Shown here: positions 1 to 64,000 of the stretch, one piece after another | How the letters are laid out: every line of letters starts with the position of its first letter | Numbering within the stretch: position 1 is the stretch's first letter | IMG/VR virus record: IMGVR_UViG_3300025151_008277 | Location: 63,117-127,116 of that record | Length of the DNA: 64,000 nt | Strand: one strand, 5' to 3' | From: a virus | Notes under the pieces: model-generated | The model's input: the letters and a program-made list of their open reading frames with translations, nothing else | What the model was told of the DNA's origin: nothing | Database searches by the model: none | Made by a program: the position numbers and the translations under genes

Positions 1-2
1 TA

Positions 3-224
3 GCTCAAGAACCCTCTACCGAACCAGAAACAGCTACCCAGGTATTATCCCCTGAAGGAGAAGTGTTTTATGTTGATCAAATAAAGAAGGCCTTATTTGT
101 AGACTTAGATAACGTTGAGTTAACTTCTTCAGAAAAAGAGGCTATAACTCACGACGTTACACCCGAAAACGCAAAAAAAGTCGCTGAAGTACTACAAAAG
201 ATCATCAGCGACTTTGGTTTGTGA
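3..224 (+). CDS. 3' end of a hypothetical protein (truncated by window edge)
   Basis: Open frame 3 reads AQEPSTEPETATQVLSPEGEVFYVDQIKKALF...IISDFGL to TGA at 222-224. Confidence 0.6.
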   Translation, partial: AQEPSTEPETATQVLSPEGEVFYVDQIKKALFVDLDNVELTSSEKEAITHDVTPENAKKVAEVLQKIISDFGL

Positions 225-233
225 GCTTAAATT

Positions 234-1268
234 TTATCTCAATCCAGTAGATTCAAATACGTCTCTTGCTACCCCAGCGGTAAAGCCTCCTGGTACACCT
301 TTAACTATAACTGACACTGCATTATGACTATGTAGGCTCTCGTTATGAGATGCTACAATCTTAAAGTCTGTAATGCGGGATTCATTAGTTAGTTTATCAT
401 ATAACAATCTTACTGCATCTTCTACGAATTTAAGATAAGCACCATTCTTTTCTGCGAATGCTTGCTCATCTTCTCTCTTTACCATTACTTGAGTTTCAGT
501 TTGTAGAGCCTCTAAACATAATTCTTGAAGATCTTCTACCCATAGCATTTCATCGAACTTAACACTAACACGGGCCACGCTTCGTTGACTATGAGGAACA
601 GTTGCTCTATTTCTGTATTTCTCTGCATGTTCACTTAACTCAAAACTGCAAGGACATGCTGAGGAATAAACAAAATCAAAGTGAATATATTTTTTGAACT
701 CACCGTCTTTAGTTAAGTCACCTTCAAATACCACATCGTAGTATTGATAACCTTCTAAACCACTTCGTAAACTTTTTTGTTTAATAGGATAAGATATTTT
801 CAACATAATACGAGAGTCAAAACTCTTAAGATTATTTTTATATGTTTCTAAAACATCTTTAATTTTACTGATACTGAATACCTCGTCTTTATGATCATAA
901 AAACTTCTCATAATTCGAGACATATTAATACCTTTTTTATGAGCCTCTAAACTTACACTACCAGTAACACTAGTTTCGAGCTCGATAGTATCTCCGTTTC
1001 TCTTTTTATAATTTAGAGGTAATTTAAAATTATGTATTCCTACTTGTTGAATAGGTACTGCAGCTCCTTGAATTAAGCTTGATGGACCGTTTTGTAGATC
1101 TGGTAAAGAAGAAATATATTTTTTATCAGCTTTTACCGAATTATCATATACACGAATAGGAGGGAAATAGCTCTTACTGTATTCATCTCCCATTATTTCT
1201 TTAGCGATGATGTCCTTCTCTCCAGTCAGCTCGTCATCTTCGCCCAGCCATTCATAATTTTTATCCAT
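234..1268 (-). CDS. folE2: GTP cyclohydrolase type IB (FolE2)
   Basis: Motifs [39 protein letters not shown]. Confidence 0.93.
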
Positions 1269-1274
1269 GGCTTT

Positions 1275-1302
1275 ATTATATAGTGTTTCCTTTTAATTTC
1301 AA
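1275..1302 (-). promoter_or_regulatory. Sigma70-type promoter for folE2
   Basis: Minus strand TTGAAA-N16-TATAAT-N6-ATG. Confidence 0.7.
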
Positions 1303-1305
1303 GCC

Positions 1306-1333
1306 TTGATTTTAGTTCGGATAATATTATAAT
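1306..1333 (+). promoter_or_regulatory. Sigma70-type promoter for queD-queE, divergent from folE2
   Basis: TTGATT-N16-TATAAT-N6-ATG. Confidence 0.7.
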
Positions 1334-1339
1334 CTTTTT

Positions 1340-1780
1340 ATGAGCGATTTTGAGAGTACAAAAATTATTGAACTTGGAAGCTGTGCTTTTCGTCAACCTA
1401 ACGCTACTAGTCATTGTAAATATCTTCATGGATATAGATTAGTTGCTAAGTTCTGGTTTGGATGTAAAGAGTTAGATGACAAGAATTGGGTTGTTGATTT
1501 TGGTGGTTTAAAACAATTAAAACAAAACCTTGAACGTCAATTTGATCATACTACAATTATATCTTCTTCTGATCGATTTTTAGATTCTTTTAAAAAATTA
1601 AATGAAGCAGGAGCGATTGATTTACGTATTATGGATGGAGTTGGTATTGAAAAATTTGCTGAATACTGTCTCAAAACCGCGCAGAACTTTATCGACGATA
1701 TGACTGACGGTAGATGTTGGGTTAATCAAGTTGAAGTATTTGAACACGAAAAGAATAGCGCGATCTGCAAGAAAGGTTAA
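1340..1780 (+). CDS. queD: 6-carboxy-5,6,7,8-tetrahydropterin synthase (QueD/PTPS family)
   Basis: CKYLHGY, WVVDFGGLK, FDHT, VEVFEHEKNSA; lies between folE2 and queE. Confidence 0.9.
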   Translation: MSDFESTKIIELGSCAFRQPNATSHCKYLHGYRLVAKFWFGCKELDDKNWVVDFGGLKQLKQNLERQFDHTTIISSSDRFLDSFKKLNEAGAIDLRIMDGVGIEKFAEYCLKTAQNFIDDMTDGRCWVNQVEVFEHEKNSAICKKG

Positions 1781-1782
1781 CT

Positions 1783-1959
1783 ATGGGAAAGGGAAGTAAA
1801 GCTAGACCGTATACTGATAAAAAGGATTTTTATTCTAATTGGGATAATATTGATTGGGATAATAAGAGAGAGGAAGTATCTGCAGAAGCACCGTCTCCTG
1901 ATAAAATAAATAAGTTGCCATTTGGTAATGATATTGAATACTATGAAGATAGAAATTAA
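1783..1959 (+). CDS. Small hypothetical protein (58 aa, not in ORF track)
   Basis: MGKGSKARPYTDKKDFYSNWDNIDW...; fills the queD-queE gap, with its stop 1 nt before the queE ATG. Confidence 0.65.
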   Translation: MGKGSKARPYTDKKDFYSNWDNIDWDNKREEVSAEAPSPDKINKLPFGNDIEYYEDRN

Positions 1960-1960
1960 T

Positions 1961-2719
1961 ATGACCGACGAAGATTATAGCACAAAAGAGTTAATACTAT
2001 CAGACGATAAGATTTTTTATACGATTGAAGGTGAAGGGGAATTTGTAGGTCAGCCTTCTGTGTTTATGCGATTATCTATGTGTAATCTAACATGCATTGG
2101 ATTTGCGTCACCTAATTCTCCGCATGGATGTGATAGTTATGTTTCTTGGAGCGTTAAGAATAAAATGCAATTTAAAGATATTTTATCTTTCCTTGAAACT
2201 AGTGGCTATAAAGATCACTTACTTAATGGAGCTATTCTTAAGATTACTGGCGGTGAACCTCTAATACAACAAAAGAAATTATTAGAGCTTATTGATTATA
2301 TTAATATTGAATGGGGCTGGCTACCTCGTATAGATTTTGAAACTAATGCTACACTTATGCCTGATCCTCGATGGATTCAAAAATATATTGGAGCAACGTT
2401 TACTACATCACCTAAGCTTACTTCTAATGGAGACCCTAGAAATAAAAGGTATATTCCTGAAGTACTTGAATGGCACTCTACTTATGGTTCAGGTTTTAAG
2501 TTTGTAGTCAAAGATGAATCCGATATGGATGAAATTATTAATGACTACGTTGATAAGTTTGATATTCCTGCATCCAGAGTATGGTTGATGCCATGCTGTG
2601 GTAGTAGAGAAGAGCATTCTCGTGTTTGTAGTACGGTTGCAGAGCTTGCTAAGAAGCATTATTTTAACTTTAGTCCTAGATTACAATTAGTTATATGGGA
2701 TAAAGCGTTGAAAGTTTAA
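1961..2719 (+). CDS. queE: 7-carboxy-7-deazaguanine synthase (radical SAM QueE)
   Basis: IFYTIEGEG, GQPSVFMRL, CNLTC...CDS, ITGGEP, ETN, SPKL, RLQ; start moved to ATG 1961. Confidence 0.9.
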   Translation: MTDEDYSTKELILSDDKIFYTIEGEGEFVGQPSVFMRLSMCNLTCIGFASPNSPHGCDSYVSWSVKNKMQFKDILSFLETSGYKDHLLNGAILKITGGEPLIQQKKLLELIDYINIEWGWLPRIDFETNATLMPDPRWIQKYIGATFTTSPKLTSNGDPRNKRYIPEVLEWHSTYGSGFKFVVKDESDMDEIINDYVDKFDIPASRVWLMPCCGSREEHSRVCSTVAELAKKHYFNFSPRLQLVIWDKALKV

Positions 2720-2740
2720 TTATTTAAGTAAATATAACTA

Positions 2741-3421
2741 ATGAGAATTGCAATCAGCGGCACTGCATGTCAAGGTAAAAGTACTTTAATTAAAGACTTT
2801 AAAGAAAGGTGGCCGAGTTATAAATCTCCTGATAAAACTTATAGAGATATTATAACTGAACAAAATTTAGAACATTCATCTACTACTAATAAGGAGACTC
2901 AGATGGCTATTCTTAATTTTATGATTGATGAGCTTCAAAAAACATCTAAAGGAGATAAAGTTATCTTCGATAGATGTCCTCTTGATAATATTGTCTATAG
3001 TATTTGGGCTGAGGCTAAAAAGGAGTCAGATATTGATGATGCTTTTATTAAAAAGTGTATGACGTTAGTCAGCGAATCTTTAAGATTTATTGATATGATT
3101 TTATTCGTACCTATAACTAAGGTTGCTCCAGTAGAAATAGAAGAAGATAATTTAAGAGATACAAACGAAGATTATATTGAAGAAATAGATAATATTTTCA
3201 AAGCAGTTCATAGAGATTATATGAATAATCCTCGTTCTTCTTTTTTCGTAGAAGATGATAGACCCGCTATTATTGAAATTTTCGGCAGCAGGAAAGAGCG
3301 CATAGAATTAATTAAATTATATCTCGATAATGACGGGGATTTCATTGAACCTGGTAATATTATTACCGAAGAAGAATTGAGAGAAATGGAAAAACTCAAA
3401 AAAGCGTTCGGGGTTGACTAA
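2741..3421 (+). CDS. P-loop nucleotide-kinase-like protein (AAA_28/NadR-type)
   Basis: N-terminal ISGTACQGKST Walker A, DRCPLD motif. Confidence 0.75.
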   Translation: MRIAISGTACQGKSTLIKDFKERWPSYKSPDKTYRDIITEQNLEHSSTTNKETQMAILNFMIDELQKTSKGDKVIFDRCPLDNIVYSIWAEAKKESDIDDAFIKKCMTLVSESLRFIDMILFVPITKVAPVEIEEDNLRDTNEDYIEEIDNIFKAVHRDYMNNPRSSFFVEDDRPAIIEIFGSRKERIELIKLYLDNDGDFIEPGNIITEEELREMEKLKKAFGVD

Positions 3422-3429
3422 ATAATTTA

Positions 3430-3618
3430 ATGAACTATGACGAGCTATGCGAAGGGTATCTTACCGTTAAGACCCGAATGTTTTATCCACGTAATCTAGA
3501 ACTGTCTAAAGAGTTTGTAGAAGCTTTTAAGCGTGAGTACGCTAGACTTTCTGAATCAGGTGAAAATAAGAAAAACTTACACTCTAGAATGAGTAAAGCT
3601 TTACGTTTTCATCTTTAA
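3430..3618 (+). CDS. Hypothetical protein
   Basis: 62 aa ORF preceded by TAAATA-N5-ATG. Confidence 0.6.
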   Translation: MNYDELCEGYLTVKTRMFYPRNLELSKEFVEAFKREYARLSESGENKKNLHSRMSKALRFHL

Positions 3619-4350
3619 TTCATCTAATCTACCAACGATATACTTCAAAATTTCACTACGTACTACTTCAGTCGCAGTAAATTCGTAGGTATATATCCCT
3701 TGACATTCAGACATATAGTCACTGAATAAGTTATATATATCCATAAAACCAGATCTATTACCGATATCGGATTGTCTTGCATCTCCTACAATAAAATACT
3801 TACAATTAGTACCAATTCTAGTTAAAATAGTAATAATTTCTGGTAGAGTTAAGTTTTGAGCTTCATCTACAATAACACAACTATTACGAAAAGTAGCACC
3901 TCTAACAAAATTAACTGGAATACCTCTTACAATATCTTCAGAAATTAAATTTTTAGCAGATGTTTCAGTTAGTAATTCCTGAAGCTTATCAAATAAAGGA
4001 TACATCCAAGGTAAGAACTTTTCATCAGCTTCTCCGGGAAGAGAACCTAGACTCCTAGAAGAAGATTCTACAATGCTTCTAACATATACTATCTCATCTA
4101 CGTAATTACTTTTTAAACATTGCAATGCTGCTAGTACAGATATATATGTTTTTGCTGATCCAGCTGGACCGTCAATCATTGATATTTTAGTCTTTTTATT
4201 TAAAGCTAACTCAATAAACGATTTATGAATATCTGTAAGTTCAAATTCTTGGTTAATTTCAAAATTGGTGAAGTAATTTTTTTGAATCCTCTCTTCAATA
4301 TCCTTTGAAGCCTTACTGGGCTTCTTAGATTCCCGTTTTTGTCTAGGCAT
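3601..4350 (-). CDS. phoH: PhoH-like ATPase
   Basis: GPAGSAKT, LGSLPG, RGATF, IVDEAQN, TRIG, GDARQSD, VVRS. Confidence 0.92.
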   Translation of the reverse strand: MPRQKRESKKPSKASKDIEERIQKNYFTNFEINQEFELTDIHKSFIELALNKKTKISMIDGPAGSAKTYISVLAALQCLKSNYVDEIVYVRSIVESSSRSLGSLPGEADEKFLPWMYPLFDKLQELLTETSAKNLISEDIVRGIPVNFVRGATFRNSCVIVDEAQNLTLPEIITILTRIGTNCKYFIVGDARQSDIGNRSGFMDIYNLFSDYMSECQGIYTYEFTATEVVRSEILKYIVGRLDELKMKT

Positions 4351-4399
4351 ATCGTATAATTATTTATTGACTTTTCTCTATTATCGATATAATAATAGC

Positions 4400-5050
4400 A
4401 TGGAAGTTAACTTAGTTTCAATTACTAAACCAGAAATTAAATTTGATACTGAAGGAACGGCTGAAGATTTAATCGCTTACTGTGCTCGAGTCTCTAATCC
4501 CACTAATCAACACAATACAGCAACTGCACCTAAGCTTTTAGGTTACCTTATTAAACATAAACATTGGTCTCCTTTTGAGATGGTTGATATGTGTCTAGAA
4601 ATTAAAACCTCTAGAGCAATTGCAGCTCAAATTTTACGACATCGTTCTTTTTCTTTTCAAGAGTTTAGTCAGAGATATAGCAACGCTACAAATTTAGAAG
4701 ATATTACTTGGCGTCTACAAGGTAAAACTAATAGACAAGTCGGTGAAGAGACATATTATTTGGATGATGTAAACCAAGATATTATTGATCAACATCTCAA
4801 ACTATCTACTACGTTATATAATGATTTAATTGATAAAGGAGTAGCAAAAGAGTGTGCTCGTATGATTTTACCTTTGTGTACTGAGACTACTATGTATATG
4901 AAAGGATCAATTAGATCTTGGGTACATTATATTGATTTAAGATCTAAAGAAGACACCCAACAAGAACATAGAGATATTGCATTGAAATGTAGAGATATTT
5001 TTGTAAATAATTTTCCTAATACTTCTAAAGCATTAACATGGACTCAGTAG
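4400..5050 (+). CDS. thyX: Flavin-dependent thymidylate synthase
   Basis: HWSPFE, QILRHRSFSFQEFSQRY signature, KECARMILP; start at ATG 4400 after TTGACT-N15-TATAAT-N6. Confidence 0.96.
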   Translation: MEVNLVSITKPEIKFDTEGTAEDLIAYCARVSNPTNQHNTATAPKLLGYLIKHKHWSPFEMVDMCLEIKTSRAIAAQILRHRSFSFQEFSQRYSNATNLEDITWRLQGKTNRQVGEETYYLDDVNQDIIDQHLKLSTTLYNDLIDKGVAKECARMILPLCTETTMYMKGSIRSWVHYIDLRSKEDTQQEHRDIALKCRDIFVNNFPNTSKALTWTQ

Positions 5051-5793
5051 GTGTAATAATTCTCACAAAAGATAACTTTGATGTAATTAAAAGATGCTTA
5101 GATTCTTTTGTAGAAAAAAATACCTATGATAATATTAATTTTTATATTGGGGATACCGGGTCAAGCCAGAATAATTTAGATAAATTATACGAATATGTTA
5201 AAGAGTTTAAATATACTACTAGAGTTATAAAATTTAATTATTATAATTTTGCAAAAAATAATAATTGGATAGTCAACAACTTAATAAAAGAGCGTTTCAT
5301 TTTATTCTGTAATGATGATATTGAACTTATTAACGACTCATTAACTAATTTAGTTAATAACTGGTCTGAAGATTTGGGAACCGTGGGCTGTAAGTTACTC
5401 TTTTCTAATAATCTTATACAGCACGCTGGCCAAATACACGTTATGTCAGGCTCTGACCCTATTGGTGCTACTCACAAGTTATATAACGAAAAAGATAGAA
5501 AGTTAGATATAGAATATAATGCTGGCAATACTTTTGCATTTTGCTTAACAACTAAAAAAGTATTTGATACGGTTAATGGCTTAAATACAAACTTTAAAAC
5601 ATGTTTTGAAGATGTAGCTTTTAATATATCTTGCTCTCAGGTAGACTTAAAGCATAAATTTGTCGGAACTACCTCGTGTTACCATCATGAAAGTGTTTCT
5701 CGTAAGAAAAGTAAAAATGATTATATAGCAGAAAATGATTCTCTTTTATTAATGTCGTTAATGAGAAAATTTTATAAAAATAAAACAAAGTAA
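5038..5793 (+). CDS. Glycosyltransferase family 2
   Basis: GDTGS, NFAKNNN, LFCNDD, IQHAG, FEDV, HHES. Confidence 0.85.
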   Translation: MDSVGVIILTKDNFDVIKRCLDSFVEKNTYDNINFYIGDTGSSQNNLDKLYEYVKEFKYTTRVIKFNYYNFAKNNNWIVNNLIKERFILFCNDDIELINDSLTNLVNNWSEDLGTVGCKLLFSNNLIQHAGQIHVMSGSDPIGATHKLYNEKDRKLDIEYNAGNTFAFCLTTKKVFDTVNGLNTNFKTCFEDVAFNISCSQVDLKHKFVGTTSCYHHESVSRKKSKNDYIAENDSLLLMSLMRKFYKNKTK

Positions 5794-5794
5794 T

Positions 5795-7111
5795 ATGAAA
5801 ACTTTAAACAATTTATTTGATCAAAACACTAAACCTTACCTGCTTATTGGCAAAGGCCCGTCGTTTAATATAATTGATAAAATTTTATTAAACAAGTACT
5901 TCACAATAGCATTAAATCATGCAGTAGAAAACACACAATGTGATGCTGTCTCTATTATTGATATAGATGTTGTTAGAGATTGCCCTGAAGCAATATACCG
6001 CAATGCTAAAACTCTTATAATACCGTGGCATCCTCATGATAAAAATAATAATTTTCAACCGTGTAGTAAAACTATCGTAGATTATTGTAAGGAAATAAAG
6101 GTTTTAGGAGATATGCTTGCTGAGGGTAGAATACACTCCTATAATGCTAGTAGCGCAAAAGCTTTTAACTTTGAAGACAATAAAGAACTACCTAACTATA
6201 ATGTTTTTATTAATAACGGAGACAGTATATTCACTATGCTAGTAGCTAACAATAATAAAAAAATATATTCTATTGGTATTGACGGTGGTACAACATATAG
6301 TAGTTCGTTTTCTAATTATAAGCCTGGTGGTAATGGTCGAAGCTTTGAAGAGAGTTTAGCGGTCATTAAGAAGGTAGAAGAACAAAGTAATGCTGAACTT
6401 ATTAGATTAGGGGAATTAGAAGAAATAAAAGTATTTGTAGGTTGTTCTGAAGCAGAGCTCGTACCTACTAAAGTATTAGAATATTCAATAAAGAAAAACA
6501 CTAATAATCCTGCATCTATTATTCCGTTATTTCAATGTGATACTAAACATAGAGTGCCTCAGAACCCTCAATGTCGACCTAGAACTCCGTTCTCTTTTCA
6601 AAGATTTTTTATACCTTCTCTGACTAGCGGTAAAGCATTTTATTTTGACTCTGATATGCTGGTCTTTAAAGATATGGCAGAGTTACTCTCTTATGATTTT
6701 GAAGGGTATGACGCCTTGTCTTGTAAAGACATGAATATATACGGTCATTGGAAAGGTTCTGAGTATGCAGTATTAATGCTCGATTGTGATAATATTAAAT
6801 GGGATATCAACTCTATTATTGATGATTTAGATTCTGGTAAACTTACATACGAAAAATTAATGTTTGATTTTGCCATGGCTAAAGTAAATCCGGTTTTTGA
6901 TCCATCGTGGAATAGTCTTGATACATACGAGGAAAATAAAACAGCAAATCTTCACTATACTAATATGAACACGCAACCATGGCGACATAATGGTAGTCCG
7001 TATATGAATTTGTGGTTCAAATATTTAAAAGAAGCAGTAGATAATAATATTTTATCTAAAGAGTTAGTAGTAAGTCATGGCCAAAAAGGTCATATAAGAA
7101 AATTTAAATAA
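5795..7111 (+). CDS. Two-domain protein: N-terminal GxGPS (GT29/MAF-like) domain fused to a GT8-like glycosyltransferase
   Basis: N-term LIGKGPS/ALNHA/IGIDG; C-term KVFVG, TPFSFQRF, YFDSDML, WNSLD, LHYT..QPW. Confidence 0.7.
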   Translation: MKTLNNLFDQNTKPYLLIGKGPSFNIIDKILLNKYFTIALNHAVENTQCDAVSIIDIDVVRDCPEAIYRNAKTLIIPWHPHDKNNNFQPCSKTIVDYCKEIKVLGDMLAEGRIHSYNASSAKAFNFEDNKELPNYNVFINNGDSIFTMLVANNNKKIYSIGIDGGTTYSSSFSNYKPGGNGRSFEESLAVIKKVEEQSNAELIRLGELEEIKVFVGCSEAELVPTKVLEYSIKKNTNNPASIIPLFQCDTKHRVPQNPQCRPRTPFSFQRFFIPSLTSGKAFYFDSDMLVFKDMAELLSYDFEGYDALSCKDMNIYGHWKGSEYAVLMLDCDNIKWDINSIIDDLDSGKLTYEKLMFDFAMAKVNPVFDPSWNSLDTYEENKTANLHYTNMNTQPWRHNGSPYMNLWFKYLKEAVDNNILSKELVVSHGQKGHIRKFK

Positions 7112-7112
7112 T

Positions 7113-7805
7113 ATGATAGGTATCAATTTAAGTAAGAAAATATTAAACGAAGTTAATAACTTATTACCATGGCATACCAAAACTAATATTTCTAGAGATA
7201 TAATTTTAGGCAAATCTCAAAATTCTAATAAAAGAAATTATATTGAGAAAATACCTGATGATAGAATTACTAATTTAGATAGCTTAATTAATTTATCTGA
7301 TAAAACAGTACTTGAGATGGGTTGTCTTGAAGGTTCTCATACCTTAGGTTTACTGCAATATGCGAAAGAAGTTGTTTCTATTGATTGTAGACCGGTTAAC
7401 GTTATTAAAACTTTAACTCGTTTGAGCTTTCATGGTAAAACTTCCCGAGTTTTTTGTTTTAACGCAGATGACTTATCAGTAGATAATTATGGTTTTTATG
7501 ATGTTATATTTCACTGCGGTGTTTTGTATCACCTTAAAGATCCTATATCTCATTTAAATAATATTTTTAAAATGTGTAACTATATATTTTTAGATACACA
7601 CGTTACAGAAGGTTCTAATAAAATAGTACCTGAAAATAATTGGAAAGCTCCGTTTGCTGGTAAAGATGATACTGCTTTGTGGTTAAATGTGGATGAGCTA
7701 GAAAAAATTTGTACTGATAATAGTTTTACTGTTAATAAACTTGAAAGAAGAGATGAGCGTAATGGTCTTAGAATATCTTGGTTACTAGAAAAAAATGAAA
7801 AATAA
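7113..7805 (+). CDS. Class I SAM-dependent methyltransferase (CmoB/DUF1698-like)
   Basis: VLEMGCLEG motif I, YDVIFHCGVLYHL. Confidence 0.82.
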   Translation: MIGINLSKKILNEVNNLLPWHTKTNISRDIILGKSQNSNKRNYIEKIPDDRITNLDSLINLSDKTVLEMGCLEGSHTLGLLQYAKEVVSIDCRPVNVIKTLTRLSFHGKTSRVFCFNADDLSVDNYGFYDVIFHCGVLYHLKDPISHLNNIFKMCNYIFLDTHVTEGSNKIVPENNWKAPFAGKDDTALWLNVDELEKICTDNSFTVNKLERRDERNGLRISWLLEKNEK

Positions 7806-8157
7806 ATTAGGTAAAATATGGGGTAATACCTTTCCTCTTTTTAATAAAAACAATGTAGAGATACATAGAATTGAAATTAATAAAGGAGGTTTTTGCAGTA
7901 AACATAAGCATGTATATAAGTATAACTGTTTTTTTGTGGAGACAGGTAAGCTTAAAATTTCTGTATGGAAGAATGATTATGATCTTAAAGATATAACAAT
8001 TCTTAACAACAAAGAATCTACAATTATACCTCACGGAGAATATCATCAGTTTGAAGCATTAGAAGATACTATATGTTATGAGATTTATTGGGTAGAATTA
8101 AATGAAAACGATATAGTAAGAGACAATCACGGAGGTAACATAAATTATGAAACATAG
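7795..8157 (+). CDS. Cupin (sugar isomerase/epimerase-like)
   Basis: KIWG, CSKHKH, FFVETG, IPHGEYHQF. Confidence 0.78.
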   Translation: MKNKLGKIWGNTFPLFNKNNVEIHRIEINKGGFCSKHKHVYKYNCFFVETGKLKISVWKNDYDLKDITILNNKESTIIPHGEYHQFEALEDTICYEIYWVELNENDIVRDNHGGNINYET

Positions 8158-8893
8158 AGTTGCTATTTGTCTATCTGGCTTAGTAGGCAATAGCAAAGGT
8201 AAAAGTCATGACCACGAAGACGACGACTCTAAAGTTCTAGAATTATCTATACCGCATTGGAACTTTTTTACATCAAATTATGAATGTGATTATTTCATTC
8301 ATACTTGGTCCGGTCATTTAAAGCAAGATATTATTAACGGATTAAAACCTGTTGATATCATAACACAAGATCAACCATCGTTTGATATACCTAAATATGT
8401 GCCTGGTTCTTTTGAGAGAAAACATGCTCACTGGTGTAGATGGTTTTCTATAAAAGAATCTGTGAGATTAAAACAAGAGCATGAAGAAAAGAATAATATA
8501 CGTTATGATAGTGTTATAGTTTCTAGATTTGATTTAGCTTGGGCTAAACAAATCGATTTTAAATATCTCGATATGAACAAAATGTGGTTACCTAGATGGT
8601 TTGAGAACGGTAATCTTGTTGACCCTATAAACTACAAATGCAAAGATTATTGGTTTCTTTCTTCATCCAAAAATATTGATAAATTTTCTTCTCTTTACGA
8701 CTCCTTAAACACCTATACAAAAACTGGAGCTTGTCGTATTAATACTGCAATGGGAGTATCTAGTCACTACTTAGCTGCATATCACATAAAAAATCTCGGT
8801 ATTGAAGTTGGCCATGTTTTAGAAGCTCGAGATAATTTTTTAAATTGCGACTTTCCCGTTATAAGATTTAAATACTTTTCCGCAAATATTTAA
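8147..8893 (+). CDS. Putative glycan-active protein (xAICLSG family)
   Basis: RVAICLSG, FIHTW, YDSVIVSRFDL; same pattern as 14435..15490. Confidence 0.55.
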   Translation: MKHRVAICLSGLVGNSKGKSHDHEDDDSKVLELSIPHWNFFTSNYECDYFIHTWSGHLKQDIINGLKPVDIITQDQPSFDIPKYVPGSFERKHAHWCRWFSIKESVRLKQEHEEKNNIRYDSVIVSRFDLAWAKQIDFKYLDMNKMWLPRWFENGNLVDPINYKCKDYWFLSSSKNIDKFSSLYDSLNTYTKTGACRINTAMGVSSHYLAAYHIKNLGIEVGHVLEARDNFLNCDFPVIRFKYFSANI

Positions 8894-8921
8894 TTGAGTT
8901 TTTATTTTTATATCTTATAAT
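8894..8921 (+). promoter_or_regulatory. Sigma70-type promoter for the sugar core operon
   Basis: TTGAGT-N16-TATAAT-N8-ATG. Confidence 0.6.
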
Positions 8922-8929
8922 TTAGCGTA

Positions 8930-9397
8930 ATGAGTACATACCAACATAGTGATAAGTGGATCGAAGAAGCTCTTAATCAATATAAAGATAAGATTGATAA
9001 CAAAAAAGATCATCGTTTAGATGTTAGTTCTTATAAAGTAGAAAAGCCGTGGGGTCATGAAGTATGGTTAGAATTAAATGAGTTCTATGCATATAAAATC
9101 ATTCATATGAAAGCGGGTAACCAAAGTAGTCTTCAATGGCACGAAAAGAAAGTAGAGACTAATTATGTAATTGAAGGAAAAGCTGAGGTATTGCTACAAA
9201 ATGAGAAAGGTGAAATCGACTCTAAAATTTATGAAGCTGGTTCCGGTTGGTCAGTGCCTCTCCAAACTAAACATAGAGTAATCGCTATTACAGATTATAC
9301 CGCACTTGAAGTATCTACACCTCATCTAAATGATTGTATACGTTTTGAAGATGATAGTAATAGATCTAGTGGTAAAATCGATTCAGAGCATAGCTAA
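8930..9397 (+). CDS. Cupin, mannose-6-phosphate isomerase (type II C-terminal)-like
   Basis: VEKPWG, SSLQWHEKKVET, HRV, LEVSTP, RFED. Confidence 0.82.
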   Translation: MSTYQHSDKWIEEALNQYKDKIDNKKDHRLDVSSYKVEKPWGHEVWLELNEFYAYKIIHMKAGNQSSLQWHEKKVETNYVIEGKAEVLLQNEKGEIDSKIYEAGSGWSVPLQTKHRVIAITDYTALEVSTPHLNDCIRFEDDSNRSSGKIDSEHS

Positions 9398-9400
9398 TAT

Positions 9401-10936
9401 ATGCCTAAAGTATGTATATTAGCAGCAGGTATAGGTTCAAGGAATAAATGTATTGAGGGCTTACATAAAGCTCTCTTACCCTTGAATAATAAACCTGTTA
9501 TTTCTCATATAATTGATTCATTTCCTCAAGATATGGAAATAGTCATTGCTCTTGGGTATAAACAAAAGCAATTACTTTCTTATTTAGAAGAAGTACATAC
9601 TTCTAAAAATATTACTTATGTTACTGTAGATAATTTTGATAAATCTGGATCAGGTCCCGGATATAGTCTTTATCAATGTAAAAACCATTTACAAGAGCCG
9701 TTTATTTTTACTTCAGTAGATACTTTATTAGATGAGTTTCCTGTAAGCGTTGATAGTAATTGGATCGGTACTTCTAATATAGATGAAAAAAAATCTTCTA
9801 GTTATTGTTTAGTTTCAGTAGATAACGAAACCGTAAAAGATTTATATTACGGTAGTGGTAATTTAGCTTTCGTTGGAACTGCTGGTGTTAAGGATTATAA
9901 GACATTTTGGAATAATTTAGAAAAAACATTATTATCAGTTAACGAAATACAAGTTATACCTGCATTACAGAGTCTTACTAATATTAAGGCTATTAATTCT
10001 GTATGGTATGATACTGGTAACATAGAATCCTATTACAATACTAAAAAGGTATATAATAATGATATTGTAGCCCCTAAAAATAACGAAACAATATTTTTAG
10101 ACAATAATCTCGTAATAAAATACTTTAGTAATTCTAAAAAGAACTTAAGTCGAGTTGAACGAGTTAAATTCTTAAACGATTGTACACCAGATACAACATA
10201 TCTTAATGACAACATGTATTGTTATGAATATATTAATGGAGCTCTATTAAGCAATATTACTAACGTTGAGATTATGAGAGAGTTTTTTAGTTTTTGTGAT
10301 AGTAAACTCTGGTTAAAGAAAAATAGAGATGATATTTTTATTAGTAATTGTAGGTCTATGTATGAATTCAAAACTAAATCTAGGATAAATGAATTAATAG
10401 ATAGTGATTTAGATAAAATACGATTTATTAACGGGCTTGAGGTACAACCTATTAGAACAATTTATGAAAAAATAGGTTGGGGACAAATTTATAATAATGC
10501 TTTACCGGTTTCTTTTCACGGAGACCTACAACCAGAAAATATTATATACAATAATGAGAGATTTTTTCTTATAGACTGGAGAGAGTCTTTTGGTAACAGT
10601 CTTGAAGTGGGGGATATATATTACGATCTATCTAAACTGTATCATGGTTTAGATATTAACGGTACTTTAATGAATAGTAAAAATTATTTTTATAACATTG
10701 AAGATAAATCTGCCAATATAGGATACAACATAAAGAGTAATTTGATCGATCTTAAAGACACACTCAAAACTTTTGTTATTGAAAAAGGTTTGGATTGGTA
10801 TAACATAAGATTGTTAGGTGCATTGCATTATTTGAATATTTGTACATTATATAAAGACTTTCATAACGGAGAGTATGGTAGGTTTTTATTTCTTTATAGC
10901 AAATATCTTTTACAAAACATCTTGCAAAACAAATAA
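9401..10936 (+). CDS. Sugar nucleotidyltransferase fused to an APH/choline-kinase-like phosphotransferase
   Basis: N-term ILAAGIGSR, HKALLP, WYDTG; C-term FHGDLQPENI, LIDWR, YYDLSKL. Confidence 0.85.
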   Translation: MPKVCILAAGIGSRNKCIEGLHKALLPLNNKPVISHIIDSFPQDMEIVIALGYKQKQLLSYLEEVHTSKNITYVTVDNFDKSGSGPGYSLYQCKNHLQEPFIFTSVDTLLDEFPVSVDSNWIGTSNIDEKKSSSYCLVSVDNETVKDLYYGSGNLAFVGTAGVKDYKTFWNNLEKTLLSVNEIQVIPALQSLTNIKAINSVWYDTGNIESYYNTKKVYNNDIVAPKNNETIFLDNNLVIKYFSNSKKNLSRVERVKFLNDCTPDTTYLNDNMYCYEYINGALLSNITNVEIMREFFSFCDSKLWLKKNRDDIFISNCRSMYEFKTKSRINELIDSDLDKIRFINGLEVQPIRTIYEKIGWGQIYNNALPVSFHGDLQPENIIYNNERFFLIDWRESFGNSLEVGDIYYDLSKLYHGLDINGTLMNSKNYFYNIEDKSANIGYNIKSNLIDLKDTLKTFVIEKGLDWYNIRLLGALHYLNICTLYKDFHNGEYGRFLFLYSKYLLQNILQNK

Positions 10937-10960
10937 TTTAGAATAAAATATTTAGTAAAT

Positions 10961-11605
10961 ATGAATACGGGAGATTATATAGATTTATACAAAAAAGAAT
11001 CTATCGATATTGTTAACAATGTTTCTAGCGCTTCAATAGAGCAGTTTATTAATTTAATCTATGAAGCTTATACAACTGAAAATACAGTTTATCTTGCAGG
11101 TAACGGAGGTAACGCTGCGTACGTACAGAATTTCGTTGTTGACCTAAACATGCATCCGTTTGTTTCAGAAGATAAATCATCTAATTCTAGTATACCTCGT
11201 AATTTATTTAAATCTGTTAGTCTTTGTAGTGATCCCGCAACTATATCAGGTATAAGTAATGATTTAGGATTTAATTCTATCTTTAAAGAGCAAATGAAAT
11301 ATCAAGGTATCCGAAATGATATCTTTATTGGTATTTCCGGTTCAGGTAATTCTAAAAATATTCTTGAAGCTATGGAGTTCAATTCTCGTAAAGGTATAAA
11401 AAATATTTTACTTACGAGAAATAAAGAAAATAAATGTAATGAGTTCGCAGATTTAACTATTAGTGTTGACGGCGTTTCTAAATTCCCTGGCCAAACAGGT
11501 GGTAATAATAATAACTTTCATTTTGAAGATTTTATTTCTAAGCTGTCTCATATCACTGTAGGTATTTTAAAATTAAGAGTACAGCAAAGGATACAAAATG
11601 CTTAA
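10961..11605 (+). CDS. gmhA: SIS-domain phosphosugar isomerase (GmhA-like)
   Basis: LAGNGG, ISNDLGFNSIF, ISGSGNSKN; the active-site segment is divergent (NAAYVQN). Confidence 0.75.
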   Translation: MNTGDYIDLYKKESIDIVNNVSSASIEQFINLIYEAYTTENTVYLAGNGGNAAYVQNFVVDLNMHPFVSEDKSSNSSIPRNLFKSVSLCSDPATISGISNDLGFNSIFKEQMKYQGIRNDIFIGISGSGNSKNILEAMEFNSRKGIKNILLTRNKENKCNEFADLTISVDGVSKFPGQTGGNNNNFHFEDFISKLSHITVGILKLRVQQRIQNA

Positions 11606-12359
11606 ACCAAACATATTACGCAAAAAAGTTTTAGATTTAGTCTATAAAAAGAAATCTGGTCATATAGGTGGTAGTTTTTCTATTGCAGAGCTTATATGTA
11701 CTTTATATAATGATTATAATATCGGAGAAACTGATAAGCTTATTTTATCTAAAGGTCACTCTGTACCTATTGTTTATGCCGCCTTACATGAGTTAGGTTT
11801 AATTAGTGATGATGATCTTGATAAGTTTAGAGAGATAGACTCTCCCCTTCAAGGTCACCCTGATAAAAATAGGTTAAAACATCTCCACGCTACTACAGGC
11901 TCTCTCGGCCAAGGCTTAAGCATCTCCGTCGGCCATGCTTTAGCTAAAAAGCATAAAAAACTTAATGGTACTGTTTTTTGTATATTAGGCGACGGAGAAA
12001 TTCAAGAAGGTCAGGTATGGGAGGCATTTTTATCTGGTTCCAAATTTAACTTAGATAATCTTGTATGTTTTATTGACTGGAATAAAGCTCAAAGCGAAGG
12101 ATTTGCTTCTGATGTTATGCCGATGTATGAAAATTTAACCGAAAAAATATCATCTTTCGGTTGGCATAGCGTTTTAATAAATGGTCATAATATATACGAT
12201 ATTAAAAGTAGTATAGATAATAGAGTTAAAGATAAGCCTACTTGTATTGTACTCGACACAGTTAAAGGTAAAGGTGTTTCTTTTATGGAAGAACCTAAAT
12301 GGCATTCTAAGTGCCCTACAGAAGAAGAATATAATAAAGCAATAAAGGAGTTATTATGA
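11598..12359 (+). CDS. Transketolase, N-terminal (TPP-binding) subunit
   Basis: GHIGG, LSKGH, LQGHP, TGSLGQG, GDGEIQEGQVWE, TVKGKG. Confidence 0.93.
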   Translation: MLKPNILRKKVLDLVYKKKSGHIGGSFSIAELICTLYNDYNIGETDKLILSKGHSVPIVYAALHELGLISDDDLDKFREIDSPLQGHPDKNRLKHLHATTGSLGQGLSISVGHALAKKHKKLNGTVFCILGDGEIQEGQVWEAFLSGSKFNLDNLVCFIDWNKAQSEGFASDVMPMYENLTEKISSFGWHSVLINGHNIYDIKSSIDNRVKDKPTCIVLDTVKGKGVSFMEEPKWHSKCPTEEEYNKAIKELL

Positions 12360-13276
12360 AAGCAACAAGAGATGCAGTAAATGATATTCTACCACAAGCA
12401 GGAGAGAAGCACTCTAACATAGTTGCGTTAGATGCCGACTTAGGCGGAGCTACTAAGATAAAAGCTTTTGGTCAGAAATACCCTGATAGATATTTTCAAG
12501 TAGGTATTGCCGAAGCTAATATGATTAGTATTGCTTCAGGTATGTCTGAATATGGCCTCAAAGTATTTTTAGCTTCTTTTAGTGCTTTCCTTACTGGTAG
12601 ATATGATATTATACGTTGTAGTATATGTTATCCTAATCAACCAGTTGTTTTAGTTGGTAGTCATGTTGGAATGGCTATAGGTAAAGATGGTGTTACTCAA
12701 ATGGGTCTTGAAGATGTTAGTATAATGCGCGCATTACCTAATATGAATATTTTAAATCCATGTAATTATACACAGGCTTGTAAAGTTATTGAGTATCTTT
12801 GTGATACTGAACTCACTCAACCACATTATTTACGTATTGGTAGAACACCTGTAGAAGATTTTGATATAGATTTTGAGTTTAATAAAGGAGTGATCGTTAG
12901 ACCGGGTAAAGATGTAACTTTGTTTAGTACGGGTTGTATTTTGAGTGATGTATTAGAAGCTTCTTACATTATTGAGCGAAATACTAATTTATCTGTACGG
13001 GTAGTAGACTTCTCTACTTTAAAACCTATAGATAAAAAATTAATATATAAATGCGCCACTGAAACTGATCATCTATTTACAGTCGAAGATCATTCCATAG
13101 TAGGCGGCTTAGGATCGATAGTTTCCGAAGTATTATGTGAAACATATCCTGCAAAATTACATAGAATAGGATTGAATGATCAATTCCCTGAATCAGGTCC
13201 TCCAGCAGACTTGTATAGCAAATATGGTTTGAATGCAGAAGGTATAGCAAATTCTGTATGCAGTAATATTAGCTAA
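12356..13276 (+). CDS. Transketolase, C-terminal subunit
   Basis: LDADL, VGIAEANM, DGVTQMGLED, TLKPID, VEDHSIVGGLGS. Confidence 0.93.
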   Translation: MKATRDAVNDILPQAGEKHSNIVALDADLGGATKIKAFGQKYPDRYFQVGIAEANMISIASGMSEYGLKVFLASFSAFLTGRYDIIRCSICYPNQPVVLVGSHVGMAIGKDGVTQMGLEDVSIMRALPNMNILNPCNYTQACKVIEYLCDTELTQPHYLRIGRTPVEDFDIDFEFNKGVIVRPGKDVTLFSTGCILSDVLEASYIIERNTNLSVRVVDFSTLKPIDKKLIYKCATETDHLFTVEDHSIVGGLGSIVSEVLCETYPAKLHRIGLNDQFPESGPPADLYSKYGLNAEGIANSVCSNIS

Positions 13277-14073
13277 TGTTAATAGACAATAAGACCAAAT
13301 TATTTTTCTCAGCAGCTATGTCTCCAGGTAATTTTGGAGCTACTGTATATAATTCTCTTTTTAATCACTATCAAATTAATGCAGTTTACCTTCCAAAGAG
13401 ATTTGATAACGCTGAGTCGATTATTACAGCGTTATCTGTTTTAGATATACAAGGCTGCAGTATCACTATGCCTTTCAAGAGCGATGTTCTTAAATTCTTA
13501 GATGTAACTAATGATATAGTTGACAATACCTTTTCAGTAAACACTATAGTTAAAAAAGAAGATAAGCTGTATGGATATAATACAGATTATTTTGCGGTTC
13601 AACAAATAATTAAATCTCTAGACTTTAAAACAGTTTTAGTTTATGGATCTGGATCAGTTACTAATACAGTAATTCACTGCTTGATAAAAAACGGTATAAA
13701 ACCGACTGTTGTATCTCGCAATAAGGAGGCATTAAAAAATATATATTGTAGGTATTATGTTGAAGCAATATATGAGAAAGATTTTGTTGTAGAAAATAAT
13801 GCATTTGATCTTTTAATAAATTGTACACCAGTAAGTAACAACGAAGATTCCTTTCCGTTCGAATTATTAAAGGTATGTAATCAATTATTTGACTTAGTAG
13901 TGGATAAGAAGGAGACTAGGTTATGCGAAGTTGCGAAACAAAATAAAAAGAAGTATATTAAAGGGTGCGACATGTCAAAATGGCAGCTACAAAATCAATT
14001 CTTGCATTATATTGGATTTGCTCCTAATATGGATATAATAAATCGTATACTTAACAGTCAGTTCTATGAATAA
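13276..14073 (+). CDS. Shikimate dehydrogenase-like oxidoreductase (SdhL/HI0607-like subclass)
   Basis: SITMPFK, VNT, GYNTD, YGSGS, INCTP; N-term has PGNFG instead of the AroE SxSP. Confidence 0.8.
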   Translation: MLIDNKTKLFFSAAMSPGNFGATVYNSLFNHYQINAVYLPKRFDNAESIITALSVLDIQGCSITMPFKSDVLKFLDVTNDIVDNTFSVNTIVKKEDKLYGYNTDYFAVQQIIKSLDFKTVLVYGSGSVTNTVIHCLIKNGIKPTVVSRNKEALKNIYCRYYVEAIYEKDFVVENNAFDLLINCTPVSNNEDSFPFELLKVCNQLFDLVVDKKETRLCEVAKQNKKKYIKGCDMSKWQLQNQFLHYIGFAPNMDIINRILNSQFYE

Positions 14074-14434
14074 CGACCATCGCCCTTATACTATTTTTTG
14101 TGACATTGACGGTACTTTAACTAAACAGGCAACAGCTAGTGAAGTAGCTAACCCTGAGTTTGTTTTAGAGCTATTACCAGGTGTGATACAGAAACTAAAA
14201 GAGTGGGACCAAAAAGGGTATAATATTATTCTTACTACCGGGAGGAAAGAAAGTATGAGATTTTCTACAGAGTCTCAACTAAAACGCGCAGGCATTTTTT
14301 ATGATAAGCTTATTATGGGTATAGGTGGTGGTAAGCGCTTTCTTATAAATAACTTCAAAAGAGATAGCGATATACCGTACGCTAGTAGTATCAATATACC
14401 TATTAACACAGGATTAACTGATATTGAGATTTAA
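14066..14434 (+). CDS. Capless HAD-family phosphatase
   Basis: FCDIDGTL, LTTGR, YDKLIMG. Confidence 0.8.
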   Translation: MNNDHRPYTIFCDIDGTLTKQATASEVANPEFVLELLPGVIQKLKEWDQKGYNIILTTGRKESMRFSTESQLKRAGIFYDKLIMGIGGGKRFLINNFKRDSDIPYASSINIPINTGLTDIEI

Positions 14435-15490
14435 TTATCTTAAATCTTCTATATTTTTAGTTAAGTCTTCTATTGCTCCTTTATACCCTTTGTATTTAAA
14501 AATATCTTTCTCGCGAAAGAACTCTACAACTCTACCATAATTGAGTTTATTCTCTCTTGTAAAATCACATATAAACCTATTCATTTCATCTAACCATATG
14601 TGATAATATCTCATGGCTTCTGGGTCTGTATTTTTATCATGCTTTTTATAGTAGTACTCTCGAGCTACAGCCCAATCGATAATAAAGGTATGCTGAAAGC
14701 TTATTTGGTTTTTGAGCCCAAAATAACCCCATCTTATTTCTGGCGGTGCATGTCTTAAACTAGCCCAGTATTCATCCCATATGTTAGGATGGTTATCTCT
14801 TTTATTAGCGAGAATATCGGCTGACATTACTGTCATATTTTTATGGTATTGGTCCATTGCTCGCGGTTCCCCACCAAACATTTGATCACCTATTTGTAGA
14901 ACCCCCTTTCTCACATCTATATATGGTATACCTATTACTGATTCAAACTCCGCTCTGTTATTTACATACTTAACCCAGTCATAAAAATAATTCTTATGAA
15001 ACCTATGATCAAATTTTCCATTATACCAATAAAAATCAGGTCTTATCCTCACAACATAATCATATTCAAAGTCGTTTTCTAATTCATATTGTCTTCTCAG
15101 CTCAAGAACTCTCTCAGCTTGATAAAATTGACCGAAATACATATAATTCCAATGCTTCGCGGCTTGTAAATCGTCTTTATCAGATATGTTTTCTTCTATT
15201 ATTTTTCTTATACCTTCATCGTCTGATTCAATCTTCATTGAAACAGGTTTAATAACATTTTTAACATTGTCTATAACTGCACTAGGAAGCTTTTCTGTGT
15301 GCGGGTCACCTGCAATATCTGCAAAAAGAGTATGTTTACGAGTTATGTAATCAGGAGCGTATATAAAATAATCGATTTGAGAGTCATAATAAAAATAATC
15401 AAAGGTTTCTTTTATATTTTCCAACGTTAAATGAACATCTCTCAACTGAGAGCTAATACACACTGCTAATCTGTTAAGTTTTTTTACCAT
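14435..15490 (-). CDS. Putative glycan-active protein (xAVCIS family)
   Basis: RLAVCISSQLR, YDYVVRIRPD, GDQMFGG. Confidence 0.55.
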   Translation of the reverse strand: MVKKLNRLAVCISSQLRDVHLTLENIKETFDYFYYDSQIDYFIYAPDYITRKHTLFADIAGDPHTEKLPSAVIDNVKNVIKPVSMKIESDDEGIRKIIEENISDKDDLQAAKHWNYMYFGQFYQAERVLELRRQYELENDFEYDYVVRIRPDFYWYNGKFDHRFHKNYFYDWVKYVNNRAEFESVIGIPYIDVRKGVLQIGDQMFGGEPRAMDQYHKNMTVMSADILANKRDNHPNIWDEYWASLRHAPPEIRWGYFGLKNQISFQHTFIIDWAVAREYYYKKHDKNTDPEAMRYYHIWLDEMNRFICDFTRENKLNYGRVVEFFREKDIFKYKGYKGAIEDLTKNIEDLR

Positions 15491-15492
15491 TT

Positions 15493-16548
15493 CTAAAAAT
15501 AATCTGATATGTTACCTTTTTCTAGTTTATCATACTCTTGTATATTTTTAAGTACGTTCAAAAAATCGTTATGCGATGGATGTCTCTTATCGAAAATATC
15601 ATGTTTCATAAAATCTATAGGAGTAAATGTGCCCCAGTTAACTATTCTTGAAGTAGCGCATCTAAAATTATACTTTCGAGCTATATCTAAAAATTGAGGT
15701 ATTGTTTTATAGTTATTATATTGTACAACCATATCCAATCTCACATCTTCTACTTTACCTTCTTTTTGTAATTTGCTTATAAATTCTAAATTTTGATTGA
15801 CATTATTCCAGTTACCACCTACTCGAGTTAAATTATAAGCTTCTTCTGTACCTGCATCAAGACTAACGATAACATCTACATGAAACTTATGTAAGTTTTG
15901 TAGGCCTTCCCATCTTTTTTCATTAAAAAGAACACCGTTAGTTTGTAACGTTATATGTAATAGAGGGTTCTTGCTATAATTTAATTGCTTCAAAAGATCA
16001 AAAAAGTGTTTCGAACCAAAAGGGTCTCCAGACCCGGTAACAATTAAGTTAATTAGCTTTTTTTCTGAATGTACATACTTAAGAACAGCTTTATTTATTT
16101 CAGTTAATTTGTCAAATTGTTTTTTATGCGTTTCTTTCGTATAATATATAAAATCATTTCTACAAGAAGGACACTTCAAATTGCATGATCTATCATAACA
16201 TAAGTTTATAATATCTGGTTTATCTGCTTGGGTTAAACCAAATTCTAATATTGTAGAAAATTTAGATCCTATTTTACCTGATCTTACTTCATTCAACGTA
16301 GGTAAGGAGTTACTCGCTATATCCGGGCATAATTTCTTATTACAGTACTTAAAACTTCCATCAAGAATTGACCTTCTAAATTCTTTTGCTTTTTCTCCGT
16401 TCCAAACCCCTTCAATATCTAAATCATCTGTAGTCTTACCAACGTAATTATGATTTACCCATGTAGGACAACAATTATAAATTTCATTCTCTTGTATTTC
16501 AAAAAACCCCCATGGTTTGTAGCAAAATTTATCTTTTAAATCAATCAT
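15493..16548 (-). CDS. Radical SAM protein with N-terminal SPASM/twitch-like Cys domain
   Basis: CNLKCPSC, GSGDPF, QTNG, SLDA; N-term CYKPW..CC..WNG..YC. Confidence 0.85.
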   Translation of the reverse strand: MIDLKDKFCYKPWGFFEIQENEIYNCCPTWVNHNYVGKTTDDLDIEGVWNGEKAKEFRRSILDGSFKYCNKKLCPDIASNSLPTLNEVRSGKIGSKFSTILEFGLTQADKPDIINLCYDRSCNLKCPSCRNDFIYYTKETHKKQFDKLTEINKAVLKYVHSEKKLINLIVTGSGDPFGSKHFFDLLKQLNYSKNPLLHITLQTNGVLFNEKRWEGLQNLHKFHVDVIVSLDAGTEEAYNLTRVGGNWNNVNQNLEFISKLQKEGKVEDVRLDMVVQYNNYKTIPQFLDIARKYNFRCATSRIVNWGTFTPIDFMKHDIFDKRHPSHNDFLNVLKNIQEYDKLEKGNISDYF

Positions 16549-16604
16549 ATGTTGTTGATATTTTCAGAATATACTATAATTTATATAAGAGATAGCTAAA
16601 AGCC

Positions 16605-16958
16605 ATGGAAATTACATATAATAGCGAAACAATTACCCTAAATGAGGAGAAATTCGAAGATATTGAGTATTTTGACATAAAAACCCCAAAAACAATCACC
16701 GACGACGGGTCTGAAATTTATTGGTGTCCGTTTGAGTGGGATTGGCGCATAATTAATCATAAAGATCAAATGGAAAAGCGGTTTAAGAATTGTATGAAGA
16801 CAATTTATTTTACCGAGAAAGTATTTTTAGTTGAAAAGAAGTCAATGCGCAAGCACTTCAAAGACGGTAAATTAGTTGATGTGTGCCTATTGCCAATTGG
16901 TATCTATGTATATTGGGATAATGATACTGAGGAATGGTCTTTTCTTGGTTATAAGTAA
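16605..16958 (+). CDS. Hypothetical protein
   Basis: 117 aa ORF, coupled (TAATG) to the next gene. Confidence 0.6.
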   Translation: MEITYNSETITLNEEKFEDIEYFDIKTPKTITDDGSEIYWCPFEWDWRIINHKDQMEKRFKNCMKTIYFTEKVFLVEKKSMRKHFKDGKLVDVCLLPIGIYVYWDNDTEEWSFLGYK

Positions 16959-17905
16959 TGCCTTCATGTAGAATTTACTATTGGGATAACGGGGTTGGAG
17001 TTAAAACTGATGCAGCTCTTATTTCTGAATGCTTAAGTAAGAAATTTGAGTGCGAGATATTCGATTTTTCTTATTCAGAATGTAATGAAAATTATTTTAA
17101 TTATACAGTAGAAAAAAAGCCTGTCGATGTTGGTATTTTTGTACAAAATTATTATACAGATTTACTGTCCGATAATAAAATCAATATTTTAATTATTAAT
17201 GAAGAGTGGTTAGCTTTTGAAGACTTAGATGGTCTTAAAAATTTCGACCACGTTATAGTTAAAAGCGAGTACGCAAAAAAATTATTATTCGAAGCTCATC
17301 CGAGTATTCATGTTTTGCATTTTTGGTCGAGAGATCTATATTCAGATTACTACTCTGGATTTAAAAATAATGACGTACTTCATTTCGCAGGTAAGTCTAT
17401 GCAGAAGAATACTGAGAGTGTTATTAATAACACTGATATACATATATTTGACAGTAACGGTCGTTTTAAAGATGTAAGAACCGAAAAATATTATTATAAT
17501 TTTATTTCCGATAACAAGTTACAGCGAGTTTTTAACGTATGTGATACTCACATATGTCCTTCATTATATGAAGCTCATGGACATTATTTTTTCGAAGCAT
17601 TATTATGCAATAAAAAAGTTATAGCATCTAAATGTCCGGTATGGGAAGAAATAATTGATCCCGAATATTTAGTTTTTGTTGAAACAAGTGCTTGTGTTAT
17701 AAGTAGCTCTGATCATGATTGGCTTAACGGTGAGCAATCTCAAGGTAAATTTACTAAGTTTCCATTTAGAAGAGGATTTATAGTACAATCTGAAGCTATA
17801 AATGCGGCTTTAGAAAGTAGTAAATTTAAAAAACCAAGAAAGTATATCCTAGATTTATTTTCTAACAATCAAAAAAAGTTTTTTGACTTTTTTACAAACC
17901 TATAA
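16958..17905 (+). CDS. GT-B glycosyltransferase (GT4-like)
   Basis: NEEW, HFAGKS.QKNT, HICPSLYEAHGHYFFEA. Confidence 0.75.
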   Translation: MPSCRIYYWDNGVGVKTDAALISECLSKKFECEIFDFSYSECNENYFNYTVEKKPVDVGIFVQNYYTDLLSDNKINILIINEEWLAFEDLDGLKNFDHVIVKSEYAKKLLFEAHPSIHVLHFWSRDLYSDYYSGFKNNDVLHFAGKSMQKNTESVINNTDIHIFDSNGRFKDVRTEKYYYNFISDNKLQRVFNVCDTHICPSLYEAHGHYFFEALLCNKKVIASKCPVWEEIIDPEYLVFVETSACVISSSDHDWLNGEQSQGKFTKFPFRRGFIVQSEAINAALESSKFKKPRKYILDLFSNNQKKFFDFFTNL

Positions 17906-18805
17906 TAATTTATTATATAAATTTTTAAGCTCAAAAAACTCTTCATTATCTAGATTATATTTGTTTGTAAGTTGATCTAAAGAATTTATACATTCCTCTA
18001 CACTAAACTTTATAAGATTCATATCCTCTATTTGTCTTAAAGTGGTTATAGAAGAAATATGATTAAAATTTATCGTATGAATTTTCTTTGAGTAGTGTTG
18101 AAGTACATTTGAACTCTTTAAAATAAAATCTATACCATTATGATGGTATAAATGATTCAAATTTTTTTTAAAAAATCTATTAATTAAAAATAAACTATTT
18201 ACTTCTTTTTTTAAAAACCTACTAATTACTCGAAATTTTTCTTTAAAAGGATTTATAATCTTTACTATACTTTTTCGTTTATTTTTTAAAGGTAGTTCTG
18301 TAATTGAAGTTAAAAAAGAGTTTACCGAGCTTTTAGATACTAAAAAGTATTTGTTAAAATCTTCTTTAGTTATGTAAAATAGAGAATGATTACTCTGAAT
18401 AATTATATCTTTACCTACATAATTGGTCTTACTTATTAAATCTGCGTAAAACCAATCCCATATATAAAGGTAGCTTTCTTTATATAAAATTTTATCTTCT
18501 ATTTTATTAATAATTAAATCATCATCATCTTGACTATAAAATAATATATCTTCCTCTATTTTATTAGACATAAAATATGTAAGAAAATCCATATAATTAT
18601 AAAACACTAAATCAAAGTTTTGTTTAATTATATTTCTTATTACGATATCTCTAATTTCAGATCGAAAATCCCAGTAATCATATTGTAAGGAGTTTTCCCA
18701 ATCTTTAATTTTTTCTTCAAGTATTATTTTATTTTGTTTACCATACGTAAACTCTCTACCCGCAATATAATCCTTACTACCTCTTATTAAACAAACTTTT
18801 ATCAT
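17900..18805 (-). CDS. Hypothetical protein, possibly GT-A-like
   Basis: 301 aa very AT-rich ORF with YSQDDDD acidic motif. Confidence 0.45.
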   Translation of the reverse strand: MIKVCLIRGSKDYIAGREFTYGKQNKIILEEKIKDWENSLQYDYWDFRSEIRDIVIRNIIKQNFDLVFYNYMDFLTYFMSNKIEEDILFYSQDDDDLIINKIEDKILYKESYLYIWDWFYADLISKTNYVGKDIIIQSNHSLFYITKEDFNKYFLVSKSSVNSFLTSITELPLKNKRKSIVKIINPFKEKFRVISRFLKKEVNSLFLINRFFKKNLNHLYHHNGIDFILKSSNVLQHYSKKIHTINFNHISSITTLRQIEDMNLIKFSVEECINSLDQLTNKYNLDNEEFFELKNLYNKLL

Positions 18806-19626
18806 TTTATATTCTTTAATATTTCTTTATATTCGATTTGCTGACAAGGTATTTGTTTAATTATATCTGTCCGTTTACATTTATTCCAAGAAGCACACCC
18901 TACGCAATAAATTAAATCCTTTAAAATCTTCATATTATTATCTGGAAATAGTAAGTTTACATTATTTGATTGGCTTAATGTAATAATTTTTTTATTGTAA
19001 CCGTTAGCTATGTGGAGCGGTCCTGTTACAGGTGTGATGATTGTATCACATAAGTATATAAACGTAGTTATATCTAATACATTGTTGATTGGTAATTTAG
19101 GTATATTTGTTTTATCATAATCTAGTATAAAAGAGGTGCCGGGCAAGTTTTCTGCTGTCTTCTCCATAATATGTATAGGTATCTTTCTAGTAATATCACT
19201 ATAAGACCCGTGTACAAATATATACCACGGTTTTTTAAAATTTTCTAGATATTTTGTTTTTTCAATAACTTTATCTTTATAAATTTTTAACTCAGGTTTT
19301 TGTATTTTATAATCTATTTTTTTGTTATGCTTTTTTAAAAAATTATTAGTTTTATTTATCCAATATTTTGGTTCTGCATCTTTTCGAGTAAGAGTATTGT
19401 TAATATTAACATATTCATATACACCATCATAATCAATATCTATTCTCCCTTCGTATTCATTAGTGTGATATACATTAGTAATATATGGAGATAGCAGACC
19501 TACTTCTTTATATTGTTCTGAAACTATTAAAGTAACTTCATAACCAATACTAACAAGTTTTTCCGCTACTATAAAAGTAGTAATTATATCACCGATCGCT
19601 CCTGACCTCTTTAAAGTTATATTCAT
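18802..19626 (-). CDS. Glycosyltransferase family 9 (heptosyltransferase-like)
   Basis: RSGAIGD at the N-terminus, TGPLHIA, C-terminal Cys cluster; start moved to ATG 19626. Confidence 0.8.
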   Translation of the reverse strand: MNITLKRSGAIGDIITTFIVAEKLVSIGYEVTLIVSEQYKEVGLLSPYITNVYHTNEYEGRIDIDYDGVYEYVNINNTLTRKDAEPKYWINKTNNFLKKHNKKIDYKIQKPELKIYKDKVIEKTKYLENFKKPWYIFVHGSYSDITRKIPIHIMEKTAENLPGTSFILDYDKTNIPKLPINNVLDITTFIYLCDTIITPVTGPLHIANGYNKKIITLSQSNNVNLLFPDNNMKILKDLIYCVGCASWNKCKRTDIIKQIPCQQIEYKEILKNIK

Positions 19627-19642
19627 TTGTGTATATAATATT

Positions 19643-20425
19643 ATGGTAGTATTCGCTAATATTAAAACAGATCCGGAGAATTTCAATAATACTGGAAACC
19701 GTTTCTGTACTCCTTACATTTATTATAAATTCCCATTTGATTGTACTCATAGGTGTATTGTTGGGGATTCTTTTAATGAAGAAGAGTATCCGTTAGTTTT
19801 AGGCGGTGGTGGAATGTTCCAAGGTTGGTTTATTGATAATGTATTTCCTAAATTTAAAAATAAAATAAAAATAGTATGGGGATCCGGTACTAATTACCAC
19901 CATACTAGTGAATATATTTTACCAGAGTTCCTCAACAAGTGGGATATGGTAGGTGTGAGAGATAAAGAGACAGATTTTTTTCGTAATAACAATATTGAGT
20001 ACGATTGGGTGCCCTGTGTTAGTTGTAAAAATGAGTTATTTGATATTTCGTATACTTCAAAGCACGATATTGTTATCTATGAGCACTTACACGCTCCTAT
20101 TGATATTGATTTTTTACCTAATGCTCCAAAGCTTAATAATATAGGAGGTAATCTCGAAGAGAAAATTAATTTTATAGGATCAGGAGATATTGTTATTACT
20201 AATTCCTATCACGGAGCCTACTGGGGATTACTTTTAAATAAAAAGGTTATTATATATAAACCATTTGCAAATAGATATCTTTATTTCCCATGGGATATAA
20301 GTATAGCTCATGAGTGGGATATTAAAGATACAATAAAGTCATGCACTAGTTTTAATATTCTACAAGAGTGTAGAGAAGCTAATGATGATTTTTATCAAAG
20401 AGTTTGCAATCTTATATTAAACTAA
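19643..20425 (+). CDS. Polysaccharide pyruvyl-transferase-like protein
   Basis: NTGN, LGGGG, WGSG, GVRD, TNSYHG. Confidence 0.75.
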   Translation: MVVFANIKTDPENFNNTGNRFCTPYIYYKFPFDCTHRCIVGDSFNEEEYPLVLGGGGMFQGWFIDNVFPKFKNKIKIVWGSGTNYHHTSEYILPEFLNKWDMVGVRDKETDFFRNNNIEYDWVPCVSCKNELFDISYTSKHDIVIYEHLHAPIDIDFLPNAPKLNNIGGNLEEKINFIGSGDIVITNSYHGAYWGLLLNKKVIIYKPFANRYLYFPWDISIAHEWDIKDTIKSCTSFNILQECREANDDFYQRVCNLILN

Positions 20426-21350
20426 CAAAATCTCTTTTGTAAATATTTTTTAGTAAGTGTTTTTTCTCTAAATTTACACTAACTGCAACACAGTCATTTA
20501 TACCGCCGTGTATAGTCAAACAATCTTTTGTTTCTTCTACATTTTGAGGGAAGAATATATCTACTACCCATGTAGAGTTAGTTCTACTTCTCCAATTGAC
20601 AAACTCTTTTCTCTGTTCTTTATTATAATTATCAAATGAACCAAATAATGGTATTCTGTTATAAGAAATAGGTATATAATCTTTAGTAACTTCCATTATA
20701 CCGCAAAAGTATTTCAACTCCCCTGCTATACCATACAATGTAGATGGATCTTCAACACAATATTCTTTTATAATTTTAGTTTTTATACTACTATGAAATA
20801 TAGTATATGTTTTATTTCTTAATTTAAATGTGTTAGTGCTTAGCCTTGGTATACCATATTTCTTTATCCAAGGTTCCCATTTTTTATTCTTTTCAAGTTT
20901 AACAATATTCCGATTGTTGCTATTATATATTTCTAATGGCTCTATTTTGTAAATAAATTTCCTATTATGTATTTGCCAGTTCTTTTCGTAAGCCCTATTA
21001 TTTAAATTATAGATATCACAACTTCTTTTTTTTATAGAACTATGACCCATCTTACACCCTAATACACTTGTAGTTTTTTTATCAAAGTAAGTTAAACAAA
21101 ATGTGAATTTACTTTTATTATAAAATCTCGGATCCTCGTATGATTCAAGGAAAAGACCATCTGTATTACTCTCTACTAAAATATTATCTTGTTTATCTAC
21201 TATACTACTTAAAACAAAATCTACTTCATCCACGTATCTTTCCCTTCTGTATATAGGTGTATCATTTAAACAAGACATATTTAAATAATTCTCATAACCA
21301 TCAAAGGATTTGTGTTCCTTTATATCGAAATCTTTTACTAATGGACCCAT
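20412..21350 (-). CDS. Hypothetical protein, possible GH130-like beta-propeller
   Basis: EDPR, EKNW, RLST, IFHS, GINDC motifs. Confidence 0.5.
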   Translation of the reverse strand: MGPLVKDFDIKEHKSFDGYENYLNMSCLNDTPIYRRERYVDEVDFVLSSIVDKQDNILVESNTDGLFLESYEDPRFYNKSKFTFCLTYFDKKTTSVLGCKMGHSSIKKRSCDIYNLNNRAYEKNWQIHNRKFIYKIEPLEIYNSNNRNIVKLEKNKKWEPWIKKYGIPRLSTNTFKLRNKTYTIFHSSIKTKIIKEYCVEDPSTLYGIAGELKYFCGIMEVTKDYIPISYNRIPLFGSFDNYNKEQRKEFVNWRSRTNSTWVVDIFFPQNVEETKDCLTIHGGINDCVAVSVNLEKKHLLKNIYKRDFVSLI

Positions 21351-21395
21351 CTAAAAATGCTTGAAATTAATTATTTTGTTTCCTTAAAATATCTC

Positions 21396-21423
21396 TTGAT
21401 AAAATTAAGATAGATAATATTAT
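21396..21423 (+). promoter_or_regulatory. Sigma70-type promoter
   Basis: TTGATA-N16-TATTAT-N6-ATG. Confidence 0.55.
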
Positions 21424-21429
21424 CGTTGT

Positions 21430-22026
21430 ATGATTCTGCAAGGACAAGAAGAAACTAAAATTTATGATGGTAATCTCATCCATAATCGGTTTGCTTATAA
21501 ATACTTTGGCAAAAAAACACTACCTATCGGAAATATTATTGCTTTTCGTGCTCCAATGCATGTAGAAGCAGAAGGAATGATTGATAATGAAGACCTTATT
21601 AATAATGATTATATTTACTCTGATGACGCTATTAATTTTTGCTGGGAACTTCCTAATATTTGTCCTCTTGGTGCTGTTGCATTTCAGAGATTGCTTAACA
21701 CGCAGATTGCAAACATTCTTTCAACGAAATACCTCAAGAAGCCCATCGAAGTAGACGGGGATGATCTTATTGTTCATGCAGAACATAATCAGCATAACAT
21801 TATTCAGCAAAAAGGTAAGTGTAGCGTAAGCATTACCTACTCAAAAGATAATGTCGCTATTGGTCACACCGCTATTAACATAACTGCAGGTAAGAAAGCT
21901 CCTGCTTTTGCTTTTAGTACAGAGCTAAAAGATAATGAATCTATTGATTTCATGAAAGATGTTATTGATGTGTTTTATGAAATGGCTGATGATATGTTTA
22001 TCGCTACTACTAAAGTGATTGTATGA
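21430..22026 (+). CDS. DUF366-like protein (BPL/LPL-like fold)
   Basis: YDG, FQRLL, DGDDL, KCSVSI, GHTAINI. Confidence 0.7.
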   Translation: MILQGQEETKIYDGNLIHNRFAYKYFGKKTLPIGNIIAFRAPMHVEAEGMIDNEDLINNDYIYSDDAINFCWELPNICPLGAVAFQRLLNTQIANILSTKYLKKPIEVDGDDLIVHAEHNQHNIIQQKGKCSVSITYSKDNVAIGHTAINITAGKKAPAFAFSTELKDNESIDFMKDVIDVFYEMADDMFIATTKVIV

Positions 22027-22391
22027 CGTTATTTGACTTCCTTAACAATATAACACATGATAAGAATAAGCCTGAATTAGATATATCAGACTTATCTAAT
22101 TACAGCCCTTATATTATTAATCGCTTTTTGTCTCAATACAGTCCTGAGATAAGTTATATAATCAATCATACTGTAAACAAAACGTGTGAGACTAATTCAG
22201 ATAAAGAGCATCATTATAAATTTTTAACTTATGCATTACCTGCGTTGAAGAAAAAATTTATACGTTATATTAAGAAGAAAAATGAAAAAAATAAAGATTT
22301 TACTAAGTGTGCTTCTTTACATGAAATATCGAAAAGAGAGGTAGATTTGTATTTTAAAGAATTTAATGTAAATATAGAAAATTATGAGTGA
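22023..22391 (+). CDS. gp62: Clamp loader small subunit (T4 gp62-like)
   Basis: LFDFLNNIT, YSPYIINRFLS, KKKFIRYIKK, EISKRE. Confidence 0.75.
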   Translation: MTLFDFLNNITHDKNKPELDISDLSNYSPYIINRFLSQYSPEISYIINHTVNKTCETNSDKEHHYKFLTYALPALKKKFIRYIKKKNEKNKDFTKCASLHEISKREVDLYFKEFNVNIENYE

Positions 22392-22869
22392 GTTTGAAAA
22401 GGCCCTTGATAAGTCAGGTATTGAACTGACAGATTCTCAACGCGATGCGTTTGATGTTACTGCTAAAAGAAGTTTAATTAATCTTGATACCTATGAAAAT
22501 GATACTTTCAGTTTATTAGGTTATAAACTTAGAACAGTTTTAGATGATATTCTTTTAGTTCAATATGTAGATCTATCTAATGATGGTAAATCTATTATGC
22601 GTAATGGTATTTTAATTCCGTTAGCGCAAGTTCAGCGTACATGGCGTATTGCTCGAGTAATCCTTAAAGGACCGCTATGCAAATACACTAACGTTGGTGA
22701 CTATATTTGTTTTCCTGATGACAAAGGTATTAAAGTAGATAATATTTCTGTCGCTGGAATCGAAGGATCAGCTAGAGATTGCGTATTTTTAAATGAAGCG
22801 CGAATCTTTGGTGTTTGTGATCCTGAAGAAATCGAAGTAGTAAACAACGAACAAAATGAAGATCAGTAG
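22384..22869 (+). CDS. GroES-like co-chaperonin with N-terminal extension
   Basis: DDILLV, GILIP, ARVILKGP, VGDYICF, FLNEARIFGV. Confidence 0.7.
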   Translation: MSEFEKALDKSGIELTDSQRDAFDVTAKRSLINLDTYENDTFSLLGYKLRTVLDDILLVQYVDLSNDGKSIMRNGILIPLAQVQRTWRIARVILKGPLCKYTNVGDYICFPDDKGIKVDNISVAGIEGSARDCVFLNEARIFGVCDPEEIEVVNNEQNEDQ

Positions 22870-23230
22870 AACAGCATTATTAGCTGAATTAAATAACAAC
22901 GTTTGCGAGATTAGGTTTATGAGACGTAACCCAAAAGAGGGTTCCCCGTCAACAAGGCGTATGCTTGCCTGTAATAATCTTAATCTGTTAGGTAGTGTTA
23001 ACGGTCGAACGGTTTTAAATTTTAAACCTAGTAGTTCTAGTCCCAGATATAACACTGCGAATGAAAATACAATTATTACATGGGACGTTTTTATGCAAAA
23101 CTGGCGTACTATAAACTGTGATAACGTGGAGCTTTTGAATACATGGTCTGATGATCAATTTTGGGATGTATTTAACGAAAGTTTCGCTCCATTATCTTCA
23201 GATGATAAGATAGCCTTTATGAATACATGA
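22856..23230 (+). CDS. SH3/Sm-like (WYL_2/DUF2693-like) phage protein
   Basis: VCEIRF.RR, RRMLAC, TWDVFMQNWRTI. Confidence 0.55.
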   Translation: MKISRTALLAELNNNVCEIRFMRRNPKEGSPSTRRMLACNNLNLLGSVNGRTVLNFKPSSSSPRYNTANENTIITWDVFMQNWRTINCDNVELLNTWSDDQFWDVFNESFAPLSSDDKIAFMNT

Positions 23231-23553
23231 GTCAAGTTGAATTCATAGAAACACAATTTAAGTCAATTTTATTGGAAACTATATCTGTAGAGCTGAGAGG
23301 TAAAACTGTAGCTAAAGGTAAGTTAGTTTTCTATGAATTCAAAGACTTTAATTTCAAATTTATATTTGACACTAATAAAAAATTTGAATTCCCTTATCCT
23401 TTCGATGTTGAGTCTAAATCTAAAGAGATTAGGCTTTCTTACCACAACAAGTTCATACATCACAACGATCCATTACAAAAGTTTAAGATGGTTAATTGTA
23501 TGAAAAACTTAAAAAATAAGTTTTATAATTCCACGCTAGTAGTTAAAATATAA
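23227..23553 (+). CDS. Hypothetical protein
   Basis: 108 aa ORF with ATGA overlap. Confidence 0.6.
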   Translation: MSQVEFIETQFKSILLETISVELRGKTVAKGKLVFYEFKDFNFKFIFDTNKKFEFPYPFDVESKSKEIRLSYHNKFIHHNDPLQKFKMVNCMKNLKNKFYNSTLVVKI

Positions 23554-23558
23554 CTCGA

Positions 23559-25190
23559 ATGAGAAAATACTTTCCTCAAGGTTATACCCCTACGGTTAAG
23601 CAGGAGTCTGTACTTGATTTGATTGGTGATAAGTTTTTTAACAATAAAAAGTTTCTTATCATACAAGCACCTACTGGAACAGGTAAGAGCTTTATATCTA
23701 AAACTGTAGCAAACGCAGCTAGACAGTGCACTAAGCAGTTTAGGGAGCTAGTTACATCAGGGGACATATACAAGACTCATGGCTTTGACGGCAGTTACGT
23801 TTATGCTGATAAAGTCTATAGTGAACCAGCTCATGGTTGCTTCTCGTTAACTATAACCAAGACGCTTCAAGATCAATATGCTAACTTATTTGATGATACA
23901 ACTGTATTCAAAGGTAAGTCAAATTATGATTGCGCGTTATTTCCAGAGTTTGAAGTTGATACAGCTCCTTGCTCCTATATTGGTAAACAAAAAGTAGAGT
24001 GTTTAGCTAATAAGTGTTGTAGCTACTACAATAAGCGAGATGAATCTCTTACTAGTCAGTTTAGTAGTTTGAGTTATAGTAAGTTTCTTACTATGGAAGA
24101 CCATACTAAACGTAGACAGTACTTAGTATTAGATGAAGCTTCAGAGTTAGAGTCGGAGTTAGTTAAAGAATTTACCTTCTCTCTACCTCATAAAGACCTC
24201 CGAAAGAAGGGTATCATATTTAAAAATAGTTCTAATAGAACAAAGCTATTTGAAAACCTATTTGAGTGTTATGGTGAGTTAAAAAACTACTTAGATGACG
24301 TTAAGAGACTTATTAACAGAAAGAAAACCACCTACACTAATGAAAGTAACCTGGTAAGAGACTATAAAAAGTTTAATAAAATAGCGCTCGGTCTAAAAAC
24401 TCTAATTAACACTTATAGGGAAAGTAAGTATATCGTTGAACGAGATAGTTTAGAGACAACGTTTATACCTCTCAAGGTAGATGTACTCAGTAAACACATA
24501 TTCGACCATGCTGAGAAGATTGTTTTACTATCAGCTACAATAGTAGGTGTAAAGAGCTTTGCAAAGTCGTTAGGTATTAGTGAAGATAACTTTGACTATA
24601 TTAATATAGAGAGTAATTTTGACGCTAAAAGGTCTCCGATTTTCGTTTATAAAGATACTCCCCTTAATGCTAAGAACTTAAACTCGACTTTACCTACTAT
24701 AGTAGATAGAATTGAAGGATTATTAGAACATCATCCTGAAGATAAAGGAATTATACATACTCAGAGTAATGTAATTACAGAATATATTAGAGACTTTATC
24801 GATAAGAAGTATGCTAAGAGAATGTTATTTAGGGAACCCGGTATTAAAAACGAGACAATACTAAAACTTCATACTGAAAGTCCTGAGCCTACAGTGTTAG
24901 TTAGTCCATCTATGACATATGGGGTCGATTTGAAAGATCATTTAGGTAGATTTCAGGTAGTAGTTAAACTACCATACCTTCCATGGCGAGATAAACGAGC
25001 AGAAATGATTAGAAAGATTGATGAGAAATGGTACACTTATAAAATGCTTTCTAATCTCATTCAAGCTTGTGGTAGAACTACTAGAGGTGAAGAAGATCAT
25101 AGTGTTACCTATATAATGGACTCTACTTTCTTGCGTATATTAGATATATATAGCGAAGATATTCCATCATACTTCTTAAAACGACTATGA
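23559..25190 (+). CDS. DinG/XPD-family SF2 helicase
   Basis: QAPTGTGKS, LQDQY, Cys cluster, LDEA, LSAT, QACGRTTR. Confidence 0.88.
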   Translation: MRKYFPQGYTPTVKQESVLDLIGDKFFNNKKFLIIQAPTGTGKSFISKTVANAARQCTKQFRELVTSGDIYKTHGFDGSYVYADKVYSEPAHGCFSLTITKTLQDQYANLFDDTTVFKGKSNYDCALFPEFEVDTAPCSYIGKQKVECLANKCCSYYNKRDESLTSQFSSLSYSKFLTMEDHTKRRQYLVLDEASELESELVKEFTFSLPHKDLRKKGIIFKNSSNRTKLFENLFECYGELKNYLDDVKRLINRKKTTYTNESNLVRDYKKFNKIALGLKTLINTYRESKYIVERDSLETTFIPLKVDVLSKHIFDHAEKIVLLSATIVGVKSFAKSLGISEDNFDYINIESNFDAKRSPIFVYKDTPLNAKNLNSTLPTIVDRIEGLLEHHPEDKGIIHTQSNVITEYIRDFIDKKYAKRMLFREPGIKNETILKLHTESPEPTVLVSPSMTYGVDLKDHLGRFQVVVKLPYLPWRDKRAEMIRKIDEKWYTYKMLSNLIQACGRTTRGEEDHSVTYIMDSTFLRILDIYSEDIPSYFLKRL

Positions 25191-25219
25191 AAATATGACA
25201 GAAGTAATAAATATTATTA

Positions 25220-25903
25220 TTGAAAACTCAATATTACGGCTTTGAAATAAAAGATATTATGAAGCAGTTCGTTTCTGCTTTTAATAGTATCGTTATCGAC
25301 AGATATAATAAAAACAGAGTTGTCCAAGAAAAGATTCAAGCTAATTTCGTTTATGCTCCTAAGGAGAGAGTAATCCACGACTTAGTAAATAAGAATCAAC
25401 ATTTAAAATTACCTGTAGTAGCTGTTTCTATGAACAGTGTTACTAGAGATAATGAGAGAGTGTTTAATAAGATACCTGGTTTTTACGTATCAAGAGCTCC
25501 TTCCGTAAGCGCAGGAGCTACCACAACAAATTTCTTTCCTTCTCCAATACCAGTTAATATAGGAGTTACAATGGATATATTAACTAGGTTTCAAACTGAT
25601 ATGGATCAAATTATTAGTAATTTTGTACCATATAATAACCCGTATATTATTATAAGTTGGAAGCTCCCTAGTTCTCAAAACTTATCTGAAAATTTAGAAA
25701 TAAGATCTGAAGTATTATGGGATGGTAATATTAGTTTATCTTACCCTGAAAAGCTTTCTGGGGTAGAACCATACAGAGTTTCTGCGACGACTAACTTTAC
25801 AATTAAAGGTTGGTTGTTTAAGAAAAATATTGATAGTACGGTCGCTAATATTTTCACAATCGACCAAAAATTTGTACCAGTAAGCGGATTCGAATATGAG
25901 TAG
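25220..25903 (+). CDS. gp15: Tail completion / sheath stabiliser (T4 gp15-like)
   Basis: FNSIVIDRY, YAPKER, LPVVAV, PIPVNI, DMDQIISNFVPY, FTIKGWLF; TTG start after TAAATA-N6. Confidence 0.75.
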   Translation: MKTQYYGFEIKDIMKQFVSAFNSIVIDRYNKNRVVQEKIQANFVYAPKERVIHDLVNKNQHLKLPVVAVSMNSVTRDNERVFNKIPGFYVSRAPSVSAGATTTNFFPSPIPVNIGVTMDILTRFQTDMDQIISNFVPYNNPYIIISWKLPSSQNLSENLEIRSEVLWDGNISLSYPEKLSGVEPYRVSATTNFTIKGWLFKKNIDSTVANIFTIDQKFVPVSGFEYE

Positions 25904-26375
25904 ATCAATAAAATACAGCAGTAAACTAACCTCGGTTACTAGTTTTAGCGGTAACTTTGACGCTCAATCTCTTTCAGCACGACCGCAACTTACTCGTGGC
26001 AATACCTTTACTACATTAACTTGTGGTTTCTCAGGTCAGAGCAGAACGTTTGAAGGTTATAGTTTTGATAGTGTAGAATCAGTTTTATTGAGCTGTCAAA
26101 ATAATACTAATGTTTTTGTAAGTGGTGGTGACCCTAGTCTTACAAACTGGCCTATATCAGGTTTTACATCTATTTCAACACTTTGTGACGGTACAACCCT
26201 TGATCCTCCCATATCTGGTATTATAATTGGCGGATACACTATAAATAGTTACAGTAGTATGACTATCAAGTTCCCTGAGATCTCAGCTACAGGTAATATT
26301 GACATTTTATTAATGAATGCTGCTGGTTACGGTAGTATGGTGAAGGATTTAAGTACAACAATAACAATAAACTAA
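25896..26375 (+). CDS. Hypothetical virion protein (Ser/Thr-rich, Ig-like?)
   Basis: Lies in the structural operon; beta-rich composition. Confidence 0.5.
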   Translation: MSRSIKYSSKLTSVTSFSGNFDAQSLSARPQLTRGNTFTTLTCGFSGQSRTFEGYSFDSVESVLLSCQNNTNVFVSGGDPSLTNWPISGFTSISTLCDGTTLDPPISGIIIGGYTINSYSSMTIKFPEISATGNIDILLMNAAGYGSMVKDLSTTITIN

Positions 26376-26376
26376 C

Positions 26377-28131
26377 ATGGATACAGGTAAAAGTTCAACT
26401 TTTGGAAGAAATTTGCAGCAATTTATATCAAACGCGCTACCATATAGGTCGCCAGCTGCGATTATCGACGACGTACAGCAAGATAACCCTAAGTTTAAGG
26501 AATTTTATCAAGCTGGGTCTTTGCGACAGGATCTTTTATCGAAGCACTCCGTGGTTACACCTAAAGTACCTGAATCTGATCACCCTGTAGGTAATTTTTT
26601 AGCTGATCGAGCATACAACCAGTTAATGTATGCTAATCTTGACGTTGATAAGGGTAAAAGATTAAGAGATTATCGTATGATGGGAGCTTTTGCTGAAGTT
26701 GCTGATGCCTTAGATGAGATTTGTGACGAGTTTTTGTGCGAGGATGATATGGGTAAGGTTATTGAACTACAATTTAGAGATATAATCGACTTTGATCCTT
26801 TAGTTAGTAAGCAACTACGAGAAGAGTTTAATAATTTTATCAACATCTTTGAGCTTAAAGAAAAAGGTTGGGAGTATTTGAGGTATTTGTTAACAGATGG
26901 TGAGGTTTATTTTGAAAATATTATTCATAAGAAACATCCTGAGAGCGGTATACTTGGTGTAGTTAATATTCCTACTCATATTATTGATCCTGTGTATGAT
27001 AATTACCAGAATATGTCTATTAAAGCTTTTTTGTTGCGTAAATTAAAACATCACAAAGATGATCAACGTAACGCAGGTCAAAGCTCTGTGCATTTAAAAG
27101 ATAAAGACTTTATTCCTCTTGATAGAAATCAAATTACGTACATTAACTCAGGTACTTGGAACGAAGATAAAACGTTTAGAGTGCCATTTATTGAAAATGC
27201 TCGCCGAGCTTATCGTCAGTTAACGTTGGTAGAAGATTCTGTTATTATTTACCGACTAGTAAGAGCTCCTGAACGTCTTGTTTTTAACGTCGACGTTGGT
27301 AATATGAGTCCTCCTAAAGCAGAAGGATACATGCGCAAGCTAATGCAGAACTATTGGTCTAAGAAAACGTTTAACTTAGATGAGAGTAAGAGAGTTAACT
27401 CCTTTAACCCACAATCTATACTTGATGCTTTCTGGTTCCCTAAAAGAGAAGGCAGTAATGGTACGTCAGTTGATTCTTTACCTGGCGGAGCTAACTTAGG
27501 TGAACTTCAAGACTTAGTATACTTTGTTAAAAAGCTATATAAAGCTCTGAAGGTGCCTACTAATAGAGCAGAAATCGAAAGCACGTATCAAGCTGATGCG
27601 AATGTACTTAGAGAAGAGCTTAAGTTTGCTAATTTTATCGTGAGACTACAGGCTAGTTTTGCTAAAGGATTGAAAGAGTCTTTTGTAACTCATCTTAAAT
27701 TAAAAAAGATGTGGAAGAATTTTGAGTTAAGAGAGAATGCTTTTGATTTAGTTTTCACTCCACCTCGTAATTACCATGAGTTACGTAAGCAACAAATTAT
27801 GGACTTGAAGTTAGGTAACTTCAACACTATTACTCAGAACGAATCCATCTCTAAGGGGTATGCTCAGAAGGTATACTTAGGTTGGAACGATGAACAGATT
27901 AAAGCTAATAGAGAATGGCTTCGCAAAGATGCATCTCTTCAACACGAGATTGGTAAAATTCAAGAAGGTGGTAGTGATTGGAACGCTGGTAGTGCTGCAG
28001 GACCAGATCTCGGCGCTGGAGTAGATCAGGGTGAAGATACACCTCCTGAATTCGGTCCTTCACCTGGAGGTGAACCCGAAACTGGTGAAGAACCTGAAGC
28101 TTCTGCACCGGAGCCGCCACCAGAAGCCTAA
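26377..28131 (+). CDS. gp20: Portal protein (T4 gp20-like)
   Basis: YRQLTLVEDSVIIYRLVRAPERLVFNVDVGNM, LPGGANLG, KKLYKALKVP, REELKF. Confidence 0.95.
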   Translation: MDTGKSSTFGRNLQQFISNALPYRSPAAIIDDVQQDNPKFKEFYQAGSLRQDLLSKHSVVTPKVPESDHPVGNFLADRAYNQLMYANLDVDKGKRLRDYRMMGAFAEVADALDEICDEFLCEDDMGKVIELQFRDIIDFDPLVSKQLREEFNNFINIFELKEKGWEYLRYLLTDGEVYFENIIHKKHPESGILGVVNIPTHIIDPVYDNYQNMSIKAFLLRKLKHHKDDQRNAGQSSVHLKDKDFIPLDRNQITYINSGTWNEDKTFRVPFIENARRAYRQLTLVEDSVIIYRLVRAPERLVFNVDVGNMSPPKAEGYMRKLMQNYWSKKTFNLDESKRVNSFNPQSILDAFWFPKREGSNGTSVDSLPGGANLGELQDLVYFVKKLYKALKVPTNRAEIESTYQADANVLREELKFANFIVRLQASFAKGLKESFVTHLKLKKMWKNFELRENAFDLVFTPPRNYHELRKQQIMDLKLGNFNTITQNESISKGYAQKVYLGWNDEQIKANREWLRKDASLQHEIGKIQEGGSDWNAGSAAGPDLGAGVDQGEDTPPEFGPSPGGEPETGEEPEASAPEPPPEA

Positions 28132-28140
28132 ATAATTAAA

Positions 28141-29442
28141 ATGGCAACTACAACATGGTCAGATTCATTTTTAAGCGCAGGTAGTCATTTATTCTCTACT
28201 AATCTTGCTAATAAAATAGCTAAGTACCAAGATTTAGCAGATAGAATATGTTACGATCTAGGATACCCTTTAGTTAATCTAGAGATTCACGGTCAGCAAC
28301 TGTATACTAATATAGCGCGCTCAGTGGAAATGTTTAGTAAGTTCGCTGGGTACACAGAAGAATTTTTAGTTTTTGATAGTAGCCTTTATACTCGTGGTAA
28401 AGGTTTAAATATAGAAAAATTATTAACCAATACACCTGAGTTAACAAGTACGTATGCTACTACTTTACAAACTACCCAGGCTACAACTAATACGGTTGCT
28501 ACACTTACTTCAATTGATTTCGAAGCTAATTCTGACGATACATTTATTACAGTCTTTCAGTTTGATGTTTCTGATATAGTTGTAGATCCATCTGAATATA
28601 CCTTTACTGTTACACTAGGAGATACTAATACTCAAATTACTAAACTACTTTCGGTAGCTACGTCTGGTGTTCCAACAGCAACAGTAAGTGAAACTGAGTT
28701 CGGTACTGTTTTTACCACTTCCACTGAAATTTTTGAGCTAAGTACTACAGTAGCTAGTAACTTAATATCTATTGGGTTAGTTCCTAAGACTGATAAATCT
28801 GGTTCTATAGTAGCAAACAGAAACGCTACAGTTATTAACGATACTACGACAACAACACTTACTACACAAAAAGCTATTATAGCTAATTTTGATGAACTAA
28901 CCAAACAATATCGTAAAGTTATTGAAGTATATAGCTTTGACGAAGCTAGTAATAGCGGTATCAATAACCTTTTTACCATCGAGCAGACATTAGCGCAACA
29001 AACTTATTTTAGTTATGCTATGGGTAACTATGGATTTGATTTAATTAGTTGGTATATATTAAAGCAGTGGATGGAAACGAGAGAGAAAATGCTCTCTATA
29101 CGTCGTACGTTTAAGTTTGATGATAGGACTCAGCATTTACATTTGTTCCCTGAACCAAAAACAGGAGAAAGCTTTTACGGGGTAGTAGGAGCTTATGTTG
29201 AAAAACCAATTAGAGACTTAATTGTAGAGCCATGGGTCTTTCAGTACGCATCTGCATTAACTAAAATATCAATCGGTAGGGTTCGTAGTAAGTTCGGTGG
29301 TACTCAATTATTTGGTGGAGGTACATTAGATACTTCCTTGTTACAAGAAGGTCTTTCAGAGAAGAAAGAGTTGGAGCAAATGTTATTGACTGGTACTCCA
29401 GGATTTGGTGACGCAGCTCCGCCTCAATTCTTCGTAGGATGA
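28141..29442 (+). CDS. gp13: Neck protein (T4 gp13-like) with an inserted Thr-rich domain
   Basis: LGYPLVNLEI, WVFQYASALTK, RSKFGG..LFGGGTL, PPQFFVG C-terminus. Confidence 0.8.
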   Translation: MATTTWSDSFLSAGSHLFSTNLANKIAKYQDLADRICYDLGYPLVNLEIHGQQLYTNIARSVEMFSKFAGYTEEFLVFDSSLYTRGKGLNIEKLLTNTPELTSTYATTLQTTQATTNTVATLTSIDFEANSDDTFITVFQFDVSDIVVDPSEYTFTVTLGDTNTQITKLLSVATSGVPTATVSETEFGTVFTTSTEIFELSTTVASNLISIGLVPKTDKSGSIVANRNATVINDTTTTTLTTQKAIIANFDELTKQYRKVIEVYSFDEASNSGINNLFTIEQTLAQQTYFSYAMGNYGFDLISWYILKQWMETREKMLSIRRTFKFDDRTQHLHLFPEPKTGESFYGVVGAYVEKPIRDLIVEPWVFQYASALTKISIGRVRSKFGGTQLFGGGTLDTSLLQEGLSEKKELEQMLLTGTPGFGDAAPPQFFVG

Positions 29443-29897
29443 TACATAAAAAAGGAGATTTTAAAAAAGGTCTTTTTAGACCAAAAAATAAAAACAAGTA
29501 CATCGGTCAAAAGCACCCAGCTTACAGAAGCTCTTGGGAGCTTTATTTTTTTCAGTGGTGTGATCGTAACCCTAATGTACTTGAATGGGCTTCTGAAGCA
29601 GTAATTGTTCCATATATTTCCCCTTTAGACAATAAAGTACATAGATATTTTGTTGATAACATATTAATACTAAAAGAGGGTAGTAAGAACGTAAAATACC
29701 TTGTAGAGATTAAACCGTATAAACAAACTATACCACCTAACGCTACAAGAAGAAAAAAAAGAGAGACATTGCTACACGAACAAGCAACATATGAGGTTAA
29801 TAAAGTTAAATGGGAAGCTGCGTCAGAATGGGCAAAGAAAAACGGTTACAAATTCATTATCATCACAGAGAAAGAACTATTTCCTGAGAAAAAGTAG
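29439..29897 (+). CDS. gp4: Head completion nuclease (T4 gp4-like, TnsA-like)
   Basis: YRSSWE, WASE, HRYFVD, LVEIKP, KWEAA, IITEKEL. Confidence 0.9.
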   Translation: MIHKKGDFKKGLFRPKNKNKYIGQKHPAYRSSWELYFFQWCDRNPNVLEWASEAVIVPYISPLDNKVHRYFVDNILILKEGSKNVKYLVEIKPYKQTIPPNATRRKKRETLLHEQATYEVNKVKWEAASEWAKKNGYKFIIITEKELFPEKK

Positions 29898-29905
29898 TTT
29901 ATAAG

Positions 29906-29913
29906 TATAAATA
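29906..29913 (+). promoter_or_regulatory. T4-type late promoter for the prohead operon
   Basis: Exact TATAAATA upstream of gp21. Confidence 0.7.
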
Positions 29914-29936
29914 TTTAGTAAAAGTAATTTAAGCAA

Positions 29937-30596
29937 ATGGCATTTAAACTTTTAGTAGAAAAACCGGACCTTAGCGAATTCGAATACATCGTTGAAGAAA
30001 AGAACTCTAAAGAGCCTTCCAAGCTTTATATTCAGGGACCATTCATGATGGCATCTGAGAAAAATCGTAATAATAGAGTTTACGATCTCGAAGAAATGGC
30101 TAAAGAAGTCGACCGCTATACAGCAGAAATGATCGATGAAAACAGAGCAATGGGTGAACTTAATCATCCTACTACTGCAGAAGTTGATCTTGAACGTGCT
30201 TGTCATGTCGTCACAGAGCTCACTCAAAAAGATAACGTCTTTTATGGTAAGTCTAAAGTTTTAAGTACTCCTTGCGGTCAAATCGTAAGAAGTCTTGTTA
30301 TGGACGGTGTAAAAGTAGGAGTCTCTAGTAGAGCATTAGGTCAAGTAGCAGAAAATCCTGCAGGTCATTCTGAAGTAAAGGATATGAAGTTAATTGCCAT
30401 TGATTGTGTTGCTGATCCTTCCTTTCCTGCAGCTTTTGTTAACGGAATCCTCGAATCTAAACAATGGGTACTTGCTGATGATGGTAAGTATGAAGAAATC
30501 TACAATAAATTTGAAAAGGGTGTGAGTAAGCTACCTAAAAAGGATTTAGATAGCTATTTAAGGGAACATATAATTAGTTTCATAAAAAACTTTTAA
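29937..30596 (+). CDS. gp21: Prohead core protease (T4 gp21-like)
   Basis: KNRNNRVY, MGELNHP, GVSSRALG, DCVADPS. Confidence 0.95.
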   Translation: MAFKLLVEKPDLSEFEYIVEEKNSKEPSKLYIQGPFMMASEKNRNNRVYDLEEMAKEVDRYTAEMIDENRAMGELNHPTTAEVDLERACHVVTELTQKDNVFYGKSKVLSTPCGQIVRSLVMDGVKVGVSSRALGQVAENPAGHSEVKDMKLIAIDCVADPSFPAAFVNGILESKQWVLADDGKYEEIYNKFEKGVSKLPKKDLDSYLREHIISFIKNF

Positions 30597-30615
30597 TTTA
30601 CAATAAATAATTATG

Positions 30616-30765
30616 ATGGACAAAAGCTTAAAAGAATCAATTAAGTCTTTTTTGAGTAATCTGGGCAATAAAGACTACAGTAACGCTAATAAAGACTTGA
30701 ATAAAGCGATTGAGCGTAAGCTTCAAGAGCGGATCAATAAAGCATATAAAAAGGATTTATTTTAA
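30616..30765 (+). CDS. Small prohead core protein (gp67/gp68-like; not in ORF track)
   Basis: MDKSLKESIKSFLSNLGNKDYSNANKDLNKAIERKLQERINKAYKKDLF; TAAATA-N6-ATG; stop 1 nt before the gp22 ATG. Confidence 0.65.
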   Translation: MDKSLKESIKSFLSNLGNKDYSNANKDLNKAIERKLQERINKAYKKDLF

Positions 30766-30766
30766 A

Positions 30767-31636
30767 ATGAGCAACATAACTGATACACTAAAAGAGGCTG
30801 CCAAGGACGTTGTTTCTGAGGAGACCCTTCAAGCAATTGAACAGGCCTTCCAAGAACAATTAGACGAGAAGGCAGAGGAGCGTTCTAAGATTGCAGTCGA
30901 AGCTGCTCTTAATGAACAAGACGAGAAATACGCAACTAAGTTAGAGGCTTTACTTGAGGCTATCGACAAAGATCATTGTCGTAAGCTGAATAAGGTGGTT
31001 GAGTCCCTTGATACTGATAGAACTAATAAGCTCAAGCAGATTATTAAGAAGTATCAAACAGAACTTAACACAGAAGCTGCTAAATTAAGAGACACAATCG
31101 TAGAGAGTGTTTCTGATTACTTAGATTCTTATATTGACGAAGCTATTCCTGCTGATTCAATTCAGGAAGCTGTTGATAATAAGAAAGCGATTAATATTCT
31201 TGAAAGCTTCCGTAAGACTCTTGGTGTTGATCTCGCTCTTGCTAACGAATCTATTCGTGACGGTGTCATGGATGGTAAGAAGCGCTTAGATGAGTCAGTA
31301 TCTCATGCTACTAAGTTAGAAGAGAAGAACAGTGCTCTAGAGAATGAATTAACTGAACTTAAGAAATCAGTTTATCTGTCTGAGAAGACAAGATCTTTTG
31401 ATGAGAAGAAGACTAAATTCATTAATAAGACTTTCGAAGGTAAAGACATGGAATTCATCGAAGAAAACTTTGACTATACCGTGAAAATGTTTGAGAAAAA
31501 GCATACCGAGGTGCTTGATGTACTGAAGGAAGATGCTATTTCTGAGTCAGAAGTGAAAGATAACGTCGATCAAGAGTTGACTACTGAGAAGGTTGTTAAG
31601 AACCCTTATGTTGACCAATTATCTAGAATTATCTAA
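30767..31636 (+). CDS. gp22: Prohead core scaffold (T4 gp22-like)
   Basis: Acidic coiled coil between gp21 and gp23, VSDYLD; start moved to ATG 30767. Confidence 0.8.
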   Translation: MSNITDTLKEAAKDVVSEETLQAIEQAFQEQLDEKAEERSKIAVEAALNEQDEKYATKLEALLEAIDKDHCRKLNKVVESLDTDRTNKLKQIIKKYQTELNTEAAKLRDTIVESVSDYLDSYIDEAIPADSIQEAVDNKKAINILESFRKTLGVDLALANESIRDGVMDGKKRLDESVSHATKLEEKNSALENELTELKKSVYLSEKTRSFDEKKTKFINKTFEGKDMEFIEENFDYTVKMFEKKHTEVLDVLKEDAISESEVKDNVDQELTTEKVVKNPYVDQLSRII

Positions 31637-31710
31637 TTTAAACTTGTTGAGGTACTTGCTACCTGATCTCCAATGTAAAGGACCCTTTTAAACCCAATAT
31701 ATAAAATATT

Positions 31711-33177
31711 ATGAACGAAACACAGACAAGACCCAATACAGAATATATTGACGGGAACAGGGCACAACAGTTGTTGGAGAAGTGGAGTCCAGTTTTGGAC
31801 TATACCTCTGACAAGGTTGGGGCTATCACAGATAGTCATACCCGTCTTAACACCGCCATGCTTTTGGAAAACCAAGAGACATGGTGTTTGAAGGAAGCCA
31901 ATACCTCTTCCCCCGGGAATGGTACAGGTGCTTTAGGATCCCCGCTACGTGCTGATGGACAAGGTGGCGGTATTTATAACAGTGATGATACATATGCCGA
32001 TGGCGATCAGAGACTTCCTAAGATTCTGATTCCAATGATTCGTCGTACGTTCCCTGAGTTGATTACTAACGAAATCGTTGGTGTTCAGCCCATGAGCGGA
32101 CCAGTCGGTTTGGCATTTGCACTTCGTTATAAGTACTCTGCTACTGGTATCGGTGGCAACCCTGCTTCTAACGATGGAAACCCAGAAAGCCAAACAAGCG
32201 CAGGTGGCGGAGGTACTGGTGAACTTGGTCATAACTTGTTAGATACTCGTTATACAGGTGATACCGCAGGATTCATGAGCACTGCAGCAACATCCGCACT
32301 TAAAGGTATCGATGGTACCAACGTCGCGATTGTTACTGGTGATCAAGGTTTTGCAGCAGCTCTTAGCTCATTTGAGATGGACGGAGCATCTGGAATGCCT
32401 ACTGTTGAGCTTAGCTTCGAAAAGACAGCTGTTGAAGCTGGTACTCGTAGGCTTGGTGCTCGTTGGTCGGTTGAGCTCGAGCAGGATCTTAAGAACATGA
32501 ACGGTATTGATGTTGACGCTGAGTTGACTAACGCCATGTCTTATGAAATCCAGGCTGAGATTGATCGTGAAATGATCATTCGTATGATTCAGGCTACCTT
32601 AGGTGCAGGATCCGGTACAGGTTATACTACCTTTAATATCGCTTCTGCTGATGGTCGCTGGGTTGCTGAAAGAAACCGCGCTTTCTATCAGAAACTGATC
32701 ATTGAGGCAAACAGAATGGCTGTGCGCAACCGTCGTGGTGCTGCTAACTTTATTGTTGCTACCCCACGTGTTTGCTCTATCCTCGAAATGCTTCCTGAGT
32801 TCAGCTGGATGACAGTTGAAGGCAATGTTAATACATCGCCAGTTGGTGTTGCTAAGATCGGTAACGTTGGTGGGCGTTTTAATGTCTATCGCGATACTCG
32901 TACCGAAGCTAACTACAACTTAGGTGGAGGCACTAAGGTTGAGTACGCCTTGCTTGGTTATAAGGGCCCAGAATATTATGATTCTGGTATTATTTACTGT
33001 CCTTACATCCCTGTGATGATCCAGCGCTCGATTGATCCTAACGGATTCTATCCGAAGGTTGGTCTCTTAACTCGTTATGGTGTCGTTGATCACCTCTTTG
33101 GTGCTTCTAACTACTACCACACCGTGTTTGTGACCGGTCTGGAAACAGCTGTTGGCGGTTACCAACCATATCAGTAA
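31711..33177 (+). CDS. gp23: Major capsid protein (T4 gp23-like)
   Basis: LLEKWSPVL, LLENQ, VGVQPMSGPVG, WSVELEQDL, EIQAEIDRE, YCPYIP, TRYG. Confidence 0.97.
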   Translation: MNETQTRPNTEYIDGNRAQQLLEKWSPVLDYTSDKVGAITDSHTRLNTAMLLENQETWCLKEANTSSPGNGTGALGSPLRADGQGGGIYNSDDTYADGDQRLPKILIPMIRRTFPELITNEIVGVQPMSGPVGLAFALRYKYSATGIGGNPASNDGNPESQTSAGGGGTGELGHNLLDTRYTGDTAGFMSTAATSALKGIDGTNVAIVTGDQGFAAALSSFEMDGASGMPTVELSFEKTAVEAGTRRLGARWSVELEQDLKNMNGIDVDAELTNAMSYEIQAEIDREMIIRMIQATLGAGSGTGYTTFNIASADGRWVAERNRAFYQKLIIEANRMAVRNRRGAANFIVATPRVCSILEMLPEFSWMTVEGNVNTSPVGVAKIGNVGGRFNVYRDTRTEANYNLGGGTKVEYALLGYKGPEYYDSGIIYCPYIPVMIQRSIDPNGFYPKVGLLTRYGVVDHLFGASNYYHTVFVTGLETAVGGYQPYQ

Positions 33178-33200
33178 TTCTGATATTCACAATATAAACA

Positions 33201-33234
33201 AAAAGGGTCCGCGAAAGCGGGCCCTTTTCTTTTT
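33201..33234. terminator. Bidirectional intrinsic terminator between gp23 and queF
   Basis: AAAAGGGTCCGC-GAAA-GCGGGCCCTTTT with a GNRA loop, flanked by A and T tracts. Confidence 0.9.
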
Positions 33235-33249
33235 ATATGAACACTTACC

Positions 33250-34155
33250 TTATTGTCTACCAGTCTTTGACCATGGAACATCTTCGTTCCATAGTTTTTC
33301 TTCTATTAGATGTTCATGAGAACATCGCTGTGGGTTAATATCCCACCCACCTCGTCTCACATAGAGACAAGTAACAGAAAGTTCTTGAGGATTGAATTTA
33401 TCCCAAAGCCTCTTATAAATAGTCTCACAGATCTCTTCATGAAAGTGACATTCATCTCTAAACGATACAATGTACTTTAGCATGCTACCATATGTAGGGA
33501 CTTTATTACCTTTCATATGAATATAAACATCCCCCCAGTCAGGTTGCGAAGTAACCCTGCAGTTACTCTTAAGTAGTTGAGAAGATACTTTATAGTCTTC
33601 AATACCTGTAGATTCAAACTCCTCTAGAATATCAGGATTCTCGGAATACTCTTCAATATCTAAACTAATAAACTTCTCTTCTAAGTTATCATACAGTAAT
33701 TGTTCTTTTAAGAACTCATTTACTCCGATTTCAAGATTAACCGGATCAAATAATTGTACCCTTACATCTGTTTGTAGTAGTTTACTTAGATCTGCTTCAG
33801 CTAATTCTTTTACTTTCTTGAATACTTCACAAGCATCACCGCCTAATTTCTCCATATTGAAGCTATTCCAATAAAGCTTCATAGACTTTGATTCTACGAT
33901 GTATTTACTATTACAAGGGTACACTACCTTCGCTGCAAAAGCCGTCGGGAGACCTGAATCTAGAAGGGCAGACACCTCATATCCGTTCCATACATCACAT
34001 CCAACGAAGGGAAGCTGTGTACTTTTGATTTTAAGGTGCTTTCTATTGTTAGATCTAGGCTCTCTCACGAGTAACTTAGGATCATATGTAGACTTATATT
34101 GACTTGACTGGCCAAGGTGCTTACTGATATTACTATTATCTAATTTATCGCTCAT
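33250..34155 (-). CDS. queF: NADPH-dependent preQ0 reductase, bimodular QueF
   Basis: DVWNGYEVS, VESKSMKLYWNSF, LLKSNCRVTSQPDWG, FHEEICE, RRGGWDINP. Confidence 0.93.
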   Translation of the reverse strand: MSDKLDNSNISKHLGQSSQYKSTYDPKLLVREPRSNNRKHLKIKSTQLPFVGCDVWNGYEVSALLDSGLPTAFAAKVVYPCNSKYIVESKSMKLYWNSFNMEKLGGDACEVFKKVKELAEADLSKLLQTDVRVQLFDPVNLEIGVNEFLKEQLLYDNLEEKFISLDIEEYSENPDILEEFESTGIEDYKVSSQLLKSNCRVTSQPDWGDVYIHMKGNKVPTYGSMLKYIVSFRDECHFHEEICETIYKRLWDKFNPQELSVTCLYVRRGGWDINPQRCSHEHLIEEKLWNEDVPWSKTGRQ

Positions 34156-34688
34156 ATTAAAAAGTTTTTTAAAGTTTGCATACGCTCACTTACTGTTCCT
34201 GATATTTTAACTACATTCTCGAATTTTTCAATACCAATCTCTTCGTATATCTCTATAATTCGTTCTCTAAATTTAACATCAGTAGATCTTTCCCCATCAT
34301 CCACTAACTTAACATCTTTAGGATCAGTATAAAATATCTTACTATATCTATTCAAATATTTTTCAAAAGACTCTTTTAGTATATTATAAGTCTTCTTACT
34401 CACTTTATTATTCTCATAAAAGTATTTCGTATAAACATACCCATCAAATATACATCTATCTAATATCCAATTACCCTTCCTATTAATATTATTCATATGA
34501 TGTTCCCAAATCTGTAATTGAGTATTATCATAAGAACTAGCTTCATTATTGATATCAAAACCTTTTCTTTTGATATCTCTTGTTACTTCATCTACAAATT
34601 GATAGCCTTTATGACTATACAATGCTTTACACAATGTAAGTAAAGTAGTCTTTCCAGTTGATTGAGCCCCAGTAAAAGAAAATATCAT
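34152..34688 (-). CDS. P-loop nucleotide-kinase-like protein (AAA_28)
   Basis: FTGAQSTGKTT, LDRCIFD, DDGERS. Confidence 0.78.
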   Translation of the reverse strand: MIFSFTGAQSTGKTTLLTLCKALYSHKGYQFVDEVTRDIKRKGFDINNEASSYDNTQLQIWEHHMNNINRKGNWILDRCIFDGYVYTKYFYENNKVSKKTYNILKESFEKYLNRYSKIFYTDPKDVKLVDDGERSTDVKFRERIIEIYEEIGIEKFENVVKISGTVSERMQTLKNFLI

Positions 34689-35257
34689 ATCTTGTTTTTT
34701 AAGAAGTTAGTCCATAAGTTTATAGACATACCATGCAATTGCAAAGTTAGCTCAGATAAGGAATCAAACGTATTCTCAGTACTATCCGTAGCAATAACGT
34801 TACCTGAGTCTAGTTCTGGAATTACTTCATGAATAACACAACCAACTTCTTCGTAGTTGACAGGACTATTCCATACTTTAGCTTGAGGGTTAAAGCCTTT
34901 CAACTCAGGATACTTAGTAATGAGACCAGGATGACCGTTATATACCTTAGAGCTGTCGCAAAACTCTTCAGGTAAGATGCGTAGATAACCATGTAATGTC
35001 ACAATAACATCATCATACCATTTCTCATTTAAGATACTATACCCGAGTTTGTCTGATACGTTTAAGTAGTCTACATCCTTAGGCCACTTAGGTAGTTGAT
35101 ATATTTTATCCCAACAAGCTCCTTTGAGCTCATTATTTACACCCTCTAGATATGTCCTATTAGTTACTACTAAGTCAGGCCATCGCCCTAGAGCAGAAGA
35201 TATTTGAGCGATTTCACTACCGGTTTGAGAGAAGAATGTTACCCATTTACTAGACAT
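34685..35257 (-). CDS. dpdN: PurN-like formyltransferase; candidate preQ1 formyltransferase (DpdN-like)
   Basis: FFSQTGSE, GYLRILP, NGHPGL, GCVIHEV, LDSG; in an operon with the TGT-like gene and queF. Confidence 0.75.
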   Translation of the reverse strand: MSSKWVTFFSQTGSEIAQISSALGRWPDLVVTNRTYLEGVNNELKGACWDKIYQLPKWPKDVDYLNVSDKLGYSILNEKWYDDVIVTLHGYLRILPEEFCDSSKVYNGHPGLITKYPELKGFNPQAKVWNSPVNYEEVGCVIHEVIPELDSGNVIATDSTENTFDSLSELTLQLHGMSINLWTNFLKNKI

Positions 35258-36056
35258 AACGATTTACAATGTGTTTAAACATTTTAGTATTGTACATGAT
35301 ATCTTCAACTTGATCTTCATCAGGCTTAGCAGCAATTAAATCTGCGAGTAGTTGTGAAGGTTTATGATTAAGTCCATGATCTCCATTATATCGATAACCA
35401 AGCAAGCCTGCTACTACTGGATTAGAAGTATCAATTGATCGAATATTATATTTACCAGGGTAATAAGCAAACTCCCGAGCAAGACTAGCACCTAATAGAT
35501 GGTGAGGTTTCTTAAAGTTCCATAAACCTTCTCGTACTAGTCGTTCGATTAGATGCTGACGACCGTATGCAAACTTTTCTAGCTTTGTTTCTCCATTAGC
35601 AGTGATCTGATAATAACTAAAATCAAAACTGATCGCAATATAGTCTGCTTTATCAGACATAAATTTATAGCATTCTGAGATCTCACTCCAAGTTTTACCT
35701 TGAACAGCACCGATTCTCATACATTCTGGTCGACCAATATAGTCACTAGTGAATTTTTCCCATGACTCCATCGTTCCGTCTGCGTCTTCAAGCACATCTG
35801 GTACAATATAGTAGTTAGGATTGATTTTTCTGATCCAGTCAATGTATTTTTGAGGGTCAAAAGAGTGTCCTAACTCAAAAATTGAGTTATCTAGCAAGAT
35901 TTCCCCGTCAGGATGCATTGCTTTGTATTTTTCCAAGAACCACTCTGCATATTCAGGTTGTTCTTCCATCAAATGTACGAGACAATACTGATAGTCATTA
36001 TATTCTAATGATTTCTCAAGTAACGCGATAGGTGATTCGTGAGATACTTTGATCAT
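35250..36056 (-). CDS. dpdA: TGT-like TIM barrel, divergent phage DpdA-type (DpdA3-like) deazaguanine transglycosylase
   Basis: ILLDNS, PDV, GAVQG, HHLLG, RSIDTS; first gene of the queF operon. Confidence 0.72.
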   Translation of the reverse strand: MIKVSHESPIALLEKSLEYNDYQYCLVHLMEEQPEYAEWFLEKYKAMHPDGEILLDNSIFELGHSFDPQKYIDWIRKINPNYYIVPDVLEDADGTMESWEKFTSDYIGRPECMRIGAVQGKTWSEISECYKFMSDKADYIAISFDFSYYQITANGETKLEKFAYGRQHLIERLVREGLWNFKKPHHLLGASLAREFAYYPGKYNIRSIDTSNPVVAGLLGYRYNGDHGLNHKPSQLLADLIAAKPDEDQVEDIMYNTKMFKHIVNRYV

Positions 36057-36062
36057 ACAGCT

Positions 36063-36090
36063 ATTATATGGGTTTCTTATGTTAAATCAA
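36063..36090 (-). promoter_or_regulatory. Sigma70-type promoter for dpdA-dpdN-kinase-queF
   Basis: Minus strand TTGATT-N16-TATAAT-N6-ATG. Confidence 0.7.
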
Positions 36091-36106
36091 GGATTAAATA
36101 TTTCAA

Positions 36107-36943
36107 ATGGCTTTTAGTTTTAACAATTTTGTAAAAAATCAGTCTGATGCTGCTAAACGGGTGTTCAACCCAACCAATATTATAGACAGAGTAACTCCTG
36201 GTCAAGTAAAAAGTTTGGTTAAAGCAGATCCGAAAATGATTTTAGATAAAAAACTCGGAGATCTATCTGGAGTTAAACTCGGTCAAACCTTTAAGCAAGC
36301 TGGAGCTAAGTTTAAAGATAGTGTTTTGGATACTATTGGTGGTATGGCTACTGCTCTCGAAGCTCGTATTGTGGGTTGTTTAAATAAAGCGATTCGAGAT
36401 ATCTTAAATAAAAATCCTATATTAGAAAAGATTATTTTCTTCGAAGATTTTATCAATAGAGAGCTTTCTAAGATTAGAAACAAGCTAGAGTCTAAAATTG
36501 ATAATGAGCTTAGAAAGATAGCATACAAAAAGATAAAAATTCAACAAGTAGCTCTTTATAAACAAAAAGTTTTATCAAGTATTAATAAAGTATGTCCTGG
36601 GGCTAGTCCTGCTTCTCCTGGTCAAGTACAGCAATATAGAAACATTATAAAAAATATTGCTAATAAAAATAAAGATGTAGGAAAGATAGTTGATGTAGAA
36701 GAGAACTTACCTGTAGCGGAAGTAAATAACGTTACTAAACCAGTTATACCTGCTCCTCAAGCTAATGCGGATGCAGTCGATCTTTCAAACAAGACTATAA
36801 AAAGAGCAAAAGAAGATCCTGATGAATTTGAAAGGTTAAAAGAAGAGAGTCTTGTAGCAAGTAAAGCAGCAGTTCAAAAACAAGCCGAAAAACAAATTAA
36901 AGGTCAGAGTAATCAAACTTGGAGAGATTTATTAGCAGCATGA
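36107..36943 (+). CDS. Hypothetical late protein (baseplate-associated?)
   Basis: TAAATA-N6-ATG; helical and Lys-rich; ATGA-coupled to the gp5-like gene. Confidence 0.55.
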   Translation: MAFSFNNFVKNQSDAAKRVFNPTNIIDRVTPGQVKSLVKADPKMILDKKLGDLSGVKLGQTFKQAGAKFKDSVLDTIGGMATALEARIVGCLNKAIRDILNKNPILEKIIFFEDFINRELSKIRNKLESKIDNELRKIAYKKIKIQQVALYKQKVLSSINKVCPGASPASPGQVQQYRNIIKNIANKNKDVGKIVDVEENLPVAEVNNVTKPVIPAPQANADAVDLSNKTIKRAKEDPDEFERLKEESLVASKAAVQKQAEKQIKGQSNQTWRDLLAA

Positions 36944-39267
36944 GTCAAGAAATTAATATCAACGCAAGTAAGACTAGTAGTTTAAAAAACTCACAAAAAT
37001 TTTATGGTAACTACTTAGGTATTGTTATACAAAATAATGATCCTGAAAAGGCAGGTAAGGTTAAAGTGTGGGTTCCTCATATCAGTCCTTCTGTGTATGA
37101 AAAATGGGACAACTCCAGCGAAGATAAAAACTTTAAATTCATCGGTAAGAATATTAACAGCGACTTAAGTGACATACTTGATGATTTAAAAAACATCTTA
37201 CCTTGGGCTACATGTGCAGCCCCCTTAAACGGTTCTAATAGCTCAGGTCGTTATCATGCAAATGATGAAACTGCAACGATTTCAGATAGTAATAATAAAG
37301 ATGATTTACTATACGAAGAAGACTTTGTCAAAACTAAGTATGGTTTGAATGACGATGGAGTAGGAGAGAAACCTGCTCGTAAATACGAAGTTGAAGACTT
37401 AAAAGTATCAGATGCATTTGTAAATGCTGGAGATACTCCGTTCGAGAATGCTAACAAGTACGGATTCAACTACACTCCTACCTCTTATAGTAACTCTGCA
37501 AAAGGTTCTTTCGGTGTACCTAATGTAGGTAGCCACGTATGGGTATTTTTCGATGACGGTGACCCTATGTGCCCGGTTTACTTTGCTGTTAGTTATGGTC
37601 AAGAAGATTGGAAATCAATATATGAAAACTCTGAAGAGAATGGTTTAGATTATCCAGGTACATTCGAAAATAAAAACGCTAGTTTACAAGAACAATCTGA
37701 TCACAATACTACTACTTATAGAAACAAATATGTAATAAACCAAAAAGGCGGTACATTAGAAGTAGTAAACACTGATAACAGAGAGTTACTCAAACTAACA
37801 CACTACAGTGGTTCATTTAAAGAGTTTAGTAACTATGTTAATACCGAGTTAGCAGTTAATAACGATCAAAAGCTAGTTCAGAACGATCAGTTTTTAACTG
37901 TTAAAGGTCATAAAGGAGTTTATGTAGGAGATGATTTAGATTATATTATTAACGGTGATCATTACCACAAGGTAGGTAACCTTAACTATAGTGTATTTAA
38001 AGAATACAAAGAGTTGTTAGACGGAGTAGCTGATGCTAAGCAATTATTTGATATTAAGCGAGCTACTACTATCAATACCGAGACGGGTTTCTTTAAAAAG
38101 ACTAGCGCCAATCAACAACAGTCAGGTAAGTTTGGTCCGTGTCCAGTTTGCACGGCAGGCTTCAGAGGTAACATTTGGGAAAACAAGTATAGCTTTACTT
38201 CTTTAACTATACCTGCTTATAATAATAGTGTTAATAGTTACGCATTCACAAATGTATCCTCTAATTATGATAGTTTATCATCTGAACTTATACAACCTAG
38301 CTCTAAAAGCGATTTTTTAGGTGGTAGTAATTGTCCTGTTTGTGGTGGAACTGGTTTGAGTCCTAGTACTGAAAACGGTACATGGGACGTAGAAGATAAA
38401 CAAGAGTTGGTAATAAACAGATTACAAACTATTAACGAAGATCTTATTGCTTTAGAAAAGCAAATGGGTAAAGGTGGTAATGAAATAATTTCTATTACAA
38501 AAAATAAAATAGAAAATATTGGTTTAGTATTAAATGATTTTCCTTCTATTAGAGTTGACAAAGCTGGTAAAATTGATACTCATGAAATTGCCGTTTTTGA
38601 CAAAGGTGTAGTAGCTATACAAAAAGAAAGACCTTTATTTGAATATGTACATGTAGATAATTTACCAGGTGGTACGCATGTACAGAATATTAATAATAAG
38701 TGGAATGTACAAGTTGGTGCAGGTGGTGTTTCAATTAAGTCTATTGGTGGGGTAGATATAGGTGGAGCTATAACCAATGTTACAGGTCAGCAAACTAATA
38801 TTGTCTCAGAAGAAGAAGTTAATATTGATGCTAAGACTGTTAACATTGCAGCAGAGATGATTCTTTTACGTAATAAGAAAAAACGTCAAGTTGTTGTTGA
38901 TGGTAATTTAGGAGTTAATCAAAATGTAGTTGTTGGTGGTTCATTGCATGTAGAAGGTGAACTAAGTGTTCATCATATAACAGCTCCTGTTGAAATACAA
39001 GAAACAGAGCCTGTAGTATTATATGGTAAGTTAGTAAAAGGTAAGATAAATTACTCTGATATTGGAGGCGGAGAAATTGATGTCGAGGGATCAGACGATA
39101 ATCTTGTATACATTTACGCTCATACTCATCCATTTAAGAATGTACCTCTTAAGTTAATGAATAGTAAAGATGATGTGAGAAAAGTAGGTCAAGCTGCTAA
39201 TCAAGATGAGAGAGGTAGTGCCATACCTGTTGTACATGAGAAGAAAGACGGAGAAACTATTAGCTAA
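36940..39267 (+). CDS. gp5: Baseplate hub / central spike (gp5/Vgr OB-fold)
   Basis: YLGIVIQNNDPEKAGKVKVWVP, VPNVGSHVWVFF..GDP..PVYF, beta-helix-like C-term, HTH near the end; start moved to 36940. Confidence 0.8.
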   Translation: MSQEININASKTSSLKNSQKFYGNYLGIVIQNNDPEKAGKVKVWVPHISPSVYEKWDNSSEDKNFKFIGKNINSDLSDILDDLKNILPWATCAAPLNGSNSSGRYHANDETATISDSNNKDDLLYEEDFVKTKYGLNDDGVGEKPARKYEVEDLKVSDAFVNAGDTPFENANKYGFNYTPTSYSNSAKGSFGVPNVGSHVWVFFDDGDPMCPVYFAVSYGQEDWKSIYENSEENGLDYPGTFENKNASLQEQSDHNTTTYRNKYVINQKGGTLEVVNTDNRELLKLTHYSGSFKEFSNYVNTELAVNNDQKLVQNDQFLTVKGHKGVYVGDDLDYIINGDHYHKVGNLNYSVFKEYKELLDGVADAKQLFDIKRATTINTETGFFKKTSANQQQSGKFGPCPVCTAGFRGNIWENKYSFTSLTIPAYNNSVNSYAFTNVSSNYDSLSSELIQPSSKSDFLGGSNCPVCGGTGLSPSTENGTWDVEDKQELVINRLQTINEDLIALEKQMGKGGNEIISITKNKIENIGLVLNDFPSIRVDKAGKIDTHEIAVFDKGVVAIQKERPLFEYVHVDNLPGGTHVQNINNKWNVQVGAGGVSIKSIGGVDIGGAITNVTGQQTNIVSEEEVNIDAKTVNIAAEMILLRNKKKRQVVVDGNLGVNQNVVVGGSLHVEGELSVHHITAPVEIQETEPVVLYGKLVKGKINYSDIGGGEIDVEGSDDNLVYIYAHTHPFKNVPLKLMNSKDDVRKVGQAANQDERGSAIPVVHEKKDGETIS

Positions 39268-39499
39268 CAATTCTCTCTGTTCTTTTATTGGTCTTTAGGT
39301 CAATATTAACAGCTTTAGTAATAACACCGTTCTTATATGTATAGAACACATTTCTACCTGATACTGAAGGCGGAACTATGATTTTACCTGAATTAGTATA
39401 TGTCTTTTTTATACTACTAGTCTTAGCGTCTCTAATTTCAATAACAATAAAGCCACGACTCTCTTTAGTAGTAACATAAAAATTTTCGGTATCCTTCAT
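39260..39499 (-). CDS. Hypothetical protein
   Basis: 79 aa; TAAATA-N6-ATG on the minus strand. Confidence 0.6.
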   Translation of the reverse strand: MKDTENFYVTTKESRGFIVIEIRDAKTSSIKKTYTNSGKIIVPPSVSGRNVFYTYKNGVITKAVNIDLKTNKRTERIVS

Positions 39500-39532
39500 T
39501 GTAATTATTTATGCGAAGATAAATATTATTAT
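39500..39532. promoter_or_regulatory. Back-to-back late promoters
   Basis: TAAATA on minus (39506-39511) and plus (39520-39525), each 6-7 nt from an ATG. Confidence 0.6.
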
Positions 39533-40741
39533 ATGGCAGAAATAAAGAAAGCAAGAATTTTTCTACGTAGAGGTACGGATGCTAGCCGTTTAGGTACAGA
39601 TCTATGCGAAGGGGAATTAGGTTATTCTACCAATGGTAAGCGTGTATTTGTAGGTGATGGTAGTACGTTAGGTGGTAATTCCTTAGGAACCACGGTGTTT
39701 TTATTGCCTGCAACATCGGCAACACTACCTACTGCAGACCCTTTTACCACTGTAACTACTCTTACAGCTGTCACAGCTGACGGTCGAGCTGAGATCGGGG
39801 ATATGGCTTTCGTTCCTGCTAGTACATATAATGTGAGCTCGTTTAATGGTTACGTCTCTGGATATCCTGCAGAAAATGTTACTTCAACTCCACACTCTAC
39901 ATTTGGTACTTTATATGTATTATCTGCAAGAGATGGTGGTACTGGTGCTTTAACATGGACAGTAGCTAATTCTGGTATACCTGTATCTCATCTAGATATT
40001 CCTGATAATAGTATTGCAGGTGATAAAATACATGGTGGTAGAATTTCTGGTGACTTAACCTTTAGTGATGATATAACTGCGTTGAGTTCATTAACATTAT
40101 CCGGCGTAGCAGCTTCAGCCTCTGAAGTACAGAACTTAACCGGTAGTATTATTTACCCACTAGGTATAACATCATCCGCAGAAGTTACTGCAGTTAGTTC
40201 AATTTATCAATTAGGAGTAACAACCGGTTCTAATACTGTTCCTTGTTCAGGTGCAAATAAAGAGTTAGAAGCTCAATGGAGTGGTTCAACTTTAACTTTT
40301 ACTACTAATACTACCAATACTGGAATTACTAATGCAGGTACTGGATCTACTGGTAGTATGAATAGTTATGCTGGATTCGGTGGCCAAACTCAATTGGGCG
40401 TGAATTACGCTAAAATTAGAGTTGATATAGCCGATGTAAGAGCTCTCACTAATAGAAGTGATTTACAGTGGAGCAATATCGATGATTTCATTTTCGCTTT
40501 CACCTCTGCTAATATGGAAACCAAGTCAGGGTTCTTGGGATATAGAGATCACGGGATGGGTATGAATGTTATTGTTAACTGGGATCTAAGAAGTAACGAT
40601 AAAGGCTCTATGGATACCCGCACACACGCAAATATGCACTATATACCTAACTCATATACTTCAGCTAATCAATATTTAGAAATGCACCTAGGTGGTGATT
40701 ATCCGTGTTCGTTAAAATTAATTGCTATAAAATTAAGATAA
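39533..40741 (+). CDS. Tail fibre / receptor-binding protein (Mtd/hyaluronidase-type N-terminus)
   Basis: RIFLRRGT...LCEGELGY...RVFVGDG..LGG; S/T/G-rich body. Confidence 0.7.
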   Translation: MAEIKKARIFLRRGTDASRLGTDLCEGELGYSTNGKRVFVGDGSTLGGNSLGTTVFLLPATSATLPTADPFTTVTTLTAVTADGRAEIGDMAFVPASTYNVSSFNGYVSGYPAENVTSTPHSTFGTLYVLSARDGGTGALTWTVANSGIPVSHLDIPDNSIAGDKIHGGRISGDLTFSDDITALSSLTLSGVAASASEVQNLTGSIIYPLGITSSAEVTAVSSIYQLGVTTGSNTVPCSGANKELEAQWSGSTLTFTTNTTNTGITNAGTGSTGSMNSYAGFGGQTQLGVNYAKIRVDIADVRALTNRSDLQWSNIDDFIFAFTSANMETKSGFLGYRDHGMGMNVIVNWDLRSNDKGSMDTRTHANMHYIPNSYTSANQYLEMHLGGDYPCSLKLIAIKLR

Positions 40742-41215
40742 TTACTCCCAAGGAAAGTTAAGCCAAACATCTGCTCCTTCAATACTGCTTGCATAATAAT
40801 CAGGTTTAAACTCTGATTTAGTTTTGTAGTATAAACAAGCAGTTTTAATATTCGGTACTTTTACTTTATTAGATAGAAATTTATATAGTTCGTGAAACTC
40901 TGATAATGTCTTTCCTGAGTCAGCTAAATCATCTACAAGTAGAACATTATTATATTTGTTTAGTTCATCAATTAGAGATAACGTTCCAGAGCTAAAAACA
41001 GTAGCCTTCCTTTCATTATCATCATTATAAGATTTTATTTGGATTGTCTTAAACGTAGGTACTTCGAGCTCGTATGATATAAGAGTTGCTGGTATATTAC
41101 CACCTTTCGCAATACCTATGATACAATCAAAAACAGTATTTGATTGTTGTATTTCTAAGCAAACTTGATGACTTAACGTCTTAATTTCTTTAAAAGAGAT
41201 ATCTTTATATTTCAT
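40742..41215 (-). CDS. Type I purine phosphoribosyltransferase (Gpt-like)
   Basis: IIGIAKGG, PRPP loop VLLVDDLADSGKT, WLNFPWE. Confidence 0.88.
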   Translation of the reverse strand: MKYKDISFKEIKTLSHQVCLEIQQSNTVFDCIIGIAKGGNIPATLISYELEVPTFKTIQIKSYNDDNERKATVFSSGTLSLIDELNKYNNVLLVDDLADSGKTLSEFHELYKFLSNKVKVPNIKTACLYYKTKSEFKPDYYASSIEGADVWLNFPWE

Positions 41216-41394
41216 TCTTCCATTTCCAATGTGACTGATTGTCCAATATATGGTATCAACTTTTTCACATCTTGCAAGAATTCTTTTTTGGCTTTTTCGT
41301 TTCCGATTTTTTTAGATTGTTCATACAGCTTTAGAATATAGTCAGCTGTAATGGTTTCGTCGACATACGTAGGTTTTACTTTTTTACGACCCAT
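41212..41394 (-). CDS. Hypothetical protein
   Basis: 60 aa, ATGA-coupled to the PRTase. Confidence 0.55.
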   Translation of the reverse strand: MGRKKVKPTYVDETITADYILKLYEQSKKIGNEKAKKEFLQDVKKLIPYIGQSVTLEMEE

Positions 41395-41427
41395 ATAAAT
41401 ACTTATTAGGAACCTAAATAATTCTAT

Positions 41428-44400
41428 ATGAGTAGCGTATATTCAGAAGTAACTGCAACATATTCAAGAGACAGAGTGTTAGAGAAATTCGATACTGCGA
41501 AGAATACTCTACCATATACTATTGATGATATTAAAATTAGTCATAACGACTATTTAGTAAGTAATGTATACAATGATGCTATAGATAAGCTATATAAAAA
41601 CTGGCTTTATTTGATAGCAAATGCAGAAATTTTTACTAAAACATCACCTACTACAGCTTTAACAGGTGATGGTGCTCGTTACATACAATTTGATAACAGT
41701 CTAATAACTGAAAATTTAACCGGGAACGGCTATAATCCATCAGGAACAACTACACTTTCATCTACTAATGAGATACATATAATTAAATCCCCTAATGAAG
41801 AAAAGGATTTAGTATTTTTATATGGTAATAAAAATAGTTTAGTTTTTAAAATTAATACTGACTTTACCGCAGGTTCAACTACATTATTATTATCAGGTAA
41901 TGAAGCAGAGTTCAATAAAAACTTTAAATTTGATAATATTGTTTCTGTAGATAATTACAGAGACTTCTTATTTGTATTAGATCAAGGTAGTAGTACATTA
42001 TATAAGTATGATATTTCTGGGTTATTGTACAAAGACCCTGCAATTGAAAGGACTGGTATTGACGATAATACACATCCAGGTAGATACTTAGTTAAGACTG
42101 TAGGCGGAAAAGGTAAGACTAACAGAAAAAATAAACTCGCAAGTCCTACTAGTATTAAAATATACAATAAAGAAGTTTATGTTTTAGATAACGGTAATTT
42201 TTCTATTAAAGTTTATGATACTAATTTTAATTTTATAAGAGATATAGCTGATAAAGAACTTTTTATAACCAACGATGGTAACACCCCGGTAAGTGTCACC
42301 GTAGATAGGGAATCTGATATTTCTTCTACTGGAAAGGTCTTTGTTTTATCAAAACACGGAACTATCACAACATACTCAGTTGATTTTAAAAATAAACAGG
42401 TATATAATCCTTTCGGGAAGTTTAGTAATGAGTTTGATTTAAATTACGCAGAACAAAAGAATTTTAAAAAGATAGTATCTTCTAAGTCTAACAACAATAT
42501 TCTGTATGTAATAACTAATAAACAAATAATTAAGTTTTATAAAACTAACTTAAACAGACCTATTTCATTTTTTGATATCCCTATTAGTACTTTATCAGAT
42601 GAGAGAATTAATAGCTTAGGAGTTGAGAGTGTTTCTGGAGTAGATAATTTACTTTTGCAAACAAGCTTAAGTTCAGGCCCTACTAAATTTAGTTTATATA
42701 AAGATTCAACTGATAATAAAAAATTATATCACGAAAACTTATATACTAATTTTTATACTCTTTCAGATATTGAAGTGAAGCCTCAAGAGATAGTTAACGC
42801 TATTACTTTTAATAAGACGACAGAAAAGCTAATTTACAATCATAGTTCTCTTTTCGAAAATTTAAATAAAAAGGTTTACGGTAGATATTCTAATACTAAA
42901 ACAGCTTTAATAAGCGCAGTTGTAGAATCTACATTTGATTTACCAGATATTTTTAGTATTACGGATGATTTCTACATAGGGTTAAATGAACCTTTATTAA
43001 CCGATATAATTAACAGACCGTTAACTAAATTATATAATCAGCAAGAGTCTTTATTTGACTTAATTAAAGAAAGTTATCTTAATAACTATCCCCCTGTTAA
43101 TGTATCAGAGTTTGTTGAATCTACTGTTGATATTTCTAATTTTCAGTTAATAAAATTTAATACATCCAATGTTACTGTTTCTGGAGGAGAAAATATAGTA
43201 TATGAAATAATTAGAAATACAACTATAGGTACTGCGTCTGCATCCTTTTATCATTCAGTAGGAAATAATTTTTCAACTGACGATCTAAATGGTGGTTTTG
43301 TACCTGAATCTGATCCAGAAAATATCTTTTTTCATACCGGGGTGAGTAGTATATCTGCTACATTTTTTACTGATAGTACATTTTATTCTGGACCAGATAA
43401 AACATTTGATATTTTACTTTTGAATCCGAGTGAAGGAGCTGTAATTGATAGTAATAATTATATTAGAACTACTACTATAAGACCAACAAGCGCTGACTAT
43501 ACTATTTCTTTATCCGCTACAAACCCAACAACCCTTACAGAAACACAATTAAGTACATTTAGTGTTATAAGAACCAATACCTATAATTCTTTTAATCATG
43601 AAATTAGTGCTAATATATTTACTACTAATTTAGGTCATACTTCGGATAGTGATTATCAAAAAATTAGTACAGATAATACATATAAAGGTAGTGTAACGGA
43701 TTTTGTAGGTACAGCTCCTGCGCAAGTTTCCGCTCTAGATATTCATAGTCAAGGCACTATTATTTTCCCATTCGGGGTTAGCGCTATATTTTTTGATATA
43801 AGCGCCGCAGGCGGCTCTGGTTTCGAATTTGGAGAACAATTTAAATTACAAATAAAAAACCCTAGTAACGGGGCTACTCTTGGAGCTGATACTTCTCAAA
43901 CAATTACAATTACTGAAAAAGTAGAGCCATTATCTATTACAGTTGATACTAGTTTTTCTACCAGACATGCAAATACTTATTATCTTAGTGGAGTTAATGT
44001 TTGGGATTTATTATCTGGAGATAGTACATTTCAAGATGTTTCAAATTTTGCAGTAAGTGCTAATCTTACTTTAGCAGATAACTTAACAGTGTATAGTCCA
44101 ACTACTGCTCGTGGAGCTATATATTTTGATGCTGGTACAATAACTGCCCCTTTACTGCAAGGAAGTACATTAAAAATTACTATCCCATCGAGTACGTATT
44201 TAGTAGGAAAAGGAGGAGCTGGAGGTACTGGTCTTAAATGGAACCCTGGTGGTGGTAATGGAACAGATTTAACAGATGTAGCTACAATTACAGTTCTTGG
44301 TATAGATGATATTGATGGCAAACCAGGCGGTCCTGTTATTACTTTAAGCTCATTTACATATGTTGAAATTGAAAATGCAGGTACAATATACGGCGGAAGC

Positions 44401-44925
44401 GGCGGTGGTGGAGCTGGAGTTTTACCTATTACAGCTATGGATATGTCTCCAATTTGGCCTGATATTAATGCTTCTTCTGGAGGAGGTGGAGGCGCTGGTA
44501 TAGCCCCGAACGGTAATAATAATACTGGAGTAGGAGCTGGTGGTAGTAAGTATGCAGGAGCGGGAAGTTTTGTTAACGCTGGTGCTGCTGGAACTCAAAC
44601 AGGTCCAGGCGCCGGAGGAAGTATTAATTTACCTGTTCCTCCAGCAACTGCATCAAACGCTTTTCTCGTTGTTTCAGGAGCCCCTGGTGGTAATTTAGGA
44701 GAAAACGGAGTAGGTAATGACTTTCCTGATGAAGCAAAAGCAATTGCATTACCTTATACATGGACTGAAGATATCTCCGCTTTATACGCTTTTCGAGGTG
44801 TTGGTGGAACTCGAGGCCGCGCCGTCGCCGGAGCGGAAGGTGGAGAAACTCTCCCGAGTGTTGCATGGACTACTAGAACATCAGATGTAAATACTGGTGG
44901 AGGTACTTGGTGCGCCAATACTTAA
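41428..44925 (+). CDS. Large virion protein: beta-propeller + Calx-beta/Ig-like + Gly-rich C-terminal adhesin
   Basis: NHL-like YVLDNGN..IKVYD, F.I.LLNPS.GA repeats, GKGGAGG/GGSGGGG loops; TAAATA-N7-ATG. Confidence 0.7.
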   Translation: MSSVYSEVTATYSRDRVLEKFDTAKNTLPYTIDDIKISHNDYLVSNVYNDAIDKLYKNWLYLIANAEIFTKTSPTTALTGDGARYIQFDNSLITENLTGNGYNPSGTTTLSSTNEIHIIKSPNEEKDLVFLYGNKNSLVFKINTDFTAGSTTLLLSGNEAEFNKNFKFDNIVSVDNYRDFLFVLDQGSSTLYKYDISGLLYKDPAIERTGIDDNTHPGRYLVKTVGGKGKTNRKNKLASPTSIKIYNKEVYVLDNGNFSIKVYDTNFNFIRDIADKELFITNDGNTPVSVTVDRESDISSTGKVFVLSKHGTITTYSVDFKNKQVYNPFGKFSNEFDLNYAEQKNFKKIVSSKSNNNILYVITNKQIIKFYKTNLNRPISFFDIPISTLSDERINSLGVESVSGVDNLLLQTSLSSGPTKFSLYKDSTDNKKLYHENLYTNFYTLSDIEVKPQEIVNAITFNKTTEKLIYNHSSLFENLNKKVYGRYSNTKTALISAVVESTFDLPDIFSITDDFYIGLNEPLLTDIINRPLTKLYNQQESLFDLIKESYLNNYPPVNVSEFVESTVDISNFQLIKFNTSNVTVSGGENIVYEIIRNTTIGTASASFYHSVGNNFSTDDLNGGFVPESDPENIFFHTGVSSISATFFTDSTFYSGPDKTFDILLLNPSEGAVIDSNNYIRTTTIRPTSADYTISLSATNPTTLTETQLSTFSVIRTNTYNSFNHEISANIFTTNLGHTSDSDYQKISTDNTYKGSVTDFVGTAPAQVSALDIHSQGTIIFPFGVSAIFFDISAAGGSGFEFGEQFKLQIKNPSNGATLGADTSQTITITEKVEPLSITVDTSFSTRHANTYYLSGVNVWDLLSGDSTFQDVSNFAVSANLTLADNLTVYSPTTARGAIYFDAGTITAPLLQGSTLKITIPSSTYLVGKGGAGGTGLKWNPGGGNGTDLTDVATITVLGIDDIDGKPGGPVITLSSFTYVEIENAGTIYGGSGGGGAGVLPITAMDMSPIWPDINASSGGGGGAGIAPNGNNNTGVGAGGSKYAGAGSFVNAGAAGTQTGPGAGGSINLPVPPATASNAFLVVSGAPGGNLGENGVGNDFPDEAKAIALPYTWTEDISALYAFRGVGGTRGRAVAGAEGGETLPSVAWTTRTSDVNTGGGTWCANT

Positions 44926-44935
44926 ACTTAAAATT

Positions 44936-45415
44936 ATGTTTGATCGTGTTTGTAAGTTTGATATAAGAAGAGACAACAGAGATTACATCTACAACTTTAA
45001 AACATCTAATGGTATAGAGTTTGATGTAGTATTTGAATATGTTAAAGCAGGTAAATGTAATTTAGATTATAAAAACTTAACTGAAGATAGTTACAAAGTT
45101 TTAAATTATAAAGATAATACTTCTATAGAATTATTCAGCACATTAGTTGCTATTATTGAAGACTTTAATAATTTAGTAGTACCAGACGAGATGGTTTTAG
45201 CTTATAAAAAGAGCGATCCAGAATCGAGGTATAAATTAACTAAAAAATTAGTTTTATTTTTTATTAGAAAATATAAGAAGAAACCAGGGTTTGAAAAGGT
45301 TTCTTATGAGGAGGAAGAGAAAAACGGGAGAATATATTTTAATCTCAAACGCAATGTAACGAATACTTTTTTACAAGTTAAACGGAAAAAAATAAACAAA
45401 AGGGATGAAGTTTAG
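44936..45415 (+). CDS. Hypothetical protein
   Basis: ATG at 44936 after the upstream stop; overlaps the clp gene start. Confidence 0.55.
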   Translation: MFDRVCKFDIRRDNRDYIYNFKTSNGIEFDVVFEYVKAGKCNLDYKNLTEDSYKVLNYKDNTSIELFSTLVAIIEDFNNLVVPDEMVLAYKKSDPESRYKLTKKLVLFFIRKYKKKPGFEKVSYEEEEKNGRIYFNLKRNVTNTFLQVKRKKINKRDEV

Positions 45416-47762
45416 TAAAAATGCGCAAGCCGCACTCACAATAGCTAAGGAATATGCAAACAAGTTTAACAGTAAGAACGTTGGTACAGAACATTTACTT
45501 ATTGGGTTAATAGAGAGTGATGACTCCACCCTCAATGATACATTTGATAGATTAAATGTAAGTACTTCTCACATTATAGAAGTAATAATTTCTATTCTTA
45601 GTATTGATGAAATAAACAAAACTCAGAAACTATCCCCAGCTATAGATTTCACACCACGAGTTTTAAAAATTATTGAATTCGCAAAAGGTATAGCTCAAAA
45701 GCTCAGTAAAAATAACGTAGAGGTAATAGATTTATTTTTAAGTTTACTTTATGAGAATGATGGTGTAGCAGTTAGTATTCTTCTTGAGTATGGATTAGAC
45801 TTTATAAGTGTAAAAGATATTCTTAAAAAGGAATTCGGAGATGAGATTGATAAGAAACTAACTACTGAATTACCTGAGTCAGTAGCTCCTTTTATATACA
45901 ATATTTCTAAAGAAGTAGAAAACGATTCTTTACCGGTAAAGTTTGTAAGAGATATTGATTATGAAAATATTTTTATGACTCTAGGAAAGAGGCATAATAC
46001 TAATCTAATAATTACCGGAGATCCAGGAGTAGGTAAAAAAGATGTAGTAAACGAAATCGCTAGACGTATTCATAAAAAACAAGCTCCTGAAAGTATTTGT
46101 AATAAAATTATTTTAGAAGTAAAATTAAAATCTCTTATTAGCGGTACAAAGTATAGAGGAGATTTTGAAAGTAGAATAGAAATACTTCAAGACTTTTTAA
46201 AAAACAATAATAACATTATCTTATTCATTAGCGATATTTCTCTTATTACTAGAATTGAAGGAACAACTAATATAGAAGAATACTTTAGTGAATTATTTGA
46301 TATTGATGATATTAATTTTATAGGATTGTGTGATACGGATAATTTTAAAAAACATATAGACAGAATTTCTTATATTGTTAATAACTTTGAAGTTGTTAAT
46401 ATAGCTCCTACTGACACAAAAGAGACTTTAGAGATACTCAATAATAATATAAAAATGTACGAAGAGTTTCATGGTGTAAAATACAAAAAAGATGTATTAG
46501 ATTATGCTATTAATATGAGCTCTAGATATATTACTGATAGATCTCAACCTACTGCAGCAATAAACTTAATTGACGAGTGTGGAGCTTATATCAAGATACG
46601 TAATCAAAATATAGATGAAGCTATTATTAAAAATGATAGAAAATTAGAAAAATTAGAGAAAAAGAAAGTAGATCTTTTAAAGGATTATAAATTAGAAGAA
46701 GCTTCTGTAGTTAAGTCTGAGCAAGAAAAACTTAAAATACCAGAAACAATCCAACAAAAGAATTTTAAGAAGACCAAAATAGTAGACATTAATACGTTAA
46801 AGCATGTTATATATAAAAAGACTGGTATACCTGTTACAGATTTAAATGGAGCTCTACCTAATCTTCAAACAGTAAAAGACAAGCTTACAAAGAATTATGT
46901 ATCACAATCTCAAGCTATTGGTTCTATAATTAATCATTTTAAAAGAGTTAAAACCGGCTTACAAGACCCAACAAGACCATTAGCTAGCTTTTTATTTTTA
47001 GGTCCAACTGGTGTGGGTAAAACTTATCTATGCGAATTAATCAGCCAAGAGTTTTTCCATAATAAAAATAATTTTCTTAAGATAGACATGTCAGAGTTTA
47101 TGGACAAGCATTCCGTAAGTAAGCTCATTGGTTCACCTCCAGGGTATATTGGATATGGAGACTCTTGTTTATTAGGAGACTTTGTAAAAGAGAAACCTTA
47201 TTCGTTAATTTTATTAGATGAGGTGGAAAAGGCTCACCCGGATGTTATGAATATATTTCTTCAAGTATTAGATAAAGGTGATTTAACTGATGGAACTGGA
47301 AGAAAGATTAATTTTAAAAATACTATTTTAGTTTTTACAAGTAATATAGGAGCAGAGAACTTCGATAAAGAAAGTATAGGGTTCGGTAATTCTCCTTCCT
47401 CTACCTTAGATATTGAAAATAGTCTTAAAGGTTATTTTAAGCCAGAGTTTTTGAATCGGTTAGATGAGATTGTTCAATTCGATCATTTAACTGACAATGA
47501 TATTTACACATTAGTTGATATCATGAGTAAAAACTTTGTTGATAAATTGAGGAAAGTTCATAACATAAGATTTGTGTTGACTGCAGAAGCTCGTAAATAT
47601 ATATCTGAACACGGTTATTCCAGAAAATACGGAGCCAGATTCTTACGAAGGTTCTTCGAGAAACACATTGAGTGTGAAGTTGCAACTATTATTATTGAGC
47701 GAGAAAACAAGCCAAGAAAAATAACTTGCAAATTAGAAGAGAATAAACTAATTATTGATTGA
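45405..47762 (+). CDS. clpC: ClpA/ClpC-like Hsp100 ATPase with degenerate NBD1
   Basis: Clp-N repeats (VGTEHLL, FTPR), GTKYRGDFE, NBD2 GPTGVGKT, IDMSEF, GSPPGYIGY, LLDEVEKAH, IGF loop, PEFLNRLD. Confidence 0.88.
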   Translation: MKFSKNAQAALTIAKEYANKFNSKNVGTEHLLIGLIESDDSTLNDTFDRLNVSTSHIIEVIISILSIDEINKTQKLSPAIDFTPRVLKIIEFAKGIAQKLSKNNVEVIDLFLSLLYENDGVAVSILLEYGLDFISVKDILKKEFGDEIDKKLTTELPESVAPFIYNISKEVENDSLPVKFVRDIDYENIFMTLGKRHNTNLIITGDPGVGKKDVVNEIARRIHKKQAPESICNKIILEVKLKSLISGTKYRGDFESRIEILQDFLKNNNNIILFISDISLITRIEGTTNIEEYFSELFDIDDINFIGLCDTDNFKKHIDRISYIVNNFEVVNIAPTDTKETLEILNNNIKMYEEFHGVKYKKDVLDYAINMSSRYITDRSQPTAAINLIDECGAYIKIRNQNIDEAIIKNDRKLEKLEKKKVDLLKDYKLEEASVVKSEQEKLKIPETIQQKNFKKTKIVDINTLKHVIYKKTGIPVTDLNGALPNLQTVKDKLTKNYVSQSQAIGSIINHFKRVKTGLQDPTRPLASFLFLGPTGVGKTYLCELISQEFFHNKNNFLKIDMSEFMDKHSVSKLIGSPPGYIGYGDSCLLGDFVKEKPYSLILLDEVEKAHPDVMNIFLQVLDKGDLTDGTGRKINFKNTILVFTSNIGAENFDKESIGFGNSPSSTLDIENSLKGYFKPEFLNRLDEIVQFDHLTDNDIYTLVDIMSKNFVDKLRKVHNIRFVLTAEARKYISEHGYSRKYGARFLRRFFEKHIECEVATIIIERENKPRKITCKLEENKLIID

Positions 47763-47763
47763 C

Positions 47764-47961
47764 ATGAAGACATACAATATCTTGATTAAAGATGTTTATA
47801 CAGAGGAAAAGCGCTCTGAAACCATGGAGTGCGAAGACACAGCAGATGTTAGAGACATTCATAAACAAGCTATGAAAAGTATTAAAGTAGCTGAAGATAT
47901 TGAATGTATTAAAGCTAATAACAAACTTGTATACACTCTCGATAGAGGATTCTTAGCATGA
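47764..47961 (+). CDS. Hypothetical protein
   Basis: ATG just after the clp stop. Confidence 0.55.
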   Translation: MKTYNILIKDVYTEEKRSETMECEDTADVRDIHKQAMKSIKVAEDIECIKANNKLVYTLDRGFLA

Positions 47962-48206
47962 GTAAAACAAACAAACAAGCAGTATTATTAATTGACGCTG
48001 TAGCAGCATATTTCTTACATAAAAAGACATCTGCACAGGCGAATCTAGAAAACTACCTGAATAATTCTACAGGTATTGGAGAACACGGAGATATTGTCGC
48101 TGAGTGTGTTAAATTAGTAGAACAGATAGACCATTCAGAAAGCTGTCTTTCTATTGTAAACAACTATAAGCCAGAGGTATCCATAGGGGATACAGCAATG
48201 GTATAA
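47958..48206 (+). CDS. Conserved hypothetical phage protein
   Basis: ANLENYL...GIGEHGDIV.E motif. Confidence 0.6.
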   Translation: MSKTNKQAVLLIDAVAAYFLHKKTSAQANLENYLNNSTGIGEHGDIVAECVKLVEQIDHSESCLSIVNNYKPEVSIGDTAMV

Positions 48207-48229
48207 TAAGAAATAATAATAATACAACC

Positions 48230-48255
48230 AAAAGGGCTTTCTTGCCCTTTTTTTT
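48230..48255 (+). terminator. Intrinsic terminator
   Basis: AAAAGGGC-TTTCTT-GCCCTTTTTTTT. Confidence 0.8.
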
Positions 48256-48278
48256 ATGTTGAAATACTAAATAATTAT

Positions 48279-48704
48279 ATGATACCTACTGAAATTCTTA
48301 CTTTGTTCGGCGGTTCAATAACCGGCTTTATATTCAAGTTTATGGCTCAACGAAGTAAAGATAATCAGCAAAAATTCGAGATGCTGATGAAAAGGAATCA
48401 ATTTGCGGAAGATACTCGTAACGCTGCCGCAGAAAGGGCTAAAGGAAGTGCTGGACAATGGGTCAGGAGATTTATTGTTATCAGTATTATGTTTGGAGTT
48501 ATTCTAGCTCCGTTTGTAGCTACTTTATTATCTATTCCAGTAGTGCTGGAAGTTGATACTCAAAAACCTATCCTCTTCGGTCTGTTCGGTTCCCGACCTG
48601 AAAAGCTATTCGTAGAGTCTTTTGGTTACGTTTTAATCCCTGAGATAAGACAAGCGTTGACAGCCATCATAGGATTTTATTTCGGTCAATCCACAGTTAA
48701 ATAG
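48279..48704 (+). CDS. Membrane protein, holin-like
   Basis: 2-3 hydrophobic segments, WVRRFIV, IIGFYFG; late promoter. Confidence 0.55.
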   Translation: MIPTEILTLFGGSITGFIFKFMAQRSKDNQQKFEMLMKRNQFAEDTRNAAAERAKGSAGQWVRRFIVISIMFGVILAPFVATLLSIPVVLEVDTQKPILFGLFGSRPEKLFVESFGYVLIPEIRQALTAIIGFYFGQSTVK

Positions 48705-48744
48705 TTGAATCCTTCGAGGTTTTTAATAAAATAAAAAACGCTAT

Positions 48745-50991
48745 ATGAAAGTAAAGAAGAGGGACGGTCGACTCGAGGACTTTAATATCGAGAAAATTCA
48801 CGATGTACTTTTTTGGTCTACAAAAGATATCAAGGGTGTTAATGTTAGTGATATCGAGATCAATGCTAAGCTCCAGGTATTTGATGGAATTGAAAGTACA
48901 AAGATTCATGAAGTATTAATTTATTCAGCTGCTGACTTAATTAGTGAAGCCACGCCTAATTACCAACAAGTAGCTGCAAACTTACTTAATTATTATCTCC
49001 GTAAGCAAGTTTTTGGGGTATCAGATAATATGCCATCCCTTCAAGAGGTTATCGAGAAAAATATTAAGTACGGAGTATATGATAAAAATATTTTAGATTT
49101 ATATTCCAAAGAAGAGATTAATCAGTTAGATAATTTTATAAAGCATAATAGAGACTATATGTTTGTATATGCTGGTCTTCAACAACTTGTAGATAAGTAT
49201 CTTCTTAAAGATAGAACCACAGGTAAAGTTTATGAAACTCCTCAGTATATGTATATGCTTATTGCTATGATTCTTAATAGTAATGAGAAAGAAAATAGAT
49301 TGAAAGCTGTAAAGAGTTTCTATAATGATATTAGCACGTTTGAAATTTCGTTACCTACACCAATCATGTGCGGTGTCCGTACACCCTCACGGCAATATAG
49401 CTCTTGTACATTGATTGATGTAGGTGACTCCTTACCTTCTATATTCCATTCGAATACCGCAGTGGGATATTATACTGCAAATCGAGCAGGTATTGGATTA
49501 AACTTCGGTCGCATCCGAGGAGTTGGATCTAAGATTAGAAATGGTGAAGTAGTACATACTGGAGTTATTCCTTTTCTTAAAATGTTCGAAAGTACTACTA
49601 AGTGCTGTACTCAAAACGGAGTACGAGGTGGTTCAAGTACTACCCACTTTCCTTTTTGGCATAAAGAGATTGAAGACATTTTAGTACTAAAAAATAATCG
49701 CGGTACTGATGATAATAGAGTACGTAAGATGGATTACTCTATTCAGTTTAATCGTCTTTTCTATAAACGGTTTGTAGAAGATGGTAATATAACTTTATTC
49801 TCTCCTCATGAAGTAACTGATCTATATGATAAGTTCTTTTCTGATACAGAAGAATTTATTAAGCTATATGAAAAGTATGAAAGGAGTCGCAGTATATTTA
49901 AGAGAGAAATATCTGCAAGAAAACTCTTCATGCATTTCTGTCAAGAGCGTATAGAGACAGGTAGGATGTATGTAATGAATGTAGACAATACTAATGAACA
50001 TAGCTCGTTTACTGATACTGTCTATATGTCTAATCTTTGTCAAGAGATTACATTACCTACTGATCCTATAACTCATATAGACGATGCTGAGTCTGGAGAG
50101 ATTGCTCTTTGTATTTTATCCGCTATTAACGTTGGAGCTGTTCGTAAGTTAGAAGATCTTGAAAGTATAACTTACAATATTGTTAAAGCTCTAGATTATA
50201 TTATTGACAACCAATACTATCCTGTCGATGCTTCTAAGAAGATGATCAATCGTCGTAGTATTGGAGTTGGCGTTACAAATCTTGCTTACTACCTAGCTAA
50301 GAATGGATATTCATATGAAGATAAAGAAGCAATTAATTTAGTAGATGAGTTAGCGGAGAATATACAATACTACCTACTGAAGGCTTCAGTACGTTTAGCT
50401 AAAGAGAGAGGTAAGTGTGAGTGGTTTGATAGAACGAAATATAGTAAAGGTATTTTGCCTATTGATACATATAGTAAAGAAGTAGATAAAATTTGTAAAA
50501 GAAAACTCACACACGACTGGAAACAGTTACGAGAGGATATCTTAGAACATGGATTAAGAAATAGTACATTAACTGCGTTGATGCCTTGTGAGAGTTCCTC
50601 TTTAGTTACAAACTCAACAAATGGTATAGAACCTCCTAGAAGTTTAGTAACAATTAAAAAGTCTAAGCAAGGATTAATACCTCAAGTCGTACCTGAAATT
50701 GCTAAACTTAAAAACAAATATACATTAGCATACGATATGAAAGACAATATTGGTTATGTTAATATTTGCGCAGTACTACAAAAGTATTTTGATCAAGCTA
50801 TCTCAGCAAACCATTACTATAATTTTGCTAGATATGACGAGGGTAACTTACCTATGTCGGTTGTTGCGAAAGATGTTTTATACTCTTATAAAATGGGATT
50901 AAAAACTCTTTACTACGCTAATACAGATGACGGAAAAACAGATACTGTTGCTGAAGAGGATGATTGTGCAGGTGGTGCATGCAAACTATGA
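48745..50991 (+). CDS. nrdA: Ribonucleotide reductase class Ia alpha subunit
   Basis: ATP cone VKKRDG, YETPQ, PTP, SSC, SNLCQEI, NSTNGIEP, C-terminal CAGGACKL. Confidence 0.97.
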   Translation: MKVKKRDGRLEDFNIEKIHDVLFWSTKDIKGVNVSDIEINAKLQVFDGIESTKIHEVLIYSAADLISEATPNYQQVAANLLNYYLRKQVFGVSDNMPSLQEVIEKNIKYGVYDKNILDLYSKEEINQLDNFIKHNRDYMFVYAGLQQLVDKYLLKDRTTGKVYETPQYMYMLIAMILNSNEKENRLKAVKSFYNDISTFEISLPTPIMCGVRTPSRQYSSCTLIDVGDSLPSIFHSNTAVGYYTANRAGIGLNFGRIRGVGSKIRNGEVVHTGVIPFLKMFESTTKCCTQNGVRGGSSTTHFPFWHKEIEDILVLKNNRGTDDNRVRKMDYSIQFNRLFYKRFVEDGNITLFSPHEVTDLYDKFFSDTEEFIKLYEKYERSRSIFKREISARKLFMHFCQERIETGRMYVMNVDNTNEHSSFTDTVYMSNLCQEITLPTDPITHIDDAESGEIALCILSAINVGAVRKLEDLESITYNIVKALDYIIDNQYYPVDASKKMINRRSIGVGVTNLAYYLAKNGYSYEDKEAINLVDELAENIQYYLLKASVRLAKERGKCEWFDRTKYSKGILPIDTYSKEVDKICKRKLTHDWKQLREDILEHGLRNSTLTALMPCESSSLVTNSTNGIEPPRSLVTIKKSKQGLIPQVVPEIAKLKNKYTLAYDMKDNIGYVNICAVLQKYFDQAISANHYYNFARYDEGNLPMSVVAKDVLYSYKMGLKTLYYANTDDGKTDTVAEEDDCAGGACKL

Positions 50992-51095
50992 CACCCGGAA
51001 CTCAGGAAATAGCTGCAAAAATAATTGTTGCACTTAGTCTATATTTTACACTATACTTTCTCTACAAGGAAATCAAAGAAGACTTAAATGGATAA
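50988..51095 (+). CDS. Small single-TM peptide (35 aa; not in ORF track)
   Basis: MTPGTQEIAAKIIVALSLYFTLYFLYKEIKEDLNG; overlaps the nrdA stop (ATGA) and the nrdB start. Confidence 0.5.
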   Translation: MTPGTQEIAAKIIVALSLYFTLYFLYKEIKEDLNG

Positions 51096-52161
51096 GCAAA
51101 TTATTAATATTGAAAATGTGGATACCACCAAACAGCCTTTGTTTTTTGGTAAAGGGTTAAATCTTCAGCGCTACGACAAACAGCGCTATAAGAAGATTTA
51201 TGATTTATTTCTTCAGCATTTAAGTTTCTTTTGGAGACCTGAAGAAGTTAGTCTAGAAAAAGAACGAGCGGATTACGAACAGTTAACCGATCATCAAAAA
51301 TTTATCTTTACTAAGAATTTAGGTTATCAGATTCTTTTAGATTCAATTCAATCTAGAGGTATTAGTCATTTGCTAGAAGATTGTAGTAATCCTGAACTTG
51401 AAGCTTTTGCTAAGACCTGGGAGTTCTTCGAGACTCTTCATAGTTACTCATACACATATATTATTAAAAATGTATACGCTAATCCATCTGACGTGTTTGA
51501 TAATATTCTTACTGATCCTGAAATTATTAAGAGAACGACGTCAGTAACAAAATATTATGATACGTTAATTAACGGACTACCTGATGATAGTCTGCATGAA
51601 AGAAAGAAGAAGTTATATCTCACGTTAGTGAGTATCAACATTCTTGAAGGAATTAGGTTCTACGTTTCATTTGCTTGTTCATATTGCTTTGCGCAGAACA
51701 AAACAATGGAAGGGAACGCTAAGATTATTTCTCTTATTAATCGAGACGAGAATCTTCATTTAGCTTTTACTCAAAACGTTCTCAAGTATCTTAAAACTAA
51801 CGATACAGAAGGCTTTACTAAGATTGTCAAAGAGTGTCAGCCTACCGTTGAGAAAATGTTTAAAGACGCAGCTGAAGAAGAAATGGAGTGGGCTAAGTAT
51901 CTATTCAAAGATGGTTCAATGCTAGGATTGAATGATGAGATTCTCATTCAGTACATGAAGCACTTATGTAACAAGCGATCAAGAACGATCGGCCTTGGTA
52001 ACATTTTTGAAGATACTCCTAATCCTATTTTGTGGATTAAGAACTGGACTGAGTCAAAACATGTCCAGGTCGCACCGCAAGAGACACAGATTGAGACTTA
52101 TAAGGTAGGGTCGTTCAAACAAGATACTTCTGAGACAGATTTTTCGGATTTTAGTTTTTAG
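51088..52161 (+). CDS. nrdB: Ribonucleotide reductase class Ia beta subunit
   Basis: FWRPEE, LDSIQ, ETLHSYSY, LEGIRFYVSF, RDENLH, VAPQE. Confidence 0.97.
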   Translation: MDKQIINIENVDTTKQPLFFGKGLNLQRYDKQRYKKIYDLFLQHLSFFWRPEEVSLEKERADYEQLTDHQKFIFTKNLGYQILLDSIQSRGISHLLEDCSNPELEAFAKTWEFFETLHSYSYTYIIKNVYANPSDVFDNILTDPEIIKRTTSVTKYYDTLINGLPDDSLHERKKKLYLTLVSINILEGIRFYVSFACSYCFAQNKTMEGNAKIISLINRDENLHLAFTQNVLKYLKTNDTEGFTKIVKECQPTVEKMFKDAAEEEMEWAKYLFKDGSMLGLNDEILIQYMKHLCNKRSRTIGLGNIFEDTPNPILWIKNWTESKHVQVAPQETQIETYKVGSFKQDTSETDFSDFSF

Positions 52162-52510
52162 GTTTGAATCGAGATAGGTCGAGTTGAGCAAGTGGTTTTT
52201 CTATTTTAAGCATAGCTAGTCTCTCGTTTTGAATAACTAACTTGCTCCCGCCTATGATTTTACCATCTACTACATCGTATATAAAAAATACAGTTTTTAT
52301 AAATCCTACTCTAATTATACGACCAGGTTTCCCGTCTACAAAAACTACATCATCAGTATTATAATCCCCACCGCAAAATACTGCTAGAGAAGCAACTAAG
52401 CTTTTTATTGTAGATTGAAGCATTAATCCTGCCATCCCAGCCAGAATCATCCACCCATACTGACCAATTAAATGCTCAGTAACCTCTTTTAATTTTGAAG
52501 CTTCATCCAT
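52151..52510 (-). CDS. Small MscS-like membrane protein
   Basis: TM helix followed by a DDVVFVDGKPGRIIRVG Sm-like domain. Confidence 0.55.
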   Translation of the reverse strand: MDEASKLKEVTEHLIGQYGWMILAGMAGLMLQSTIKSLVASLAVFCGGDYNTDDVVFVDGKPGRIIRVGFIKTVFFIYDVVDGKIIGGSKLVIQNERLAMLKIEKPLAQLDLSRFKPKN

Positions 52511-52581
52511 ATTAATATTTATTATTTTTTTATCCGGAACTTTAAATATTAAAAAACGGGGTGAGATGAATAAATACTTAT

Positions 52582-52932
52582 GTGTTGAACGACGGTTACC
52601 TATATCTCATCACTAATTCTGCATGGCCCGGATGGATTAAGATAGGTACAACTAAAAATATCAAAAGTCGTCTGCGTACATACCAAACAGGTTCCCCTTT
52701 TAGAGATTATAATATTGTTTATTCTGTAAAGCATCCTGCTTATCTAGAAGCTGAAAAACGTATCAAAAAACAAATGAAATATTTTGCTTCTGATATTCGT
52801 AATGAATGGTTTAAGATTAATATTAATATTGCAAAAGATAGATTGATTGAACAATTAGATAATTATTTTTATGGTGAATGCGATCATGAGCAAAAATATG
52901 AAGCTCCTGAAAGAGAATTACTCACCGCTTAA
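52582..52932 (+). CDS. GIY-YIG-like T5orf172 domain protein
   Basis: GYLYLI, WIKIG, RLRTYQTGSP, EAEK, NEWF. Confidence 0.8.
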   Translation: MLNDGYLYLITNSAWPGWIKIGTTKNIKSRLRTYQTGSPFRDYNIVYSVKHPAYLEAEKRIKKQMKYFASDIRNEWFKININIAKDRLIEQLDNYFYGECDHEQKYEAPERELLTA

Positions 52933-52946
52933 TACTCTCCCTTTAT

Positions 52947-53522
52947 ATGAAAAAACTTAGAGAATTGCTTTTTGGCAAACACGTAAAAACTATAGGCATA
53001 GCTGCTACTGTAATGATTATTTTATTTGTAGTCGCCAAAGTAAGCTTCATTAATAAACTTCAACTTGATAAAGCTGTAAAAAATACTATTACTAACGTTG
53101 AAGTAAAATCCTATTTACTAGCTAATGGTGTGAATATGAGCTCGACAGTATTTGCTGACCCGGAATATAATTTATTAGCGCGGGATTGGATTGAAGCAAA
53201 CGCTCAACCTAAGTATGTAGAATTTTTACAAGAGTTAGGATTTAGTAAATGGGAGAAAAATAATAGCGATTGTGATGATTTTTCAAAAGCATTTACTGTT
53301 TTTCTTAAGTCATATGTTAAAAAGGCTCACCCTACTGTATCATCTCCAGCTGTAGGAGAGATTTATTATATTCAAAAGTCTGGAGGAGCTCATGCGATTA
53401 ATATTATTGTTTTGTCAAACTCGGAAGGTACTGCTTCTATAGGGTTTTTTGAACCTCAAATACAACAGTTTATTACATTAACTAAAAAAGAAATAGAATC
53501 TATATATTTTGTTTCTATTTAG
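52947..53522 (+). CDS. Membrane-anchored transglutaminase/cysteine-protease-like protein
   Basis: N-terminal TM helix, DCDDFS, HAINI, FFEPQ. Confidence 0.6.
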   Translation: MKKLRELLFGKHVKTIGIAATVMIILFVVAKVSFINKLQLDKAVKNTITNVEVKSYLLANGVNMSSTVFADPEYNLLARDWIEANAQPKYVEFLQELGFSKWEKNNSDCDDFSKAFTVFLKSYVKKAHPTVSSPAVGEIYYIQKSGGAHAINIIVLSNSEGTASIGFFEPQIQQFITLTKKEIESIYFVSI

Positions 53523-54096
53523 AATTTCGTTTCTGCCAATTTAAAGACTTTTCGTCTTCAGTTATAGGGCCACCTTTTGCCCATGTATGACAGCTCCTTG
53601 CGCTATGGCATTTGAAGTGATGCATCCAACAGTAACCTAACCTTCCATCATTATCAGATGTTTCTCCAGGCATACATTCATCCATTCTAGGCGAGATATC
53701 AAAAGCAACACAGTTACCGCATAGAGATTTTTTAGCTGCTTTAGTGGATGTTTTCCAATACTTGGCAATCTTCTCCCAATAATCCCCGGGTTCAGTTACA
53801 TTTAACGGACCATAATTAAACTCTCTTATTGTAGCGTCTCTATTTTGAGTGTTTAATTTTAAATTCTGAGTAGCAGCAGGACATTGTTGAGTATCCTCGC
53901 AATGATAATTTAAATATCTTTGAGCAGCCTTAGCAGTGTTATTACCTTTATTTTTTTGCTTTGCTTTTAAAGCTCGAGCTTTCGTGCAGGTTAGTTTACC
54001 GGTTGTTTGTCTTTTGAGTATTCCTGGTCTTACAGGATCATGTATAGACTTCTTTTCAAGAATACCATTAACAATATTATCAAACTCTAATGTCAT
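53515..54096 (-). CDS. Cys/His-rich hypothetical late protein (two modules)
   Basis: CGNCVAFD..GYCWMHHFKCHSARSCHTW metal-binding-like C-terminus. Confidence 0.6.
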   Translation of the reverse strand: MTLEFDNIVNGILEKKSIHDPVRPGILKRQTTGKLTCTKARALKAKQKNKGNNTAKAAQRYLNYHCEDTQQCPAATQNLKLNTQNRDATIREFNYGPLNVTEPGDYWEKIAKYWKTSTKAAKKSLCGNCVAFDISPRMDECMPGETSDNDGRLGYCWMHHFKCHSARSCHTWAKGGPITEDEKSLNWQKRNSK

Positions 54097-54545
54097 GTCT
54101 TTGAGTAGTTAGGTTTTTTACCTGAACGCCCTTTGCGTTCTGCTTTGCGTTTACGAGAGACTGATGAACTCTTTTGACTCTTACTCATAGAATAAGCTTT
54201 TTTAGCTGGAACGCATTTAGGGTATTTACCCGTATCTGCATCTTTTCTACCGCATGGTTGATATTTACCGCCTTTCTTTCTTGCGCCAATATTCACCCAT
54301 TTTTGCTTAAACCAATCTTTGAGACTTTCATCTACTGCTTCGCTTTTTTTCTTCCAGTCTCTTCTTTTCTTTCCTTTATTATCCTTTACTTTACCAGCGC
54401 AGACTTTTGAAGCATAAGCATTAGCATATGCAGAAGGATATACATCGAACTTAGCTTTTGCCGCTCTTTTTCCTCTTGCACATAACTTCTTCTCATCTAT
54501 ACTAGATAAAATATTTTCACATAGATTGTCAAAACTCTCAGTCAC
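54093..54545 (-). CDS. Very basic hypothetical late protein
   Basis: KFDVYPSAYAN, LKDWFKQKWV, PCGR, YPKCVP; GTG start after TAAATA-N5. Confidence 0.65.
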   Translation of the reverse strand: MTESFDNLCENILSSIDEKKLCARGKRAAKAKFDVYPSAYANAYASKVCAGKVKDNKGKKRRDWKKKSEAVDESLKDWFKQKWVNIGARKKGGKYQPCGRKDADTGKYPKCVPAKKAYSMSKSQKSSSVSRKRKAERKGRSGKKPNYSKT

Positions 54546-54600
54546 ATAAATATTTATTACTTCCTTATAGTAAAGCATTAAAAATAGCATAAATAATTGT

Positions 54601-55077
54601 ATGTCAGCACATAAAACAGACGATTTATATGAAATAGGTAATCTTTTAGATCAAGTATCTAAAGGTAAAATTCTCACTCCAATGGATGTAGCTAATAAAG
54701 TGCATTCATACGTTACAGAGCAACCTAAGCAAGAACCTAAACAAGATGAAGAGGTTGTACAAGAAGGTCTAGACCCTGTAGGTAAAGAAGACGACGATAT
54801 TGATAACGATGGAGATACAGATAAGACTGACAAGTACCTTCTTAAGAGACGTAAATCAATTAAAAAGTCTATGAATGAAGATCTTGGTGATGCTCGATTC
54901 CAGCCAGGAGACGTTCTTTCAGCAGAACAACTTGGAGAAGGGAGTGACTTCGTTGTTGTTGGTATTACAGAAGATGAAGACGGTGGAGTAGCTTATGATT
55001 TAATGGAACTTGGCCAAGAAGGTATTACTGTTTCTGATAAGGATATTCAAGGCGATGACTCTTATCCTCTTTTTTAA
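54601..55077 (+). CDS. Acidic hypothetical late protein
   Basis: LDPVGKEDDDIDNDGDTDKTDKYL EF-hand-like motif; TAAATA-N5-ATG. Confidence 0.65.
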   Translation: MSAHKTDDLYEIGNLLDQVSKGKILTPMDVANKVHSYVTEQPKQEPKQDEEVVQEGLDPVGKEDDDIDNDGDTDKTDKYLLKRRKSIKKSMNEDLGDARFQPGDVLSAEQLGEGSDFVVVGITEDEDGGVAYDLMELGQEGITVSDKDIQGDDSYPLF

Positions 55078-55079
55078 AT

Positions 55080-55412
55080 ATGAAAACCGAGAAACGTATA
55101 GATGAATTATTAGATGCTTGTAATGTTTGTGGTGATGATAATCAATCACAAGATAGTACTCATGACGAGGATTCACACATGGCTAAGAGTGATCTTTTCA
55201 ATATAGCTGACAACGCAAAGACACTTCATGATATGCTTGATGATAACTACCCTTTAGATGATTGGGCAAAAGCTAAACTGACTAAAGCAGCTGATTATGT
55301 AAATGCTGTACTTAAGTATGTTAAATACGAAAAAGAACAGGAAGGCGACCCAGATGGCCAAGATCATACTAAAGTTTACATTGCTACTGACCCTCGTACA
55401 TTAGGATTATAA
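55080..55412 (+). CDS. Hypothetical protein
   Basis: MAKSDL...DDWAKAKLTKAADY. Confidence 0.65.
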   Translation: MKTEKRIDELLDACNVCGDDNQSQDSTHDEDSHMAKSDLFNIADNAKTLHDMLDDNYPLDDWAKAKLTKAADYVNAVLKYVKYEKEQEGDPDGQDHTKVYIATDPRTLGL

Positions 55413-55413
55413 T

Positions 55414-56202
55414 ATGAAATTCGCTAAATTTTTTGAAGGCAGAACTTACTACAATGATACTTTACATCCTAGTTTTTGGGATGCAGAAGTGTTTGATGAA
55501 CCCATTCGAACAGCAATTCTCAAAATTGTAGAAGACTTCTTAAAAGAAGACGAGCATGTTGAAGATGATATTATTGATGATATTCAATTAACAGGTTCAT
55601 TAGCGAATTATAATTACTCTGAAAAGTCAGACTTAGATGTACATATACTTCTTGACTTTGCTAAAATTAATCAGCAAGAAGATTTAGTTAAAAGAGCTTT
55701 AGATGGTAAGAGATTTATTTGGAATCTAAAGCATGATATTAAATTAAACGGTCATGAAGTAGAATTATATTTTCAAGACATTCACGAACCACATACTGCA
55801 TCAGGTTTGTTTAGTCTACAAGATAATAAGTGGATTAAAAAACCTGTATATGATAAACCTGAAGTAGATCATAGAGATGTAGTACGTAAAGCAGAAGAAT
55901 ACAAAAAAGAAATCAGAACTTTAGAACAAATAGTCTCAGAACTTAGTGACGAAAAAGAGTTAAGCTTAGTAAATAAACGTGCTAAAAAGATCAAAGATCG
56001 TATTATGACTATGCGTAAAGAAGGATTATCTTCCAAAGGAGAGTTTTCTGTTGAGAATTTAGCTTTTAAGAACTTAAGAGACAGTGAATACATTACTAAG
56101 CTAAATGATATTATTATTAATTCTTACGATCATATGTTTAATAAAGAAATTCTTGGCGAGAAGGACTTAAGTTCTTGGTTAAAAGAAAGATGGTACGCAT
56201 GA
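55414..56202 (+). CDS. Pol-beta-superfamily nucleotidyltransferase
   Basis: LTGSLANYNYSEKSDLDVH (GS..DxD), VELY, GEFSVENLAFK. Confidence 0.82.
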   Translation: MKFAKFFEGRTYYNDTLHPSFWDAEVFDEPIRTAILKIVEDFLKEDEHVEDDIIDDIQLTGSLANYNYSEKSDLDVHILLDFAKINQQEDLVKRALDGKRFIWNLKHDIKLNGHEVELYFQDIHEPHTASGLFSLQDNKWIKKPVYDKPEVDHRDVVRKAEEYKKEIRTLEQIVSELSDEKELSLVNKRAKKIKDRIMTMRKEGLSSKGEFSVENLAFKNLRDSEYITKLNDIIINSYDHMFNKEILGEKDLSSWLKERWYA

Positions 56203-57290
56203 GAACATTTAAAGAATTTTTTAGAGAGGCATTTACAGTATTCCCTAAATCATCGAACGAAATATCTGATGAGAATGTTAAACAGTTATTCGATATTATA
56301 AAAGCTTTTCCTGGTCTTGCCGTAGAAGATCCTATAGCAATGCAACCAGATAGTTTTAAAAAAATAAAAATAACACGAGCTCTTCAAAAAGATAGTAATT
56401 TCATATCTTACTTGTCTGATAAGTTAGGAAAACAAATAAACCCTTTTGTAGCTACTACATGGAACGGTGTTAAGATCGAATTCGGCGAAGGGAGTCGAGG
56501 AGGTCGAGGCGTTGAATCTAAAGGATTATCATTTGAATCTGAGTTAGAAAATGACTTAAACAATTATAATAATGGATCTAAAGAATTCAAACATGCTGAG
56601 TTAGTTGATTCAATTATTAGAGAGTTTGATTTAGAACCTGGTAACTTCGAAGTTATACCTGAAGGAGGTATGAACAAACCTCGACCATTAAAATTTAGTG
56701 AAGCTGGTCCTTATATTGATTTTTCTGATGATACTATCGCAGCGACTTTAACTGACCTTACTTTAGATAAGCAAGGAGAAAAAATTTATCTTTCGTTAAA
56801 GCATGGTGGTACAGTTGCATTTTTTAATTCCGGTATTGCAAGAGTTTTACCTGCAAGTGATATAAAAGATGGTAAGATACAAAATGATTACGGCGAAGCA
56901 TTACTTGATACATTTGGTATTGATAATGAGTTATTTTGCAGAGTATTTAATGAGTATGGGGAAACTAATTTTTCTGAATACAATAAACAAGTAACTGATT
57001 ACGATAAAGATAAATTATTTAACTTATTATCTTCAGGAATAGGAGATGGTTACTATATGGTTCATCAGTTAGGTAAAAAGTTTAAGTTTACTAACATTGA
57101 TGAAAATTATAATAAATCAGCTTCGAACGTAACTACTCCTTTATCTGTATTTTATGGTGGAGCAAAAGGTAACGGTAAACGAATTGATGTTGTCTTTGAA
57201 TCTGATGTTTATAAGTTCAATCTTAATATAAGAAATAAACAAGGAGGGCTTTACCCATCTCACATAGTGTGTGGTTACAAAGCTAAGTAA
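56199..57290 (+). CDS. Putative PD-(D/E)XK nuclease
   Basis: GLSFE helix, TD...IYLSLK; start moved to the ATGA-coupled ATG at 56199. Confidence 0.55.
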   Translation: MRTFKEFFREAFTVFPKSSNEISDENVKQLFDIIKAFPGLAVEDPIAMQPDSFKKIKITRALQKDSNFISYLSDKLGKQINPFVATTWNGVKIEFGEGSRGGRGVESKGLSFESELENDLNNYNNGSKEFKHAELVDSIIREFDLEPGNFEVIPEGGMNKPRPLKFSEAGPYIDFSDDTIAATLTDLTLDKQGEKIYLSLKHGGTVAFFNSGIARVLPASDIKDGKIQNDYGEALLDTFGIDNELFCRVFNEYGETNFSEYNKQVTDYDKDKLFNLLSSGIGDGYYMVHQLGKKFKFTNIDENYNKSASNVTTPLSVFYGGAKGNGKRIDVVFESDVYKFNLNIRNKQGGLYPSHIVCGYKAK

Positions 57291-57671
57291 TTACCACATT
57301 CTACAAGACCAATAACGAGCTTTAGTCTTAGGTCCAGGGTTATCACAATTATGTCTCGCTCTAAAAGATTTACGTCGCGCAGGATTAGATTTCTTAATTC
57401 TCATCGTCTTCTCACCTTTCTTCCTCGCACTACTCCCGCCGTGGCCGAAGTTAACCTTCTTAACGTTCCCGGTCTTAGGGTCCTTGACGTAAACTTTAAA
57501 TTTCTTGACGTCGCCACGCATGACTTTATTTAACTTAACTTTACGTCCTCTATACTCTGCTTCCTCGAAAACATCCTCATCAACAATCTCAAATTTTAAC
57601 GTACCGATGTATCCTTCCTTTTCGTAAACAGGAATAGTAATATTTTCGTAGAAGTCTTTAAAGCTCAGCAT
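57291..57671 (-). CDS. Basic conserved phage protein
   Basis: KKFKVYVK..GNVKKVNFG, RRKSFRARHNC, ARYWSC; TATAAATA-N5-ATG. Confidence 0.7.
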   Translation of the reverse strand: MLSFKDFYENITIPVYEKEGYIGTLKFEIVDEDVFEEAEYRGRKVKLNKVMRGDVKKFKVYVKDPKTGNVKKVNFGHGGSSARKKGEKTMRIKKSNPARRKSFRARHNCDNPGPKTKARYWSCRMW

Positions 57672-57685
57672 ATAATTATTTATAC

Positions 57686-57895
57686 ATGAATAATATATTT
57701 TATGATATTTACATTATGGGTTTCCGAGTTCGGATTGTACCCTATAAAATTGTTATTTATGATGACTATTCCAAAATTAAAGGAAATAGAATACCAGACA
57801 AAATAGTTGAATATTGCTACAATGAAGGGTTTGCTGATACTTGGCCAATTTCAGGACAGCCAATTAAAGTAGAGATAATGAGAATCAAGAAATAA
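57686..57895 (+). CDS. Hypothetical protein
   Basis: 69 aa ORF. Confidence 0.5.
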   Translation: MNNIFYDIYIMGFRVRIVPYKIVIYDDYSKIKGNRIPDKIVEYCYNEGFADTWPISGQPIKVEIMRIKK

Positions 57896-57905
57896 ATAAT
57901 AATAT

Positions 57906-59153
57906 ATGATACTTTTCGAGAAATATTTTGAGCTTTATGAAGATGCAGGTCCTAACAAGCATCTTACTCACTTAGAAGAACTTGTTCTTACTAACAAGAG
58001 AGAAGGAGCGCAAAGAGCTCTTAAGTATCTATCTACCATGACTGAAGTATTAGATAGTGATACTAAGAAAGCAGTCAATACCACAGTTAAATATGATGGA
58101 GCTCCAGCTGTAGTTGTAGGTAAAGATCCCAACGGTAAGTTTTTCGTAGGTAGTAAATCAGTCTTCAACGCTGAGCCAAAGCTGAATTACAGTGTCAAAG
58201 ATATTAAAGTTAATCATTCAGCTGCTCCAGGACTTATTGATAAATTAGTACAAACATTTGTTCATTTTAAAGATGCGAACATCAATGGAGTATATCAAGG
58301 TGACTTCTTATTTGATAACGAGATCAAAGAAATTACGACTATTGATGGAGAAGAGCATGTTACATTTAAACCTAATACTATCTTGTATGCTGTACCAGCA
58401 AATACAGAAGAAGGCCAAGATATAATTAATTCCAATATCGGGGTTGTCTTTCACACTGAATATGACGCACAAGTAGATGCAGAAGGTAAGATAAGATTTA
58501 CTACTAAGAAGTTTGGAGTAGATGTTACAAGTCTTGATCCAGGACCTAAAGTATATGTTAAAGATGCTTATTTTGAAAATGATGCTGGATTTGTAACTCT
58601 TACTGATGAAGAAACATCAGTTATAAAAGATGTTATTAATTCTTCTGTAGCTCTCATTGATGAGATTAATTTCGAAAGTATAGATGATAATATCTATACA
58701 GGTCTCAATACATACATTAATACTGAGATTAGACAAGGAGAGTTCCTTAAAGATACTGATGTATCTATGCAGCAATTTATTGAATGGATTACTGGTAGAT
58801 TAGATCGTAAAATCGAAAGTCTTAAAAGTGAGGCTGGTAAACAAAAAGCTCAAGCACTAAAAGAGAGAATGCTAGGGTTAATTGAAGCAGGTAAAAACGA
58901 TATTATTAAAATTTTACAACTACAAAACTTTATCAAACAAGGTAAAGATATCTTTATACAAAAGTATAATAATATTATGCGAGGTGTGAACATGAAACAT
59001 TATCTATTTGAACCTAATGGTGATTTGGTAGTTACTGATCCTGAAGGATATGTTGCTGTAGATGTAACAGGTAATGCAATTAAATTTGTTGATAGATTAG
59101 AGTTCAGCCGCGCGAACTTCTCTTTAGGTACAGATCAAAAGTTCAAGAAATAG
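57906..59153 (+). CDS. DUF6267-like protein with ATP-dependent-ligase-like motifs
   Basis: HLTHLEE, TVKYDGAPA (KxDG), QGDFLF, EGYV, KFVDRLEFSRANF. Confidence 0.7.
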   Translation: MILFEKYFELYEDAGPNKHLTHLEELVLTNKREGAQRALKYLSTMTEVLDSDTKKAVNTTVKYDGAPAVVVGKDPNGKFFVGSKSVFNAEPKLNYSVKDIKVNHSAAPGLIDKLVQTFVHFKDANINGVYQGDFLFDNEIKEITTIDGEEHVTFKPNTILYAVPANTEEGQDIINSNIGVVFHTEYDAQVDAEGKIRFTTKKFGVDVTSLDPGPKVYVKDAYFENDAGFVTLTDEETSVIKDVINSSVALIDEINFESIDDNIYTGLNTYINTEIRQGEFLKDTDVSMQQFIEWITGRLDRKIESLKSEAGKQKAQALKERMLGLIEAGKNDIIKILQLQNFIKQGKDIFIQKYNNIMRGVNMKHYLFEPNGDLVVTDPEGYVAVDVTGNAIKFVDRLEFSRANFSLGTDQKFKK

Positions 59154-59189
59154 TTGTTTCTTAATTAGCCGTTGTAAATATTTTTACTA

Positions 59190-59375
59190 ATGGCTAACAA
59201 AAAACCTAAGAAAAAATACTCTTTATATCGTCAAGGTGTGAATGACGCTATTAATGTAGTCACTAGTACTATGTTAAATGATATTTTTTCCAATGACCCG
59301 TATGCTCGCAAAGAGGATATAGAAGAGAAAGTACTCTATATTCAAGAAAAAGTAAAGGAGTTAATTAATGATTAA
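59190..59375 (+). CDS. Hypothetical protein
   Basis: 61 aa after TAAATA-N9. Confidence 0.5.
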   Translation: MANKKPKKKYSLYRQGVNDAINVVTSTMLNDIFSNDPYARKEDIEEKVLYIQEKVKELIND

Positions 59376-59952
59376 CTTTATTTTTTGTTTTTATGATTTA
59401 GGTTATAGTCCTCAGTTTTTAAAGTCATGGGTTAATCTATGTAACTTTTTAAATAAGAAAAAGGTTAAATATCTAATCACGCAAGGTGATAGCTGTAATG
59501 CCTTTTATGCTAAGCAAATGTGCTTAGGTGGATCAGTTCTAGCTGGTTCTAAGCAAAAACCATTCCAAGGAAGAACTAAATATTCTACTTTAGTATTTTT
59601 AAGTAATAACATTATTTTTACTGTAGAAGATTTTGTTAAGTTAGTTAATAGATTTAATAAATTAAACTTACCTACTTTATCTGCTAACGTAGAAGGTCGT
59701 AATAAGCTTATAGGAGAGTATCATAATAATATAGCTTTAGCAGAAAGAGTGGAGTTTGATATGACCTTAATTCGTACAGGTATTATTGAAAAACTTTCTT
59801 ACCCATGGTTTAAGCCTCACATTCCAGAAGACAATATAGATAGAGAATTTGTTGATGTTGAGATATGTAGGCGTATAAGAGAAGAAGCAATGACTGATTT
59901 GTATATATCTAATGAAGTTAATTTGAAAAAGAGAAAGGCTGGCTATGAATAA
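59368..59952 (+). CDS. Degenerate GT-A-like paralogue of the downstream gene
   Basis: Aligns by eye with 59945..60598 but has LSNN where that gene has IDDD. Confidence 0.6.
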   Translation: MINFIFCFYDLGYSPQFLKSWVNLCNFLNKKKVKYLITQGDSCNAFYAKQMCLGGSVLAGSKQKPFQGRTKYSTLVFLSNNIIFTVEDFVKLVNRFNKLNLPTLSANVEGRNKLIGEYHNNIALAERVEFDMTLIRTGIIEKLSYPWFKPHIPEDNIDREFVDVEICRRIREEAMTDLYISNEVNLKKRKAGYE

Positions 59953-60598
59953 AATAATGATATGCTGTCCTGGTAATAATTTTAGTACTAGATTTGTAAG
60001 CTCTATAACCAAATTACTTTTACATCTTGATAACAAAAATATAGAATATAAATTTTGTACTACATTTTCTCGTAATATATATGAAACAAGAAATAAATGT
60101 TTGTTAGGTAATCCATCTGGTGAAAAAGATCAGCTACCATTTAATGGAGAAGAATACTCTCATATACTATGGATTGATGATGATATTAATTTTACTACAG
60201 ATGATTTTGATTTATTATACGATTCTAATAAAGATGTAATATCAGGTTTTTATATTATGGCAGATGGTAAGCAATATGCTGCTGTTAAGATATGGGATGA
60301 ACAATTCTTTTCTAAGAATGGTTATTTCCAGTTTATGACACCGGATGATATTAAAGACGGTAAAAATCCTACAAGAGTAGAATATATTGGCTTTGGCTTC
60401 TTATTAATTAAAAGCGGTGTTTTTGAGCAAATAGATTATCCATGGTTCGAACCTACATATTTACAAATTAATGATGCAGAGGATTTTTCTATGGAAGATG
60501 TTACTTTTTGTTTAAAATGTAAGGATAAAGGTATACCAGTTTTCGCTCACCCTAAAGTTATAGTAGGTCACAATAAAGTAATGGAATTGAAAGCATAA
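59945..60598 (+). CDS. GT-A fold glycosyltransferase
   Basis: TRNKCL, LWIDDD, GFGFLLIK.GVFE, YPWF, EDVTFC, VGH. Confidence 0.78.
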   Translation: MNKIMICCPGNNFSTRFVSSITKLLLHLDNKNIEYKFCTTFSRNIYETRNKCLLGNPSGEKDQLPFNGEEYSHILWIDDDINFTTDDFDLLYDSNKDVISGFYIMADGKQYAAVKIWDEQFFSKNGYFQFMTPDDIKDGKNPTRVEYIGFGFLLIKSGVFEQIDYPWFEPTYLQINDAEDFSMEDVTFCLKCKDKGIPVFAHPKVIVGHNKVMELKA

Positions 60599-60936
60599 TG
60601 CATGAATTCTGGGATGATTTAATAGAACGTAAGTATTCTAATAGATCTAGCTTCTTCGATTTACATATAACTCAATTAACTAAGTTTAAATCAGGAGATT
60701 ATAATCAATACTTTGGTTACTGTGCTGATGATATTAACATGGTAAACGTGTGTTATTATAAGAATGATCACGGTAAATTTATAGGAATCGGAAAAGGAGA
60801 GACTGAATATCAAGCAGAAGATATGCATAAAATACACTTGCATATGGAATCTGAGTTAAATGATGATATTATATTAAAAATATTATGTAATCATTATAAA
60901 TGGAAAATTGATAATTTTTTCGACTTATGTGAGTAG
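60598..60936 (+). CDS. Hypothetical protein
   Basis: 112 aa, TAATG-coupled. Confidence 0.55.
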   Translation: MHEFWDDLIERKYSNRSSFFDLHITQLTKFKSGDYNQYFGYCADDINMVNVCYYKNDHGKFIGIGKGETEYQAEDMHKIHLHMESELNDDIILKILCNHYKWKIDNFFDLCE

Positions 60937-60956
60937 CCGGAAATAAATATTAATAT

Positions 60957-63323
60957 ATGGCCATTTGCAATAAAGATTTCAGAGTAAAACATGGTCTCTA
61001 CGTAGGTACAGATATAGATGCATCCCGTGGGGCCTTGTCCGCTTTATCAGTTAACGTAGGAGGCGGCTACGGTGATACAGGTTTAACTGTAACAGCTACT
61101 GGCAATTTAAGCGCTAACGGTGGTGGTGTTTTTGATGGTAATTTTATCGCAGAAACTGTTTCAGCTGTAACTTTATCTGGGGATGGTAGAGATTTAGTAA
61201 CTAACGCGACAGTAACATTAGCAGGTGATGTTAGTGGTTCTGTAGCAGTTAGTAGTTTAAACGGTACCAAGACCATTAACACGACTATTAGTGATGATAG
61301 TGTTACTTTAGGACAGCAAACCGCTGGTGATTATGTTAAATCTTTCGCTCTAAATACTACGGTTCCTACTATAACAGGTACTGTTGGTACAGGTGAAGGA
61401 GCAACAATTACTGGTATTGGTCTTTCCGCTTCAGGTGTGACATCAGGTATATACGGCTCTACTAGTCAAATACCCTCTCTTACAATTTTAGAAGACGGCC
61501 GTGTAAGTAATGTTGATTTATGTACTATATCTACTACTTTGAGTATATCAGGCTCTAGTGGTACTGGTTCTATAGCTCTCGCTACTCAAGGTTTAGGTGT
61601 AGTAGGAACAGCTAACGAAATTGAAACAGCCGCTTCAGGTAATGCTATTACTGTTGGTTTACCGAATGATGTTACTGTTAGCAATGATTTAACAGTTAGT
61701 AATGATGTATGTGTTTCTAACAATATACAAACTGGTGGTAATGTTGTTGTTACAGGTAATTTAACTGTTAACGGTACAACGGTAACTCAAGACGTAACAA
61801 CAGTATTAGTTGAAGACCCGGTAATAAAACTAGCAAATGGCAATAGTGCCGATAATAAAGATATTGGTTTTTATGGGGAATATGTTGATAGTGGTACTAA
61901 ATATGCTGGTTTAATAAGAGATACATCATTTACTAGTACTAATCCATTTGTCTTCTTTGATGGCACAACAACAGATGTTTTATCTGCAAACGCATCAGGT
62001 ACTGGTAAACCTGCGGTAGCTAATTATGCTGACGTATATTCTGGTAGAATGGTTATCAATACTAGCGCTTATAATGCAAGTAATAGATTAACAGTGTCTG
62101 GTGCGATTAGCGGTGATAATAATATTACTATTGACGGAACAGCTAATTTTAAAGGTAATGTTACATTAGGAGATGCTAGTGGCGATACTCTTACAATTAA
62201 CGCTGAAACAATTAATCCAGCTAATATCGCTGCTGGTACAGACAATACGGTTGTAGTTTACAATGGTTCATCGTTAGTAACAGATGAAATCGATTCTAGA
62301 GTATGGGGAGCCACTTTAATTGATACTTCTAACGTTGCTGGTACTTCAAATCATATCGCATTCTTTACTGATACTAATGTTATAGGTTCAGAGAGCAGTG
62401 GTGAGTTATACTGGAATAGTACTAATAATCGTTTAGGTATTAATACTGCTACCCCAAATGAAGCTCTTACTGTTACAGGTAACGTAAGCGCTACTGGAAC
62501 AGTATATGCAGATGCTTTTACTTCAACAGTTGGCGGTGGTGAGATTGATTTTAATGATAATATAGCATTATCAGGCAGCTTATCCTTTTCTCCTTCAAGC
62601 GATATTTTAATACCTGACCATGAAGGTGCAGCATTAGAGATTAAAGAAGGTAGTAATTTATATCAAAGATTTGTTACTACTAATGGGTCCGAGGGAGTAG
62701 AAATTAGTAAGCAGTTAACATTAACTATGGTAGCTGGCACAACAGATTCCGTAGTTATTCAAGATTCCGGGGTAATTAAGAAGAGAGATATTGACTCAAG
62801 AGTCTGGGGAAGTACATTAGTCGACGGATCTGGTACTGATAATAGATTAACTAAATGGACTGAAACAGGGGATACTGTAGGAGATTCTATTGTAGCTGAT
62901 GATGGTACTGCTGTATGTGTAGGGGTTGGTTCCGCAACAGGTAGAACTAGGTTTTTACCAGGTCTTGCTGTAGGAAGATCAGTGGATTTTGGTAATGCCT
63001 CAACTGGTTATCACTCTGCAAGTGCTACAGTAAACGCGAGCGCATCAGGAGCTATTATGTCTATTCCAATTGCTCAGGTTCGATCAGCTAAAGTTATCGT
63101 ACAATCTGAAATATCTTCACAATATGAAGTAGCAGAGTTACTTGTTTTACATAACGGTACTGATACTTTCCAGACAGAATATGGTAGTATTACATCAGGT
63201 ACATCATTTGATGTATCTTATACTTCTCGAATTAATGGTTCTAATTTAGAAATTGTAGCAACTAATGCTGACGGATCAAACGCTGCTACAGTTACTGTAG
63301 CTACCCTACAGATGTTAACGTAA
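60957..63323 (+). CDS. Long tail fibre / structural fibre protein
   Basis: KDFRVKHGL N-term, GNLTVNGT, VEDPVI.L, RLGINTATP, C-terminal SAK...TEYG domain. Confidence 0.8.
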   Translation: MAICNKDFRVKHGLYVGTDIDASRGALSALSVNVGGGYGDTGLTVTATGNLSANGGGVFDGNFIAETVSAVTLSGDGRDLVTNATVTLAGDVSGSVAVSSLNGTKTINTTISDDSVTLGQQTAGDYVKSFALNTTVPTITGTVGTGEGATITGIGLSASGVTSGIYGSTSQIPSLTILEDGRVSNVDLCTISTTLSISGSSGTGSIALATQGLGVVGTANEIETAASGNAITVGLPNDVTVSNDLTVSNDVCVSNNIQTGGNVVVTGNLTVNGTTVTQDVTTVLVEDPVIKLANGNSADNKDIGFYGEYVDSGTKYAGLIRDTSFTSTNPFVFFDGTTTDVLSANASGTGKPAVANYADVYSGRMVINTSAYNASNRLTVSGAISGDNNITIDGTANFKGNVTLGDASGDTLTINAETINPANIAAGTDNTVVVYNGSSLVTDEIDSRVWGATLIDTSNVAGTSNHIAFFTDTNVIGSESSGELYWNSTNNRLGINTATPNEALTVTGNVSATGTVYADAFTSTVGGGEIDFNDNIALSGSLSFSPSSDILIPDHEGAALEIKEGSNLYQRFVTTNGSEGVEISKQLTLTMVAGTTDSVVIQDSGVIKKRDIDSRVWGSTLVDGSGTDNRLTKWTETGDTVGDSIVADDGTAVCVGVGSATGRTRFLPGLAVGRSVDFGNASTGYHSASATVNASASGAIMSIPIAQVRSAKVIVQSEISSQYEVAELLVLHNGTDTFQTEYGSITSGTSFDVSYTSRINGSNLEIVATNADGSNAATVTVATLQMLT
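62232..62826 (+). repeat. Internal protein-level duplication in the fibre
   Basis: AGTDNTVVV...IDSRVWGATLID (~62232-62325) and AGTTDSVVI...IDSRVWGSTLVD (~62733-62826). Confidence 0.7.
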
Positions 63324-63347
63324 ATTATAACAAAAACAATTGTTTTT

Positions 63348-63374
63348 AAGGCCTGGGCAACCAGGCCTTTTTTT
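63348..63374 (+). terminator. Intrinsic terminator
   Basis: AAGGCCTGG-GCAA-CCAGGCCTT followed by a T-tract. Confidence 0.9.
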
Positions 63375-63381
63375 ATAAATA
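63374..63381 (+). promoter_or_regulatory. T4-type late promoter
   Basis: Exact TATAAATA. Confidence 0.7.
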
Positions 63382-63407
63382 ATCATATAAGTGGAAAGTG
63401 AAACTTA

Positions 63408-64000
63408 ATGGCAACTAAGAATTTTTATGTACACGACGGTTTAAAAGTCAGAGGGAATTCGTTATTAAATGGGTCTACATATACAGACTCAGCCTCGGCT
63501 AAACTACATGTTAAAACAGCAGCTAATGGTGCTTCTGCTAACCTCTCCAGCGTCAATGGTTTAATCATTGAGAATAGTGGCTCAAGTAATTCTAACTACG
63601 CTCTCAAACTAGCTACAGGCGCAGGTAATATTTTAAATGTAACTAATTCTGGTCGTGTTGGTATAGGTGAGATAAGTCCCGATGTACAATTACATGTTAA
63701 AAGTGCATCAACTACATTTGCTCAAGTTAGAGTAGAAGCTGCAGCAGACGGTCATGATTCTAGCGTCGCGTATTCTCAAGCTGGTAGTATCAAAGGTATA
63801 TCTGGCTATGATGATTCAACTAATACTGTTGCTATTAAATATGGTACATTTGGTGGATCTGGTATTGATATAGATTCTTCTGGTTATGTTGGTATAGGTA
63901 GTACAGACCCTACTGCTAAACTTCACGTACAGGGTGATTCAGGTTTAAAAGTTCACGCAACGACTCCTACCTCTGATGCTCATTACATAAGATTAAGGCA
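63408..64000 (+). CDS. Second tail fibre, 5' part (runs off the window)
   Basis: MATKNFYVHDGLKV resembles the N-terminus of 60957; GRVGIG..SP..QLHV and GYVGIG.TDP.AKLHV repeats. Confidence 0.75.
   Translation, partial: MATKNFYVHDGLKVRGNSLLNGSTYTDSASAKLHVKTAANGASANLSSVNGLIIENSGSSNSNYALKLATGAGNILNVTNSGRVGIGEISPDVQLHVKSASTTFAQVRVEAAADGHDSSVAYSQAGSIKGISGYDDSTNTVAIKYGTFGGSGIDIDSSGYVGIGSTDPTAKLHVQGDSGLKVHATTPTSDAHYIRLR

Follow-up and report, generated by a model that had tools for sequence, protein, structure and literature searches.

Two AAA_28-type kinases associated with DpdA3 deazaguanine genes in a viral genome and their possible role in a pre-replicative route to guanine replacement

Annotation of the window, a 64,000-nucleotide stretch of a 61%-complete viral genome, confirmed two P-loop kinase genes described earlier, one following QueE and the other between a formyltransferase and QueF (kinases A and B; Table 1). 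The deazaguanine pathway genes had been described as split in two halves; they in fact occupy three places, the third being a QueC site that also carries a separate glutamine amidotransferase, about 13 kb ahead of the window start (G000:C1:49320-50644). Kinase A begins 21 nt past the end of QueE. Along the minus strand, DpdA3, DpdN, kinase B and QueF follow one another in that order, the end of each gene overlapping the start of the next (8, 4 and 4 nt), which places kinase B inside an operon. The Gpt-like phosphoribosyltransferase (PRTase) scored 73 bits against the NCBIfam xanthine PRTase model, under its cut-off of 138, and has homologues in phages immuto and phiST.

Table 1. Deazaguanine-related and neighbouring genes of the window
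Feature	Position	Strand	Evidence
GTP cyclohydrolase FolE2, first step from GTP	234..1268	-	Pfam GCHY-1 E 2.9e-73; NCBIfam FolE2 280 bits (cut-off 215)
QueD-like CPH4 synthase	1340..1780	+	Pfam PTPS E 6.4e-16
QueE-like radical SAM CDG synthase	1922..2719	+	PHROG 2076 QueE-like E 3.9e-41; weak NCBIfam QueE matches
Kinase A, AAA_28 (NadR-type) nucleoside/nucleotide kinase, 226 aa	2741..3421	+	Pfam AAA_28 52.3 bits
PhoH-like ATPase, conserved kinase A neighbour	3601..4350	-	Pfam PhoH E 3.5e-47
QueF (bimodular), preQ0 to preQ1	33250..34155	-	Pfam QueF_N + QueF; NCBIfam QueF E 6.7e-76
Kinase B, AAA_28 kinase, 178 aa, core member of DpdA3 module (strongly supported)	34152..34688	-	Pfam AAA_28 72.2 bits
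DpdN-like PurN-family formyltransferase	34685..35257	-	Pfam Formyl_trans_N E 5e-9
DpdA3-type transglycosylase homologue, 268 aa	35250..36056	-	Likeness to immuto protein; PHROG 19058 E 3e-48; weak DUF6610
Gpt/HGPRT-like purine phosphoribosyltransferase	40742..41215	-	Pfam Pribosyltran E 5e-18
Class I ribonucleotide reductase, large and small subunits (NDP to dNDP)	48745..52161	+	Pfam Ribonuc_red_lgC E 1.9e-136, Ribonuc_red_sm E 4.4e-51

The transglycosylase homologue shares 44% identity over 99% of its length with the immuto protein annotated as DpdA and 40% with the proteins of CP220-type phages, which makes it a close homologue of DpdA3 (Cui 2023) from a phage in which replacement was measured as complete. 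Its match to the TGT/DpdA superfamily was weak (DUF6610, E 0.005), and a 21-sequence profile retrieved no PDB chain of either TGT or DpdA; an HHpred link to the superfamily is reported in Cui 2023 (PMC10516641). That paper presents complete dG replacement as a trait of DpdA3 phages, states that attempts to obtain activity from DpdA3 by itself in E. coli failed, and reports an ADG nucleoside from CP220-infected cells. The solved sequences nearest to DpdN were GAR transformylases (E 3.8e-8). Enzymes of that type formylate an amine on a ribonucleotide.

Domain analysis upheld the AAA_28 assignment of both kinases, with scores of 52.3 bits (E 1e-13) for kinase A and 72.2 bits (E 7.6e-20) for kinase B against the 27-bit gathering cut-off of Pfam. 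Compared with each other, they prove to be distant paralogues (32% identity over 92 residues, E 3e-6). Neither reached the Pfam dNK threshold of 27 bits (22.2 and 23.8 bits, respectively), and neither matched Thymidylate_kin at E ≤0.01 or DNMK, the T4 gp1-type dNMP kinase family; phiST CGPG_00044 gave a weak DNMK match (24.1 bits against a cut-off of 27.1). Predicted models (pLDDT 83.7 and 85.6) placed kinase A nearest to dAK, NadR and TMPK, and kinase B nearest to dAK, dCK, dGK, TMPK and NadR. The nearest solved structures for both were 2jat, 8puu, dCK, dGK (2ocp) and TMPK, at TM 0.5-0.7, and the NadR structures 6gzo and 6gyf also matched the fold, with marginal sequence matches to NadR chains (E 0.03-0.1). 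The Walker A P-loop is invariant in both kinase families, a DR motif follows strand 3, and many polar residues of the acceptor half are invariant. In the kinase B family the lid motif DDG.R (Asp-Asp-Gly-x-Arg) is invariant, and it lines up with the lid of NadR; kinase A carries a looser acidic-Arg form. Predicted fold and motifs place both proteins only as far as the dNK/TMPK/NadR superfamily, within which nucleoside and NMP kinases are indistinguishable by fold. The likeness to TMPK lies at the fold level only, and the "thymidylate kinase" label given in phage records (PHROG 2107, GenBank) is not supported by family comparison; JGI names some homologues nicotinamide riboside kinase.

A survey of 50,697 phage records identified kinase A homologues in 19, comprising 15 records of CP220-type Campylobacter phages and four of Flavobacterium phage immuto, all of them DpdA3 phages, and the DpdA3 matches fell in the same phages. 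Nucleotide-pool work on these Campylobacter phages was reportedly published by Crippen in J Virol in 2019. A clamp-loader control matched 53 Campylobacter records, of which the remaining 38 carried neither a kinase A homologue nor DpdA3; kinase homologues were also absent from about 2,100 other T4-like records. Close homologues are confined to DpdA3 phages, with just distant relatives elsewhere (27-31% identity), a positive outcome for the co-occurrence check proposed earlier. Some distant AAA_28 kinases are not accompanied by que genes, namely those of Streptomyces phage Karimac (no QueD) and one metagenomic locus (L251). A pattern scan of 185,579 cellular genomes returned one relative, on a 7.5-kb MAG contig; the kinases are nearly exclusive to viruses.

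In each lineage checked, DpdA3 directly adjoins a small P-loop kinase, which does not always belong to the same family. Such neighbours are present in immuto, in CP220 (gp057) and in CC_R7, where the order is QueC-DpdA3-kinase-polymerase, and probably also in BSTP12 and Youna2. The abutting kinases of phiST (CGPG_00066) and Chryseobacterium phage MA9V-3 belong to a different family, AAA_18/33. Relatives of kinase B itself include the immuto kinase (31% identity, 3e-22) and CP220 gp057 (33%, 9e-20).

Two independent scans of IMG/VR revealed consistent synteny around kinase B. Among the best 80 of 206 confirmed relatives in the first scan, QueF was present at all 80 loci, DpdN at 75 and DpdA3 at 74; among the best 80 of 205 obtained in the second, with a divergent alignment as query, DpdA3 was found at 75, QueF at 72 and DpdN at 54. 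The genomic backbones differ: the module adjoins the major capsid gene in this genome, follows PolB immediately at locus L037, and precedes PolA in immuto and locus L221. One DpdN-kinase fusion protein was also found (a single cluster on one contig); given the 4-nt overlap between these genes, a frame error may account for it. The preliminary description regarded both kinases as uncharacterised members of the deazaguanine pathway. Synteny at 74 to 80 of 80 loci on unrelated backbones, together with the fusion, strongly supports kinase B as a core member of the DpdA3 module; for kinase A, it is phyletic distribution that points to membership.

At 78 of 80 related loci QueE lies upstream of kinase A, and the PhoH-like ATPase adjoins it at 76. 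The adjacency of kinase A and QueE may be nothing but lineage synteny: identity is no lower than 53% at any of the 80 loci, and in CP220 the A-like kinase adjoins the dUTPase gene and not que genes. Seven of ten long related records retain two AAA_28 kinases, among them both of those that are 100% complete. A late-type TAAATA box had been noted ahead of kinase A as a reason to doubt its co-regulation with QueE. The TAAATA is real (2730-2735), but the full T4 late box TATAAATA does not occur at that site, and across the window this octamer shows no enrichment, with 9 copies where 18.5 would be expected, so the element is uninformative on kinase A regulation and the doubt carries no weight.

Enzymes of nucleotide-pool metabolism recur near DpdA3. 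A MazG/PRA-PH-type hydrolase stands beside it in immuto, phiST and 42 of 80 loci; its slot is taken by a dUTPase-family protein at locus L221, and CP220 carries an HD-domain protein (gp055) near DpdA3. The PRTase occurs at 15 of 80 kinase B loci in the first scan and 32 of 80 in the second, as well as in immuto and phiST, and is absent from the Campylobacter matches. No HD, MazG or PRA-PH protein was found in the present genome or in its relatives G001, G006 and G002, two of which are 100% complete. The one candidate dNTP pyrophosphatase in this genome looks like a conventional member of the dUTPase family, and the search of this clade yielded no enzyme that would clear dGTP.

The question at stake is how certain phages come to carry a 7-deazaguanine in place of all their guanine. 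The analysis shows the genes, their kinase fold and their close tie to DpdA3, and the constancy of that tie across lineages suggests that the modified guanine enters nucleotides ahead of replication instead of being exchanged in completed DNA. By analogy with T4 hydroxymethylcytosine, we propose, at roughly even odds, a pre-replicative route in which 7-deazaguanine nucleosides or nucleotides are phosphorylated by both AAA_28 kinases. We infer both their substrates and the point at which the base enters the pool. Kinase B would most likely phosphorylate a 7-deazaguanine (deoxy)nucleoside or its monophosphate, and kinase A would most likely perform the second phosphorylation; the modified dNTP, made in the nucleotide pool, would then be incorporated by the phage polymerase. 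The order of steps would be that of T4, with a dNTP pyrophosphatase followed by a modifying enzyme acting on the mononucleotide and then by a dedicated kinase. Entry of the base could occur by DpdA3 exchanging guanine on dG or dGMP. Equally, the Gpt-like PRTase could attach the base to PRPP, with a kinase and ribonucleotide reductase acting next, in which case DpdA3 need not act on nucleotides.

The T4 pathway comprises gp56 dCTPase, gp42 dCMP hydroxymethylase and gp1 dNMP kinase. The proposed likeness lies in a canonical dNTP cleared to the monophosphate, a modified mononucleotide, a dedicated phage kinase and incorporation by the polymerase; several DpdA3 lineages do have dNTP pyrophosphatases and kinases next to the modifying gene. 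Linkage of a dedicated kinase to the modifying enzyme is matched by the DpdA3-kinase pairing, whereas a putative enzyme for clearing the canonical dNTP is present in immuto, phiST, CP220 and L221 but was not found in this genome or the three relatives named above. Unlike in T4, the kinases belong to AAA_28 and not to the gp1 family, and modification would proceed by base exchange or phosphoribosylation and not by one-carbon transfer.

A bolder form of this proposal, which we hold only tentatively and consider rather doubtful, makes DpdA3 a base-exchange enzyme between free deoxynucleosides or deoxynucleotides and 7-deazaguanine instead of a DNA transglycosylase, with complete dG replacement achieved through a self-contained nucleotide-pool cycle. 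A dNTP pyrophosphatase would yield dGMP or dG, DpdA3 would swap the base, DpdN would formylate the mononucleotide, and the two virus-specific kinases would carry it on towards the triphosphate; guanine set free in the swap would return to GTP through the Gpt-like PRTase and feed FolE. The preliminary description had likewise suggested that DpdA3 may act on free nucleotides before replication. This idea fits the recurrent dNTP pyrophosphatases, the purine PRTase and the PurN-like formyltransferase, but stays conjectural, and the failure to find a dGTP-clearing enzyme in this clade stands against it. Cui 2023 (PMC10516641) has all tested DpdA enzymes inserting the base into DNA and proposes all deazaguanine modifications as post-replicative.

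Should DpdA3 remain DNA-acting, as published there, each base swapped in finished DNA would release one guanine, which the PRTase could turn into GMP and the kinases into GDP and GTP for FolE, at one GTP per modified base. Such salvage would suit the recurrence of the PRTase in or near the module (here, immuto, phiST and the loci of both scans) and the grouping of kinase A with the GTP-consuming FolE2, QueD and QueE. It nevertheless appears improbable: the kinases fall outside the guanylate kinase family and are essentially virus-confined; a kinase accompanies DpdA3 in each lineage, but the PRTase is missing from the Campylobacter matches; a single GMP kinase would suffice, yet two kinases are kept; and the dNTP pyrophosphatases beside DpdA3 and the DpdN-kinase fusion are left unexplained. 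Alternatively, the P-loop protein could be no metabolic kinase but an ATPase whose hydrolysis makes base exchange by DpdA3 in DNA efficient, a role that the DpdB ATPase is said to play for bacterial DpdA. The strict one-to-one adjacency to DpdA3, kept across lineages even with another P-loop family (phiST, MA9V-3), would accord with this, as would the inactivity of DpdA3 alone in E. coli (Cui 2023, PMC10516641). The complete nucleoside/nucleotide kinase layout, with its NadR-shared lid motif and invariant polar acceptor-half residues, makes an ATPase role quite unlikely; no resemblance to DNA-binding ATPases was seen, and the second kinase 31 kb away would have no explanation.

Housekeeping recycling of host-derived canonical nucleotides by general dNMP or thymidylate kinases, linked to que genes by shared phage ancestry only, is also a poor prospect. 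Database names, the TMPK-like predicted fold and distant relatives in phages without que genes lean towards it; the missing Thymidylate_kin match, the absence of homologues from other T4-like and sister Campylobacter records, and the recurrence of DpdA3 adjacency across unrelated backbones lean away. The solved folds nearest to the kinases and the DR motif are indeed those of deoxynucleoside and thymidylate kinases, unlike the family scores. A nicotinamide riboside kinase function in NAD salvage, as named by some metagenome sources, is highly implausible. Pfam AAA_28 is the NadR kinase family, and both kinases share with the NadR ribosylnicotinamide kinase domain this model and the fold, and kinase B also the lid. 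However, they stand alone without an adenylyltransferase domain, no NMN adenylyltransferase or other NAD gene adjoins them, and their fixed partners are DpdA3 and QueF.

If the proposed phosphorylation route is correct, it would constitute a natural enzymatic route to 7-substituted 7-deaza-dGTPs, and the kinases would form a new virus-specific family, with the "thymidylate kinase" labels in phage records corrected. The DpdA3-locked kinase, the dNTP pyrophosphatases and the PRTase are named candidates for the parts missing from reconstitution, and the choice between pre- and post-replicative modification is reduced to a few direct assays.

The module shares with DpdA1, DpdA2 and bacterial DpdA systems the precursor genes (FolE, QueD, QueE, QueC, QueF) and a DpdA-family gene. 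Post-replicative insertion of deazaguanines by DpdA was reportedly described by Hutinet in 2019. The modified share of G reaches 0.01-30% in those systems versus 100% in DpdA3 phages (Cui 2023, PMC10516641). No recognisable kinase was found in the DpdA1 cluster of phage 9g, a single control in which Pfam missed DpdA1 too. Complete base replacement at the pool level, with HD and MazG-type dNTP hydrolases, is attributed to Z-genome phages (PurZ, DatZ, MazZ; partly after PMC8342488). There adenine is replaced, as against guanine in DpdA3 phages. We know of no dedicated kinase described for Z-genome phages. The phage PRTase is nearest to Gpt, below the family cut-off, and could equally salvage released guanine, unlike TubE of tubercidin/toyocamycin biosynthesis. 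The phage modules resemble that pathway in carrying a PF00156 PRTase, the family of TubE, which joins PRPP to 7-carboxy-7-deazaguanine (PMC6112128).

The window (spanning bases 63117-127116 in an IMG/VR virus record of 127,116 bases whose completeness is put at 61%) comes from a T4-like myovirus with a G+C content of ~32% and genes for a T4-type portal, gp23 capsid, prohead protease and family B polymerase. A megablast search of its first 12 kb against isolated phages returned no close relative at the DNA level. As the preliminary description had reported, kinase A directly follows QueE, and kinase B lies between the formyltransferase and QueF, 31 kb beyond kinase A, within a minus-strand series (DpdA3, DpdN, kinase B, QueF) whose successive gene ends overlap by 8, 4 and 4 nt.

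Genes of the deazaguanine pathway, the two kinases and nucleotide enzymes in the window
Feature	Position	Strand	Length	Remark
FolE2	234-1268	-		
QueD	1340-1780			
QueE	1922-2719			kinase A starts 21 nt after
Kinase A	2741-3421	+	226 aa	AAA_28
QueF	33250-34155	-		
Kinase B	34152-34688	-	178 aa	AAA_28
PurN-type formyltransferase, DpdN-like	34685-35257	-		
DpdA3 homologue	35250-36056	-		
Gpt-like phosphoribosyltransferase	40742-41215	-		
Class I ribonucleotide reductase	48745-52161			

The pathway is split, as proposed, but into three pieces rather than two halves, since QueC and a separate amidotransferase are encoded outside the window. These two adjoining genes (G000:C1:49320-50644, ~13 kb before the window; the amidotransferase is of class II glutamine type) are flanked by UvsX/RecA and the DnaB helicase, close to PolB. 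Together they correspond to the fused Gat-QueC of phage 9g in split form, and the window phage also carries QueF. The TAAATA sequence preceding kinase A, taken earlier for a late-type box, is present; it differs from the T4 late box, which shows no enrichment in the window, and the idea of a T4 late promoter for kinase A was dropped.

Both kinases exceed the Pfam AAA_28 threshold, their dNK matches fall short, and they share only 32% identity over 92 residues. AlphaFold models built from 18-sequence alignments were confident (pLDDT 83.7 for kinase A, 85.6 for kinase B), with the closest solved folds being deoxyadenosine, deoxycytidine and deoxyguanosine kinases, thymidylate kinases and the NadR ribosylnicotinamide kinase (TM 0.5-0.7). 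Within the kinase B family the P-loop and lid motif are invariant and a DR motif follows strand 3; the lid aligns with that of NadR chains on a marginal underlying sequence match. From fold and motifs, both proteins are predicted to be small-molecule nucleoside or nucleotide kinases, although the modelled fold and motifs fit a 5'-OH kinase and a monophosphate kinase alike. Searched with phmmer against PDB sequences, each kinase produced chance-level matches only, no NCBIfam family matched, and the database label "thymidylate kinase" attached to both was set aside as lacking family-level support. A role resembling that of 5-hmdU DNA kinase, phosphorylating a side chain on DNA, was rejected because the phages that keep the kinase have final bases (deazaguanine, amido, formylaminomethyl) with no common hydroxyl to phosphorylate.

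We compared the neighbourhoods of related genes in uncultivated viruses. A first scan confirmed 206 relatives of kinase B; among the best 80 of 206, QueF followed the kinase in every locus (80/80), while DpdN and DpdA3 preceded it in 75 and 74, the exceptions seeming mostly to be short loci. A second scan with a divergent alignment, reaching immuto-like and other clades, retained DpdA3 in 75, QueF in 72 and DpdN in 54 of the best 80 of 205; a phosphoribosyltransferase was present in 32, and a MazG/PRA-PH-type hydrolase of the MazG superfamily stood immediately before DpdA3 in 42, as it does in immuto. One locus (L251), whose kinase is 31% identical, had none of these five partners.

For kinase A, the best 80 of 252 relatives adjoined QueE in 78 cases and PhoH in 76, a neighbourhood that may reflect lineage synteny alone, because every one of the 80 shares 53% identity or more with kinase A. 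A DUF366 protein (window 21430-22026, E 7e-21) also recurs no more than 10 kb from kinase A in 5 of these 80 related loci. Seven of ten long related records contained both kinase types, the two complete records among them; the remaining three, with a single kinase, are 61-70% complete.

Among 50,697 isolated phage records, kinase A matched 19 (15 Campylobacter CP220-type, 4 Flavobacterium immuto), DpdA3 matched the same 15 and 4 plus nine weaker records, and kinase B matched the same 19 together with 33 Streptomyces phages at 27-29.5% identity. The clamp-loader control recovered 2,166 T4-like records, 53 of them from Campylobacter, of which the 38 of non-CP220 type (CPX, CP81, NCTC12673-type) carried neither DpdA3 nor the kinases. 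The expected co-occurrence is borne out: close homologues are limited to DpdA3 phages, and relatives elsewhere are distant (27-31% identity). Streptomyces phage Karimac, a carrier of one such distant kinase, lacks QueD. A single-protein scan of cellular genomes revealed no kinase relative; a pattern/profile scan of one genome per species for 185,579 prokaryote species, which picks up close relatives only, yielded one, on a 7.5-kb MAG contig and probably of viral origin.

The pairing of kinase and DpdA3 recurs across genomic backbones. In the window the module adjoins the capsid gene; elsewhere it comes straight after PolB among replication genes (related locus L037) or ahead of PolA (immuto and a further locus, L221). 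CP220 has the order HD-plus-kinase fusion, DpdA3, AAA_28 kinase, and its second AAA_28 kinase adjoins a dUTPase gene; Campylobacter phage CC_R7 has QueC, DpdA3, AAA_28 kinase and DNA polymerase. Kinase B, the immuto kinase and CP220 gp057 are mutually related (E 1e-19 to 1e-22).

Kinases of other families occupy the same position. Cellulophaga phage phiST encodes, in this order, FolE, a MazG-like protein, DpdL, an AAA_18 kinase (CGPG_00066) and DpdA3, with a second kinase between ribonucleotide reductase and a phosphoribosyltransferase; a phiST-type kinase adjoins a DpdA3-like gene in Chryseobacterium phage MA9V-3, and Bacillus phage BSTP12 and Weizmannia phage Youna2 encode in this slot a P-loop protein that has a DR motif (a weak link, E 1e-4). 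The second kinase of phiST (CGPG_00044-00045, L093:9603-10647), a P-loop kinase with a weak T4 gp1-type match, adjoins the phosphoribosyltransferase two genes from ribonucleotide reductase, a layout that would be apt for stepwise conversion of base into NMP, NDP and dNDP. A search for longer forms identified one metagenome protein, P0243, a 375-aa DpdN-kinase fusion 54% identical to kinase B, which is either natural or due to a frame error where the two genes overlap by 4 nt.

Enzymes of free nucleotides also surround DpdA3. In L221 the slot before it holds a dUTPase-family protein 54% identical to that of the window genome, and CP220 has an HD domain. The latter protein, gp055 (L009:6543-7574), fuses an HD phosphohydrolase to an AAA_33 kinase directly before DpdA3 and could be either a dGTP hydrolase-kinase or an RNA end-healing enzyme; it was not taken as firm support because this architecture is also that of HD-Pnk end-healing enzymes. 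The closest matches to DpdN are GAR transformylases, which act on an amine carried by a ribonucleotide. The DpdA3 profile matched no TGT or DpdA among PDB sequences; in a control with the phage 9g DpdA1 cluster, Pfam recognised none of four proteins, DpdA1 itself included. TubE, a PF00156 enzyme, couples PRPP to 7-carboxy-7-deazaguanine (abstract of PMC6112128).

In the simplest account, 7-deazaguanine joins the nucleotide pool and is then phosphorylated to the dNTP. DpdA3 could bring it in by working on dG or dGMP; alternatively, a phosphoribosyltransferase could do so, followed by kinase and ribonucleotide reductase, and in that second case DpdA3 would perhaps merely clear residual G from DNA. 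We favour pool entry because direct insertion of a free base into DNA leaves a kinase without a substrate, DpdA3 is universally accompanied by a small-molecule kinase, a second kinase is retained, and pyrophosphatases and a phosphoribosyltransferase appear repeatedly. Against this pre-replicative reading, no dGTP-clearing enzyme was found in the clade of the window phage (this genome and its relatives G001, G006 and G002), and all DpdA enzymes so far tested act on DNA, according to Cui 2023 (PMC10516641). On balance, we consider the pre-replicative role for the kinases proposed in the preliminary description an even call. It is also possible that they serve guanine and GTP salvage, that the kinase is an ATPase partner for DpdA3, or that both are housekeeping kinases.

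Cui 2023 describes DpdA3 phages as fully modified and DpdA3 trials in E. coli as unsuccessful, and mentions ADG nucleoside in infected C. jejuni. The paper proposes that every deazaguanine modification is post-replicative, sets CGPG_00066 aside as not common to other phages, and nowhere contains the word "kinase". The literature searched, which covered sources outside subscription, held no description of a pre-replicative deazaguanine route or of a kinase in one.

Several further gene arrangements were observed. In one relative (locus L080, 3105-8034), ~6 kb of bacterial-type genes split the module between DpdA3 and DpdN as an odd cargo insertion encoding a CHASE2-adenylate/guanylate cyclase, a FecR-like protein and the curli secretion proteins CsgG and CsgF, with superoxide dismutase just beyond QueF. 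The window itself contains 16 kb of clustered genes for sugar nucleotides and glycans (5038-21350), comprising GT2, GT8, GT1, GT9-like and pyruvyl transferases, a methyltransferase, cupins, a nucleotidyltransferase with a kinase-like domain, SIS isomerase, split transketolase, a shikimate-dehydrogenase-like protein, HAD phosphatase and a radical SAM/SPASM enzyme. By gene content this block looks like a heptose-type pathway within a phage, whose products could be destined for the host surface, the virion or DNA. A TnsA-like endonuclease between head genes (29439-29897) and a T5orf172 (GIY-YIG-like) gene after ribonucleotide reductase (52582-52932) are probably homing-endonuclease insertions, and a full-length phage-encoded ClpB/ClpA-type double AAA+ chaperone of 785 aa lies at 45405-47762.

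Follow-up and report, generated by a model that had tools for sequence, protein, structure and literature searches.

The window, as we call the whole stretch of 64,000 nucleotides analyzed here, carries an open reading frame of the shikimate dehydrogenase (SDH) family, designated P0001, inside a glycan island (Table 1). The carrier is a marine T4-like phage. Because the P0001 gene overlaps both of its neighbours, sharing TAATG with the stop of the transketolase C-terminal half at its 5' end and eight nucleotides (ATGAATAA) with the HAD phosphatase gene at its 3' end, organization in one operon fits. A scan for promoters and terminators remained at chance level (71 found versus 72.9 expected).

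Table 1. Cassette and glycan-island genes in the window
Feature	Position	Strand	Details
GT2, GT8-like, methyltransferase, WbuC-like cupin, DUF7796-like (8147-8893)	5038..8893	+	upstream, same run
PMI-type cupin cupB (type II mannose-6-phosphate-isomerase C-terminal-like)	8930..9397	+	PF01050 7.1e-8, Cupin_2
Sugar-phosphate nucleotidyltransferase (N-terminal)/APH/choline-kinase-fold kinase (C-terminal) fusion	9401..10936	+	511 aa, NTP_transf_3
GmhA-like SIS isomerase (sedoheptulose-7-phosphate isomerase-like)	10961..11605	+	TIGR00441 gmhA 80.3 bits, cut-off 209
Transketolase N-terminal (TPP-binding) half	11598..12359	+	PF00456 1.7e-36; NF004559 247 bits
Transketolase C-terminal half (pyrimidine-binding + C)	12356..13276	+	PF02779, PF02780; NF004559 242 bits
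SdhL-like SDH-family oxidoreductase P0001	13276..14073	+	ATG start, 265 aa
Small HAD phosphatase	14066..14434	+	122 aa; PF03767, PF25109
Rest of glycan island	14435..20425	.	GT1, two unknowns, polysaccharide pyruvyl transferase
DUF7796-like protein and twitch radical-SAM	within 14435..20425	-	glycan island

The neighbours of P0001 were annotated by profile and structure-database matches. The cupin matched the C-terminal part of TIGR01479 (GMP_PMI), and the two motifs of the nucleotidyltransferase/kinase (NT/kinase) fusion, G-x-G-x-R and H-G-D..N..D-W-R, were invariant in our alignment A2; homologues of the fusion also matched APH (PF01636). The SIS isomerase aligned with phosphoheptose isomerases in the PDB (3e-14 to 1e-11), and the HAD phosphatase matched HAD-IIIA/IIB models of NCBIfam below their cut-offs. 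Complex prediction for P0001 and the cupin gave a score of 0.05 relative to a mark of 0.32, which we take as evidence neither for nor against an interaction.

Among the NCBIfam models P0001 scored highest with NF009202 (PRK12550, SdhL), which aligned from residue 3, whereas AroE models aligned only from residues 21-24. The score of 148.7 bits lies below the curated cut-off of 306 bits, as do those of all 12 other cassette-linked relatives (127.6-262.2 bits), while the five canonical SdhL members tested all reached 423-457 bits. Pfam PF08501 returned 42.5 bits, exceeding the superfamily cut-off of 27, and PF01488 returned 19.9 bits, below its cut-off of 24.3. The SDH fold was confirmed by the AF2 model (pLDDT 94.2), for which HI0607 (1npy) was the top Foldseek match (E 8.4e-25, TM 0.84-0.86). 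In trees computed without named RifI, Ael1 or YdiB references, P0001 fell within an SdhL superclade that split from the AroE-type proteins at 100/99; there it belonged to a separate clade of 13 rows, every one of them cassette-linked (100/98), and stood outside the canonical SdhL (PRK12550) clade of nine rows (100/99). Judged from models and trees, P0001 is not AroE but a member of the SdhL lineage outside the canonical PRK12550 clade. The resemblance to SdhL/HI0607 proposed in an earlier note on this DNA is borne out by the best model, the best structural match, the N-terminal motif and the phylogeny that the note had called for; its assignment to the SdhL class itself holds for the superclade and the best-scoring model, but neither for the PRK12550 cut-off nor for the canonical clade.

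The residues of the active site follow the same division. H-S-x-S-P was present in four of the five AroE-type alignment rows (the fifth reads S-F-S-K), while every one of the 17 SdhL-superclade rows, that of P0001 among them, showed a two-residue gap at this site, reading P--(S/G)N(F/I)G (S-P-G-N-F-G in P0001), as part of an SdhL-type N-terminus, M-I-N-K-x-T..S..P-x-N-x-G, that is deleted relative to AroE. The SxS motif and Tyr of AroE bind the shikimate carboxylate; equivalents of both were absent from all 17 superclade rows of the alignment, and P0001 has Val in the Tyr column near the C-terminal domain. The catalytic Lys/Asp pair of AroE as well as its Asn and Gln, which contact the ring hydroxyls, align with K68, D104, N89 and Q237 of P0001, all invariant in 17 of 17 close relatives. 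The nucleotide-binding loop reads G124-S-G-S127, with G124, G126 and S127 invariant among the 17 closest relatives. Translation and alignment thus uphold the earlier description of an N-terminus lacking the AroE SxSP and of a GSGS loop. R148, which follows strand beta-2 and is likewise invariant among the 17 closest relatives, presumably corresponds to the Arg of the NRT motif in NADP-type AroE, and an NADP(H) site is probable.

With the fold and the catalytic dyad in place, P0001 might function as a shikimate or quinate dehydrogenase after all, its gene serving as an auxiliary metabolic gene to boost, together with the transketolase, the synthesis of aromatic amino acids in the host. Transketolase makes erythrose-4-phosphate by established biochemistry, and two basal cassette-linked SDHs, L040 (210.7 bits) and L038 (205.5 bits), exceed the aroE TIGR00507 cut-off of 200.2. 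P0001 itself reached 123.7 bits with this model, and the missing SxS motif and Tyr as well as the 100/99 separation from AroE speak against such a role. The partners of the pathway were not found either. Scanning the ORFs at 3.6-22 kb with Pfam revealed zero further shikimate-pathway genes. Six families were searched for in the whole 127,116-base record, namely DHQ synthase, EPSP synthase, shikimate kinase, chorismate synthase, DAHP synthase (type 1 family) and type I dehydroquinase, and each gave 0 hits while positive controls were detected. The lack of any other shikimate-pathway gene noted earlier for the window therefore extends to these families in the record, which is about 61% complete (CheckV), and refers to that record rather than to the whole phage. 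The host of the phage has a shikimate pathway of its own. Four of five cassette-bearing bacterial genomes encode a separate, higher-scoring AroE-type protein elsewhere, while the sole AroE-like gene found in a small MAG, G008, was that of the cassette. Considering also the fixed partners of the enzyme (nucleotidyltransferase/kinase, cupin and HAD phosphatase) inside glycan loci, we regard a shikimate or quinate dehydrogenase function of P0001 as very improbable. Given the scores of L040 and L038 and the situation in G008, some cassette forms of the enzyme might have kept activity on shikimate. A further point against a sugar substrate is that the transketolase may provide erythrose-4-phosphate, the precursor of shikimate.

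A conserved cassette consisting of the PMI-type cupin, the NT/APH-kinase fusion and the HAD phosphatase is linked to the SDH, and it comes with either the GmhA-like isomerase and split transketolase, as in the window, or a GatZ-like protein. The cassette-linked SdhL-like subfamily was defined in this analysis by an SDH within a few kb of NT/APH-kinase and PMI-type cupin, with SIS plus transketolase or the GatZ-like protein as the alternatives, an arrangement present at 8930-14434 of the window. A scan of viral sequences with the P0001 sequence alone returned no locus, and one with a P0001 alignment returned three. When the search was anchored on the SDH, linkage to the cassette was observed in all three of these viral loci, in 20 of 22 metagenome loci (the remaining two contigs, of only 1.25 and 1.3 kb, have no cassette gene) and in 18 of 80 genome loci, all 18 being MAGs or SAGs. 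Anchoring on the NT/kinase revealed an SDH in 42 of 80 viral loci. The cupB homologue adjoined the NT/kinase in 72 of these 80 loci, HAD homologues with 41-60% identity occurred in 53 and homologues of the DUF7796-like protein (8147-8893) in 30. SIS plus transketolase were present in 23 of the viral loci and the GatZ-like gene in 54, one locus having both. Transketolase-type loci contained an SDH in 19 of 23 cases, the other four being cut contigs. The GatZ-only loci were divided: an SDH was present in 23 of 53, and in 22 of these (the 23rd is truncated) a cupB-type cupin and the NT/kinase form one in-frame fusion, while none of the 30 loci without SDH exhibited this fusion.

The constant partners of the SDH are consequently the cupin and the NT/kinase fusion, and the transketolase is replaced by the GatZ-like gene in most loci. 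Coupling to transketolase and HAD phosphatase, from which the earlier note had argued for a sugar intermediate, does recur beyond the window, but the transketolase is not the fixed element; the inference of a sugar substrate is supported, as the link to sugar genes was found again in every search set listed above. P0001 was closest (41-44% identity) to SDHs encoded directly after the NT/kinase, e.g. in L005, L006 and L008, while the other cassette genes of the window matched their counterparts in transketolase-type phage loci at 41-76% identity. In those loci the SDH is a "mini" form of 205-235 aa that shares only 25-35% identity with P0001. Since P0001 is nearest to another SDH type than its neighbours would suggest, the SDH looks exchangeable between the transketolase and GatZ versions of the cassette.

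Carriers of the cassette are uncultured marine and freshwater phages as well as diverse, many of them uncultured, bacteria; for the NT/kinase protein alone, homologues in DPANN and CPR were also detected. This family has 377 relatives in IMG/VR and a single homologue, from an uncultured marine virus, in 50,697 GenBank phage records. The name "WeoK" is used in the Atlas for one bacterial NT/kinase cluster, and a literature search for it yielded unrelated papers only. Searching GenBank phages by blastn with positions 9000-15000 gave zero matches, while tblastn with P0001 gave 27 records, all below 60% identity, which we read as bacterial rather than phage because the annotated ones are bacterial shikimate-dehydrogenase genes. 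In bacteria, the cassette lies in polysaccharide loci that also encode flippases, ABC transporters and glycosyltransferases; a role in DNA-sugar modification was dropped on this account.

The gene context of the cassette points to a sugar rather than shikimate as the substrate of P0001. We consider it probable (roughly 0.6) that P0001 is an oxidoreductase acting on an intermediate of the cassette's sugar-nucleotide pathway, i.e. an NADP(H)-dependent secondary-alcohol/ketone oxidoreductase of the SdhL lineage working outside the shikimate pathway. The specific version in which it tailors a heptose is tentative. In this phage-borne pathway, the split transketolase would increase sedoheptulose-7-phosphate, which the GmhA-like isomerase would convert to an aldoheptose-7-phosphate; the APH-fold kinase would then add the anomeric phosphate, the HAD enzyme would remove the distal one and the nucleotidyltransferase half would form an NDP-heptose. 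P0001, probably with the PMI-type cupin, would carry out the redox (tailoring) step at one ring or side-chain carbon via a keto intermediate, giving a configuration not provided by the plain pathway, and the nucleotide-activated sugar would be passed to the neighbouring glycosyltransferases. Family placement, retained catalytic residues and conserved gene linkage are observed; the sequence of the reactions, the choice of a heptose, the cofactor NADP(H) and the carbon attacked are our inferences. No conserved cassette enzyme makes a keto sugar first, so the SDH would both oxidize and reduce, or act on a ketose. As 30 of the 53 GatZ-only cassettes lack an SDH, the pathway runs without it; the SDH step is optional and cannot be assigned a fixed place. 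The proposed route also does not explain why SIS and PMI-type cupin, both isomerase-like, occur side by side in the cassette.

Dispensability of the SDH in these loci suits tailoring better than a central reduction and thereby bears on a second reading, according to which P0001 is an aldose- or ketose-phosphate reductase forming an alditol phosphate, for example heptitol-7-phosphate from sedoheptulose-7-phosphate or aldoheptose-7-phosphate, for subsequent NDP/CDP-alditol formation and phospho-alditol transfer. Such a route would be akin to CDP-ribitol or CDP-6-D-glucitol synthesis, or to the mannitol route of PMI, mannose-6-phosphate reductase and phosphatase, for which the window offers a PMI-type cupin along with a reductase and a phosphatase. 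Formation of nucleotide-linked alditols by an NADPH reductase and a cytidylyltransferase is described in the available excerpt of PMC10918830, where the reductases are SDR enzymes and not SDH-family members. The nucleotidyltransferase half belongs to the MobA-like NTP_transf_3 family and weakly matches IspD as well as ribitol-5-phosphate and inositol-1-phosphate cytidylyltransferases (the last in the PDB, E 0.0067, alongside a weak match to mannose-1-phosphate guanylyltransferase), but its strongest matches were sugar-1-phosphate nucleotidyltransferases (Arch_glmU, 4.6e-11; AglF, 4.9e-8). Moreover, the kinase and phosphatase together would shift the phosphate to the anomeric carbon, and a direct alditol-phosphate route needs neither of them. 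Other known alditol reductases are MDR enzymes, again not of the SDH family. We therefore consider an alditol-forming role unlikely.

The inositol-1-phosphate cytidylyltransferase match also touches on the proposal that P0001 acts on a carbocyclic (C7-cyclitol or inositol-like) derivative of sedoheptulose-7-phosphate, the cyclitol being phosphorylated and nucleotide-activated afterwards. Six-membered carbocycles are typical substrates in the SDH family, phosphorylation of cyclitols is common among APH-fold kinases and sedoheptulose-7-phosphate is the C7-cyclitol precursor. A sugar-phosphate cyclase would be needed at the entrance of this route, and none was found: DHQ_synthase (PF01761), which we take to cover EEVS-type cyclases, is absent from the record, and neither a cyclase nor a MIPS-like gene was present among the 148 neighbour proteins scanned. 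For this reason the cyclitol route was dropped as highly improbable, and the alternative substrate named by the earlier note gained nothing in its favour.

To our knowledge, no physiological substrate has been assigned to SdhL in the roughly twenty years since it was recognized as a class of the SDH family. The window and about 80 related loci with the same linkage provide the first consistent genomic context found for the SdhL branch, and the six genes of the cassette reduce the possible substrates to a short list of testable phosphate and nucleotide intermediates; the cassette-linked SDH is in this respect a testable lead on SdhL function. We found no paper linking a shikimate dehydrogenase to such a sugar cassette in a literature search that had subscription journals and supplementary files outside its scope. 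The cassette also represents a common, unstudied sugar-activation module in uncultured phages, and members above the aroE threshold risk being named shikimate dehydrogenase erroneously. A broader scenario, which we put forward as a doubtful but possible one, is that the SdhL branch consists at its root of sugar-pathway oxidoreductases, that the cassette is an undescribed nucleotide-sugar pathway and that HI0607-type orphans are its stranded descendants. If true, a rare configuration of a heptose (or hexose) would arise from the joint action of the SdhL-like enzyme and the cupin, and the stranded origin would explain the poor shikimate activity of orphan SdhL such as HI0607.

HI0607 is reported to turn over shikimate at a very low rate and to lack activity with quinate. 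P0001 shares with it the fold, the two-residue deletion at the HSxSP site, the retained Lys, Asp, Asn and Gln, and the superclade, but is merely 27-28% identical, has a shorter loop after the I-N-x-T-P strand and reads G-S-G-S-V where canonical SdhL reads G-S-G-G-M. The neighbourhoods differ as well. The P0001 subfamily is embedded in a fixed sugar cassette, whereas nine canonical SdhL loci with 35 flanking proteins scanned had no gene in common. In an excerpt on E. coli ST648, sdhL lies just upstream of the sorbose operon. With AroE, P0001 has in common the two-domain SDH fold, the catalytic Lys/Asp and the probable NADP(H) site, but it differs in lacking SxS and Tyr, in its sub-cut-off score, in its position across the 100/99 split and in the absence of pathway partners.

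According to the available excerpt of PMC10680097, the GDP-heptose route starts with a sedoheptulose-7-phosphate isomerase and continues through a 1-kinase, a 7-phosphatase and a nucleotidyltransferase; new configurations are then introduced by a 4-dehydrogenase together with epimerases and reductases. That paper mentions neither "shikimate" nor "transketolase" nor "cupin" (0 occurrences each). As far as the excerpt goes, the logic is the same in the window with its GmhA-like isomerase and HAD phosphatase. On the other hand, the cassette has a built-in transketolase or GatZ-like protein, and its redox enzyme is of the SDH family while those of the GDP-heptose route are SDR enzymes. The kinases differ too: in the window, an APH-fold kinase and the nucleotidyltransferase are joined in one protein, whereas HddA of the GDP-heptose route is a GHMP kinase.

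The lincosamide octose route employs the transaldolase LmbR, the isomerase LmbN, the kinase LmbP, the phosphatase LmbK and the nucleotidyltransferase LmbO, and we know of no SDH-family enzyme in it. Likened by description, it has a transaldolase where the cassette has a transketolase or GatZ-like protein; as in the cassette, the GmhA-like isomerase, kinase, phosphatase and nucleotidyltransferase are preceded by a carbon-chain-building enzyme of pentose-phosphate type from the same cluster.

The neighbourhood of the gene for P0001, the SdhL-like protein of the shikimate dehydrogenase (SDH) family, is the main result. This gene is number eleven in a plus-strand series of genes spanning 5038-14434; at its 5' end it shares the sequence TAATG with the overlapping stop of the C-terminal transketolase half, its 3' end overlaps the start of the HAD gene by 8 nt, and the surrounding cassette combines two isomerase types, SIS and PMI-type. 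The sugar context proposed in the earlier note was recovered elsewhere, with cassette genes recurring around the SDH in 3/3 viral, 20/22 metagenome and 18/80 genome loci found through the SDH. The two cassette-free metagenome contigs measured 1.25 and 1.3 kb. The 62 cassette-free genome loci were canonical-type matches (five verified by the SdhL model NF009202, PRK12550), and 18 of the 21 placed in the quick tree described below fell into the canonical clade. A neighbourhood comparison of nine canonical SdhL loci revealed no common context; loose hints of sugar links are the Enterobacter soli gene directly after a Cof-type HAD sugar phosphatase and the sdhL of E. coli ST648, which PMC12817954 locates immediately upstream of an L-sorbose PTS operon.

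Coordinates of the features discussed (window positions unless a locus or the record is named)
Feature	Position	Strand	Remarks
DUF7796-like protein	8147-8893		glycan island
PMI-type cupin	8930-9397		
Sugar-phosphate nucleotidyltransferase + APH-fold kinase fusion (NT/kinase)	9401-10936		511 aa
GmhA-like SIS isomerase	10961-11605		
Split transketolase	11598-13276		
P0001	13276-14073	+	ATG start, 265 aa
HAD phosphatase	directly after SDH, overlapping its end		122 aa
DUF7796-like protein	14435-15490		glycan island
Twitch-domain radical-SAM protein	15493-16548	-	glycan island; NF033640 99 bits (below cut-off)
DUF366 protein	21430-22026		border of glycan island
Lon-like ATP-dependent protease	45405-47762		785 aa; phrog_4871, 548 bits; amid phage structural and replication genes
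Second sugar set	record about 30600-31470 and 40900-42840		L217:11616-12467, L218:2938-4837 (other parts of the record)
QueC and adjoining protein	record about 49300-50650		L218:11323-12644
Cassette-linked SDHs above aroE cut-off	L040:10001-10810, L038:10001-10798		
Mini SDHs	L136, L142, L144, L152, L156, L167, L186 and others		e.g. L167:4341-4985
Enterobacter soli HAD phosphatase and SdhL	L088:9116-10810		

Pfam annotation of 148 neighbour proteins from 11 loci revealed two cassette versions, both within polysaccharide loci with flippases, ABC transporters and glycosyltransferases. The first, which is the window's type, carries SIS and transketolase, while in the second a GatZ/KbaZ-like protein replaces both, usually together with a 180-aa HAD and often with a 380-aa methyltransferase. 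The GatZ-like protein is a candidate aldolase or ketose-phosphate 4-epimerase, the latter role reportedly coming from work on Agrobacterium. Among the best 80 of the 377 IMG/VR relatives of the NT/kinase, SIS plus transketolase was present in 23 loci, the GatZ-like protein in 54, both in one and neither in four; a cupin was found in 72/80, a small HAD in 53/80 and an SDH-like gene in 42/80. Of the 23 transketolase-type loci in this set, 19 carried an SDH (the contigs of the remaining four end too early), as did 23 of the 53 GatZ-only loci. In 22 of these 23 SDH-bearing GatZ-only loci, a cupB-type cupin (48-56% identical to the window's) was fused in frame to the NT/kinase; none of the 30 GatZ-only loci lacking an SDH had such a fusion, their cupin being at most 42% identical or absent. 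The NT/kinase family comprised 952 members (E <= 1e-20), DPANN archaea and CPR bacteria among them, and its Atlas clusters were 72-100% viral among the matches listed, two bacterial clusters excepted. Natural fusions of the NT/kinase to a GatZ/KbaZ-like domain (P0321, 903 aa; P0353, 907 aa) and to PMI-type cupins (L158, L161, L163, L167 and others) support one pathway for all three proteins. Since homologues of the DUF7796-like protein preceding the cupin lay beside the cassette in 30 of the same best 80 viral loci, this protein may be a transferase using the cassette product.

With regard to family placement, P0001 matched the PF08501 substrate-binding domain (42.5 bits), the NAD(P) domain falling slightly below threshold. 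Its top NCBIfam model was NF009202 (148.7 bits, cut-off 306, aligned from residue 3), and aroE reached 123.7 bits (cut-off 200.2, aligned from residue 21). Sequence matches in the PDB were tied between Aquifex AroE (95.7 bits) and HI0607, the SdhL of Haemophilus influenzae (95.2 bits); the best Foldseek match of the AlphaFold2 model (pLDDT 94.2) was HI0607 (1npy), with AroE structures behind. Among 12 cassette relatives scanned, NF009202 was the top model for nine and second for three, and none reached 306. Five genome matches with about 30% identity (Enterobacter, Pantoea, Commensalibacter, Mycolicibacterium and Microbacterium) scored 423-457 bits with this model, and all five genomes contained a second AroE-like gene, above the aroE cut-off in three; these genes served as the tree references for canonical SdhL and AroE. 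A quick tree of 85 rows, including 36 of 39 listed cassette-linked loci (three were removed by a 150-residue coverage filter), three short metagenome contigs, six metagenome proteins, 18 AroE-type rows and 21 of the 62 cassette-free genome loci hand-picked for taxon span, separated AroE-type sequences from an SdhL superclade (SH-aLRT 99). In a careful tree of 54 rows this split received 100/99 and placed P0001 on the SdhL side, away from AroE, within a 13-row clade of exclusively cassette-linked genes (100/98). The canonical SdhL clade (nine rows, 100/99) and a single clade of viral mini forms (100/100) were joined at 92/82, which we take as weak, and other cassette-linked forms branched at the base in no resolved order. 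The resemblance to SdhL/HI0607 noted earlier thus holds in NCBIfam, Foldseek and tree alike; P0001, which scores below the NF009202 cut-off and sits in a clade separate from the canonical one, is SdhL-like yet no member of the PRK12550 equivalog.

The sequence features reported earlier were likewise reproduced, including the quoted N-terminus, the G-S-G-S nucleotide-binding loop and the missing AroE SxSP motif; where AroE has its H-S-x-S-P loop, P0001 reads S-P-G-N-F-G and is two residues shorter. P0001 retains Lys, Asp, Asn and Gln at positions aligned with the AroE catalytic and ring-hydroxyl contacts. All 17 aligned SdhL-superclade rows lacked both the SxS loop and a counterpart of the AroE Tyr, which we take to be the shikimate carboxylate binders. 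An invariant Arg follows strand beta-2, as in NADP-type enzymes.

As to a true shikimate dehydrogenase, two cassette-linked SDHs exceeded the aroE cut-off (L040, 210.7; L038, 205.5) and a third nearly did (L041, 197.0), which counts against the sugar reading. Both the L040 and L038 genomes harbor a better AroE elsewhere, so their cassette SDHs would probably be misnamed as shikimate dehydrogenases. Four of five cassette-bearing bacterial genomes encode a second, higher-scoring AroE-type gene elsewhere; in the fifth, a 1.3-Mb Omnitrophica MAG, the cassette copy was the only one found. None of six shikimate families (DHQ synthase, EPSP synthase, shikimate kinase, chorismate synthase, type 1 DAHP synthase and type I dehydroquinase) was detected in the 127,116-base record (61% complete by CheckV estimate), extending the earlier statement for the window; positive controls matched in 7 to 14 of 14 control genomes. 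The P0001-type cassette SDH is not the housekeeping AroE, and shikimate as the true substrate of P0001 is very improbable.

Most viral SDHs were only 205-235 aa long, with large deletions in the nucleotide-binding domain, and retained K, N, D, G-x-G-G, R and Q..Q-F; they are possibly the most compact proteins of the SDH family. Identity to the corresponding proteins of transketolase-type phage loci was 41-76% for the cupin, NT/kinase, SIS, transketolase and HAD of the window, but P0001 shared only 25-35% with the mini SDHs of these and other viral loci. Its nearest relatives (41-44%) were SDHs directly behind the NT/kinase in L005, L006 and L008. It seems, then, that the SDH can be exchanged between the two cassette versions and does the same job in both, and its step appears independent of the route by which the carbon skeleton enters.

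The window covers bases 63117-127116 of the IMG/VR record, which derives from a T4-like myovirus; GC content is 28-38%. Window genes include portal, major head protein, Lon-like protease, ribonucleotide reductase, PhoH and ThyX, and the other half encodes gp25, tail sheath, T4-type terminase, gp32, UvsY, a RecA-like protein and a family-B polymerase. A separate sugar set (RmlA-like nucleotidyltransferase, 4,6-dehydratase-type SDR and RmlD-like reductase) was also present, and phage-encoded synthesis apparently extends to two or more nucleotide sugars. The position of QueC next to a glutamine-amidotransferase-domain protein points to a 7-deazaguanine pathway that might serve DNA modification.

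Overall, the original observation was confirmed, and its interpretation as an SdhL-like enzyme of a sugar pathway was supported and sharpened. SdhL and AroE are already known classes; searches of open-access papers and bioRxiv (supplements excluded) yielded no description of SdhL-like proteins forming a subfamily linked, in phages and bacteria, to a nucleotide-sugar cassette. We consider the interest moderate to high because concrete substrates to test are offered for a long-orphan enzyme class. An alditol-phosphate route, for which excerpts of PMC10918830 provide precedents, appears doubtful, and a cyclitol route highly unlikely. From the observed linkage we tentatively infer (probability roughly 0.3) that the SDH would be an NADP(H) tailoring enzyme of an NDP-heptose-like sugar, an oxidoreductase that together with the PMI-type cupin could reset one carbon via a keto intermediate. 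According to PMC10680097, GDP-heptose is formed by a sedoheptulose-7-phosphate isomerase, 1-kinase, 7-phosphatase and guanosyltransferase, and in Campylobacter this route continues with a 4-dehydrogenase, epimerases and reductases. Both that route and the cassette comprise an isomerase, kinase, phosphatase and nucleotidyltransferase, and it is this mirrored enzyme set that leads us to read the cassette as a putative self-supplied NDP-heptose-like pathway.
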